Below the pieces are notes generated by a model. That model did not search any database. It had not been told where the DNA came from and saw only the letters and a program-made list of their open reading frames with translations. Position numbers and translations under genes: made by a program. Below, piece by piece: positions 1 to 64,000 of a DNA stretch of 64,000 bases. Source of the DNA: Pristiophorus japonicus (taxonomy: Eukaryota). Position 1 is the stretch's first letter. Every line of letters starts with the position of its first letter. The stretch is from contig NC_091984.1 in NCBI RefSeq assembly GCF_044704955.1, positions 143,778,001 to 143,842,000 on the forward strand, in the 5' to 3' direction.

Positions 1-2400
1 AGCCATGATCTGTCCACAGTGACATGGGTCCCAAGGTGTCACTTCTCCTGCCCCTGTTTTAGCCAGTGTGTCTGCTTTCTCATTCCCTTCCCACTTGGGC
101 TCTGTCTTAGAGTGTGCTTTGACCTTTTGGATGTAGTCACCCTTCTGGTCCGTACCCTTGACGTGCAAAATGACTTTTAACAATGGAACCATCACCAACC
201 ATTTTCCATCTGAGGACTTAAACCCTCGCCTCGCCAATATGGCTAAATACTCTGTACAGGAGTTAGAAATTAACATGGAGTCTGAACATATCGTATAGGG
301 AGTTGGGAATTCGTTCGGGTGTGTGACTACATACGCTACTGCTGCTAGCTCGGTCTGCTGCGTGCTTAAAGTGTTGGGGATTTTATGGCTTTCTTCATCA
401 CTGCCTCTGGATCGTAAATCCCACAGCCTGTCTTTCTCTCTCTGTTTATTACTGAACTAGACCCATCTACATAGACGTCCCTGCCTGTCAGGTGTTCTCC
501 TGCTCAGAATCCCACATCTACATCCCACACTCCTTCCACTGAACACACATGAGCTGCCCCCGGATAAACCAGGCTCGGGGCGAGCTTTGGTTCTCCTGGC
601 CTCTCGACCTTCAGGTCTAACTGAGTAAGCAACAATGTCCAGCGGGCAATCCTGTTACTGCTCACTGTCCCATCTTTCATTCTATCATCCAGTAACACTT
701 GTGTCATGGTGTGACAGGTCAGTAAAGTTACTGTAGCTAACCCTGTGAGCGATCGAAAATGCTTCACTGCCCAAAATGTTGCTAACAGATGTCGTTCGCA
801 ATTCGAAAAGCTCTTTTCTATTTCGGTGAGAACTCGGGAGGCGTAGGCCACCTGTCTCAGCTTGCTGTGTCGCTCCTGGAGTAACACTGCACTCAAACTG
901 TCCCCAGTCATTGCTACCTCCAGACTAAAGTCCTGGTCCCCATTTACTGCTCCCGATGCTGATGCTGTCTGTAACACCTCTTTTAACCAAATGAAAGTTT
1001 CCTGACAAGTCTCACTCCATTCCCACTCTACTCCTTTCCTAAGAAGCCTCAACAAAGGAGCTGCCATGGTAACATATCCCTTTATGAATTCCCTGCAGTA
1101 ACCCGTTATTCCCAGGAAAGACCTTACTCCAGACACGTCCTTAGGAACAGGCAGTTCCTGGACTGTCTTTCTCTTAGCTCTATCGATGGCCCTTTCTCCT
1201 GCCCTAATGGTCAAACCTAGAAACTGCACCTCCTCTTTGCCTATTTGAGCTTTCTTGGGACTGACTTTAAAACCTGCTTCTTTCAACAAATGCAGTAACT
1301 AACTCAATAATGGCCTGTGGTCCTCCGCACTTTCGGAGAATAACAACAGGTCATCCACGTATTGGACCAACCGGTCTGGCTGACTAAAACCGTTTAATGC
1401 CTCGGCCATACTTTGGTGAAAGATCGAGGGACTGTTGTGAAACCCTTGTGGAAGACATGTCCACGTATACTGCTGACCTTTAAAGGTAAAGGTAGATTTA
1501 TACTGGTCCTCCCGTCTCAGGGGAATGGACCAAAACCCGTTTGAAATGTCCAGCACGGTGAAAGTTGTTGTGGCCGCAGGGATACTCCCGATCAAATCCG
1601 CTACCACTGCTACCGTGGGCGCACAGGCTGGAATATTTTTATTCAGGATTCGGTCATCTACCGTGGCCCTCCATGAGTTATCGGGCTTCTTTACTGGCCA
1701 TAGGGGTGAGTTTACATGTGTGGCTATGGTCCTCAACACACCTTGATCCACCAGGGAATTTATAGCAGTTTCCAAATCCCTTTCTGCTTCCCGGGGAAAA
1801 TTATACTGTTTCTAGGGTCGTGTCATCGAATCCCCATCTATCTTCACCTCTACCCCAGATACTCTCCCGCAATCGTGCTTGTGCATTGCAAACGCATCCA
1901 TATTCTCCCGTACATACCTTGATACCGGGCCGGAGTGTTATCGACTAATCGTTCTCAGTCATAACTCCCTTTCGGCTTCATCGTGCAGGTGCTGCCTTTG
2001 TCTGTACTGTCCCTGGGAATCACTACGATCTCTCCCATCTTATCTGCATCAACTGTCCCCCATAGACAATTGTTTTCCATACCCACTATGGTGTGGTGTG
2101 TCAACATTTAGTCGGCCCCGAGAACTCCCGAACCGGGCTGTTCCCACTTCATTAAAATGCCCTCCCATTTCATTATGTTCGGCCCTAACTCTACGGTTAA
2201 GGGTTTCCACACTGCCCCAGCCTGCTCATTACCCGTAAAACCCACCAGTGTAAATGGGACTCAGCTCGACCACGGGGAAGTGGTCGGATTCGGTGAGTGG
2301 ACAACCGTGCTAGAGGCTCCTGTATCTACTAGATCCCTTCCCCTAACTGTTTCCACCTTCACATCCACACATGACCTGCCCCACCCATCATATATGAGCA
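1..2400 (-). pseudogene. pol: pro-pol: aspartic protease, reverse transcriptase, degenerate RNase H tether and a second, retroviral-type RNase H
   Basis: LVDTGASSTVV at about 2300-2335; ORFs 1299-1775 (NSPLWPVKKPDNSWR, LDISNGFWSIPL, YVDD) and 504-1289 (VAYASR, CERHLLATFWAVKHF). Manual translation of 60-480 gives YVDGS, TELAAV, SDS, KVKAHS and GNEKADTLA, with one frameshift. Confidence 0.9.
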
Positions 2401-2499
2401 GACACAGGTATTCTGGCTGGGCGCACCGTCACAGAGGGGGTGCCGACACATTGGGTCCCTTTTCTCCCACTGCTGCGTCCAGCTTTCCTCCACCCGTGC

Positions 2500-5400
2500 C
2501 CATAACCTGCTGTAATGCGGCCACTAAAACCTGCACTGGGTCGTCGGCTACCTTCTTCTGGCCTTTTCCTGCCTCAGCACCTCGTACCCTGGCTTCCCTC
2601 CTTTAGAGAGCCTACAATCCTTGCTCCAGTGTCCCAACTTCCCACAGTTAAAACATTCACCTTTAGATCGACCCGCATTACCTCCCTCTTGTCTCCATTC
2701 TTTCTATGGCCTAACCTCTCCTTTTACTTCGTGCACCTTCCCGTTTAGTTTCTCCTCCTCCCCTTGCCTAGACTTAAAGCTAGAGTTAATCTTCTCAGCA
2801 CCCCTGCCTCTGTATTCTGGAGATGGTCTGGGTCAAACCATGCTTTGACCTTTGCTCTGAGCCGTGGCAAACTGTTACCATTACGGTTCTCAGCCAATGG
2901 TCCCTGGGTTCCCCTATTAAATCTGCCCGTACCAGATTTCCTACAGCAGCCCTAAAATAAATCGCCCACAGTCTGTCTGCAAACGTATCGGGTGATTCGT
3001 TTACTTGCTGCCTAGTCTGTTCTACCTGCCAGAACGGACTACCCTGACTGTACCCGAGCACTGCCATCATTTGCTCCTTTAAGCCCTGTGGGGTTCCTGC
3101 ACCTAACTTGGTGGCTGTCGACAAGCTCTGATAAAGCTTCCCCTCCAGCGAGAGCAGTGTTAGCTTCACTTTCTCCTCCTCGCTGCAGTTATTGATACCC
3201 GCTATCTGCTCTATATTAGTAAAATGAACAGAGGCATCTCCTCCTTGCTTTAACTGTACTACACCCGTCAGCATCTCCTGCAGCTGAAGCGGTGTGTATG
3301 GGATCACTAGTCGCTCTGTAATGGTGCCAGACCACCATTTGGGGGGGTGGGCTGAATTTCTGCTGTCTCAAAGGACACATCGGTTTCAGGGGTCCCGGTG
3401 CCTCGGGAGCCGGCTGATTTTTTTTTTATTTCAAAATATACTTTATTCATAAAAAGAATCTGTACAGTACATTCAATGGTATTTCATTACATTTCGCTGC
3501 GGTCAGCAATCCCATACAATACATCTGGGTGCCGACGGCAGTTTCGTTCGTTACATTTCTCGTTTTTCTGTTCAACTGCGATTCAGTGCAATAAACAGGG
3601 TACATTGTGGTACATTTACTCAAATTACATTTCATGTGTTACAATACAGAGCCCGGAATGGGTGATGGTACATTTACATTTTTTCTTTTCAAACTTGCAT
3701 TTCATAACACACCTTACATTGTACATGGCACGACATTGGTGTTTACAGGTTTGGTGCTCTATGTACACAAAGTGTAAATTACAAATACAAATACAAATAC
3801 AGCCCGAGGGAGTTTGGTGCTGATTTCTGCCCCCGGGTTTTCCGTGGCGGAAGGGTTTTAGACTGTGGCCCTACCCCACCGTGCCTTTGCGGCGACTGCA
3901 CCAATTTTCAGTGCGTCCCTCAGCACGTATTCCTGGATCTTGGATTGCGCCAGTCTGCAACATGCGGACGTGGTCATCTCCTTGTTCTGGAAGACCAGCA
4001 AGTTTCGGCAAGACCAAAGAGCGTCTTTGACCGAGTTGATGGCCCTCCAGCAGCAGGTGATGTCTGTCTCGGTGTGTGTCCCTGGGAACAGCCCGTAGAG
4101 CACAGAGTCCTGTGTTACGGAGCTGCTTGGGATGAACCTCGACAGCAACCACTGCATCTCTTTCCAGACCTGCGTCGCAAAGGCGCAATCCTGAAGGAGA
4201 TAGGTGACAGTCTCGTCCGCCCCGCAGCCGGCCCGGGGGCACCGTGCCGTGCTGCTGAGGCGTCGGCTGTGCATGAACACTCTGACGGGTAGGGCCCCCC
4301 CTCACCGCCAACCAAGCTACGTCTTGGTGCTTGTGTGTGAGCTTTGGCGATGAGACGTTCTGCCAAACAAGTTCGACAGTCCGCTCAGGGAACCACCCGA
4401 CAGGGTCCACCGTCTCCTTCTTTCGGAGGGCGTCCAGGACCTTACGTGCTGACCACTGTTTGATGGCCTTGTGGTCAAAGGGGTTTCTTTTGAAGAACTT
4501 TTCCACGAAGGACAGGTGGACAGCATGGTCCAACTGGTGGGGGCGTTTCGCGGCAGCGTGGCCAGACCCATCCTTCTCAACAATGGGGACAGGTAGAACC
4601 TCAGCACGTAGTGACACTTGGTGTTTGCGTACTGGGGGGCTGTGCATAGCTTGATGCAGCCGCACACAAAGGTGGCCATCAGGATGAGGGCCACATTCGG
4701 AACGTCCTTTCCTCCACTGTCCAGAGATTTGTACATCGTGTCTCTGCGGACACGGTCCATTTTGGATCTCCAGACAAAGTGGAAGACGGCTCGGGTGACT
4801 GCCGCAGCGCTGCAGCGTGAGATGGGCCAGACCTGCGCCACGTACAACAACACCGAGAGTACCTCGCTCCTGATGACCAGGTTCTTGCCTGTGATGGAAA
4901 GGGAGCGCTGCTCCCAAAATGACAGTTTCTGTCTGACCTTGGCAATGCGCTCGTCCCAGTTTTTGGCGCACGCCCCGTCCGCTCCGAACCATATTCCCAG
5001 CACCTTCAGGAAATCTGGCTTGACGGTGAAGGGAATGGAGGCTCGGTCGGTCCAGTGACCAAAGAGCATGGCCTCGCTTTTGGTGCGGTTGACCTTTGCT
5101 CCCGAGGCCAGTTCAAACTGGTCGCAGATTGCGAGCAATCTGCGGACCGACTGTGTGTCCGAGCAAAAGACGGCGACGTCGTCCATGTACAGCGAGGTTT
5201 TGACCTGGGCGCCTCCGCTGCCTGGGATCGTCACCCCTCTGATGCCCGCGTCCTTCCTGATGGACTCGGCAAAGGGAGCCGGCTGATGCTCGTGATACTC
5301 GGGCCCATCGTCTGACTCTTTCCCCTCTGGATCCCAATCTTCCTCGCCTGTTCCGGGTGCCCTGAGACAAACCATCCCTTTGGTCCCGTCTAACTCTGCC

Positions 5401-5954
5401 GTTAATTGGTGGATCTTTTCCTTACAAGGTCCGTGTTCTGCTCTCGCGTAACCCTGTTTCTGGGCTACCTGATAGGCTATCGACTCTCCTGAGCTGGTCC
5501 TCTGCCTCTTTGGCTCTTTCTAAATGCCTTTCACTTTGTTCAATGTGGGTCTGCTGCTGCTTTTTGCACTCGGTCACCTGGCATTGTAAATACTCAAAGT
5601 GATTCCGTGCCGTTTCTTCCTTCCTACCCCGGTCCTGCCTTTCCTTCTCCAAACTGCCTACCTCGCCCTTTAACCCTTTATTCTCCTTCTCCAGCTTTCC
5701 TATCCTTTCTCTGAACAGTTGTGTCTGCTTCTGCAGGCACATGAGCCAAACCTCCTTTTTTGACCCTTTGTGGTTACTACTGACTGTCCACTCTGCTGTT
5801 TTTCCTGCGGATCCCCAGAGTGCAGCATTTCCCGTGCCCATAGCCCTGAAATGTTCAATTTGTTGCCTATATATCCAGCTACCTTAGCCTCCATGGACTT
5901 CCTACGATGGCTGTTAGCTGCGGGCTCTACCACGTTTTGCTGCGGTGAGCCCAT
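2500..5954 (-). pseudogene. gag: gag (N-terminal coiled coil, capsid-like region, one CCHC zinc knuckle), interrupted by a Tx1 LINE
   Basis: ORFs 5700-5954 and 5422-5841 (heptad-rich LFRERIGKLEKENKGLKGEV), 2795-3307 (MHR-like QQVNESPDTFADRL), and CFNCGKLGHWSKDC at about 2612-2657. Confidence 0.8.
3418..5273 (-). mobile_element. 5'-truncated Tx1/L1-clade LINE inserted in gag
   Basis: RT C-terminus (SLYMDDV, GKNLVIRSEVLS), C-terminal Cys-rich domain, poly(A) seen as poly(T) at 3418-3430, and a 13-bp TSD GGGAGCCGGCTGA at 3405-3417 and 5274-5286. Confidence 0.92.
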
Positions 5955-5974
5955 TTCCAGTGCCTCTGGCTGAG

Positions 5975-6700
5975 AAATTCTCCCTGACTACCTTGGTGTC
6001 CCCTGAGACCACCTCGCAGTGTCCTGCGGTTCCTGTTACTCTGGCTTCTCTCTGTGGCTACCCTAGTCGACCCGAGACTACTCCGGCCTGTCAGAGACTT
6101 TCTCTCCTGGTCCCCTAGTCACCCTTGAGATCACCTTTGGCCTCCCTGAGATGACCCCGTGACAATATTGGCTTTTCTCTGTGACTATCCCAGTCAACTG
6201 AGATTACTCCAGACTATCCGAGACTGTTTCTCTCCTCAGGCTGCCCTGGCCGCCCGTGAGATTATCCCTGGCCTCCCTGAGACCCCTGTGCAGACTACCT
6301 GCGATTACTTCTCCCGGTTGCTGCCCTAGTCAGCCGGAGCTCTTCTGCTACTCCTGGTCCCCCTTGAGATTCCCTTGGTCTCCCTGAGACCCCTTCGCAG
6401 ACTACCTGCGGCTTTCTCGGTGGCTACACTTGTCAACCCGGGATTATTCTAGCCTACCCAAGACTGTTCCTTCCTCTGCTGGCTGCCCTAGCTGCCCTTG
6501 AGAGTACAATGGTCTCCCTCAGACCACTGAGCAACTACCTGAGACTTCTTTTCTCAGTGGCTACCCTAATCGACGGAGACGACTCAAGCCTATCAGACCC
6601 TGTTACTCTCCTGGTCGCCCTAGCCGCCCTTGAGAAGATCCTTTTCGATCACCTTAGCTGACCTTAGACATAACCAAGCCTCCCTCGGGATTTTTGCTCT
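5975..6700 (-). repeat. Degenerate internal repeats in the ERV 5' leader
   Basis: Recurring motifs such as gtggctaccctagtc, tccctgagacc and actacctgcg. Confidence 0.55.
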
Positions 6701-6734
6701 GGTATGTGTCCGTGATACTATTCCCAAAGCCGAG

Positions 6735-6752
6735 GTCCTGCCGCGGTCACCA
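6735..6752 (-). promoter_or_regulatory. Primer binding site complementary to the 3' end of tRNA-Arg(UCG)
   Basis: The - strand reads TGGTGACCGCGGCAGGAC, 5 nt after the LTR end CCTACA. It matches the recalled vertebrate tRNA-Arg-TCG 3' end GTCCTGCCGCGGTCGCCA with one mismatch. Confidence 0.75.
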
Positions 6753-8076
6753 ATTTCTGTAGGTTGTTTTTCACTCTACTCTGATTCTTAGGCCTGGGAA
6801 CTTGTAGTGGGAAAGGACAACACGTGGTACAACATTTAGGCTTCACCCAGTGTCAGTTTTATTATGCACAAAAACCGTCGAAAACTACAGGACTAGACTT
6901 CTGAGAGAAATCGACTGAAATCATACAATTGCCCTTCCTGGCTGTAGCTATTGTAGGTTCGTGGTCATTGGTTCCGTGACCGGTTGGTTCTTCTTCTGGC
7001 CGTTCTCTGCAGTGCTGTTACTTCTGTGTACGTTCCGTACAACATGTTCCTCCGTCCATTCATCTGTTCGTGCTTTCGACCTGTGTCCATCTGTACAGGT
7101 GTCCTTCTACTTCTTCTGTGTGCTTCTTCTTCCGTCTGTTCCTGTCCTTGTTCCATCTCCTGCTGAGCTGCTTCTATCTCACATATTTATATCCAGGTTA
7201 TGACTGATCTCCCGCCACTGCGCTTTCTGATAAAGTGTTTGCATCAATACATTGTTTTGTGGTCCCCTTGGTTGATTGATTACAATAATGAACTCGTCTG
7301 TTTTCCCATTTGCACACTGAGTCTGCAAGGCTCAAGTTGATTTCTCATCTTAACACCTCATCCTAAAAAATGTGCAACTGTTGTGGTTCCTTTGTTGTCA
7401 GGTCCTTTTACAGACCTGGGGCTAGAACCTCCTCTTTTATTGCCTGTTTAATGCCCACTTAACACCCATTTTACCACTGAAATGACATATAACGCCCAGA
7501 TATCACCCATTTTGGCACAAAATGGAAACTGACGGGCTTTTTTAGGAGACTTGTCGCCGAGCGTTACTTTCCCAATGGGCTTAACGCAGAGAATAAATAT
7601 TATCGCCCGCCTACTTTTTTGGGGCGAAATCAGCAGAATGGGCAAATTCAACGCCCATATTATCACTCAGCGTTACTTTCCTCATGGAATTAACGCCGAG
7701 ATTCAACATTAACACCCGCCGACTGTTTTTTGTCATGAAGAGCATATTTACCCAAAGTAACGGCCATGGAGATCACCCACCGTCAATTTCACCACCTCGT
7801 ACACATATCGCTCACAATATCGCTCGCTCAAAAAACCACCCACAAAAAGTGGAACTAACCAGAACGAATCACAGCGTTATGGACGCCGTGATGTAGATCA
7901 CATGTCGCGTCCTTTCACCTCGACAGAGTTCGGATGTACTCTGCAGGTCGTTGGAGTTGATTTGAACATCTCTGAAAACATCTTGACCACACTGTGACCG
8001 ATTGGAATTGAAGAGGTGTGCTCGTCGGGACATTCTTTGATTGTGTGCAATCGGTGACAGACAGAGAGCTACTGCA

Positions 8077-9264
8077 ATGGGGCCTGTCCTTTCTCACCCT
8101 CTCTTGGTGACCAAATATATGCAGCAGACTCAACATCGCTGAAGGAACGCGACATTGCATTATGTGCCCAATGTACAAAATAACGGTCAGATGAGGAGGA
8201 CCAGACGTTACACCCCCCGGATAGGAGAAGCATTCTTACCTCGACTTGCCTGACACCACCTGCCTTCGGAGACTGCGCTTCCACAAAGAGGTTATCACTG
8301 AGGTATGCCAGCTGATAAGGGCAGGCCTACAGTCTACCAGCACCATCAGAACTGCACTGTCCATCGAGGTCAAAGTCACCACGCCACTATCGTTCTATGC
8401 TTCGGGTTCTTTTCAGGCCACAGCTGGCGACATTTGCAGACTTTCTCAGCATGCCACACATTGCTGCATTAGACAGGTCACTGAAGCCCTGTACGCACGC
8501 AGGAGGGACTTGATCAGCTTCCCTATGACCAGGAAGGCACAGAGTGAGAGGGTTCGAGGTTTCTCCAGAATTGCAAACTTCCCCAAGATGCAGGGAGCAA
8601 TAGACTACGCACATCGCGATGTGGGCACCTTTTCAGGATGCCGCAAGGGATTCCACTCCCTGAATGTCCAGCTGGTTGTCGACCACCAGCAAATTATACT
8701 GGCAGTGAATGCTCAATTTCCGGGCAGCATCTATGCTGCACACATCCTGCATGAGAGCATTGTATCTGACTTGTTTAACATTGAGCCACAAGGTTAATGC
8801 TGGAAACTTGGGGCCAAAGGATATGGCCTTGCCACCTGGCTGATGACCCCCTGCGTGACACCCACACTGAGGCCGAGAGGTGATACAACGAGAGCCACAG
8901 AGCAACTCGCAATATTGTGGAGAAAACCATTGGAGTGCTGAAGCAGCGCTTTCGATGCCTGGACCACTCAGGTGGTGAGCTCCAATACTACCCTGAGCAG
9001 GTAGCTCAATTCGTGGTGATGTGCTCCATGCTGCACAACTTGGCTATCAGGAGGGGACAAGAATTGTCTGATGAGCCTGACAGTCCACCTCACCAGAGAG
9101 AGGAAGAGGAGGACGAGGAGGCGGACGCCGACATCAGGTCAGACAATCAGGCTGATGCTGAAGCCATGCCCCCGCCCTTCTGTAGATCGCATGAAAGGGC
9201 CCATGGTGGCATGATAGCTGCAAGCGCCTTACGCCAGGAGCTCATCAATGATCGCTTTGCCTGA
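8077..9264 (+). pseudogene. Harbinger DDE transposase (HARBI1-like), frameshifted
   Basis: ORFs 8246-8797 (FYASGSFQ, QGAIDY, KGFHSLNVQLVVD, FPGS) and 8917-9264 (EKTIGVLKQRFRCLD, CSMLHNLA). Confidence 0.88.
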
Positions 9265-9539
9265 AAGAACGTTGGTGTTATTTCCACAGCTGACACACTG
9301 CTGGGTGTGCAGGTCATAAATTAATTGTGGGCATCACCTTGGTGACTGTTAAAGTTTACTTTGATTATATCCTTTGATGTTAACAAATCACCAGCGTGTT
9401 ACGGTACAGCTATCTGAGCCAATGTGCTGCAAGGTTTTGTTCAATAAAAAACATTTAAACCGAACATTAGTCTGAAATCATCAGTATTTCTGTACAAACC
9501 AACCCTTCCCCCCACCCACCCCACTTCTCCTCCCCAACT

Positions 9540-10075
9540 CTACCCCTTCCCCTTCCCCTTCTGACTCCAAGCCGCCTGACCGCGGAGGTTCTCAGGCGAT
9601 GCTTCATTGTGAGGTGGGTGGTGATGGACAAAGCACTGCTTGGACGGATATGGGAGAAGATGGTCCCAAGGTGGGAACGTGCTTCGAGCCAGAAGCGAGA
9701 TGTTGCTCCTGGCTCTCATGTGTGGTTGGCAATGGGGTTGCGTCACCTTGGGGTGTAGTGCGGCACTCCGGGATCACTGGGAGCCCTCTGCCACCAGTGT
9801 TCCTGGCTACCAGCTCCAGGGCCTCCTCCATCCCTTACATTTTATATGTTACTTGTGGGACAAAAACTCGACGCCAACTATGTTCTTGGTGCTTAGTGCG
9901 CTTTTTGCTGCTGGTGAATCTCCCTCGTGCCTCCCACAACAGCCAGACAGGCACACACCACAGCCACACACGCTTTCAGTGCCTCTGAGCTCCCTCTCTC
10001 TCTGTCTCCTCTTCTGCGTATGTCATGGTTACCCTTGACCTCCAGAATCGAGGGAATGGACCATTGCCATGCTGT
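9540..10075 (-). pseudogene. Remnant of the convergent second Harbinger gene (normally Myb/SANT-like); Myb domain not visible
   Basis: Position and orientation opposite the transposase inside the TIRs; Pro/Ser-rich ORF pieces 9540-9831 with a basic tail. Confidence 0.45.
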
Positions 10076-11017
10076 GGCTAAGGACGACCACACTTTACAA
10101 CAGAAGGTCAGAAAAATTTAACGCTGCCGCCCATTTGAACTCGTTCGCGGTAACGCCCATTTTCAAAGATGTAAACTAAGTGTTTTGAGAATGGGCGAGA
10201 AGCCGGCGATCTGAAAATCCTTTTTTACCACCCACGCCGGAAATCACGCCCATTTTTGGGTGCTAAGCTCAAAAGTGGAGGTTCTAGCCCTTGGTGTCTC
10301 CGGTGAGCTTGTTTTCCGCACCCTGGTCAATCAAGTTCAGGGCCTCACGTAACAACTCCATTCTTGTTATGCATGGAGTCAGTTTTAGTTCCTGACCACA
10401 GAATGTCCTTAATTGTCCAGCTTCTTTCCAAAAGCTGGTATTAAGCAATTTTTAGTTCAAGGTCTCCTTCTGTGATTTTCTGAAGATTGGTAACCTTACA
10501 CACAACACCTCACCTCTCCCACCCCCCAAAACCGCCCCTCGCCCAACCCCAACACCGCCCCCAACTCCCACCCCCAACACAACTCCTCTCCATCCCCCAA
10601 CACCGTCCCTCTCCCAACTCCAACACCCACCTTAAACTGACACACACAGCAGGCAGGACTTATATGGGCACATGACCCCCCAGGGGACACATCACCACTG
10701 AGGGCTCATGTCCCCTGGCCTCACAATGGAAACCATGGCAACACAGAAACCACAGGGGTGGACCAATCACAGCAAAGTGCTACAGACTGTGCATTTGTGC
10801 CTGAGAGAGCAACGAGGAGAGAGCTTCAATCTATTTAACCCTTCGATCCCTGGCTGCCGTCTGAAAACTAAGCCCGAGTTGGCAGAGGTGGTGACTACAT
10901 TATTCCCGCTGTTATTCTGCCCCCTGCTCATTCATCTCAACCCCTGTGTTAATGTTTCTCTGCTCAATGGTACTGCTCCCCACGGCAAATCCAACCAGAG
11001 AGATTTCTCAGCTGGGT

Positions 11018-11347
11018 ATGAAACATGGAGAAGCAGAGATGGGCATGGACTGTGTGGGGGCACTAAAGGACCCACTGGCTCCGACCAATAATAAAACAGT
11101 CAGTAAGGACACGGTGAAAAGTGGGGGATGGGATCAGATGATGGACCTGGGCAAGTCCGACAAGGAGGCTGTCCTGCCGGCCAGAGCAATGGTGAAATAC
11201 TCTGGCCTCAGCCTGCCTGGCATTGTGGAAGGGCAGTCAGCTCCGATCATTACCAGCCCAGACTGTCAGCCAATCACCGTGGCTTCCTCCTTCGGAGAGT
11301 TGTTCAAATCTCCACGGGTTTCACAGCTGCAGCTCACAGACACGCTG
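11018..11347 (+). other. Candidate orphan first coding exon of an unidentified gene (110 codons, phase-0 donor)
   Basis: ATG at 11018, open frame to CTG|GTGAGC; non-repetitive sequence; RFX-like and CCAAT motifs about 270 bp upstream. Confidence 0.4.
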
Positions 11348-11447
11348 GTGAGCAGATTGTTGGGGTGTTTGCTCTACACTTGTCCAGTTTCTGTGTGTCA
11401 CGGGCCTGGGCAACTTTACAATTGGAGCCCATTACTGGTCTCATAAA

Positions 11448-12138
11448 GTGATGGGCACATTGATTAGTCTGAGCTTTCGACCACACATCCGCAGCATAAC
11501 TAAGACCATCTATTTCCATCTCCGTAACATCGCTGGTCACCACCCCTGCCTCAGCTCATCCGCTGCTGAAACCCTCATCCATGCCTTTGTTACCTCTAGA
11601 CTCGACTATTCCAACGCTCTCCTGGCTGGTCTCCCAGATTCTACTCTACTTAAACTAGCGGTGATCCAAAACTCTGCTGCCCGTGTCCTAACTTGCACCA
11701 AGTCCCGCTCACCCATCACCCCTGTGCTCACTGACCTACATTGGCTCCTGGTTAAGTAATGCCTCCATTTCAAATTTCACATCCTTATTTTTGAATCGCT
11801 CCATGACCTCGCCCCTCCCTATCTCTGTAATCTCCTCCAGCCCCACAACCACCTCGAGATGTCTGAGCTCCTCTAATTGTGCCCCCCTGATTATAATCGC
11901 TTAACCATTGGTGGCCATGCCTTCTGTTGCCTGGGTCCCAAGCTCTGGAACTCCCTCCCTAAACCTCTCCGCCTCTCTACCTCTCTTTCCTCCTTCAAGA
12001 TGCTCCTTAAACTCTATCTCCCTGCCCTAATTTCTACTTATGCGGCTCAGTTTCAAATTTATATCGCATAATACTCCTGTGAAGCACCATGGGATGTTTC
12101 ACTACGTTAAAGGTGCTATATAAATACAAGTTGTTGTT
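11448..12138 (+). mobile_element. L2-clade LINE 3' fragment
   Basis: ETLIHAFVTSRLDYSNALL, QNSAARVLT and LHWL motifs; tail ataaatacaagttgttgtt. Confidence 0.85.
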
Positions 12139-12371
12139 GGGAAAAACAGAACCACAACTGTTTGTCGATAAAACCCACGCAAGGATCCAACCACTCTGCG
12201 ATGCCGTGTGATAAAGTGCGGGCTGAAGCTCTCAGTGTGCTGGGGAACTTGGCCATGGGGGGAATCGGAGGGTCCAGGTGTTGCTGCACCTGGATGGAAA
12301 CAGTGAGCAGGTCACCAGGTCCTGTTGTTCAACACTGCGCTCGGTATTCCCACGTATTGGATCTGCCGAGG

Positions 12372-12775
12372 CTTCCTCAGTAACTGAGAATGATCCAGGG
12401 GAACCCAACAGGGACTACATGGACTTCCTCAGTAACTGGGAATGATCCAGGGGAACTCAACAGGGACTACATGGACTTCCTCAGTAACTGAGAATGATCC
12501 AGGGGAACCCAACAGGGACAACATGGACTTCCTCAGTAACTGAGAATGATCCAGGGGAACCCAACAGGGGCTACATGGAATTCCTCAGTAACTGAGAATG
12601 ATCCAGGGGAACCCAACAGGGGCTACATGGACTTCTTCAGTAACTGAGAATGATCCAGGGGAACCCCACAGGGGCTACATGGAATTCCTCAGTAACTGGG
12701 AATGATCCAGGGGAACCAACAGGGGCTACATGGACTGCCTCAGTAACTGAGAATGATCCAGGGGAACCAACAGGA
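12372..12775. repeat. 52-bp minisatellite, about 8 copies
   Basis: Unit cttcctcagtaactgagaatgatccaggggaacccaacagggactacatgga; copies start at 12372, 12424 and onward. Confidence 0.92.
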
Positions 12776-13190
12776 ACATACCATTATTGTCCCCGAGGGG
12801 GCAAGAGGAGAGGGAAAGGTGAGGAACATACCACTATTTTCCCCGGGGGGGAGAGGAGAAGGAGAGGTGAGGAACATACAATTGTTTTCATCGTGGGGGG
12901 AGAAGAGGTGAGTACATACCATTATTTTCCCCGGGGGAGGGAGCGAATGGGGAGAGGTGAGGAACATACCATTATTGTCCCCGGGAGGGGGTGGGAGAGG
13001 AGAGGGAGAGGTGAGGAATAAACCATTATTGTCCCCGGGAGGGACAGGAGAGGGAGAGGTGATGAGCATACCATTATTGTCCCCGGTTGGGGGAGGGAGG
13101 GAGAGAGAGAGAAAGAGAGAGGGAGGGGAGCGTTGAAGAACATACGTTATTGTCCTGGGGGGCGGGGGGGGGTGAGTGGAGAGGTGAAGA
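12773..13190. repeat. About 50-bp G-rich minisatellite, about 8 copies
   Basis: Recurring gaacataccattattgtcccc followed by purine-rich ggagaggtga. Confidence 0.85.
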
Positions 13191-13192
13191 AT

Positions 13193-14292
13193 TGTAGCTC
13201 CAGCTTTCTGGCCATTTCTATCAACAATACTTTAAATCCTTAAATCCAAATCCCCAAGAAAGAACTGTACTGTTTAGGGTGCTTGTGGGGGTGGCACTGA
13301 GGTGCATTCATATACAACCGGACATTTCACACTGACAGGCTGGGTGGCAGGGAACCCAGGCCCATTGATGTCATCACCATCTAAAGTGATTCCTGGGAAC
13401 AATATCCCGAGAGGTAACTCAGAGACACTGTGCCTTCGCATTGTTAAAGCACAGTCACCACTCAGTCCCAACCCAAACTGGTGCAGGACAGGAAATGGCC
13501 GGCCCATTGTCTTCCAGAAGATAAGCCGGTTAAGCAAGATCGGTTTGTGATCGAAACCCATTACCTGCTAATGGGGGCCATCAACTCAGGAAACGACAGA
13601 CATCCAGTAATCAGCACCCATTGTCTCTCCAGATGCAAGGCCTGGGAGCGGGAAAACAAAACACAATTTTTCACAAAGATTTCAAAGGCTACGAGCTGCT
13701 CCAGGACACGGGGAGGTGGGGGGTCCAAACAGATCACCGGAGTCAATCCATCGGTCAGTATTGGCGGGAGGAAAGGTGATGGGTTTTGGGGATATAAGGA
13801 GCCGCTTTGCAAAAAGCTCCAGCTCAGGAGGAAGAACGCTACGGAAAAAGCTCAGGAAAAAGCCCAGGAAAAAGCTCAGAAAAAACCCAGGAGTGAGACG
13901 TTCAGGAAGAAGCTGCAAGCAAGACATCGGGCAATCAGGGTGAGCATATTGCCTGCGTCAACACATCTGCAAGAACACTTAGCTGTGTGAGGGGGGGTTT
14001 GAAAGTCCCAACCAAACCCAAGGGGTTTAGTGCTGCGGGGGGGTCCTGTGTTAGTTTATTTCACGGGAGGGTTCTTTTATTAAGCCGTGGTAACTTAGCA
14101 CGGCAGGGCTTATTGGACAAGCCAGGGTTGTACTGTTTTGCACTGTTTATGAGTGGTGTTGTTAATCTTATTCAACATAATACAGTTGAGCCTGAAAAAA
14201 ATGTGTCCGAGTCTGATCTATCCATATAATCCTATCGTCCAGAACTTGTAGTAGGAGGTGCATTTACGTTACGCCCGAGAAACCCACCTACA
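13193..14292 (+). mobile_element. Probable solo LTR (about 1.1 kb)
   Basis: TGTAG and CTACA termini, TATA-like GATATAAG at 13791, short internal repeats, AATACA near the 3' end; no TSD found. Confidence 0.5.
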
Positions 14293-14670
14293 GGCACCCC
14301 CTCAGTACTGCCTCTCCGATAGTGCAGCACTCCCTCAATACTGCCCCTCCGGCAGTGCGGCACCCCCTCAGTACTGCCAATCTGACAGTGCGGCACTCCC
14401 TCAGTCCCGTCACTCTGACAGTGTGGCACTCCCTCAGTACTGCCCCACCAACATTGCGGCACTCCCTCAGTACTGACGCTCCGACAGTGCGGCATTCCCT
14501 CAGTACTGCCCCACCAACATTGCGGCACTCCCTCAGTACTGCCCCCCTGACAGTGCAGCACTCCCACAGTACTGCCCCTCTGACAGTGCAGCACTCCCTC
14601 AGGACTGCACAGTAGTGTATGTCTTTATTTTACACTCAGGTCCCTGGAGTGGGGCTTGAACCCACAATAC
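14293..14670. repeat. About 33-bp tandem repeat derived from a SINE segment
   Basis: gcactccctcagtactgcccctccgacagtgc repeated about 10 times; the same motif occurs in full SINE copies (reverse strand of 58595-58625). Confidence 0.85.
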
Positions 14671-16034
14671 AACATTGCATCACTGGATGCCGCACAGTCT
14701 GAGCTGTGAGTCATATCCCGACCTCAGTTGGAACAGCTAACTCAGAACAAACAACAACAGCAACTTTTATACAGCACCTTTAACACAGTAAAACTCCCCG
14801 AGCGCTTCACAGGAGCGTTATAGAATAAAGATTGACAGCGAGCCACGTAAGAAGACATTGAAAATTGCAGCTCAGTCAAATTGTGAGGGAAATTGGCAGT
14901 GCTGTCTTCATACCAAAAGGGGGCGATGTTGGTTCTGAAAAGACCACATTTTTTGACAATTTCTGTGTCACTCAATTGATTGGTTTGTAAAACCCGTTTG
15001 TACCAAACCTCCTGTCAGGTTTGCAGAATCATTTCCAGTTCCCCATGTGTCATTTGATGGTGGATCTCAGCGTGTATCTCCTCGTCCACTCGTGAGGCAG
15101 TGTCTCAGACCGATTGGCGGGTCAGCAGCCACTCCGCACTGCAGCGAGCATCGGCAAGCCATTCCACTGTGGAAGGCCTCACCGCGGAACTCTGTACACA
15201 GGGTATAACCACACAGAGACGCTCTGCCGCCAGGTACAGCAGCAACAACCTGCATTGCTATAGCAACTGGAACATTAGAACAACATCCCGAGGCAGCTGA
15301 CAGAGACGTAATCTGGTCAAAGTGGTGATGAGCCAAAGGGGGAGGGGCTGGGAGGGTGATCAAAACCCTCAGTCGCAGATTGGGTTTGAAGGGAGGTCTT
15401 AAAAGAGGAGAGGGGTGGAGTGGCAGAGAGGTTTAGGGAGCAGAGAGTTAGGGCCCAGGCAGCTGAAGGCACGGCCCCCAATGGAGGGGGAAGGGAAGGG
15501 GGGGATGGATAAGAAGCCTGAGCCAGATACAGCGGCCCCTGAATACAACAACAACTTGTATTTATATAGCGAGTGTTGTGACAATGACAGACAGTGAGAA
15601 TATAACCCTGATAATGTAACACAGTATTTGCAGCACTTGACACTCTGGGGAAAGCTTGTAATTTTAAATCCATGAGCTGTACATAAGCGAGAGCAGGACC
15701 TGTTTGTGGCCGGTGCGGAGATCACCACTTACAGAAGGTCGTTACTGCAGGGAATTCAGGGCCACAGTCACCTCCTGGACTAGTTTCCATCGCCTGGTGG
15801 CGGGGGTGGGGGTCGGAGAGGAGTTTCCCAGATTTATTTCCCCCAATGGGTTTTTTCCCTGGTTTTTTGCCTCTCCCAGGAGATCAGGTAGTTTTGGGTG
15901 GGGTGGAGAGTCTATACTGTGATACACAAGGTATCACAATTGTGTGGGACGGGCTGGATTGACCACAGGGTCTTTACCTGTCCGTCACTGTCCGCGGGTT
16001 TGGGTTTCAAAGATGTCGAGCTGAATTGGAAAGA

Positions 16035-16975
16035 AAGACTTGCATTTATATAGCGCCTTTCACTACCTCAGGACATCCCAAAGAGCTTTACAGCCAATGA
16101 AGTACTTTTGAAGTGTAGTCGCTGTGGTAATGGAGGACACACCACAGACAGTGTGTGCACAGCAAGCTCCCACAAGTTACTTTGGGCCCAAATTATAACT
16201 TTTCCATGCCGAATTCCCGCCCTGGAAGCAAAATTGGGGTCACATCCCCTGACAGGTAGTGGAGTGCAATGTGGTGTACAGCATTTCCCCTGGGGGCGGG
16301 CTCAGGGGCCAGTGTCAGGCTGCACCATCGCGGCACTGACCCCGTCACATCGGCATAGAAAGGCCCGACCGGTTAGTTGTCCAAAACAAATGTCGGGGCG
16401 CAGAGGCGGGCACCGCCTGTAACTTTCACCCCGTGAGTGAAATGCGGCCCAGTTCGTGACCCACAGGCCTGGTGCGGACACGGCTCACGGGGCACTCTCC
16501 GATTCGCGTCTCTGCTAAATCGCGCGGGTAGCTCCCCCCCGCAACCGCCACTCCATACCCTCGGGGAAAACACTGTTACACCCCATAAGCGCCCTCTGGA
16601 GGCACTAATGGCAGGCACACAGCGGGGGAATTTCATCCCCAGTCTGTTTTTGTGATGTTGATTGAGGGATAAATATTGACCAGGACACTGGGGAGAACTC
16701 CCCTGCTCTTCTTCAAAACATTGGCATGGGATCGTTAACACCAACCTGAGAGAGCAGATGGGGCCTTGGTTTAACCTCTCACCTGAAAGACGGCACCTCC
16801 GACAGTGCGTTACTACCTCAGTTCTGCACTGGGACTGTCAGTGTGGATTTCTGAGAGTCTCTGGAGTGGACCATCTCTCCAGCCACGCATTCATCTGTTC
16901 TATCCTCCTATTCTGGAGTGGACCTTCAGACTCAGAGGTGAGTGTGCTGCTCATTGAGCCACAGCTGACTGAGCT
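16035..16975 (-). mobile_element. Deu-domain tRNA-SINE (SacSINE1-like) interrupted by a GC-rich MITE-like insertion at about 16184-16640
   Basis: SINE tail ttgcatttatatagcgccttt and core ggtttaacctctcacctgaaagacggcacc flank unrelated GC-rich sequence with weak GGG/CCC ends. Confidence 0.7.
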
Positions 16976-17069
16976 GGAAACTTAAGGCTCATTAATGGCC
17001 CATCGACGGTGTTCGCCCTCAGTGGGGTGAACAAATCTAGAAATTATGGCCAGAATGATGTAGGCTAGG

Positions 17070-20000
17070 CCATTATTTGCTTTTTTTTAGTTTTAAATTT
17101 ATTTCTGCTAAGTTAGTTCTCAGTCTGTTAAATATAGGCATGGCAGGGCAGTTCTGTCCCGTGGAGTGCACATCCTGTGGCATGTGGGAAGTCCTGGACA
17201 CTTCTCGTGGCCTGGACGACCACATGTGCAGGAAGTGTCACCAGCTACAGCAACTCGAGCTCCGCGTTTCGGAGATTGAGCGGCGGCTGGAGTCACTACG
17301 GTGCATCCGCGAGGCTGAGAACTTGGTGGATAGCACGTTTCGAGATGTGGCCACCACTCAGCTTAAGATTGTGCAGGCATGAGAGGGAATGGGTGACTAC
17401 CAGACAGAAGAGGAGGTCCAGGCAGGTAGTGCAGGAGTCCCCTGTGTCCATCTCGCTCTCCAACCAATATTCTGTTCTGAGTACTGATGGGGGCGATGGT
17501 TCCTCCAGGAAGTTCAGCCAGAGCCAAGTCCACGGCACCACGGGTGGCTCAGCTGCACAGGGGGGAGGAAGAAGAGTGGAAGAGCAATAGTGGTAGGGGA
17601 TTCGATAGTTAGGGGAACAGACAGGCATTTCTGCGGCCGCAGACGTGACTCCAGGATGGTATGTTGCCTGCCTGGTGCCAGGGTCAAGGATGTCACTGAG
17701 TGGCTGCAGTACATTCTGACGGAGGAGGGTGAACAGCCAGAGGTTGTGGTCCATATCGATACCAATGACATAGGTAGAAAGAAGTATGTGGTCCTACAGG
17801 CAGAGTTTAGGGAGCTAGATTAAAAAGCAACACAGCAATGGTAGTAATCTCCGGATTACTCCTGGTGCCACGTGCTAGTGAGTACAGAAATAGGAGGATA
17901 GAGCAGATGAATGTGTGGCTGGAGAGATGGTGCAGGACGGAGGGTTTTAGTTTCCTGAGGCATTGGGACCATTTCTCGGGGAGGTGGGACCTGTCCAAGT
18001 CGGACGGGTTACACGTCAACAGAGCCGGGACCAATATCCTCGTGGGGGGGGTTTGCTAGTGCTGTTGGGGAGGGTTTAAACTAGCTTGGCAGGGGAATGG
18101 GAACCGGAGAATAGATTCAGTGGGGAGAGAGGAGCAAATCTGGAATTGGAAAGCAGAAAAGTAGTAAGTAAATTTGGAAGACAGAGGAAACAAAGCCCAG
18201 AAAATAGACAGCAAAGATGGTTGGCAGTGCTCAATGGTATATACTTCAATGCAAGGAGTACAGTGAATATTGCAGATGAGCTGAGAGCACAGATAGACAA
18301 TTGAGAGAATGATATTGGGATGGAAATTCTGACGTGTCCGGGCCTGTACGTAGTTTCTACGGACCCGGGAAGGCATCGGAAAAGCCGGTTTTCAGCGTGC
18401 AATGCGCATGCACTGAAAACCTGCTTTTCCGATCTGTCAAGCTGGAGCTGGAGAGATCGTAGCCAGATCATGAGCGAGGACATTTGTACGGGCAAGATGG
18501 GACTATTTATCCATATCTTGCCCAGCAAATGTCCTCAAAAATCATAGCCTACTTTTACAGGCGTAAGTGCTTTAAAACATACAGAAACAATTGTAAAATA
18601 CAATTATAGACATATAGTTTATTGTTCAAAAACCTCCCCACTACAGTAAGTTTATTACCATAATTAAAAAAACTTTTTTAGCAATCGGGAACATATTTTA
18701 TTTCTATAAGACATAATAACTTTAATTTCAAATAATTTTAAATATCTGTGGTCTGTTTTTTAGTTTTTATTATTTTGTGTGTTTGGTTTTGTCCCCATTA
18801 ATAGCACTGAGAACTGGTAGATACGCGAGTCTTAGTGCTATTAATGGGAACTTGTGAACTACCTACCTGATTGGCTGAGCAGCCACACATGACTGCATCT
18901 TCTGCGTGGGAACCCTCTGGACTGGATCGTGCTTAAATGCATTCAGGAGAATTTTATCAGCGAGTATGTAACAAGTCCAACAAGGGAGGGGACGGATCTG
19001 GACTTGGTTTTGGGGAATGAAGAGGGGCAGGTGGAAGGGGTATCAGTGGGAGAGCATTTTGGCGCCAGTGATCATAATTCAGTTAGATTTAGTGTAGTTA
19101 TGGAAAAGGACAAAGATAGACCAGTAATAAAAGTTCTCAATTGGGGAAAAGCCAATTTTGCTGAGCTGAGATGAGATTTGGCCAAAGCGGACTGGAAACA
19201 GCTACTTGATGGTAAATCAGTGTCAGAGCAGTGAGAGGCATTCAAGGAGGAAATCCTGTGGTTTCAGAGTAAGTCTGTTCCCTTAAAGAAAAATGGTGGG
19301 ACTAAAAATCCTAGGGGCCCTGGATGTCAAGGGATATACAGTGTAGGATAAAGTAAAAAATGGAGGCTTATGACAGATACCGAGGGCTCAATACTGCAGG
19401 AACTTTAGAGGGGTATAGTAAGTGCAGGGTGCAATTAAAAAGTAAATTAGGAAAGCAAAGAGAGAGCATGAAAACATTTTGGCAAGTAAAATCAAGGAAA
19501 ACCCAAAGATGTTTTATAAATACATTAAGAGCAGGAGGATAATTAAAGAAAGTGTAGAGCCTATTCGAGACCATAAAGGTAATCTGTGTGTGGAGGCGTA
19601 AGACGTGGGTATGTTTCTGAATGAATACTTTCTGTCTGTTCTCACAAAAGAGAGAGGCAATGCAGACATTGCAATCAGGGAGGAGGAGTGTGAAATATTA
19701 GATGAAATAAACATAGTGAGAGAGGAAGTATTAAGAGGCACAGCAGCTTTGAAAGTGGATAAATCCCCTGGCCCTGATAAAATGTATCCCAAGCTGTTAA
19801 GTGAAGCAAAAGAGGAAATAGCACAGGCTCTGACCAACATTTTCCAATCCTCTCTGACTACACGTGTGGTGCCAGAGGTCTGGAGGACTGGTAATGTTGT
19901 ACCTTTGTTTAAAAAGGGAGAAAGGGATAGACCGAGTAATTGCAGGCCAGTCAGCCTAACCTCATGGTGGGAAAGTTATTGGAAAAAATTATGAGAGACA

Positions 20001-21450
20001 GGATAAATCTTCATTTAGAAAGACATGTATTAATCCAGGACAGTCAGCATGGATTTGTAAAGGGAAGGTCGTGTCTGACTAACTTAATTGAATTCATCAA
20101 GGAAGTAATAAGGAGGGTTGATGAGGGCAGTGCGTATGATGTAGTGTAGATAGATTTTTGCAAGACTTTTGGTAAGGTCCTACATGGCAGACTGGTCATG
20201 AAAGTAAAACCCCTTGGATCCAGGGCAAAGTGGCAAGTTGGATCCAAAATTGGCTCAGAGGCAGGAAGCAAAGGGTAATGGTTGGTGATTTAATGACTGG
20301 AAGGCTGTTTCCAGTGGGGTTCCGCAGGGCTCAGTACAAGGTCATTGCTTTTTGTGGTATATATCAATGATTTAGACTTGAATGTAGGGGGCATGATAAA
20401 GAAGTTTGCAGATGATACTAAAATCGGCCGTGTGGCTGATAATGAAGAAGAAAGCTGCAGACTGCAGGAAGATATCAATGAAATGGTCAGGTGGGCAGAA
20501 CAGTGGCAAATAGAATTTAATCCAGAGAAGTGTGAGGTAATGCATTTGGGGTGGGCTACCAAGGCAAGGGAATACACATTAAATTGTAGGATACAGAGAA
20601 GTGTAGAGGAACAAAGGGACATATCCACAGATACCTGAAGGTAGCAGGCCAGATAGATGTGAGGTTATCCACTTTGGCAGAAAGAATAGAAAAGCAAATT
20701 ATTTTTTAAATGGAGAATAATTGCAAACTGCTGCAGTACAGAGGGATTTGGGGGTCCTTGTGCATGAAACACAAAAATTTAGAATGTAGCAAGTAATCAG
20801 GAAAGCAAATGGAATGTTGGCCGTTATTGCAAGGGGGGTGGAGTATAAAAGCAGGGAAGTCCTGCTACAATTGTACAGGGTATTGGTGAGACCTGGTGTA
20901 CTGTGTGCAGTTTTGTTCTCCAAATTTAAGAAAGCATATCCTTTCATTGAAGGCAGTTCAGAGGAGGCCCACTAGGTTGATTCCAGAGCTGAGGGGGTTG
21001 ACTTATGAAGACTTGTTGAGTAGGTTGGGCCTATACTCATTGGAGTTCAGAAGAATGAGAGTTGATCTTCTCGAAACATATAATATAATGAGAGGGCTTG
21101 ACAAGGTGGATGCAGAGAGGATATTTCCACTCATAAAGGAAACTAAAACTAGTGGGCATAGTTTCAGAATAAGGGGTCGCCTATTTAGAACTGAGATGAG
21201 GAGGAATTTCTTCTCTCGGAGGGTTGTAAATCTGTGGAATTCTCATGCCGCAGAGAGCTGTGGAGGCTGGGTCATTGAATATATTTAAGGCAGAGATAGA
21301 CAGATTTTTGAACAAGAAGTGGATAAAGAGTTATGGTGAGCAGGCAGGGAAGTGGAGCTGAGTCCACGATCAGATCAGCCAAGATCTCATTGAATGGTGG
21401 AGCAGGCTCGAGGGGCCAAATAGACTCCTGCTCCTATTTCTTATGTTCTT
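17070..21450 (+). mobile_element. Near full-length degenerate CR1-clade LINE (ORF1 zinc finger plus SGNH esterase; ORF2 endonuclease plus RT), chimeric at about 20660
   Basis: CTSCGMWE/CRKC, VVGDSIVRG, CLPGARVKDV, YFNARS, KSPGPD, QHGFVKGRSCLTNL and KFADDTK motifs; CR1 tail. Confidence 0.9.
18317..18928. mobile_element. Non-autonomous DNA-transposon-like insertion interrupting the CR1 endonuclease
   Basis: CR1 homology stops at about 18316 and resumes at about 18929 with part of the endonuclease missing; the insert begins gggatggaaatt and has an AT-rich core. Confidence 0.5.
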
Positions 21451-22177
21451 AATCCATAATACCCTTACCCAACAGGGTGCTGATGGTGCCGGAGAACCAG
21501 CCTGAGCCTCAGATCCTGAACTGTCCACTGCAACACTGGACTGAGACACAGAGGGAGCAGAGTGTGTGCAAAGTGGTGACTGGCTGGTCCGCTGGTCCCC
21601 GAGACCCCTCCCCGACCCCACAGTCCCAACAGGATCCCTCCCCTCGATACCCAGCACCCAGTCCCACCCAGAGCCCCTGACCTCCCCGTGACCCCCATGG
21701 TCCCCCCCACCCACCGATCACGCTGCTCCCCCCCGTTCCACGCACAGTCAGCCCCCGATAAAGCCCACCCTCCCCCGGCCCGGTCTCCCCTCTCCTGGGT
21801 AACAGTCACACACATACACACACCTACAGACAGTGCTGGGTAACAGTCACACACACACACACACACACACACCTACAGGCGGTGCTGGGTAACAGTCACA
21901 CACACACACACACACCTACAGGCGGTGCTGGGTAAGACACACTAACATTCAGCGACATGTACACGGTGATACACTGACTGCTCCTCTCCCTAAGCTGAGG
22001 CCTCACTTGGTACAGTTTTGTGCTGCTGCCATGAGCCACCCGTTAAGGAGAGAGAATGCAACATTGTGACTGTGGCCTCCTGCCCCCAGATTGCCCCCAG
22101 CAGTCAGCACACAGTGCACAGTGCGATCCCACCATCGGGGGCAGCCACAACAACCCCAGTGTGCAGAGTGAGAGCCA

Positions 22178-23288
22178 ACAAGCTCCCCGCTGGAGTGGAA
22201 CTAAACTACAGAACCAGTGGGAACCTGTTCAACCTGCGCAGTCTCCAGGTCAGATCCAAGGCCACTCCAACCTCTGTCGTCGAGCTACAGTATGTGGACG
22301 ATGTCCGCATCTGCGCACATACAGAGGCCGCACTCCAGGACATAGTCGACGTATTTACTGAGGCGTACGAAAGCATGGGCCTTACGCTAAACATCCGTAA
22401 GACAAAGGTCCTCCACCAGCCTGCCCTCATCACACAGCACTGCCCCCAGTCATCAAGATCCATGGCGCTGCCCTGGACACCGTGGACCACTTCCCATATC
22501 TCGGGAGCCACCAATCAACAAGAGCAGGCATCGACGACGAGATCCAACACCACCTCCATGCGCCAGTGCAGCCTTCGGTCGCCTGAGGAAAAGAGTGTTT
22601 GAAGACCAGGCCCTCCAAACTGCCACCAAGCTCATGGTCTACAGGGCTGTAGTAATACCTGCCCTCCAATATGGCTCAGAGACATGGACCATGTACAGCA
22701 GACACCTCAAGTTGCTGGACAAATATCACCAACGATGTCTCTGCTAGATCCTACAAATACCCTGGGAGGACAGGCGCATCAACATCAGCGTCCTCAGTCA
22801 GGCTAACATCCCCAGCATTGAAGCACTGCCCACACTCGATAGCTCCGCTAGGCAGGCCACATAGTCCGCATGCTAGACACGAGACTCCCAAAGCAAGTGC
22901 TCTACTCGGAGCTCCTTCATGGCAAACGAGCCAAAGGTGGGCAGCGGAAACGCTACAAGGACACCCTCAAAGCCTCCCTGATAAAGTGCAACATCCCCAC
23001 TGACACCTGGGAGTCCCTGGCCCAAGACCACCCTAAGTGGAGGAAGTACATCCGACAGGGCGCTGAGCACCTCGAGTCTCGTCGCCAAGAGCATGCAGAA
23101 ACCAAGCGCAGGCAGCGGAAAGAGCGTGCGGCGAATCTGTCCCCACCCACCCCTTCCCTCAATGACTGTCTGTCTCACCTGTGACAGAGTCTGTGGTTCT
23201 CGTATTGGACTGTTCAGCCACAAAAGAACTCACTTCAGGATGGAAGCAAGTCTTTCTTGATTCCGAGGGACTGCCGATGATATGATGA
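22178..23288 (+). mobile_element. 5'-truncated RTE-clade LINE
   Basis: ELQYVDD, GLTLNIRKTKV, RLPKQVLYSEL, GGQRKRYKDTLK; tail tgatga. Absent from the paralogous site near 60310. Confidence 0.9.
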
Positions 23289-24061
23289 GACTGGGAGGGT
23301 TTAATCCCAGCAGCTTTTAGTGTCTCTGTATTTCATCTTGTGCACTCCAGGGGTTTGAGGTCAAATTGATCATTTTAAAATAATTGATAATTGGCTTTGA
23401 ATCAAATCTCCTGCCGACGTGCCATTGATTGACAGCCCACTCAGCCAATCAGGACAGAAACTTACTGAAATGCAGCCAATCCAGCTGAGGGGGAGGAAGG
23501 ACATTTCCAAAGCACTCGCCAGACACAGACTGAATATTAATCACGTTTATTGTCTTTTACAGATTCACATATAGAGAAACAAGATTTGAATAAACAGCCC
23601 AGCGAGAGCGAGCTGGAGACATTCACAGGGAGAATGCAGCTTTATTAAAACAGTTGTGGGGATTTTCTCCACACCGTGAGAATCCTGTCCCTTTAAACGG
23701 GGACTGAACCTTGAATTGTAACAGCAGGGTGAGCAGGGAGGGGGTCTGCTTACTGAAGCGGCACTTCGCAGTTTAACATTAGTTTTACTCTGCTGACAGT
23801 CTTCAGCATCTTCGAGAGGTTTTACTTGGTAGCACGAGTCAACACTGTCCCATCAAACCCTCCCAGGGTTAGATACAGAGTAAAGCTCCCTCGACACTGC
23901 CCCAATAATGTGCCTTACCCCTTGACCCTCAGATGCTTTCCCTGACCAAGTCCCGAGAAGGGAGAGAGTAGAAATGCAGTGCTGACAATGACCTTTGCCC
24001 TCCCGGCTCACCCCCTGTTCTATTTAAAGTTGCGTCTCCCCCGCGGACTGTCCCTGACACA

Positions 24062-24390
24062 CTACGCACATTCTGCTCTCCTGACTCCCTTGCTGAGGGG
24101 AGAGGAGAGGCTCTCGTGGGTGAGGCTGCAGGAGAAGCTGGCGTTGGACTCCCAGTCGGAGCCAGAGAGGGTCAGCAGGCTGCTGACACTGTAGGTGTTG
24201 TCCGAAGCTCGCAGGTAGTCGCTGGTCTGGACCCCGGCCGAAATGGTCGCCCCGTCCTTCTTCCACTCCATCTCCACCGCATCGGGGTAGAAGTGATCGG
24301 CGAGGCACACCAGGGTGGCAGTGCCCTTGGTCGTGACCTCCTCCGGGGAGGGGGGCAGCAGGGTCAGCGTGGGTGGTGTCTTCCCTCGGC
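24062..24390 (-). CDS. IGKC: Ig light-chain (kappa-type) constant exon, orphan copy with intact ORF
   Basis: Acceptor ccctttcag; TLLPPSPEE, ATLVCLADHFYP, WKKDG, YSVSSLLTL, FSCSLTHE, terminal ECA stop. 3 nt differences from 59190-59518. Confidence 0.93.
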
Positions 24391-24426
24391 CTGAAAGGGA
24401 GGAGAAGGATGTTTAATAGGTGTATA

Positions 24427-24465
<39 letters not shown>

Positions 24466-24634
24466 CCGTGTGGGGATAATTCACATCTGATAACGGAGAG
24501 TTGGGTTAATGAACTCCTGGCTGGCGATTAACCATTCGAGGCGAGCAACACTAATTCTTAATCTTCTTTGCCTCGCTTGATAAGTTTAATATAAATATAA
24601 ATGCGTTTGAAGTTAAGGTTTTTAAAAAAAAAAA

Positions 24635-25095
24635 AATCTTTCATTTATATTATGCCTTTCACAACCACCGGACATCTCAAAGCACTTTTCAGCCAATGAA
24701 GTACTTTTGGAGTGTAGTCACTGTTGTAATGTGGGAAACACGGCAGTCAATCTGCGCACAGCAAGCTCCCACAAACATAGATTTGTGATATCGACCTGAT
24801 AATCTGTTCTTTTGTCATGTTGGTTGAGGGATAAATATTGACCAGGGCACCGGGGAGAACTCCCCTGCTCTTCTTCAAAATAGGGGCATTGGATCTTTTA
24901 CATCTTCCTGAGAGGGCAGACGAGGCCTCAATTTAAAATTTCATCTGAAAGACGACACCTCCAACAGTGTTGCACTCCCTCAGCACTGCCCTGCAGTGTC
25001 AGCTTAGATCTTTGTGCTCAAGTGCCTGGTGTGGGACTTGAACCCACAACATTCTGAATCAGAGGCGAGAGTGCAACGCACTGAGCCACGGCTGA
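24635..25095 (-). mobile_element. Full-length Deu-domain tRNA-SINE (paralog of 58490-58950)
   Basis: tRNA-like head, Deu core and tail in reverse orientation. Confidence 0.8.
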
Positions 25096-25329
25096 TGCTC
25101 AAAATCATACTGGGGTGAGGTCAAGGGTGAGGCTACAATTTGCCTCAGTGTACCAGAGTCAGGCAGGGTCACTGCTCCCAATGATTCCGTGACCTCCTGG
25201 AAGGTCAGAGTGCGCGGACAATGGCCGAGGGTCAGGATCAGGGCCCTCCCACATCAATGAAAGAAAGCCTTGAATTTATATAGCGCCTTTCACAACCTCA
25301 GGATGTCCCAAGGTGCTTTACAACCAATT

Positions 25330-28300
25330 GTACACAGGGAGATTTACGAGGATGTTGCCTGGACTGGAAAATTTTAGCTATGAAGAAAGATTGGATAGGC
25401 TGGGGTTGTTTTCTTTGGAATAGAGGAGTCTGAGGGGAGACCTTATTGAGTTGTATAATATTATGAGGGGCCGAGATAGAGTGGATAGGACGGACCTATT
25501 TCCTTAAGCAGATTGGCCAACAACCAGGGCAAAGATTTTAAAGTAATTGCTAGGAGGTTTAGAGGGGATTTGAGGGGAAATGTCTTCACCCAGATGGGGT
25601 GGGGGTCTGGAACTCACTGACTGAAAGGGTGGTAGAGGCAGAAACTCTCATCACTTTTAAAAATTACTTGGATATACACTTGAAGTGCTGTAACCTACAG
25701 GGCTATGGACCAAGAGCTGAAAAGTGTGATTAGGCTGGATAGATCTTTGCCGGCCAGTGCAGACACGAATGGCCTCCTTTCATGCTGTAAATTTCTCTGA
25801 TTCTATGAAGCTCCCAGACTGCAATGAGATCATGACCAGATCCTCAGTTTTAACTATGTTAGTTGTGGGATAAATATTGGCCAGGACACTGGGAAGAACC
25901 CCCATGCCCTTCCAATAATGATTATGAGATCTTTCATGTTCACTTAAGAGGGCAGATGGGACTTCGGTTTAACGTCTCATCTGAAAGACGGCACCTCTGA
26001 CAGAGGGAGGATATGTTTGAAGGATCATCAAATGAGGCCATATGGTTTAAACTGATGAACAGAAAAGGGACGATCACACTGCTGGGAGTGTACTATCGAC
26101 CCCTAAACAGTCAGAGGGAGATAGAAGAGAAAATATGTCGGCAAATTGCTGAGAAGTGCAAAAACAATCGGGCAGCAATAGTCAGGGATTTCAACTCCCC
26201 TCACATTAACTGGGATGGAATCATGTCAAAGGTATAGAGGGTGCAGAATTCTTCAAATGCATTCAGGAGAACTTTTACAGCCAGTACGTAGCAAGCCCAG
26301 CAAGGGAGGCGCGGTTCTGGGCTTAGTTTTTGGGAATGAAGCTGGGCAGGTGGAAGGGAGATCAGTGAGAGAGCATTGTGGTGCTCATGATCATAATTCA
26401 GTTAGATTTAGTGTAGTTATGGAAAAGGACAAAGGTAGAGCAGGAATAAAGGTTCTCAATTGGGGAATGGCCAATTTTACTAAGCTGAGAGGTGATTTAG
26501 CAAAAGTGGGCTGGAAACAGCTACTTGAAGGTAAATCAGTGTCAGAGCAGTGGGAGGCATTCAAGGGGGAGATAGTGAGGGTTCAGAGCAAGTATGTTCC
26601 CTCAAAGGAAAAGGGTGGCACTCCCAAATCTAGAGCCCCCTGGATGTCAAAGGGCATACAGGATAGGTTATGGCAAAAAAAGGAAGCTTATGTCAGATAC
26701 CCAGAGCTAAATACTGCAGAAAGCCCAGAGGTGTATAGAAAGTGCAGGGGTGAAATTAAAAAGGAAATTCGAAATGCAAAGAGAGGGCATGAAAAAATAC
26801 TGGCAAGTAAAATCAAGGAATACTCAAAGATGTTTTATAAATACATAAAGAGCAAGAGGATAACTAAAGAAAGAGTTGGGCCTATTGGAGACCAAAAAGG
26901 TACCCTGTGTGTGGAGGCGGAAGACGGGGGAATTGTTCTTAATGAATATTTTGCATCTGTCTTCACAGAAGAGAGGGACGATGCAGACATTGTAATTAAG
27001 GAGGACAAGTGTGAAATATTAGATGAGATAAACATAGTGAGAGAAGAAGTATTAAGGAGCTTAGCATCTTTGATCGTAGAAAAATCACCAGGCCCGGATG
27101 AAATGTATCCCAGGCTTTTAAGAGAAGCAAGCGGGGATATAGCAGAGGCTCTGACTATCATTTTACAATCTACTCTGGCTACAAGTGTGGTGTCAGAGGA
27201 CTGGAGGACTGCTAACGTGTACATTTGTTTGAAAAGTGAGAAAGGGATAGACCGAGTAATTACAGGCCAGTCAGCCGAACCTTGGTGGAGGGAAAATTAT
27301 TGGAAACAATAATTGTCATATAGAAAGGGACATATTAATCAAGGACAGTCAGCATGGATTTATTCAGGGAAGGTCGTGCCTGACTAACTTGATTTAATTT
27401 ATTGCGGAGATAACAAGGAGAGTCAATGAGTTTTGCATCTTTGATGTCGTACACATGGACTTTTGCAAGGTTTTTGGTGAGGTCTCACATGGCAGAAAAG
27501 TAAAAAGCCCAGGGATCCAAAGGAAAGTGGCAAGTTGGATCCAAAATTGGCTCAGTGGCAGGAAGCAAAGTGTAATGATCAACGGGTGTTTTTGTGACTG
27601 GAAGGCTGTTTCATGTGGGGTTTCAAGCCAGGTTTGCTGATAATACAAAGATGGGAGGAAAAGCAATGTGTGATGAGGATACAAAAAACCTGCAAAAAGA
27701 CATAGACAGGCAAAGTGAGTGGGCAAAAATTTGGCAGATCGAGTATAATGTTGGAAAGTGTGAGGTTATGTACATTGGCAGAAAAAAATTAAAGAGCAAG
27801 TTATTATTCCAATGGAGAAAAATTGCAAAGTGCTGTAGTACAGCGGGACCTGGGGGTACTTGTGCATGAAACACAAAAGGATAGTATGCAGGTACAGCAA
27901 GTGATCAGGAAGGCCAATGGAATCTTGGCCATTAATGCAATGGGGATGGAGTATAAAAGCAGGGAAGTCTAGCTACAGTTATACATGGTATTGGTGAGGC
28001 CATAGCTGGAATACTGCGTGCAGTTTTGGCTTCAATATTTAAGAAAGGATTGACTTGCTTTGGAGGCAGTTCAGAGAAGGTTCACTAGGTTGATTCCAGA
28101 GATGAGGGGGGTTGTCTTTTGAAGAAAAGTTGAGTAGGTTGTGCCTCGACTCATTGGAATTCAGAAGAATGAGAGGTGATCTTATCACATGTAAGATTAT
28201 GAGGGGCCATGCAAGGTGGATGCAGAGAGGATGTTTCCACTGATAAGGGAGACTAGAACTAGGGGGCTTAATCTTATAATAAGTGGCCGCCCATTTAAAA

Positions 28301-30180
28301 CTGAGATGAGGAGGAATTTCTTCTCTCAGAATCTTTAATCTCTAAGTATTCTCTAATCTCCAGATTACTCCCGGTGCCACGAGCTAATGAGTGCAGAAAT
28401 AGGAGGATAGAGCAGATGAATGCGTGACGGGAGAGATGGTGCAGGCGGGATGCTTTAGTTTCCTGAGGCATTGGGACCGCTTCTGGGGGAGGTGGGACCT
28501 GTACAAGCTGACCGGGTTGCTCCTCAACAGAGCCGGGACCAATAGCCACGAGTGGGGCATTTGCTCGTGCTGTTGGGGAGGGTTTAAACTAGCTTGGCAG
28601 GGGGATGGGAACCGGAGAATAGATTCAGTAGGGAGGGGAGTAAAGCTGGAATTAGAAAGCAAAAATAAGGAAAGTGAGTTTGAAGGAGAGAGGAAACAAG
28701 CAGATAAAAAGGGTAAAAAAACAAATTTAAAGGCTCTTTGCCTAAATAACAAAATAGCTGAGTTGATGGCACAAATAGATACAAATGAATATGATCTGAT
28801 AGCCATTACAGAGACGTGGTTGCAAGGTGACCAGGACTGAGAACTAAATACTCAGGAGTCCTTGACAATCCGGAAAGGACAGACAGAAAGGTAAAGTAGG
28901 TGGGGTAGCTCTGTTGACAAAGGATGGAATTACTGCAATAGTGAGAAATTATATTGGCTCAAATGATCAGGATGTTGAAACTGTTTGGGAGGAGATGAGG
29001 AATAATAAGGGGAAAAAGTCACTGGTGGGCATAGTCTATAGGTCCCCTAACAGTAGCAACTCTGTTGGTCGGAGTATAAACCAAGAAATAGTGGGGGCTT
29101 GTAAAAATGGAACAGCAATAATTATGGGTGATTTTAACCTCCGCATTGATTGGATAAATCAAATTGGTCAGGGTAGTCTTGAGGAAGAGTTGATAGAGTG
29201 CATAAGGGACGGGTTCCTTGAGCAGTCTATAATGGAACCACCCAGGGGGCAGGCTATCATAGATCTGGTCCTGTGTAATGAGACAGGATTAATAAACAAT
29301 CTCCCAGTAAAGGATCCCCTTGGACTGAGTGATGATAACATGGTTCAATTTCAAATTCAGATGGAGGGTGAGAAAGATGGATCTCTAACCAGCGTACTAA
29401 GCTTAAATAAAGGAGACTACAAAGGTATAAGTGCAGAGTTGGCTAAAATGGACTGGGAAAATAGATTAAAGTGTAGGACGGCTGATGAACAGTGGCGTAC
29501 ATATGAAGGAGATATTTCACAACTCTCAAGAAAAATATATTCTAGTGGGGAAGAAAGAGTGCAAAAGAAAAGATAGCCATCCGTGGCTAACTAAAGAAAT
29601 AAAGAACGATATCCAATTAAAAACAAGGGCATACAAAGTGGCCAAAACTAGTGGAAGGACAGAAGATTGGGAAGCTTTTAAAAGCCAACAAAGAATGACT
29701 AAAAAAATGATTAAGAAGGGGAAGATAGACGATGAAAGTAAACGAGCACAAAATATAAAAACAGATAGCAAGAGTTTCTATCGGTATATAAAAAGGAAAA
29801 GAGTGGCGAAAGTAAATGATGGTCCCTGAGAGGACAAAACCAGGGAATTAGTGATGAGGAACATGGAGATGGCAGAAACTCTGAACAAAGATTTTGTATC
29901 AGTCTTTACGGTAGAGGACACTGAGATGAGGAGGAATTTCTTCTCTCAGAGGTTTGTAAATCTGTGGAATTTGCTGCCTCAGAGAGCTGTGGAGGCTGGG
30001 TCATTGAATATATTTAAGACAGAGATAGACAGTTTCATAACCAATAAGGGAATAAGGGGTTATGGGGAGCGGGCAGGGAAGTTGACCTGAGTCCATGATC
30101 GGATTGGCCATGATCGTATTAAATGGTGGAGCAGGCTCGAGGGACTGTGTGGCCTACTCCTGCTCCTATTTCGTATGTTC
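25330..30180 (+). mobile_element. Array of CR1 LINE fragments (about 25330-25810, 26003-27620, 27630-28330, 28355-30180)
   Basis: Endonuclease (YRP, GDFN, DLV, SD/DHN) and RT motifs in ORFs 26013-27312 and 28914-29829; CR1 tails. Confidence 0.88.
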
Positions 30181-30279
30181 TTAAAGTGAGGAAGAGTGGG
30201 ACTAATTGGGTAATTCTTTCAAAGAGCCGGCACAGGCACGATGGGCCGAATGGCCTCCTTCTGTGCTGTAAGATTCTAG

Positions 30280-30515
30280 GCTGTGTGCGCGGTTCACAGT
30301 TTTCTCCCGTGTCATTAACAAACGTACAGCTGTGACAACCTCCCTCTTTCACTTCCTCTGTGGGTGAAGTTTCATTCTTCTGATCTGACAATCTCTTCAG
30401 TTATTTTTTGCACGGGGGATTTCTGCTGTGGTCTGAGTCTCTAATAATAACTGTCCAATAAGGCAGAATAACAGCAGCTCGGACCGGCTCGGACAGCGCA
30501 CCCAGGCTCAGTGCT
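30280..30515 (-). promoter_or_regulatory. Candidate B-cell enhancer module, copy 1
   Basis: Reverse-strand GAGGAAGTGAAAG at 30346-30358, plus CAGCTG, GGGGATTTCT and TGTGGT; inverted copy at 40490-40730. Confidence 0.5.
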
Positions 30516-30769
30516 GACCCTGCAACGTCCTCCTCACCAACATCTGGGGACTTGTGCCAAAAGTGGGAGAGCTGCCCCACAGACTAGTCAAGCACCAGTT
30601 TGACATAGTCCTACTCACAGAATCATACCTTTCAGCCAATGTCCTACTGCACCCCCACCACTGACCTTCCTGCCTCCAAAATCCGTGAATCCTTAAACAG
30701 GAACCCGTTTGAAGAACAGTTTGTATTGAAGTTCTGGGTGTGAAAGAGTCTTTGCTGAGAAAACAATCA

Positions 30770-33700
30770 CTATCACGAGAGAAAAAGTTACTCGGTAAAA
30801 TAATGGAACTAAAGGTGGACAAGTACCCTGTACCTGATAGCCTGCATCCTAGGCTCTTAAATGAAGTGGCTGCAGAGATAGTGGATGCATTGGTTGAAAT
30901 GCATCAGAGGGTCTAGTGAGGAGGAGGAACTGAAGGATATCCTTGTTCGGCGGGAAATTGTGTAAGTGAAATTGATGGGATTGAAGGCCGTTACTCCCCG
31001 GGGCCTGATAGTCTGCATCCCAGAGTACTTAAGGATGTGGCCCTAGAAATAGCGGATGCATTTGTGATAATTTTCCAACAGTCTACTGACTCTGGATCAG
31101 TTCCTTTGGACTGGAGGGTAGCAAATGTAACACCACTTTTTAAAAAGGGAGGGAGAGAGAAAGTGGGTAATTATGGACCGGTTAGCCTGACATCAGTAGT
31201 GGGGAAAATGTTGGAATCAATTATTAAGGATGAAATAGCAGCGCAATTGGAAAGCAGTGACAGGATTGGTCCAAGTCAGCATGGATTTATAAAGGGGAAA
31301 TCATGCTTGACAAATCTTCTGGAATTTTTTGAGGATGTAACTGGGAGAGGAGACAAGGGAGAACCAGTGGATGTGGTGTATTTGGGCTTTCAAAAGGCTT
31401 TTGACTAGATCCCACACAGGAGATTGGTGTGCAAAATCAAAGCACTTGGTATTGGGGGTAATATACTGACGCGGATAGAGAACTGGTTGGCAGACAGGAA
31501 GCAGAGAGTCGGGATAAATTGGTCCTTTTCAGAATGGCAGGCAGTGACTAGTGGAGTGCCACAGGGCTCAGTGCTGGGACCCCAGCTCTTTACAATATAC
31601 ATCAATGATTTGGATGAAGGAATTGAGTGTAATATCTCCAAGTTTGCAGATGACACTAAACTGGGTGGCAGTGTGAGCTGTGAGAGGGACGCTCGGAGGC
31701 TGCAGGGTGAATTGGACAGGTTAGGTGAGTGGGCAAATGCATGGCAGATGCAGTATAATGTGGATAAATGTAAGGTTATCCACTTTGGGGGTAAAAATGC
31801 GAAGACAGAATATTATCTGAATGGTGGCAGATTTGGAAAAGGGGAGGTGCAACGAGACCTGGGTGTCATGGTTCATCAGTCATTGAAAGTTGGCATACAG
31901 GTACAGCAGGCGGTGAGGAAGGCAAGTGGTATGTTGGCCTTCATTGCTAGGCGATTTGAGTACAGGAGCAGGGAGGCCTTACTGCAGTTGTACAGGGCCT
32001 TAGTGAGGCCTCACCTGGAATATTGTGTTCAGTTTTGGTCTCCTAATCTGAGGAAGGACGTTCTTGCTATTGAGGGAGTGCAGCGAAGGTTCATCAGACT
32101 GATTCCCTGGATGGCTGGACTGACATATGAGGAGAGACTGGATCAACTAGGCCTGTATTCACTGGAGTTTAGAAGGATGAGATGGGATCTCATAGAAACA
32201 TATAAAATTCTGACGAGACTGGACAGGTTAGATGTGGGTAGAATGTTCCCGATGTTGGGGAAGTCCAGAACCAGGGGACACAGTCTTAGGATAAGGGGTA
32301 GGCCATTTAGGACTGCGATGAGGAGAAACTTCTTCAATCAGAGAGTTGTTAACCTGTGGAATTCCCTGCCGCAGAGATTTGTTGATGCCAGTTCATTAGG
32401 TATATTCAAGAGGGAGTTAGATATGGCCCTTACTGCTAAGGGGATCAAGGGATATGGAGAGAAAGCAGGAAAGGGGTACTAAGGGAATGATCAGCCATGA
32501 TCTTATTGAATGGTGGTGCAGGCTCGAAGGGCCGAATGGCGTACTCCTGCACCTATATTCTATGTTTCTATGTAAATCTACCAAAGTTCCCTAGATTCTG
32601 GAGATGTCCCAGCAGATTGGAAAACCGCAAATATAACGACCCTATTTAAAAAAGGAAGGAGACAGAAAACAGTAAACTATAGACCAGTTAGCCTAACATC
32701 TGTCGTTGGGAAAATGCTGGTGTCCATTATTAAGAAAGCAGTAATAGGACATTTGGAAAAGCATCATTCAGTCAAGCAGAGTCAGCATGGACTTATGAAA
32801 GGGAAATCATGTTTGACACATTTGCTGGAGTTCTTTGAGGAAATAATGTGCAGGGTGGATATGGGGGAACAAGTGGATGCAGTGTATTTGGATTTCCAGA
32901 AGGGATTCAATAAGGTGCCACATAAAAGAATACCGGACACGATAAGAGAAAATGGGGTTGGTGCTAATATATTAGCATGGTTAGAGGATTGGCTAACTAA
33001 CAGAAAACAGAGAGTCAAGATAAATGGGTCATTTTCTGGTCGGCAACCAGTAACTAGTGGGGTTTCACAGGGATCGGTGTTGGGGCCTCACCTATTTACA
33101 ATCTATATTAATAACTTGGATGAACGGAATGAGTGTAAAAAATCGAAGAGCAAATTATTATTTAAATGGAGAAAGATTACAAAATGCTGTAGTACAGAGG
33201 GACCTGGGGGCCCTTGTGTATGAAACACAAAAAGTTAGTATGCAGATACAGCAAGTAATCAGGAAGCAAATGGAATGTTGGCCTTAATTGCAAGGGGGAT
33301 GGAGGATAAAAGCAGAGAAGTCCTGCTACATCTGTACAGGGTATTGGTGAGACCACACCGAGAGTACTGTGTACAGTTTTGGTCTCCTTATGTAAGGAGG
33401 GATATATTTGCACTGGAGGCAGTTCAGAGAAGGTTCACAAGGTTGTTCCTGAGATGAAAGGGCTGACTTATAAAGAAAGGTTGAGCAGGTTAATCAGAAC
33501 ATAAGAAATAGGAACAGGAGTAGGACATACGGCCCCTCCGCCATTAAATAAGGTCATGGCTGATCTGATCATGGACTCAGCTCAACTTCCACGCCCGCTC
33601 CACATATTCTTGTAAACTCCAAAGAGTATGAGAGGTGAACTTATTGAAACATATAAGATTCTGAGGGGACTCGACAAGATAGATGCAGTGAGGATGTTTC

Positions 33701-34025
33701 CACTCATAGGGGAACCTAGAACGAGCGGGCAGAGTTTAAGTATAAGGGGTCGGTCATTTGGAACTGAGCTGAGGAGGAATTTCTTCTCTCAGAGGGTTGT
33801 AAATCTGTGCAATTCTCTGCCCCAGAGAGCTGTGGAGGCTGGGTCATTGAATATATTGAAGGTGGCGATAGACGGATTTTTGAACGATAAGGCAGTAAAG
33901 GGTTATGGGGAGCAGGCAGGGAAGTGGCGCTGAGCCCAGGATCAGATCAGCCATGATCTTATTGAATGGCGGAGCAGGCTCGAGGGGCCAAATGGCCGAG
34001 TCCTGCTCCGATTTCTGATGTTCTT
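30770..34025 (+). mobile_element. Nested CR1 LINE RT fragments, including a less-decayed copy at about 30905-32572
   Basis: ORF 31424-32482 (SGVPQGSVLGP, KFADDTK, LVRPHLEYC); tail ctatgtttctatgt. Confidence 0.9.
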
Positions 34026-34513
34026 ATGATTCTTTGGCCTAGAATTTCCCTGGTCTAGCACCAGCCAATAAGAGGGTTTTGTTCAAATAATCGCAGCCGA
34101 CTTGCTTGCGGCCCGGGACACGTCATCCACCATTTTGGTAAGGGCCTTACCGCTGTTGTTGGCAGCACTCGCCTCACAATGTGGATTGTCAGATGGTGAC
34201 ACCAATGCCTGGCTCGAGCCATGACTGTTAATTGGGGCGTTTGCGCTCACCATATGGCCCTGCCCTAAGCACACACAGAAAAGCAGGTGTGAAGCAGCCC
34301 CGCACAGATGCTGTTGGTGCTTCTTAACGAGCCACACATCTTTCAGGTATGTTGGCATTAAAGCTCTGGTCTGTTTTAAACAATATATTTTATGGAAGTA
34401 GTAGCTTGGTGCAATAAATGTAAAATATTTTCTCAGTGTGCAGGGAATGCAAGGGGTGCTGCTGGACGTGTTCAAGGCCTTGGGTGGTAAAGAAAGGTCC
34501 CTGGAAAGACTGA

Positions 34514-34617
34514 AAATGCTGGAAATACTCAGCAGGTCAGGCAGCATCCATGGAGAGAGACAGAATTAACGTTTCAGCTCAAGCTGCTGTCTGACCTGCT
34601 GAGTATTTCCAGCATTT
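34514..34617. repeat. Short inverted-repeat element with about 32-bp arms (Penelope-terminal-repeat-like)
   Basis: aaatgctggaaatactcagcaggtcaggcagc and its near-perfect reverse complement gctgtctgacctgctgagtatttccagcattt. Confidence 0.7.
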
Positions 34618-35344
34618 ACTGTCTTTATTTCAGATTTCCAGCTTCTGCTCGCAAAGGGAGGAGGAGGAAGTGGAAGGAAGGAGGCAACCCAGACAGCCAC
34701 TTTCTGGCCGGGATATCCGGGATCGAATCATCCGCCTGTGGTCCCAGTGACCACATCCCCAATCCCTTTTCAACATGAGTCCCATACCTTACCGTCCCTC
34801 TGTTACTGACCATCACAGCGTCCTCTTGGCCACAATGCTGAAATAAAATCGTGAATCTTCGGAAATCTCTATTCCAGAGAGCTGTGGAGGCTGGGTCATT
34901 GAATATATTTAAGATGGAGATAGACAGATTCTTGAACTACGGGGAGTCACGGGTTGTGGGGAACAGGTGGGGAAGTGGAGTTGAGGCCAAGATCAGATCA
35001 GCCATTACCTTATTGAATGGTGGACCAGCTCTAGAGGCCGTACGGCCCACTCCTGTTCCTTTTCCTTATATTCTTGTGTATGAGTCCTGATTGCTAGAGT
35101 TTGTTGGTAGGTGGGTGATGGGAGCGTGGTGCATTGAGCAGCGTGTGAGGCTAGTGGTGCTGTTGGTGGGACACGGACTTTGAAGATGAATTCTCTGACC
35201 TTGACCACTCCGTTAGGTCATTGAACATTTGGTGGCACTGCATCCAGGTCCTCAGGTCCTGGTCTCACTGCCTTTGAAACGTTTGTCTGGTGCAGCCTCC
35301 TCGCCCCCTTGGATAGAGAACATCTCTACCCCCTCTGCACCTCC

Positions 35345-36345
35345 TCGCTTGGTGGCAACACTGTTTCAGACCCTGATGAGTTCCTGGTAAAAGACATGCA
35401 GCCCCGCATGGTGCTCCTGATGCCCCTCGGCTCACAAACAGGAGCTGCGTGTCATAATTGAGGCAGTACTGCTGGCGGAAGAAATATGTCATCAGCGCAC
35501 ACCATCTAGGAAGGGGCTCGACGTACAGGTATCTCTGCAGGATCTGAAGACGGAAAGTCGCATGCTGGGTACTGACGCACACCAACGCCTGACCGCCCTC
35601 CCTAAGTAGGAGACTCAGAACCACAGCAGAGACCCAGTGCTTCCTGTTATCCAGAAGAAGTCCACCAGCTTCTTCTGTATCTTGGCGACAAAAGCAGGGC
35701 GGGGGGTGGGGCAAAGTGACCAGCCGGTACCACAGCATAGCGGCCACTAGCTGGTTTATGACTAGTGCTCGACCCCTGTAGGACAGCACTTGGAACAGTC
35801 CTGTCCAGCGCCCTCGGCAAGCGGCAACTTTGTCCTCCAGCTCCTGCCAGTTCACCGGCCAGGCTTCCTCATCAGGGCTAAGGTAGACTCCCACATAGAG
35901 GAGATGGGTCATGCTCCAGGCAAAAGGCCTGAACTCCTCCGGCAGGGAGTTCATCTGCCAGTTACCGACCAGGAGTCCGGAACATTTCTCCCAATTGATC
36001 CTGGCGGAGGATGCGGCCGAGTAAATCTCCTGGCACTCATGCATCCTCAGTAGGTCAATGGGATCCTCGACCATGAGGAGCATATCATCAGTGTAAGCCG
36101 AGAGGACAACCTCCACGCCCGGCCCTTACAGAGCCAGTCCCGTCAACCTCTTCCGCAAGAGGCGCAGGAAAGGCTCCACGCAAATGGCTTATAACTGGCC
36201 AGACATTGGGCATCCCTGGCACACCCCTTTCCCAAAGCGAAGGGACGCCGTCAAAGACCCGTTAACCTTAATCAGACAATCCATGGCGGCGTACAAAAGC
36301 CAGATCCGGGCGACGAAATGTGTCCCAAACCCGAAAGCATGCAGA
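35345..36345 (-). mobile_element. Tx1-clade LINE internal RT fragment
   Basis: LSAYTDD, SSARINWEK, LSYRGRALVINQL; same family as 53098-54850. Confidence 0.85.
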
Positions 36346-37450
36346 GCCTCTCTGGCTACAGGTGTGGTGCCGGAGGACTGGAGGACTGCTAATGTTGTAC
36401 CTTTGTTTAAAAAGGGAGAAAGGGATAGACCGAGTAATTACAGGCATGTCAGCCTAACCTCAGTGGTGGGGACATTATTGGAAAAAATCCTGAGGGACAG
36501 GATAAATCTTCATTTAACAAGACACGGATTAATCAAGGACAGTCAGCATGGATTTGTTAAGGGAAGATCGTGTCTGAATAAAGTGAATTTTTTCAGGAGG
36601 TAACCAGGAGGATTGATGAGGGCAGTGCATATGATGTAGTGTGTATGGATTTTAACAAGGCTTTTGATAAGGTCCTACATGGCAGACTGCTCATGAAAGT
36701 AAAAGCCCATGGGTTTCAGGGCAAAGTGGCAAGTTGGATCCAAAATTGGTTCAAAGGCAGGAAGCAAAGGGTAATAGTTAACGGGTGTTTTTGTGACTGG
36801 AAGGCTGTTTCCAGTGGGGTTCTGCAGGGCTCAGTACTAGGTCCCTTGCTTTTTGTGGTATATATCAATGATTTGGACTTGAATGTAAGGGGCATGATCA
36901 AGAATTTTGCAATTGAAACTAAAATTGGCCGTGTGGTTGATAATGAACAAGAAAGCTGTAGACTGCAGGAAGATATCAATGAAATGGTCAGGTGGGCAGA
37001 ACAGTGGCAAATGGAATTCAATCCGGAGTAGTGTGAGGTAATGCATTTGGGGAGGGCTAACAAGGCAAGGGAATACACATTAACTGGTACGACACTGAAA
37101 AGTGCAGAGAAACAAAGGGACCTTGGAGTACAGGTCCACAGATTCCTGATGGTAGCAGGTCAGGAAGGTAAGATGGTTAAGAAGGCATATGGAATACTTG
37201 CCTTTATTAGACGAGGCATGAATACAAGAGCAAGGACATTATGCTTGAACTGTATAAAACACTGGTTAGGCCACAGCAGGAGTACTGCATGCAGTTCTGG
37301 TCACCACATTACATTACAAGAAAGATGTGATTGCACTGGAAAGGGTGCAAAGGATGCAGAGGTTACAGGGCTACGGACAGAGATCTGGAAAGTGGGATGA
37401 GGCTGGATAGCTCTTGGTTGGCCGGCGTAGGCCGAAATGGATTCCCTCCA
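36346..37450 (+). mobile_element. CR1 LINE RT/3' fragment
   Basis: VPEDWRTANVVPLFKKG, DFNKAFDKV, QGSVLGP. Confidence 0.88.
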
Positions 37451-38989
37451 TGCTGTGAATTTCTATGATTCTATCATGGACAGATGCATCTACAACAGGC
37501 AGATTGTTGAGGACGAGGTCAAGTAGGTTTTTCCCTCGTGTTGGTTCTCTCCCCACCTGCTCTGGGCCCAGTCTGGCAGATATGTCATAGAATCATAGAG
37601 TCACAGGGGTTTACAGCACAGAAGGAGGCCATTTCAGACCATCATATCCGCGCCACCCAACAAAGAGCTATCCAGCCTAATCCCTCTTTCCAGCTCTGGG
37701 TCCATAGCCCTGCAGGTTACGGAACTTCAAGTGCACATCCAAGTACTTTTTAAAGGTGGTGAGGGTTTCTGCCTCTACTAATGAAGGACCTAATATTCCA
37801 GGTCCTGACCTACATCCTGAAGGTTGGAAGATGCCTGTGCGTGGATTTTTTTTAACATGTGGTGACCGTTGCACACCAGCCTTCACACGGGCTCGACAGA
37901 GCTAGGTCTTGGTCCAGTGGCAAGGGTTAACCAGGACGACTGGAGACCTGCTCTGCTGTACGGACCGAGTGTGCACACATATCGCAGTGTGGGCTGGCCC
38001 GTGCTACCCCTGGGCCCCTGGCCACACCCCCACGACCCTTTGGGTGAAGAAATTTCCCCTCAAGTCCCCTCTAATCACTTTAAGTCTATGCCCCCTGATT
38101 GTTGAGCTGGAGGAGGAAATTCAGAAACTCCAACCCTGAGTTCAAGCACAGACCATTGCTTCCTTGAGTATGAATTGAAGCATAATTAAAGTTACATGCT
38201 CTGTTGAAGATTTTGTACATGGGAATAAAACTTATTTTATTGTAGGAGAGAGCAATTTCAGGTAATATTTTTGTGCCTGGCTAACAGAAATAGGTCCATC
38301 CTACCAACTCTTTCCAGGCCCCTCATAATTTTATACACCGCAATCAGGTCTCCCCTCAGCCTCCTCTGTCCAAAGAAAACAAACCCAGCCTATCCCATCG
38401 TTCCTCATCGTTAAAATTCTCCAGTCCAGGCAACATCCTCATATATCCTCTCTACCCTTGGTTTAACGTCTCATCCGAAGAAATCGTACTGTTAATTAAA
38501 CACTGAAGGCAAGAACTTTGAAGTGGTGGGAATACTCAATGTATCAAGACAGGAACATTGTAAACATTGATTGTGACATCATGCACTCACAATCTCCCCA
38601 TAGTATGCACAATGTGAGCACCAGACCCGAGGACAGAACCCAAGGAGATGTGCCCAGCACCAATCCAGGACAATGATCAATGTAAAGCCAAAGCTGAATG
38701 TTATCAGGGCTGCTTTGCCGATGATTGCCCTGTGATCGCGGGCACCAGCAGCACACACACCTCTTGTGGGTACAGTCGTGTTGTGGTTATGTTGCTGCAG
38801 AGCACTCCACAGGCCTGCACTAATAATCCCCACAATCTCACCATGGCCCTTTGACTATTTCAATTCACCTCTTTTTTAAATTCTGGAAATAAAAAGCTGG
38901 TCTCAGTAAAAGTGACCACAAAGCTGTCAAATTGTTACAAAAGCCCAATTGGTTCAGTGACATCCTTTAGGGAAGGAAACCTGCCGTCC

Positions 38990-40020
38990 TTGACACATAA
39001 AAGGTTACTGCCCAAGATAAGAGCTCATGGTGTTCGGGGTAATATATTAGCATGGATAGAGGATTGGCTAACTAACAGCAAACAGAGAGTCGGGATAAAT
39101 GGGTCATTTTCAGGTCGGCAAATTGTAATTAGTGGGGTGCTGCAGGGATCAGTGCTGGGGCCTCAACTATTTACAACCAAAATTAATGACTTGAATGAAG
39201 GGACCGAGTGTAATGTAACCAAATTTGCTGATGTACAAAGATAGGTGGGAAAGCAAGTTGTGAGGAAGACACAAAGATTCTGCAAATGGATATAGACAGG
39301 CTGAGTGAGTGGACAAAGATTTGGCAGATGGAGTATAATGTTGGAAAATGTGAAGTTATCCACTTTGGTAAGAAAAATAAAAATTATTATTTAAATGGGG
39401 AGAGATTAAAAAATGCTGTGGTACAGTTCATTGATATCTTCCTGCAGTCTACAGCTTTCTTCTTCATTATCAACCACACAGCCGATTTTAGTATCATCTG
39501 CAAAATTAGTATAATCTGTAATCATTCTCCCTACATTCAAGTCTAAATCATTGATATATACCACAAAAAGCCAGTGACCCAGCACTGATCCCTGCCGAGC
39601 CCCACTGGAAACAGCTTGCCAATCACAAAAACACCCATCAACCATTACCCTCTGCTTCCTGCCTCTGAACCAATTTTGGATCCAACTTGTCACTTTGTCC
39701 TGGATCCCATGGGCTTTTACTTTTGTGACCAGACTGCTGTGTGGGACCTTCCCAAAAGCCTTGTTAAAATCCAAATACACTGCATCATATGCACTGCCCT
39801 CATCAACCCTCCTGGTTATCTCCTCAAAAAATTCAATCAAGTTATTCAGACACGACCTTCCCTTAACAAATCCTTGCTGACTGTCCTTGATTAATCCGTG
39901 TCTTATTAAATGGAGATTCCTCCTATCCCGCCCCCGAGGTTAGGCTGACTGACCTGTAGTGACTCAATCTATCCCTTGCTCCCTTTTTAAACAAAGGTAC
40001 CACGTTTGCAGTCCTCCAGT
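38990..40020. mobile_element. Two CR1 RT fragments joined tail-to-tail (+ 38990-39426, - 39427-40020)
   Basis: RT motifs on opposite strands with an abrupt junction at about 39426. Confidence 0.8.
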
Positions 40021-40489
40021 ACCTGGGATTGCAATGTCAGCATCGCCCCTCTCGGCCAGCTCGGTCAGTAGTGGTGCTACCGAGATACTCTTGGTGATGG
40101 ACAGTGAAGTCCCCCACCCAGAGTACATTCTGTGCCCTTGCTAATCTGCGTGCTTCTTCCAAGTGGTGTTCAACATGGAGGAGTACTGATTCATCAGCTG
40201 AGGGAGGGCGGGAGGTGGTAATCAGCAGGAGGTTTCATTGCCCGTGTTTGACCTGATGCCATGAGACTTCATGGGGTCCGGAGTCAATGTTGAGGACTCC
40301 CAGGACCATTCCCTCCCGACTGTATACCACTGAGCTGCCACCTCGGGTGATGGACGAGTCTGGGACATTGGCTGAAAGGTCTGATTCTGTGAGTAGGACG
40401 ATGTCAGGCTGGTGCTTGACTAGTCTGTGGGGCAGCTCTCCCACTTTTGGCACAAGTCCCCAGATGTTGGTGAGGAGGACGTTGCAAGG

Positions 40490-40730
40490 TCAGCACTGAG
40501 CCTGGGTCCGCTGTCCTAGGCGGTCCGAGCTGCTATTATTCTGCCTGATTGGACGGTTATTATTAGAGACTCAGACCACAGCAGAAATCCCCCGTGCAAA
40601 AAATAACTGAAGAGACTGTCAGATCGGAAGAATGAAACTTCACCCACAGAGGAAGTGAAAGAGGGAGGTTGTCACAGCTGTACGTTTGTTAATGACACGG
40701 GAGAAAACTGTGAACCGCGCTCACAGCCTC
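40490..40730 (+). promoter_or_regulatory. Candidate B-cell enhancer module, copy 2, about 5.3 kb upstream of the V leader
   Basis: GAGGAAGTGAAAG at 40649-40661, CAGCTG at 40675-40680, ACCACA and AGAAATCCCC. Confidence 0.5.
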
Positions 40731-41349
40731 GAATCTTACAGCACAGAAGAAGGCCATTCGGCCCATCGTGTCTGTGCCGGCTCTTTGAAAGAATTACTCA
40801 ATTAGTCCCACCCCCCCTCTATTTCCCCGTAATCCAGCAAATTGTTCCTTTTCAAGTATATATCCAATTCCCTCTTGCAGACCTGGGCCCACAGCATTAG
40901 ACTGCCCCTAACCTGGGCACAACATTGGCATCTCATTCATTCACTGGGTCAGGAAATGCCTGGTGTGGGAAATGGAGTCCAGGGCTCTGAACATTCCCTC
41001 TCCTCTCCTGAGGAAGGCTTCATGCTGGGGTCCAGTTCCATGGGCCCCGACAGCACATTCCGACCTCACCTACTTCCTCATTCCACGTGTGTAAGCCTGG
41101 ACCCTATCACCAGGATATCTGACTGCAGGAGGCCTCACCACTGTGTCCAGCACTGTCCTCACCCGAAATCCACACACAGTCTGCATTGATCTGGGGCCTT
41201 TAACGTGCCAAAGGTCACAAAACACTTCACATCGCTGCTGTAAGAACGTGGGGAGCGGGGGTTCGGGGGACTTTAGGAAGGGTGATTGAAGGCCGGTGTG
41301 AAAGGATGGCGTTCGATGGAGGAGAGAGAGCTGGAGAGGGGGAGGGATT

Positions 41350-43805
41350 AGAACATAAGAAATAGCAGGAGTAGGCCTACGGCCCCTCGAGCCTGCTCCG
41401 CCTTTTAATATGATCATGGCTGATCCGATCATGGACTCAGGTCCACTTCCCTGCTTGCTCTCCATAACTCCTTATTCCCTTATCGGTTAAGAAACTGTCT
41501 ATTTCTGTCTTAAATTTATTCAATGACCCATCTTCCACAACTCTCTGAAGCAGCGAATTCCATAGATTTACAACCCTCAGAGAAGAAATTCCTCCACATT
41601 TCAGTTTTAAATGGGCGGCCCCTTATTCTAAGATTATGCCTCCTAGTTCTTGTCTCCCCTATCAGTGGAAACAGCCTCTGCATCCACCTTGTCAAGCACC
41701 CTCATAATCTTACATGTTTCGATAAGATCACCTTTCATTCTTCTGATTTCCATTCAGTATAGGCCCATCCGACTCAACCTTTCCTCATATGTCATTGCCC
41801 TCATCTACGGAATCAACCTAGTGAACCTTCTCTGAATGCCTCCAAACCAAGTGTATCCTTTCTTAAATATGGAAACCAAAACTGCACGCAGTATTCCAGT
41901 TGTGGCTTCACCAATACCCGGTATAACTGTAGCAAACACTTCCTTGCATTTATACTCTATCCCCTTTGCAATAAAGGCCAAGATTGCATTGGCCTTCCTG
42001 ATCACTTGCTGAACCTGCATAACAACCTTTTGTGTTTCATGCACCAGGACCCCCAGTTGCCGCTGAACTGCAACACTTTGTTATTTTTCTCCATTTAAAT
42101 AATAACTTGCTCTTTGATTTTTTTCTGACAAAGTGTATAACCTCACACTTTCCATTATATTCCATCTCCCAAATTTTTGCCCATTCACTTAGCCTGTCTA
42201 TGTCCTTTTGCAGGTTTTTTGTTTCCTCCTCATATATTGTGTTTACTCCTTTCTTTATATTGTCAGCAAACTTGGGTACATTACACTCGGTCCCTTCTTC
42301 CAAGTCGTTGATATAGATTGTAAATAATTGGGGTCCCAGCACTGATTCCTGCAGCATCCCACTAGTGACTGATTGCCAACCCGAGAATGAACCATTTATC
42401 ACGACTCTGTTTTCTGTTAGTTAGCCAATCCTCTATCCATGTTTATATATTACCACCAACTCCGTGAACTTTTATCCTGTGCCTTTAATGTGGCACCTTA
42501 TTGAATGCCTTCTGGAAATCCAAATACACCACATCCACTGGTTCCCCTTTATCCACCCTGCTCATTACATCCTCAAAGAATTCCAGCAAATTTGTCAAAC
42601 ATGACTTCCCCTTCATAAATCCATTCTGACTCTGCCTGACTGAATTATGATTTTCCAAATGTCCTGCTACTATTTCTTTAATATTTTCCCAACTGTTCTA
42701 TAGTTTCCTGTTTTTTGTCTGCATCCTTTTTTTAATATGGGCAATACATTTGCAGTTTTCCAATCTGCTGGGATCTCCCCAGAATCCAGGGAATTTCGGT
42801 AAATTACAACCAATGCATCCACTATCCCTGTCGTTACTTCTCTTAAGACCCTAGAATGCAAGCCATCAGGTCCAGTGGATTTATCCGCCTTTAGTCCCAT
42901 TATCTTACTGAGAATCACCTCCCTAGTGATTGTGATTGTGTGAAGTTCCTCTCCCCCCTCCACCATAGACCCCTGACAATGCACTGTTGGGATATTTTTA
43001 GTGTCCTCTACTGTAAAGATTGCCAAAAAATATTTGCTCAGTGTTTCTGCCATCTCCATGTTCCCCATGTTCCCCATGACTAATTCCCCGGTCTCGTCCT
43101 CTAAGGACCAACATTTATTTTATCTGCTCTTTTCCTTTTTATATACCTGTAGAAACTCTTGCTATCTGTTTTTATATTTTGTGCTAGTTTACTTTCATCT
43201 TCCATTTCTTAATCATTTTTTTAGTCATTCTTTGCTGGATTTTAAAAGCTTCCCAGTCTTCTGTCCTCCTACTAATTTTGGCCACCTTGTATGCCCTTGT
43301 TTTTAAATTGGATACCGTCTTTTATTTCTTTAGTTAGCCACGGATGGCTATCTTTTCTTTTACATCCTTTCCTCCTCACTGGAATATATTTTTCTTGAGA
43401 GTGATTAAATATCTCCTCAAATGTAAGTCACTGTTCATTAACCGTCCTACATTTTAATCTATTTTCCCAGTCCACTTTAACCAACTCTGCCCTCATACTT
43501 TTGTAATCTCCTTTATTTAATCTTAATATACTAGTTTGAGATTCAACTTTTTCGCCCTCGATCTAAATTTGAAATTCAACCATGATATGGTCACTCATTC
43601 CAAGGGGATCGTTTACTGGGAGATTGTTTATTAATCCTGTCTCATTGCACAAGACCAGATCTAAGATAGCCTGCCCCCGGTTAGTTTCTTTACATACTGT
43701 ACAAGGAACCCGTCCCTTATGCACTCGATCAACTCTTCTTCAAGGCTACCCTGACCAATTTGATTTGTCCAATCAATGTGCAGGTTAAAATCACCCACTA
43801 CAATC
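41350..43805 (-). mobile_element. 5'-truncated CR1 LINE
   Basis: GDFNLHIDW, KSTGPDG and KFADN motifs; CR1 tail at 41350. Confidence 0.88.
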
Positions 43806-43814
43806 ATACCATGA

Positions 43815-44515
43815 GAACTTCCAGCGCGAGCTGCTCCAAGTGAGCGATGGCTTCGAGGTGGGTGATTGGGTGATGTCATCAGGACCCAGGTCGGCATTTG
43901 GAGCGTGGGCAGGAACATCGGCGGACCCAGGTAAAGCAGAGGAGTGGGAAGGTCACGGGGAGGTGTGGTGAGTGATCGAGGTGGAGGAGCGATGAGGGAT
44001 CATGGCTGAGATTCGGTTGGTGATCGTGGCGGAAGTCCGGCAAATGTTTGGTGCGGAGCTACGGCGGGAGATCGTGGTGGAGGTCAGGCGACTGTTTGAC
44101 GCAGAGGTGCTGCGAGAGATCGTGGCGGAGGTGCGGCCAATGTTGGTGGCGGAGGAGCGGTGAGGGATCGTGGTGGAGGTGCGGCAAATGAGGGATCGGG
44201 GCCCAAAAGAGCCAAGGGCCCAGGGGCAGCACGGGCCAGCCCACATTGCGATATGTAAGCGCACTGGGTCCGTGCAGAGCAGGCCTCCAGTCATCCGGGT
44301 TAATCTTTGCCACTGGATGAAGGCCTAGCTCTGTCAAGCCCGTGTGGTGGCTGATGTGCAACGGTCACACATGTTAAAAAAAATCCACGCACAGGCATCT
44401 TCCAGCCCCTCAATTGGAGTTCAGGACTGGATCATTTGGTCCTTCATTGAAACATCTGTGAACTCATTTGGAAGCAAGTCATCCTCGTTCGAGGGACCGC
44501 CAATGATGATGATGA
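43815..44515 (+). mobile_element. RTE-related non-autonomous element with GC-rich internal tandem repeats (partial inverted relative at about 37780-38022)
   Basis: gatcgtggcggaggtgcggc repeats; 3' end gaagcaagtcatcctcg...tgatgatgatga resembles the RTE tail at 23240-23288. Confidence 0.7.
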
Positions 44516-44965
44516 GTAGGTCAGTGAGGTCAGGGGCAGTAGGTCAGTGAGGTCAGGGTTCATATTGGAGTGAGGCAGGGTACGGACACTGCATTTTGGA
44601 AAGTTGGGGTTTATGGAGAGCGGATGAAGGAAGCCAGGAGGGGACAATGAAATAATCGAGTTTAGAGATGAGACTGCACACAGGGAGGTTAAAGTAATAG
44701 TGACCTCAGTCTTTATCAAGACACTCCAGAGTGAGGAACAGGCCTTCGAGGCTGGCTTATATACAGTGCTCCCAAGGGATGCTGGGATTCCTTGGGACTT
44801 CAGGGGATGTGCTCCCTGGTGGCAGAACATGGGAGTGCATGCTGTACAGATACACAACAGAGCCAAGCAGAGCCATGGGTTTCTTCCATCAAGGGGCTGA
44901 AGTAGGGCGGAGATGAGCAACGTTGGAGATGGAAATAAGAGGATGTGGCGTTTGAAGCTCAGTCT

Positions 44966-45263
44966 TTGGAGAACCAATAGGAAGTAGCCATGTTTCCTGG
45001 GCCCTATTGGAGGACCAATAGGAAAGAGCCATGTTTCCTGGGCCCTATTCGAGGACCAATAGGAAGGGGCCATGTTTCCTGGGCCCTATTCGAGGACCAA
45101 TAGGAAGGAACCATGGTTCCTGGTCCCTATTGGGGGCCCAATAGGAAGGATCGATGTTTCCTGGTCCCGATTGGGGGATCAAAAGGAAGGAGCCATGTTT
45201 CCTGGCCCCTATTGGAGGATCGAAAGGAAGGGGCTATGTTTTGTGGGCCCGATTGGAGAACCA
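44966..45263. repeat. 41-bp minisatellite, about 7 copies, upstream of V
   Basis: CCAAT recurs at 44974, 45015, 45056, 45097 and 45138; unit ccaataggaaggggccatgtttcctgggccctattggagga. Confidence 0.9.
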
Positions 45264-45869
45264 GTGGGATGTGGAGTGTGCATCCTTCCTGTTGTCAATG
45301 TTGGATCGTCGGCACCTGATCCCAGCAAAAACCCCTGACCTGGAGCGGGCCCATGGAAGGGGAAAGGATTTGTAGGTGTTCTGAGAGGACAGGATGGGGC
45401 AGTGGGTTAGACCCTGTCCTGTCGCTCCAGCTCACACTGATGGGGTGAGGATCTCCTCCCTCTGCTGGGCCTTCATGAAATCAGCTTTCTGTCCAAACTG
45501 GTCCCCACTGAGAAAAGGCCCTTAATTGGGCAATAAACAGCCAGTGTACTGAGAGAGGCCAAGGGATGGCCACTGTGGGGAATGGGGCCTTACTCCAGGA
45601 GAATGCATTTTCTGGGGTCAAGGGTTAACATCCATTGATGGGGCAGGGCACAGGGAGGTTTACTCTGCATTTCAGTGTGCTGCACCGGAGAGTCTGTGGG
45701 GAAGGGAGAGTGACACAGAGAGTGAAACGGGGAGAGAGAGGCTATGAATCAGAGACAGAGAGGTGTAGAGGAAAGCTGTGAGACATAGGGCAATGAAGGC
45801 TGAGACAGAGAGAGAGAGAGAGAGAGGGTGGGAGAGAGAGTGGAACCGCGAAGGAGATGGAGGGAGAGA

Positions 45870-45975
45870 AGAAGAGGAAGTGAAATGTGCTGACGTGGCT
45901 TTCTCTGGGTGAAGATATTTACATACTGAGGGATGGGCAGTGAGACTCTCACAGGCTGCAGGTTTATAAAGCAGA
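45870..45975 (+). promoter_or_regulatory. V gene promoter: PU.1/IRF composite site, TGACGTGG, variant octamer, TATA
   Basis: GAGGAAGTGAAA 45874-45885, TGACGTGG 45891-45898, ATTTACAT 45917-45924 and TTTATAAA 45963-45970, ahead of ATG 46030. Confidence 0.7.
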
Positions 45976-46029
45976 GCCCAGTGAAGGGCAGTTTATCAGT
46001 AAGCAGGCACAGGGACAGGAGCAGATACC

Positions 46030-46078
46030 ATGATTTCACCCATCCAGCTGATCTGGCCTCTGGCATTCTGCGTCGCAG
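46030..46078 (+). CDS. IGKV: Ig light-chain leader exon (MISPIQLIWPLAFCVA-G)
   Basis: ACCATG start, hydrophobic peptide, phase-1 donor G|GTACC in frame with the V exon. Confidence 0.88.
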
Positions 46079-46265
46079 GTACCAATCTCTCTCCTTCCAC
46101 GTTTAATATCTCCCTGCTGTCGATTTCTGTCCAACTCTACTGACCAGTGATTGAAGGGCAAATGCTGACACTAGAGGAGAGCTCAGTGTCTCGAGGAATC
46201 TCTCATTTTACAGCGTCTTTCTGTGACAGTGCTTACTTCACTTTCTTTCCCCATTTCCCCCTCAG

Positions 46266-46567
46266 GTATCAGTGGGGACATCATCATGACCCAGTCTCCC
46301 CCGGTGCTGTCAGTGAGTGAGGGACAGACTGCAACCATCACCTGTACCGCCAGTGCATCCGTTAGCAGCAGTTATGTTTCTTGGTACCAGCAGAAAGCCG
46401 GGCAGAAACCCACTCTGCTGATCTATTCGGCAACAACTCGTTTCACTGGAACCTCCGATCGCTTCACCGGCAGTTACCAGTCCAACACGTTCACCCTGAG
46501 CATCAGCAACGTGCAGAGCGAGGATGTCGCAGTCTATTACTGTGGGCAATATAGCAGCTCCGCTATA
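46266..46567 (+). CDS. IGKV: Germline (unrearranged) kappa-type V exon
   Basis: Polypyrimidine acceptor ctcag; [34 protein letters not shown]; followed directly by an RSS. Confidence 0.95.
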
Positions 46568-46595
46568 CACTGTGATACACAGCCGTACAAAAACC
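46568..46595 (+). other. V recombination signal sequence, 12-bp spacer
   Basis: CACTGTG + atacacagccgt (12 nt) + consensus ACAAAAACC. Confidence 0.95.
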
Positions 46596-46974
46596 TCAAT
46601 ATACACAGCCCCACCTCCTGTACTGACTCACCCCACAGTTATATATAATATATAATAATGGACACACAGCCCCACCTCCTGTACGGTTTTACACATGACT
46701 GACACACAGCTCGATGGGAGTGACGGCAGGAATATTCAGCTGGAAGCTGCAGTGAATTGGGAAAGGATGGAGTGGGTCAGAGAGTAGTTGGTGCTGTGTC
46801 TTCATCACTGAGAATCTCACAGCTCTACTCTGTACATTCAGACAGCACGGAGACACTGGGTGGTCCCTGTGTCCTCAATCCAAATAATCTCACAAACCCC
46901 CCACTATTGAGAGGGCCACGACTTATAAAACCCAAAGCAGAAACATGATAGGACAGTGAACAAGTGAAATGGTC

Positions 46975-47372
46975 GTGCTCTTTCCCTGCCCACCCCACAC
47001 TCCAGGCCCTGCGGTGCCCACCCGTCGCAGAAGGCCTCAGGCCTACCCTGGGCTCCGTCCCCAGGTCCACCCGGGTGTGGACAAAGCCCCCGAAGGGAGA
47101 CAGGCAGGCAGTGCGACCACCCCATGGGCCCCGTCCAACTGCGACCTGTGGATGGTCACCTCCGACCTGCCCACTCCCCCCGCAGTGGGTGACCAGACCC
47201 AGGAGCAGGCCCACGGGGAGGCCCTCCGACCTGCCCACTCCCCCGGCACTGGGTGGCCAGGCCCAGGAGCGTGGGACTGAAGTGGAGCCAGAAATCGAGG
47301 AGCAGCCCCTTCAAATAGTGGAAGAGGGGCTGCATCCTCTCACACTCCACGTACACACGGGTCACGGACTGA
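46975..47372 (-). mobile_element. Tx1 LINE 3' fragment between V and J
   Basis: VYVECERMQPLFHYLKGLLLDFWLHFSPTLL matches the C-terminus of ORF 53366-54829. Confidence 0.8.
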
Positions 47373-47639
47373 GGAAACAGGTTTCTAAAGCCCCTGAAAC
47401 TCATTATTTTATAATGATCCCCGAGGAACGCCTGTGTCAGCAACACAAACATCTCGCTTGCAGACGGAGCCCGTTGTTCAAGGGGCACAAAGAGGTGAGC
47501 CCTGTGTGAGGGGGACTTTCATTCTCCAGCAATTCCGTGGCCCCAGGGTTACCGTCTGATGGGGCGGGAAGGGCAGCTGGGAGATTTGTCCCAAACACGT
47601 TGGATCTCCCGGGCACTGCCACAGACAGCTCGGACACAT

Positions 47640-47960
47640 AGAGAGGGAGGGAGAGAGAGAATGAGGGAGAGAGAGAATGAGGGAGGGAGGGAGAGTGTGA
47701 GTGAAGGAGTGAGAGAAAGAGAGTGAGAGGGAAGGAAAGAGAGACTGAGGGAGAGAGAGAGAGATAGAGGGAGTGAATGAGAGAGGGAGTGAGTGAGGGG
47801 AAGATGCAGAGAGAGAGTGAAGGAGAAAGGTGAGAGAGAGAGAAAAAATGAAAGAGTGAGAGAGAAACCGAGAGAGCAACAGATAGAGTGAGACACTGAG
47901 AAAGAGACAGAGGGAGACACACACACACACAGACAGAGAGAGGGGGAGAGAGACTGAGTG
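47640..47960. repeat. Polypurine (GA-rich) tract immediately 5' of the J RSS
   Basis: About 320 bp of gaga/gagg/gagt sequence. Confidence 0.9.
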
Positions 47961-47973
47961 AGCCAGGGACGGA

Positions 47974-48012
47974 GGATATTGTACAGCTGTTGCACTGGAA
48001 GCTGTCACTGTG
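47974..48012 (-). other. J recombination signal sequence, 23-bp spacer
   Basis: GGATATTGT (2 mismatches to GGTTTTTGT) + 23 nt + CACTGTG. Confidence 0.9.
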
Positions 48013-48047
48013 GCTCACGTTCGGTAAAGGAACCAAGCTCAGACTGA
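48013..48047 (+). CDS. IGKJ: Single J segment (LTFGKGTKLRL)
   Basis: FGxG motif; phase-1 donor A|GTAAGT in frame with the C exon (A+GC = Ser). Confidence 0.95.
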
Positions 48048-48164
48048 GTAAGTAAACTCCAATGCTCCATTATTAAATCTTTAAATACTGAATCTTTCTA
48101 AGACACAAATGCTGAATATGCGAAGGTGTTTGTTTACATATGATTACACTCGATCCTCCCGTCT

Positions 48165-51100
48165 TTCCTCATCTAAATCTATCAGCATAACCCTCTATTC
48201 CCTTCTCCCTCATATCCCTGTCTAGCCTCCCCTTAAATACATCGATACTATTCACTTCAATCACTCCCTGTGGTAGCCAGTTCCACATTCTCACCACTCG
48301 CTGGGTAAAGAATTTTCTCCTGAATTCTCGATTGGATTTCTTGCTGACTATCTTATATTGATGGCCTCTCGTTCTGTTCTTCCCCACAAGTGGAAACACT
48401 CTCTCTGTATCCACTCTATCAAATCCTTTCCTAATGTAAAAGAACTCTATCAGGTCACCTCTCAGCCTCAAGAGAAAAGAGCCCCAGTCTGTTCATCCTT
48501 TCCTGATATGTACACACTCGCATTTCTGGTCCCATCCTTGTAAACCTTCACTGCACCCTCTCCAGTGCCTGTGTATGGGTTATATAATATGGTGGGGAGC
48601 TGCGGTGAATGAAAGGGTTAATTGAAGAGTGCTGTGTATGACAGGGAGCCCGGCTGTATTCCTTTACCCACACTCCCCCTTCACCCAGCAAAGTATAAGT
48701 AACGAACTGTTACCCACCGTGTGGAGGAGATCTGGACGTTGGCACACTGCGGTCCCATCCCTGCACCATCCCCGGAAATCGCTCCCGAGCCTCCTGCCTG
48801 TCTCAGTGTGACAGACACGGTGTGTGAGACACGGTCAGAGTGTGGGTGTGAGTGAGCGAGCTCGCTGGGGGCAGTCTGTGCTCCTGTCACAGTCTCTGAT
48901 ATAACTGAGCTCAGCCTCAGCACACTGACACTCCCGAGGTCCCGCCTCCCCCAGCTCCAACTCTGATCTGTCCAGCCCCCGCTCACCTCCTGTCCAACTT
49001 CTGATCACAAACAGGGGCAGCAGGGCTCGCAATCCGGCGGCTGCAGTGCTCCAGGGTTGTGGGGAGACTCTCAGTTGCTGTTTCTGTGGCTCGAGTTCAG
49101 GCCGATATTTATCCCGCAACCTACATCACTTAAACATCGAAAATAGGAGCAGTAGTAGGCCATTCGGCCCTTTGAGTCTGCACCGACATTCAATATGATC
49201 ATGTCTGATCCCCTGTCTCAACACCATATTCCCGCTTTTTCCCTATACCCTTTGATGCCTTTTGTAAGCCAAGGGGTAAGCCATTTAGGACCGAGATGAG
49301 GAGAAACTTCTTCACCCAGAGAGTGGTGAACCTGTGGAATTCTCTACCACAGAAAGTTGTTGAGGCCAATTCACTAAATATATTCAAAAAAGAGTTAGAT
49401 GAAGTCCTTACTACTAGGGGGATCAAGGGGTATGGCAAGAAAGCAGGAATGGGGTACTGAAGTTGCATGTTCAGCCATGAACTCATTGAATGGTGGTGCA
49501 GGCTAGAAGGGCCGAATGACCGACTCCTGACCTATTTTCTATGTTTCCATGTTTCTAGAAATCCATCTATCTGCCTCTTAAATATATTCAGTGACTTGGC
49601 CTCCACAGCCTTCTGTGGTGGAGAATTCCACAGGTTCACCACCCTCTGAGTGAAAACATTTCTCCTCATCTCGGTCCTAAATTTCCTACCTCGTATCCTG
49701 AGATTGTGACCACTTATTCTAAACTTCCCAGCCCGGGAAAACATCCTCCCCAGATCCAGTCTATCCAACCCACTCAGAATTTTATATGTTTCAATGAGAT
49801 CCCTTCATTCTTCTAAACTCTAGTGACTGCAGGCCCAGTCGACCCAATCTCTTTTTATACGACAGTCCTGCCATCCCAGGAATCAGTCTGGTGAACCTTC
49901 GCTGCACTCCCTCTATGGTAAGGATATCCTTTCTTAGGTAAGGAGACCAAAGCTGCACATAATACTCCAGGTGCGGTCTCACCAAGGCCCTGCAGTAAGA
50001 CCTCGTTGCTCCTGTACTCAAATCCTCTTCAATGAAGGCCAACGTACCATTGGCTTTCCTAACTGCTTGCTGCACCTGTATGTTTGCTTTCACTGACTGG
50101 TGTACAAGGACACCCAGGTCTCTCTGTACATCGACACTTCACAAACCATCACCATTTAAATAATACTTTGTCCTTATGTTTTTCCTACCAAAGTGAGTAA
50201 CTTCACATTTATCCACAATATGTTACATCTGTCATGTGTTTGCTCACTCACTCAACCTATCTAAGTTTCATTGCATCCTCCTCACAACTCATAATCCCAT
50301 CTAATTTTGTGCTGTCAGCAAACTTGGAAATATTACATTTGGTTCCCTCATTCAAATCATTTATTTATTCATTGTGAATATCTGGGGCCCAAGCACTGAT
50401 CCCTGTGGTACCCCACTTGTCACTGCCCGCCACACTGAAACACACCCATTTATTCCGACTGTTTCCTGTCAGTTAACCAATTTTCAATCCATGCCAATAC
50501 ATTAACCACAATCCTATGTGCTTTAATCTTGCACACTAACTTCTTATGTGGGATTTTTAACGAAAGCCTTCTGAAAATCCAAATACACAACATCCACTGG
50601 TTCTCTATTATCTATTCTATCAGTTAGATCCTCAAAAAACTCCAGTAGGTTCCTTTCAACGATCCATGTGACTGTCTTTAACCCCGTTGATGTTATCTAA
50701 GTGCGCCGTTATCACATCCTTTATAATAGACTCCAGTATTTTCCCTATTAATGACCGGTCTGTAGTTCCCCGTTCTCTCTCCCTCCTTTTTTAAATAGTG
50801 TGGTTACATTTGCCACCCTCCAATCTGCAGGAACTGTTCCATAATCTATAGAATTTTGGAAGATGACAACCAATGTATCTACTATTTCCATGGCTACCTC
50901 TTTTGATATTCTGGGATGCAGATCATCAGGCCCTGGGGATTTATCGGCCTTCAGGCCCATTAGTTTCTCCAGCACTATTTTCTTACTAATAATCATTTCC
51001 TTTAATTCCTCTTGTTCACTGGACCCATGGTTCACGAGCATTTCTGGGAAGTTATTTGTATCCTCCTCCGTGAAGAGATCATTTACCTCAGTGCTGTGTG

Positions 51101-51800
51101 TGGGAGCTTGCTGTGCACAAATTGGTTCCCGTGTTGGCCACATTATAACAGTGACTACACTTCAAAATGTACTTCATTGGCTGTGAAGCACTTTGGAACA
51201 TCCTGAGGTGTGAAAGGTGCTATATAAATGCAGGTCTTTCTTTAATTTCTCTTTTCTTTTTGTTAACTGGGACTCGCACAATTCCCCTGCTGATTAAACT
51301 TGGACCCAGCAGAAAATCCCCAGATCACGAACTAACGTTCCATAAGAACATGGGAATTAGGAGCAGGAGGAGGCCATTTGGCCCCTCGAGCCTGCTCCAC
51401 CATTCAATGAGATCATGGCTGATCTTGTACCTCAACTCCACTTTCCTGCACTGTCCCCATATCCATCGATCCCTTAATATCCAAAAATCTATCGATCTCC
51501 GGAATATACTCAAGGACTGAGCCTCCACAGCCCTCTGGGGTAGAGAATTCCAGAGATTCACCACCCTCTGAATGAAGAGGGTTCTCCTCATCTCAGTCCT
51601 AAATGGCCGACCCCTTATTCTGAGACTGTGACCCCTGGTTCTAGACTTCCCAGCCAGAGGAAACATCCTCCCTGCATCTACCCTGTCAAGCCCTGTCAGA
51701 ATATTGTATGTTTCAATGAGATCCCCTCTCATTCTTCGAAACACTAGAGAATATAGGCCTAATATACTCGATCTCTCCATAGGACAATCCCCCCATCCCA
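48165..51800 (-). mobile_element. CR1 LINE fragments in the J-C intron (about 48165-48570, 49140-51075, 51340-51800), a nested + tail and a SINE piece; 48570-49135 is unique
   Basis: RGDLIE, FTQRVV, LVRPHLEY and KSPGPD motifs. Confidence 0.8.
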
Positions 51801-52740
51801 GATGTCCGTCTGATGTGTCTGCGTGTTTGTCACATGTGACGGAGCAGATGTTCCACCAGCAACACAGGACGTTACCTCAGTGCCCGGCCCACTTTCCCCA
51901 TCCACTTACCACATTCTTACAGGTAAACGGGCTCAGCACCTGCTCTCAGCCGGTGAAATGTCTCCCCTCTACACCACAGGCTGCCCATCATCTGCTCCCC
52001 ATCTCACTCCTGAAGGCACTACCTCTGGCTGGGGCTCAGCTCCTCTCCCCAAGTGGGCTCACTGTCCCAGTGTGAGCCTAGAGACTGAGCTCCCCAAGTG
52101 GGCTCACTGTCCCAGTGTGAGCCCAGAGAGTGAGCTCCCCAAGTGGCCTCATTGTCCCAGTGTGAGCCCAGAGACTGAGCTCCCCAAGTGGGCTCACTGT
52201 CCCAGTGTGAGCCTAGAGACTGAGCTCCCCAAGTGGCCTCATTGTCCCAGTGTGAGCCCAGAGACTGAGCTCCCCAAGTGGGCTCACTGTCCCAGTGTGA
52301 GCCCAGAGACTGAGCTCCCCAAGTGGCCTCATTGTCCCAGTGTGAGCCCAGAGACTGAGCTCCCCAAGTGGCCTCATTGTCCCAGTGTGAGCCCAGAGAC
52401 TGAGCTCCCCAAGTGGGCTCATTGTCCCAGTGTGAGTCCAGTGAGTGAGCGTGTCAGGCTAATCGACCGTGAGGTGTCAGCTGTGGCTCAGTCGCTAGCA
52501 TGCTCGGCTCTGAGAAAAGGAAGATTTGCATTTATATAGCGCCTTTCACGACCACCAGACATCCCAAAGTGCTTTACAGCCAATGAAGTACTTTTTGAAG
52601 TGTACTCACTGTTGTAATGTGGGAAACTCAGCAGCCAATTTGTGCACAGCAAGCTCCCACAAACAGCAATGTGCTGATGACCAAATAACCTGTTTTTGTT
52701 ATGTTGATTGTGGGATAAATATTGGCCAGGACACCGGAGT
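51370..52740 (+). repeat. Direct duplication partner of 63020-64000 (CR1 tail, unique E-box block, 45-bp repeat, SINE)
   Basis: Same junction order and unique sequence cagatgtccgtctgatgtgtc...gaaggcactacctctggctgggg in both copies. Confidence 0.9.
52047..52440. repeat. 45-bp minisatellite, about 9 copies
   Basis: Unit ccccaagtgggctcactgtcccagtgtgagcccagagactgagct. Confidence 0.93.
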
Positions 52741-53097
52741 TTGATTTGAACCCACAATCTCTGACTCAGAAGCGAGGGTGGTTCCAACTGAGCCACTGGC
52801 TGATACCATTCGGCCCATCGTGTCCGTGCCAGCCGACAAAGATCTATCCAGCCTAATCCCACTTTCCAGCTCTGGGTCCGTAGCTCTGTAGGTTACAGCA
52901 CTTCAAGTGCACATCCAAGTACTTCTTAAATGTGGTGAGGGTTTCTGCCTCTACCACCCTTTCAGGTCGTGAGTTCCAGACCCCCACCACCCTCTGGGTG
53001 AAAAGGATTCTCCTCAACTACCATCGAATCATTCTATCAATTACTTTAAATCTGTGACACCTGGTTAGTGACCCTACTGCAGAGGGAAATAGGTCTT

Positions 53098-55020
53098 GGC
53101 CGCATCCTCCGCCAGGATCAACTGTGAAATGTTCCGCACTCCTGGTGGGTCAGTGGCAGGTGGACTCCCTGCCAGAGGAGCTCAGGCCTTTTGCCGAGAG
53201 CACGACCCATCTCCTCTATCTGGGAGTCTACCTTAGCCCTGATGTGGAAGCCTGGCCGGCGAACTGTCAGGAGCTGGAGGCCAAAGTCGCCGCTCACCTA
53301 GGGCGCTGGACAGGACTGCTCCGAGTGCTGTCCTACAGGGGTTCACTGCTATCATAAACCAGCTGGTGGCCGCTATGCTGTGGTACTGGCTGGTCACTTT
53401 GACCCCTCCCCCTGCGTTTGTCGCCAAGATACAGAAGAAGCTGGTGGACATCTTCTGGAACAACAGGAAACATTGGGTCTTTGCTGCGGTTTTAAGTCTC
53501 CCGCTTAGGGAGGGCGGTCAGTCGTTGGTGTGCATCAGTACCCAGCATGCGACTTTCCATCTTCAGACCCTACAGAGATACCTGTACATCGAGCCCCCTC
53601 CTACGTGGCGTGCGTTGGGGACGTATTTCTTCCGCCAGCAGTACTGCCTCAATTATGACACGCAGCTCCTGTTTCTGAGCCTGGGGGGCATCAGGACCCA
53701 CATATGGGGGCTTCCTGTCTTTTACCAGGAATTCATCAGAGTCTGGAACAGTGTCGCCACCAAGCGCAGGTCTCCCCAGTCTGGAGTGGCAGCTGTCCTG
53801 CAGGAGCCGCTGCTCAGGAATCTGTACCTCCATGACCGCGGTTTTAGGTGGCAGGCAGACGAGAGTACTGTGGTTGGCGAGGTGACCAGGGTCAGGGATC
53901 TGCTCGATGGCGGAGGAGTGGGCTGGATGGTGCCAGATGTGGTAGGACGTTGCCTAAACTGGGTCAACATCCAGCGCGCAGCCAATGCCATCGAGTCGCT
54001 AAAAACAGCACTGGTCCCTGACTCCGTTAGGTGTGCCGAGGAGGCTCAAGCACGTGGGCCGATCCCCTCCGAACTGACCCCCGTCCAGACAGAATTCCTC
54101 ATCGCACCAAGACCCGAATCTGTGCCTCCCAACTTGAGCCTCCTCGGGGAAATCCCCTCCGTGCCTTTCAGTTCTGCGTGGAGGGGTTTCCTGTACGGGC
54201 TGTTCCTGCACACTCTCAAACTTGACATCCTCGTCTGCCGTCCGGACACGCCATGGCATACCATCTTGTCATCCGGAGGAGGCGGGGGTCCCCAGTGCAG
54301 TGCACTCTACGTGGGAGTCCTCCCTCTATTTATTGGGGACTTGGCCTGGAGGGTGTTGCACGGAGCAGTCCCATGCAATAAGTTTTTAAGTCGGTTCACG
54401 GGCTCCCAGGCCGCCTGCAATTTCTGCTGTCTGGAAGAGTCTGTGTTCCTTGTTTTTATGGAGTGTGTGAGGTTGCAGCCCCTCTTCTGTTATTTGAAGG
54501 GGCTGCTCCTCAAATTCTGGTTGCACTTCAGTCCCATACTCCTGATCTTTGGGCATCCTGTGCGAAGAGGAGCGGGCAGGTCAGAAGGCCTCGCCGTAGG
54601 ACTGCTCCTAGGCATGGGCAAGGTGGCCATCAGCCGGTCCAGGCAGCGGGCGGTCGAAGGGGTCGTTCATCCTGACTGCCTGCCTCTCTTCCGCGGTTAC
54701 ATCCGAGCCAGGGTATCCCTGGAGCTGGAGCATGCGGTGTCCACCGGTACGCTCGTGGCCTTCTGCGAGAGGTGGGCGCCGGAGGGACTGGAGTGCATCA
54801 TCACCCCCGGCAACCAAATTTTAATTTGATCATTTAATTTTATAGTTTAATTTGTTTAATTTGCCAGTTTTAGTGCCCCCCCTTTTTGGACCAGGGGTCA
54901 CTTGTATAATTTGTGTGTTGCTGCCCTCAAAAAAAAAAGGGTACTGGAAAAATGTATCTTGGTGTGTGACCCTCCCCCCCCTCCCTTCAGGGGGCATTTG
55001 TTTAAAGTGCACAAATAAAA
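53098..55020 (+). mobile_element. 5'-truncated Tx1-clade LINE with a long residual ORF (53366-54829)
   Basis: YLGV, LSYRG, REGGQSLV, AWRVLHGAV and CNFC motifs; A-rich tail at about 55010-55020. Confidence 0.88.
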
Positions 55021-55029
55021 TAGTTGTGG

Positions 55030-57940
55030 GAAATAGGTCCTTCTTAACCACTCTATCTCGGCCCCTCATAGTTTTATACACCTCAATTAAATCTCCCCTC
55101 AGCCTCCTCTGCTCCAAAGAAAATAACCCAGCCTATCCAATCTTTCATCACAACTAACATTTTCCAGTCCTGGTAACATCCTCGTAAATCTCCTTTGTAC
55201 TCTAGCTGTGGCCTAACTAGCATTTGAAACAGTTATAGCATAACCTCCCTGCTCTTATATTCAATGCCACGACTAATAAAGGCAAGTGTCCCATATGCCT
55301 TCTTAGCCACCTTATCTACCTGGCCTGCTATCTTCAGAGATCTGTGGTCCTGCACTCCAAGGTCCCTTTGTTCCTCTACACGTCTCAGGGTCCTACCATT
55401 TAATGTGTCTTCCCTTGCCTTGTTAGCCTTCCCCAAATGCATTACCTCACAGTTCTCTGGATTGAAATCCATTTGCCACTGTTCTGCCCACCTGACCAGT
55501 CCATTTATACCTTCCTGCAGTCTACAGCTTTCTTCCTCACTAGCATCTGCAAACTTCTTAATCATGTTCCCGACATTGAAGTCTAAATCATTGGTGTATA
55601 TTACAAAGAGTAAGGGACTTAGTACTGAGCCCTGTGGAACCCCACTCGAAACAGCCTTCCAGTCACCAAAACGCCCGTTGACCATTACCCTTGGCTTCCT
55701 GCCACTGAGCCAATTTTGGATCCAACTTGCTACTTTCCCTTGGATTCCATGGGCTTTTACTTTTCTGCCACATGAGACTTTGCCAAATGCCTTGCAAAAA
55801 TCCATGTCGACTACATCAAAGGTGCAACACTCATCGACCCTCCTTGTTATCTCAGCAAAAAATTCACTCAAGTTAGTCAGGCACGACCTTCCCTTAACAA
55901 TTCCATGCTGACTGTCCTTGATTAATCTGTCGCTTTCTATATGACAATTTATCCTCTCCCTCAGAATTGTTTCCAATAATTTTCCCACCACCGAGGTTAG
56001 GCTGACTGGCCTGTAATTACTCGGTCTATCCCTTTCTCACTTTTTAAACAAAGGTACACGTTAGCAGTCCTCCAGTCCTCCAGTCCTCCGACACCACACC
56101 TGGAGCCAGAGAGGATTGGAAAATGATGGTCATAGCCTCTGCTATTTCCTCCCTTGCTTTTCTTGACAACCTGGGATACATTTGATCTGGGCCTGGTGAT
56201 TTATCCACTTTCAAAGCTGCTAAGCCCCTCAATACTTCCTCTCTCACTCTGTTTATCTTATCTCATATTTCACACTTCTCCTCCTGAATTACAATGTCTG
56301 CATCGTCCCTCTCTTCTGTGAAGACAGATGCAAAGTATTCACAAAGAACCATACCCACGTCTTCCGTCTCCACACACAGGTTATCTTTTTGGTCTCCAAT
56401 AGGCCCCACTCTTGCCTTGCTCTTTATGTATTTATAAAACATCTTTGGGTTTTCCTTGATATTACTTGCCAATATGTTTTCATGCCCTCTCTTTGCATTC
56501 CTAATTTCCTTTTTAATTTCACCCCTGCACTTTCTAAACTTCTCTGGGCTTTCTGCAGTATTTAGCACTGGGTATCTGACATTAGCTTCCCTTTTTTGCC
56601 TTATCCTACCCTGTATGACCTGTGCCATCCAGGGGGCTCTAGATTTGGGAGTGCCACCCTTTTCCTTTGTGGGAACATACTTGCTCTGAACCCTCACTAT
56701 CTCCCCGTTGAATGCCTCCCACTGCTCTGACACTGATTTACCTTCAAGTAGCTGTTTCCAGCCCACTTTTGCTAAATCACCTCTCAGCTGAGTAAAATGG
56801 GCCTTTCCCCAATTGAGAACCTTTATTCCTGCTCTATCTTTGTCCTTTTCCATAACTACGCTAAATCTAACTGAATTATAATCACTAGCACCAAAATGCT
56901 CTCCCACTGATACCCTTTCCACCTGCCCAGCTTCATTCCCTAAAACTAAGTCCAGAACCGACCCCTCCCTTGTTGGGCTTGCTACGTTCTGGCTATAAAA
57001 GTTCTCCTGAATGCATTTGAAGAATTCTGCGACCTCTATACCTTTGACACTGATTCCATCCCAGTTAATGTGAGGGGAGTTGAAATCCCCGACTATTGCT
57101 GCCCGATTGTTTTTGACCTTCTCAGCAATTTGCCGACATGTTTTCTCTTCTATCTCCCTCTGACTGTTTAGGGGTCTATAGTACACTCCCAGCAGTGTGA
57201 CCGGCCCTTTTATATTCATCATTTTTACCCATATGGACTCATTTGATGATCCTTCGAACATATCCTCCCTCTGTCAGAGGTGCTGTCTTTCAGATGAGAC
57301 GTGAAACCAAAGTCCCGTCTGCCCTCTCAGGTGGACATGAAAGATCCCATAATTACTACTGGAAGGCAAGGGGGTTCTTCCCAGTGTCCTGGCCAATATT
57401 TATCCCACAACAAACATAGTTAAAACTGATGATCTGGTCATGATCTCATTGCAGTCTGGGAGCTTCATAGAATCAGCGAAATTTACAGCATGAAAGGAGG
57501 CCATTCGGCCCATCGTGTCCGCACCGGTCGACAAAGATCTATCCAGCCTAATCCCAGCTCTTGGTCCGTAGCCCTGTGGGTTACGGCATTTCAAGTGTAC
57601 ATCCAAGTACTTCTTAAATGTGCTAAGGGTTTCTGCCTCTACCATCCTTTCAGGCAGTGAGTTTCAGACCCCCACCACCCTCTGGGTGATGACATTTCCC
57701 CTCAAATCCCCTCTAAATCTCCGACCAATCACTTGAGATCTATGCCCTGGTTATTGAGCCCTATGCTAAGTGAAATAGGTCCGTCTTATCCATGCTATCT
57801 GGGGCCCTCATAATTTTATACACCTCAATAAGGTCTCCCCTCAGCCTCCTCTGTTCCAAAGAAAACAACCCCAGCCTATCCAATCTTTCCTCATAGCTAA
57901 AATTTTGCAGTCCAGGCAACATCCTCGTAAACCTTCCTGT
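55030..57940 (-). mobile_element. CR1 LINE ORF2 fragments with SINE pieces
   Basis: ORFs 55233-55991 and 56263-57261 (endonuclease and RT motifs). Confidence 0.88.
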
Positions 57941-58489
57941 GTGCAATTGGTTGTAAAGCAACTTCAGAAGTCCTGAGGTTGTGAAAGGCGCTATATAAAT
58001 TCAAGGCTTTCTTTCATTGAAGTGGGTGCGCCCTGATCCTGACCCTCAGCCATTGTCCGCGCACTCTGACCTTCCAGGAGGTCACGGGATCATTGGGAGC
58101 AGTGACCCTGCCTGACCCCGGTACACTGAGGCTAATTGTAGCCTCACCCTTGACCTCACCCCGGTGCTGCGCAGCAAGCTTTTAAATGCAATCTAGAAGC
58201 TTCTACACCGACACCCAACATGAAGCCTTGCTGAAGTGTGTTTATACAAGTGTGCCGCAATGTTCCCGGATAAAGTTCTCCCGATCTGTGTGTGATCTGA
58301 GCTTTCTCACTGCTGAGCCTGTTTCCCCTGTATCCACCCATCTACAGTTCGAGCTTCCTGCCAGTGAACAGTGTCTTAATGGGACACTCAGTCTTTACCG
58401 ACTCTTACTGTTAACCATTTCAGTGCTGAATGTGTGCCAACCCTGCACTGTAGATGTTTATACAACAGTCCAATATGATTTTGAGTATC

Positions 58490-58950
58490 AGCTGTGGCTC
58501 ACTGCGTTGCACTCTCGCCTCGGATTCAGAAGGTTGTGGGATCAAGTCCCACTCTACGGACTTGAGCACAAAAATCGAGGCTGACACTCCAGTGCAGTGC
58601 TGAGGGAGCGCCGCACTGTCGGAGGCGCCGTCTTTCGGATGAGACGTTAAACCGAGGCCCCGTCTGCCCTCTCAGGTGGATGTAAAAGATCCCATGCCAC
58701 TATTTTAAAGAAGAGCAGGGGAAATCTCCCCGGTGTCCTGGCCAATATTTATCCCTCAACCAACATGACAAAAGAACAGATTATCAGGTCGTTATCACAT
58801 CGCTGTTTGTGGGAGCTTGCTGTGCGCAGATTGGCTGCCGTGTTTCCCACATTGCAACAGTGACTACACTCCAAAAGTACTTAATTGGCTGTAAAACGCT
58901 TTGAGATGTCCGGTGGTTGTGAAAGTTGCAATATAAATGCAATATTTCTT
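58490..58950 (+). mobile_element. Full-length Deu-domain tRNA-SINE (SacSINE1-like)
   Basis: tRNA-like head gtggctca...tcaagtccc, core ggatgagacgttaaaccgaggcccc, tail tataaatgcaa. Confidence 0.82.
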
Positions 58951-59189
58951 TTTTTTTTAATCACCTTAACATCAAACGCATTTATATTTAGATCAAACTG
59001 ATCAAGTGAGGCAAAGAAGATTAAAAATTAGTGTTGCTCGCCTCTAATGGTTAATCACCAGCCAGGAGTTCATTAACCCAGCTCTCCGTTATCAGATGTG
59101 AATTATCCCCACACGGAAACACCCACAGAGACACACACACACACAGACACTAATATACACCTGTTAAACATCCTTCTCCTCCCTTTCAG

Positions 59190-59518
59190 GCCGAGGGAAG
59201 ACACCACCCACGCTGACCCTGCTGCCCCCCTCCCCGGAGGAGGTCACGACCAAGGGCACTGCCACCCTGGTGTGCCTCGCCGATCACTTCTACCCCGATG
59301 CGGTGGAGGTGGAGTGGAAGAAGGACGGGGCGACCATTTCGGCCGGGGTCCAGACCAGCGACTACCTGCGAGCTTCGGACAACACCTACAGTGTCAGCAG
59401 CCTGCTGACCCTCTCTGGCTCCGACTGGGAATCCAACGCCAGCTTCTCCTGCAGCCTCACCCACGAGAGCCTCTCCTCTCCCCTCAGCAAGGGGGTCAGG
59501 AGAGCAGAATGTGCGTAG
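59190..59518 (+). CDS. IGKC: Ig light-chain (kappa-type) constant exon of the V-J-C cluster
   Basis: Acceptor ccctttcag; C1-set Cys and Trp residues; penultimate interchain Cys; in frame with J. Confidence 0.95.
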
Positions 59519-59948
59519 TGTGTCAGGGACAGTCCGCGGGGGAGACACAACTTTAAATAGAACAGGGGGTGAGCCGGGAGGGCAAAGGTCATTGTCAGCA
59601 CTGCATTTCTACTTTCTTCCTTCTCGGGACTGGGTCAGGGAAAGCATCTGAGTGTCAGGGGGTAAGGCAAGTTATTGGGGAAGTGTCGAGGGAGCTTTAC
59701 TCTGTATCTAACCCGTGCTGTACCTGCCCTGGAAGTGTTTGATGGGACAGTGTTGACTCGTGCTGCCAAGTAAAACTTCTCGAAGATGCTGAAGACTGTC
59801 AGCAGAGTAAAACTAATGTTAAACTGCAAAGTGCCGCTTCAGTAAGCAGACCCCCTCCCTGCTCACCCTGATGTTGCAATTCAAGGTTTAGTCCCCGTTT
59901 AAAGGGACAGGATTCTCACGGTGTGGAGAAAATCCTCACAACTGTTTT

Positions 59949-60049
59949 AATAAAGCTGCATTCTCCCTGTGAATGTCTCCAGCTCGCTCTCGCTGGGCTG
60001 TTTATTCAAGTCTTGTTTCTCTAAATGTGAATCTGTAAAAGGCAATAAA
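59949..60049 (+). terminator. Two polyadenylation signals of the C exon
   Basis: AATAAA at 59949-59954 and 60044-60049; both retained in the inverted copy (tttatt at 23641 and 23546). Confidence 0.7.
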
Positions 60050-60754
60050 CGTGAAGAATATTCAGTCTGTGTCTGGCGAGTGCTTTGGAAATGTCCCTCC
60101 TCCCCTTCAGCTGGATTGGCTGCATTTCAGTAAGTGTCTGTCCTGATTGGCTGGCTGGGCTGTCAATCAATGGCACGTCAGCAGGAGATTTGTTTTAAAG
60201 CCAATTATCAATCATTTTAAAACGATCAATTTGACCTCGAACCCCTGGAGTGCACAAGATTAAACACAGAGACACTAAAAGCTGCTGGGATTAAACCCTC
60301 CCAGTCTGAGCATTGGCTCTCACTCTGCACACTGGGGGTGTTGGGGCAGCCCCGATAGTGGGATCGCACTGTGCACTTGTGCTGACTGCTGGGGGCAATC
60401 TGGGGGCAGGAGGCCAACGTCACAACGTTGCATTCTCTCTCCTTAACGTGTGCCTCGTGGCAGCAGCACATAACTGTACCGAGTGAGGCCCCAGCTTCGG
60501 GAGAGGAGCAGTCAATGTCTCACTGTGTTCATATCCCTGAGTGTTAGTGTGTGTTACCCAGCACCGCCTGTAGGTGTGCGTGTGTGACTGTTACCCAGCA
60601 CTGTTATTTCGGCCTGAGGAGTGCTCCGCGGTGATGCGGTCTTTAAGGGACTGTGGGGGAGAAGGGGAGTGGAGGGGTGACCTGGGCGGATGATCAGGGG
60701 CTGACCTTGTGTCGAATGGTGGGGACCAGGGCGATCGGGCGGGGTGTTCTCAGG

Positions 60755-63445
60755 GAGTCTCACCAATACCCTGTGCAGATGTAGCAGGACTTCTCTGCTT
60801 TTATACTCCATCCCCCTGACAATAAAGGGCAACATTACATTAGCTTTCCTGATCACTTGCTGTACCTGCATACTAACTTTTTGTGTTTCATGCACCAGGA
60901 CCCCCAGGTCCCTCTGTGCTGCAGCAGTTTGCAAGTTTTCTCCTTTTAAATAATAAATTGCTTTCCTATTCTTTCTGCCAAATGGATAACTTTACATTTT
61001 CCCACATTATACTCCATCTGCCAACGTTTTGCCCACTCACTGAGCCTGTCTATATCCCTTTGCAGATTTTTAGTGTCCTCCTCACAATGTGCTTTTCCAG
61101 CCACCATCATAGGCAGTCCCTCGGAATTGAGGAAGACTTGCTTCCAATCTTAAAATGAGTCGTTAGGTGACTGAACAGTCCAATACGAGAACCACAATCC
61201 CTGCCACAGGTGGGACAGACAGTCATTGAGGGTAAGGGAGGGTGGGACAGTTTGCTGCACGTTCCTTCCGCTGCCTGCACTTGATTTCTGCATGCACCAC
61301 GGCGATGAGATGCGAAGTGCTCAGCGCCATCCCAGATACATTTCCTCCACTTCGGGAAGTCTTTGGCCAGGGTCTCCCAGGTGTCAGTGGGGATTTTGCA
61401 CTTCATCAGGGAGGCTTTGAGGATGTCCTTGTAATGTTCCTCTGCCCACCTTTGGCTCGTTTGCCGTGAAAGAGTTCCGAGTAGCGCGAGTATTCAAAAA
61501 GGAGTTAGATGTAGTCCTTACTACTAGGGGGATCAAGGGGTATGGCGAGAAAGCAGGAATGGGGTACTGAAGTTGCAAGTTCAGCCATGAACTCATTGAA
61601 TGATGGTGCAGGCTCGAAGGGCCGAATGGCCTACTCCTGCACCTGGTTTCTATGTTTCTATGTTTGGGTGTCTTGTATCTGGCATGTGGACAATGTGGCC
61701 TGCCCATGGAGCTGATCAAGCATGGTCAGTGCTTCAATGCTGGGGATGTTGGCCTGGTCGAGGACACTAATGTTGGTGCGTCTGTCCTCCCAGCAAATTT
61801 TGCTACTTTACACTCAGTTCCTTCGTCATTAATAGAGATTGGAAATAATTGAGGCCCCAGCACCGATCCCTGTGGCACCTCACTAGTTACTGTTTGCCAA
61901 AGGGAAAATGACCCATTTATCCTGATTCTCTGTTTTCTGTTAGTTAGCCAATCTTCTATCCATGCTAATATATTACCCCCAACCCCGTGAACTTTTATTT
62001 TGTGTCTTTTATGTGGCACCTTATCGAATGCCTTCTGGAAATCCAAATACACCACATCCACTGGTTCCCCTTTATCCACCCTGCTCGTTACATCCTCAAA
62101 GAATTCCAGCAAATTTGTCAAACATGATTTCCCTTTCTTAAAACCATGCTGACTCTGCTTGATTGAACTACGTTTTTCCAAATGTCCTGCTAATGCTTCC
62201 TTAATATTGGACTCCAGCATTTTCCCAACGATGTTAGGCTAACTGGTCTATAGTTTCCTGCTTTCTGTCTGCCTCCTTGTTTAAATAGGGATGTTACATT
62301 TGCTCTGCGTGCTTCGGAGAGGGCGTTAAAAGGAGCGGCGACATTCAGTATACCAGATTTTGCCTCAATTCAACAACAACAACTTGTATTTATATAGCGC
62401 CTTTAACGTAGTGAAACGTCCCCAGGCACTTCCCAGGAGTATTATGAGATACAAAAGTTGACACCGAGTCACATAAGAAGAAATTAGTGTAGGTGACCAA
62501 AAAGTTATGTTTTAAGGATCGTCTTGAAGGAGGAAAGAGAGGTAGAGAGGCGGAGAGGTTTCGGGAGAGAGTTCCAGAGCTTGGGGTCTCGGCAACAGAA
62601 GGCATGGCCACCAATGGTTGAGCGATTATAATCAGGGATGCTCAGGAGGGAAGAATTGGAGGAGCACAGACATCTCGGGGGCTTGTGGGGCTGGAGGAGA
62701 TTACAGAGATAGGGAGGGGCGAGGCCATGGAAAGATTTGAAAACAAGGATGAGAATTTTAAAAATCGAGGCATTGCTTAACCGGAAGCTGATGACGGTCT
62801 CTACCCTCCCCTTTCCCCCGCCCCCCCGAGCTGCTCCCAAGCCTCGCTCCCTCCCCTCCCTCACTCCTGCCCTCCTCACACCCCATCCCTCCTTCTCCCT
62901 CCCCCCAATCCTAACCCTCCCATCCATCACCCTGCACTCCCTCCCCACCTCCGTGCCCCCCTACCTCACATGCCCCTCCTCACCCCCCATCCCCTCTGTC
63001 CCTCCCAAACTGGAGTAGCCCATTCGGCCCTTCGAGCCTGCTCCACCATTCAATGAGATCATGACTGATCATTTATCACAACTCCACTTTCCTGCACTGT
63101 CCCCATATCCCTCGATTCCCTTAATATCCAAAAATCTATCGATATCCGTCTTAAATATATTCAACGACTGAGCCTCCACAGCCCTCTGGGGTAAAGAATT
63201 CCAACATTTTCTGAGTGAAGAGGTTTCTCCTCATCTCAGTCCTAAATGGAGGACCCCTTATTCTGAGACTGTGACCCCTGGTTCTAGACTCCCCAGCCAG
63301 AGGAAACATCCTCCCTGCATCTACCCTGTCAAGCCCTGTCAGAATATTGTATGTTTCAATGAGATCCCCTCTCATTCTTCGAAACACTGGAGAGTATAGG
63401 TCCAGTCTACTCAATCTCTCCAGAGGACAATCCCCTATCCCAGAT
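60755..63445 (-). mobile_element. Mosaic of CR1, RTE (about 61105-61790) and L2 (about 62370-62790) fragments
   Basis: Family-typical peptide motifs and tails on the - strand. Confidence 0.8.
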
Positions 63446-64000
63446 GTCCGTCTGATGTGTCAGCGTGTTTGTCACACGTGACGGAGCAGACAGCAGGAGT
63501 TCCACCAGCAACACAGGACGTTACCTCAGTGCCCGGCCCACTTTCCCCATCCACTTACCACATTCTTACAGGTAAACGGGCTCAGCACCTGCCCTCGGCC
63601 GGTGAAATGTCTGCCCTCTACACCACAGGCTGCCCGTCATCTGTTCCCCATCTCACTACTGAAGGCACTACCTCTGGCTGGGGCAAAGCTCCCCTCCCCA
63701 AGTGGGCTCACTGTCCCAGTGTGAGCCCAGAGACTGAGCTCCCAAGTGGGCTCATTGTCCCAGTGTGAGCCCAGAGACTGAGCATTTCAGGCTAATCGAC
63801 CGTGAGGTCTCAGCCGTGGCTCAGTCACTAGCACGCTCGTCTCTGAGAAAAGGAAGAAAGACTTGCATTTATATAGCGCTTTTCACAACCGCCAGGCATC
63901 CCAAAATGCTTTACAGCCAATGAAGTAATTTTTGAAGTGTACTCACTGTCGTAATGTCGGATATGCAGCAGCCAATTTGTGCAAATCAAGCTCCCACAAA

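What the first reader, a model, noticed from the sequence alone, without database searches (positions are those of the whole stretch)
21815..60605. V-J enclosed by two inverted, intact C cassettes: a potentially invertible light-chain locus
Seen: two 5-6 kb inverted arms each carry distal intron, splice acceptor, an open C exon, two poly(A) signals and 3' flank. They surround about 28 kb in which I found only one L-V and one J. Known: shark IgL genes are normally V-J-C clusters with one C each, and recombination between inverted repeats flips the interval between them. Inference: a crossover in the intronic part of the arms would place the same V-J upstream of the other C, as an inversion polymorphism or, speculatively, a somatic C swap. 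The simpler alternative is a head-to-head cluster duplication whose left copy lost V-J.
Basis: partly seen in the sequence, partly recalled or inferred. Interest (0 to 1): 0.75.

Follow-up and report, generated by a model that had tools for sequence, protein, structure and literature searches.

The report
Orphan shark antibody C-exon relic
The "second" constant exon beside this shark antibody light-chain gene is the left-over half of a mirror-image neighbouring gene that has no V or J of its own; the pair recurs a dozen times in a large gene array, no copy is flipped, and the spare exon likely stays intact because constant exons copy sequence onto one another.

Summary
The anatomy is real: one intact kappa-type L-V-J lies between two inverted 5-6 kb arms, each with an open C exon. 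The invertible-switch reading is not supported. The window is one slot of a 5.3-Mb array of at least 75 C exons in both orientations (44 full V-J-C, 30 C without J). The C(-)...V-J-C(+) unit recurs 12 times on this chromosome. In 12 of 12 the left and right arms keep their own type on both sides of the exon: no flip. Arms of one unit are 90% alike in the intron, like arms of different units 97-98%. Related copies show the cause at base level: J-C intron joined to V-upstream DNA, with promoter, leader, V and J lost from a head-to-head neighbour, no RSS at the join. A flip would change one residue of 108. The one notable point: C-exon divergence (about 2%) is flat whatever the intron divergence (1-11%), which points to array-wide gene conversion keeping orphan exons open. 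Earlier notes of this scan on other DNA of this array reached the same relic reading. B-cell long reads could not be examined.

The parts
21882..27625 (-). Left arm: 3' part of the J-C intron, C exon, 3' UTR and flank of the J-less (orphan) cluster
22117..22155 (+). RSS-like site (perfect heptamer, 23-bp spacer, nonamer 8/9 in this copy) in the 3' flank of the left C; weak lead
22179..23281 (.). 1.1-kb insertion of dispersed-repeat DNA that marks all left-type arms
23546..23646 (-). Two AATAAA signals of the left C (23646 and 23551)
24062..24390 (-). Left (orphan) C exon, open, AG acceptor, Met at the EMEW site
27625..27626 (.). Join between J-C intron and V-upstream DNA; in this lineage a second deletion of about 0.8 kb has removed the original join
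27626..30900 (-). Relic V-upstream DNA of the lost left gene (LINE fragments plus a 460-bp segment at 30188-30644 that lies 3-6 kb upstream of intact V genes)
40363..40819 (+). The same 460-bp segment upstream of the intact V
42795..55382 (+). Stretch of the intact cluster that corresponds to what the left cluster lost (promoter, leader, V, J, 5' part of the intron; 12.6 kb here)
45917..45970 (+). Octamer-like motif (7 of 8, motif recalled) and TATA box
46030..46078 (+). Leader exon with GT donor
46266..46567 (+). V exon, open, Pfam V-set
46568..46595 (+). V RSS, 12-bp spacer, consensus nonamer, one heptamer mismatch
47974..48012 (-). J RSS, 23-bp spacer, consensus heptamer, two nonamer mismatches
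48013..48047 (+). J segment (FGKG motif) with GT donor at 48048
55635..60604 (+). Right arm: 3' part of the J-C intron, C exon, 3' UTR and flank of the intact cluster
59190..59518 (+). Right C exon, open, Pfam C1-set, Val at the EVEW site
59949..60049 (+). Two AATAAA signals of the right C (59949 and 60044)
60335..60373 (-). Counterpart of the RSS-like site in the right arm (heptamer 60367-60373, poor nonamer)

Best explanation
The left C exon is a J-less relic of a mirror-image neighbouring kappa light-chain cluster whose promoter, leader, V and J are missing, the relic-plus-intact-gene unit recurs 12 times along the array without a flip, and the relic exon likely stays open because gene conversion keeps all C exons of the array alike. 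Steps: (1) shown: two clusters lie head to head, as intact pairs elsewhere in the array still do; (2) shown: in related copies the J-C intron is joined directly to DNA that lies about 3 kb upstream of V in intact clusters; (3) inferred: this was one old, RAG-independent deletion (no RSS, about 1 bp of microhomology, both ends inside LINE-like repeats); (4) shown: the unit was multiplied, with left arms one clade and right arms another; (5) shown: exon divergence is uncoupled from intron divergence; inferred: by gene conversion among array members, with selection acting on the V-J-linked donors; (6) inferred: the intact right cluster rearranges V to J by ordinary deletion and splices to the right C; the left C makes no chain.
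For: Array map: 53 V, 46 J, 75 C (39 +, 36 -) in C8 143.36-148.82 Mb; 44 V-J-C, 1 J-C without V, 30 C without J (lower bounds). 12 units with an opposite-strand J-less C 22-24 kb upstream of V. All 12 left arms match the window's left arm at 95-98% across the 10 kb fetched (one to +2100 only) and all 12 right arms match the right arm at 94-97%. 221 diagnostic sites, none showing a switch of type within a unit. Intron tree of 51 of 76 copies: left clade and right clade each with support 1.0. The join: 6 of 76 copies carry it within the fetched stretch, all 12 left-type copies carry the later deletion across it; in 5 of 5 intact V-upstream regions examined the sequence runs on past the join. The 460-bp V-upstream segment: 39 of the 40 best genome hits lie in the array or on C1231 and C53, which carry the same genes. 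Left vs right consensus: intron 7.5-9.4% apart, exon 1 of 327 sites. Among 72 copies, exon distance is 1.8-2.3% in every bin of intron distance from 1.2% to 11.1%, four-fold sites 3.0-3.7%. A linked two-base variant is scattered over 21 copies of different lineages. Broken exons: 11 of 32 unpaired vs 5 of 44 paired, 3 of 12 left vs 0 of 12 right.
Against: 9 of 12 left exons are still open, and their pN/pS (0.59 on distinct changes, 0.37 on all) is below 1 and close to that of paired copies (0.37-0.43); conversion explains this but expression of the orphans would too. The V-upstream match of the relic DNA is mostly LINE sequence at 83-88%, not far above family-level matches of 79-84%; only the 460-bp segment (91-96%), the order of pieces and the sharp end point make it orthologous. 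Distances among left arms and among their right partners correlate only weakly (Mantel rho 0.20, p 0.10), so the unit was not copied as a clean block, or arms were exchanged between units later. The broken-exon test treats duplicates as independent, and 1-bp gaps may be sequencing errors. One assembly only; exon homogeneity could in part come from read polishing.
Confidence: 0.88

Rival explanations
1. Invertible locus: recombination between the two arms flips the 28-kb interval, as a polymorphism or in B cells, and places V-J before the other C.
For: The geometry allows it. The exon holds perfect matches of 145 and 121 bp between the arms, and the exon is evidently a site of sequence exchange. 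9 of 12 left exons are open.
Against: 0 of 12 units on C8 and 0 of 2 on C1231 are flipped (C1231 may be the other haplotype of some of the same units). No arm is closer to its own partner than to others. Intron arms are 90% alike with an 82-bp longest perfect run. No RSS or switch-like repeat marks the arms' inner ends. The product would differ by one residue. Each arm has far better partners (97-98% over 10 kb) in other units.
Confidence: 0.04
2. The orphan C exons are used: they are transcribed and supply C to V-J of other clusters by trans-splicing, or are made as C-only transcripts, and selection keeps them open.
For: Acceptor, open frame and both poly(A) signals are kept in most left copies; pN/pS below 1.
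Against: Silent sites are as uniform as replacement sites, which selection on protein does not predict (1 or fewer of 82 silent sites differ between consensus sequences against about 6.5 expected, p 0.009). 3 of 12 left copies are frameshifted against 0 of 12 right copies. The promoter is gone, and a review states that promoters appear to be associated only with V (PMC5192425, passage).
Confidence: 0.05
3. Assembly artefact: the left arm is a misplaced or collapsed copy of the right arm.
For: The array is highly repetitive; one 24-kb tandem pair elsewhere (C8 144.07-144.10 Mb) has identical spacing and identical exon alleles.
Against: The arms differ by 8-10% with 221 fixed sites, and 12 distinct copies of the unit, 2-5% apart, plus two on another contig repeat the arrangement. 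No N in the window.
Confidence: 0.02

Closest known systems
Chondrichthyan Ig kappa (NS4 / type III) multi-cluster light-chain genes (PMC2193156, PMC2435157, PMC5192425; passages read)
   Same: One V, one J, one C per cluster in one orientation; about 50-70 clusters in nurse shark, with germline-joined genes and pseudogenes among them; here 44 full clusters on C8, 12/23 RSS pair, C 77-85% identical to proteins named kappa light chain in other sharks.
   Different: Here the clusters are seen as one mixed-orientation array in which 30 of 75 C exons lack a J and one relic-plus-gene unit recurs 12 times; the passages read do not describe such J-less C relics or C-exon conversion.
Teleost IgL clusters with inversional V-J rearrangement (PMC5192425 passage; PMC3014032 search listing only)
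   Same: Ig light-chain segments in opposite orientations in closely linked clusters.
   Different: There V is inverted relative to J-C and RAG inverts at RSSs. Here V, J and the used C are in one orientation, and the inverted C has neither J nor RSS.
Birth-and-death evolution with gene conversion in multigene arrays (general knowledge, recalled); within-species conversion of UrIg2 C domains in sharks (PMC12227049, passage)
   Same: Duplication, partial deletion, re-duplication of relics, homogenised C sequence.
   Different: The homogenised tract here is narrow (about -120 to +560 around the exon start, fading through the UTR) and includes promoter-less copies.
Mammalian kappa-deleting element / RS (PMC2188845, abstract passages)
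   Same: A heptamer with a 23-bp-spaced nonamer-like motif lies 3' of C-kappa in J-type orientation in 58 of 63 copies scored.
   Different: The array's usual nonamer has three mismatches and lacks the A-run; conservation above the flanks and any rearrangement are not shown.

Membership tests
Shark Ig kappa (NS4/type III) cluster - right cluster | One leader-V, one J, one C exon in one orientation | tested here: met
Shark Ig kappa (NS4/type III) cluster - right cluster | 12-spacer RSS on V and 23-spacer RSS on J, facing each other | tested here: met
Shark Ig kappa (NS4/type III) cluster - right cluster | C sequence of the kappa isotype | tested here: met
   77-85% identity to records named kappa light chain in six other shark genera, 45-48% to the next C family in this genome; three automatic names of 98-100% hits say 'lambda-1-like'; no isotype tree built
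Shark Ig kappa (NS4/type III) cluster - right cluster | Multi-copy family of tens of clusters | tested here: met
   44 V-J-C on C8
Shark Ig kappa (NS4/type III) cluster - right cluster | Somatic V-J joining and expression of this copy in B cells | not testable with these tools
   only contigs were served
Functional kappa cluster - left C | Own promoter, V and J | tested here: not met
Invertible (flip-flop) locus | Inverted repeats flanking the segment | tested here: met
Invertible (flip-flop) locus | Both orientations observed | tested here: not met
   0 of 12 paralogous units on C8, 0 of 2 on C1231; other individuals and B cells not seen
Invertible (flip-flop) locus | Arms homogenised with their own partner | tested here: not met
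   own partner 0.90 = other partners 0.90, like arms 0.97-0.98
Invertible (flip-flop) locus | Recombinase target sites at the arms | tested here: inconclusive
   no RSS at the inner ends; a weak RSS-like site 3' of C
Kappa-deleting element (RS/Kde) | 23-spacer RSS downstream of C-kappa | tested here: inconclusive
   heptamer intact in 58 of 63 copies scored (13 of 76 not scored); nonamer 6 of 9 in most, 8 of 9 in 4 copies
Kappa-deleting element (RS/Kde) | Rearranged V-RS or intron-RS joints in B cells | not testable with these tools
   no raw B-cell reads

The most novel reading that the evidence does not exclude
The kappa C exon is a dedicated hot spot of sequence exchange across about 75 clusters, driven by a targeted process (for example AID- or transcription-linked breaks) and not by passive meiotic conversion; it keeps even promoter-less copies open, so the 30 orphan exons act as a maintained template pool, and an exchange resolved as a crossover in a B cell would now and then flip V-J onto the orphan C.
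Probability: 0.1. Interest if true: 0.6.

Novelty: new member of a known kind. Interest (0 to 1): 0.2.

Why it matters
It removes an attractive but unsupported idea (a C-swapping inversion in sharks) and warns that an open, signal-complete C exon is no sign of a working gene in this array: 30 of 75 C exons have no J, so counts of shark kappa genes made from C probes or C annotations may be too high by up to about 40% in this species. The flat exon divergence gives a clean, testable case of exon-limited gene conversion in a primitive Ig locus.

Tried and rejected
Second V, J or RSS in the interval: none. RAG origin of the deletion: no heptamer at either side of the join. Within-unit homogenisation of arms: none. 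Sequencing runs: no RNA holder listed; both layings gave only Logan contigs, which cannot show flips or rare alleles. Three runs of unknown kind from one study covered exon and UTR up to the second poly(A) signal with the Val allele only; this is no evidence on the orphan. Co-duplication of left and right arms as a block: Mantel test not significant. PDB search returned generic Ig chains only. 'V(+) facing C(-)' units elsewhere in the array were checked as possible inversional V-J loci: in the one unit read through there is no J and a 1.15-kb insertion separates V from its RSS. RS/Kde-like site: kept as a weak lead only. Two papers I looked up by id were not held, among them the 2007 four-isotype paper; what I recall of a 2017 paper on shark light-chain isotype exclusion is not used as evidence. 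Six literature searches listed no paper on J-less C relics or C-exon conversion in shark kappa arrays; the library lacks most subscription journals, and no supplements were read.
Full report
What is in the window. Self-comparison confirms two inverted arms, 21882-27625 and 55635-60604, around a 28.0-kb interval. Each arm holds the 3' part of a J-C intron, an AG acceptor, an open C1-set exon, two AATAAA and some flank; the exons differ at three sites, one of them Val/Met. The interval holds one leader-V with a 12-spacer RSS and one J with a 23-spacer RSS, all on the + strand and in frame with either C. tblastn and blastn-short find no second V or J in the window. The C protein is 98-100% identical to three records labelled as a sawshark's, 92% to a dogfish light chain and 77-85% to records named kappa light chain in other sharks; it is the kappa (NS4, type III) isotype, which published work describes as 50-70 V-J-C clusters in nurse shark (PMC2193156, PMC2435157, PMC5192425; passages read).

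The neighbourhood changes the question. The window lies in a 5.3-Mb array on contig C8. Searches with the C exon, the V exon and the J (only the best candidates are scored, so these are lower bounds) give 75 C exons (39 +, 36 -), 53 V and 46 J: 44 full V-J-C, one J-C without V and 30 C without J. The C exons are mostly 95-100% identical in protein. The arrangement of this window, a J-less C pointing away 22-24 kb upstream of a V-J-C, recurs 12 times on C8, twice on contig C1231, and in a few older forms with 29-34 kb spacing.

Test for flipping. I fetched 10 kb round all 76 C exons on C8 (75 in the array, one outside). A crossover in the arms would put a right-type intron on a left-type flank or the reverse. 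All 12 left arms match the window's left arm at 95-98% on both sides of the exon, including the 1.1-kb insertion and the outer flank (one copy only to +2100), and all 12 right arms match the right arm at 94-97%. Of 221 sites that separate the two types, no unit shows a switch (the middle of that printout was cut, the affected rows are covered). The two C1231 units agree but may be the other haplotype of C8 units. Identity of a left arm to its own partner equals that to other units' partners (0.90 and 0.90 in the intron), whereas left-left and right-right identity is 0.96-0.98. An intron tree of the 51 copies with enough coverage puts the 12 left arms in one clade and the 12 right arms in another, each with FastTree support 1.0. 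Two other J-less copies (L048, L064) have a left-type flank with a different proximal intron; neither has a J, so they are exchange products, not flips. The longest perfect match between the window's arms is 82 bp in the intron and 145 and 121 bp at the exon. A flip, if it occurred, would change one residue.

Origin of the orphan. Copies related to the left arm run on 250 bp further in the intron than the window's does and then switch sharply to other DNA. That DNA is what lies about 3 kb upstream of V in intact clusters: in 5 of 5 intact V-upstream regions examined the match ends at the same base and the intact sequence continues towards V. In the window's own coordinates the join links 42794 to 55383, so promoter, leader, V, J and the 5' intron (12.6 kb here, partly later insertions) are what was lost. 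There is no heptamer at either end, about one base of microhomology, and both ends lie in LINE-like repeats; a RAG-independent deletion is inferred. Six of 76 copies show this join within the fetched stretch; all 12 left-type copies carry a later deletion of about 0.8 kb across it, at window 27625/27626. A 460-bp segment at 30188-30644 on the - strand repeats the one at 40363-40819 upstream of the intact V; 39 of its 40 best genome hits lie in the array or on two contigs carrying the same genes, several 3-6 kb upstream of a V on the same strand. Intact head-to-head pairs still exist in the array. Against this: much of the relic DNA is LINE sequence matching at 83-88%, so orthology rests on that segment, the order of pieces and the sharp end.

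Why the orphan exon is still open. Left and right consensus sequences differ by 7.5-9.4% in the intron, 1.6% in the UTR and at 1 of 327 exon sites; no diagnostic site lies between -120 and +559. Among 72 copies, exon distance stays at 1.8-2.3% whether introns differ by 1.2% or 11.1%, and four-fold sites behave alike; close relatives even differ more in the exon than in the intron. A linked two-base variant is spread over 21 copies of unrelated lineages. Selection on protein cannot do this for silent sites or for promoter-less copies; gene conversion among array members can (inferred). It is not directed to the partner arm. Orphans do decay somewhat more: 11 of 32 unpaired against 5 of 44 paired exons are broken (Fisher p 0.022, duplicates not independent, 1-bp gaps may be errors), 3 of 12 left against 0 of 12 right. 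pN/pS of left copies (0.59 or 0.37 by the count used) is below 1, which conversion from selected donors predicts but which does not exclude use. The Met allele proposed as a marker also occurs in four V-J-linked copies. A polishing artefact of the assembly cannot be excluded without raw reads.

A side lead. A perfect RSS heptamer with a 23-bp-spaced nonamer-like motif lies about 0.85 kb past the stop codon in J-type orientation (window 22117 and 60367), the position of the mammalian kappa-deleting element (PMC2188845, abstract passages). The heptamer is intact in 58 of 63 copies scored, but so is most of the flank, and the usual nonamer has three mismatches; the window's left copy and three others reach 8 of 9. 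I rate it a chance site at about 95%.

Reads. No RNA holder was listed and only contigs were served, so B-cell flips and orphan transcripts are untested.

Earlier notes of this scan, consulted after my reading was formed, describe the same kind of relic on other DNA of this array; they are unchecked AI notes and add no weight.

Verdict. Real anatomy, ordinary cause: a relic of cluster turnover, multiplied with its intact neighbour, kept looking functional by conversion of the C exon. Interest 0.2.

Noticed in passing
window 22117-22155 and 60335-60373; 63 of 76 C flanks on C8: RSS-like site 3' of C-kappa in J-type orientation (heptamer intact in 58 of 63, nonamer usually 6 of 9, 8 of 9 in four copies); resembles the position of RS/Kde, probably chance.
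   Followed up: partly
G000:C8 144184972, 145037944, 146563386, 147156776 (L077-L080, L012): Repeated 'V(+) facing C(-)' units 16-17 kb apart without J; in the one read through, a 1.15-kb insertion separates V from its RSS, and the C carries the same deletion join as the window's orphan lineage.
   Followed up: partly
G000:C8 146963984-146964296 and 148180062-148180374: V and J adjacent in the assembly: apparently germline-joined kappa genes; the first has no C exon found within 30 kb downstream.
   Followed up: no
G000:C8 144.07-144.10 Mb (L010, L011): Two V-J-C clusters exactly 24,002 bp apart with identical exon alleles: very recent tandem duplication or an assembly duplicate.
   Followed up: no
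window 30188-30644 and 40363-40819: 460-bp segment conserved at 94-99% upstream of V genes and in relics across the array; also found alone between clusters, marking further lost genes; may hold a regulatory element.
   Followed up: partly
G000:C8 159.52-159.56 Mb: An outlying kappa V(-) and J-C(+) pair 10.7 Mb from the array, V pointing away from J.
   Followed up: no
G000:C8 177.8-179.5 Mb: A second group of light-chain-like C exons (40-48% identity to this C) on the same contig, likely another isotype.
   Followed up: no
G000:C1231, C53, C113, C1278: Unplaced contigs with the same genes; C1231 mirrors part of C8 147.9-148.5 Mb with structural differences, so possibly the other haplotype.
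   Followed up: partly
window 504-3367: Broken frames that look by eye like gag, reverse transcriptase and RNase H of an LTR retroelement; observed only.
   Followed up: no
window 52045-52450 and 63694-63783: 45-bp minisatellite (9 copies) in the J-C intron, with a 2-copy version in a duplicated piece downstream of the right C.
   Followed up: no
window 8225-9264: Frames that look by eye like a Harbinger-type transposase nuclease fragment.
   Followed up: no
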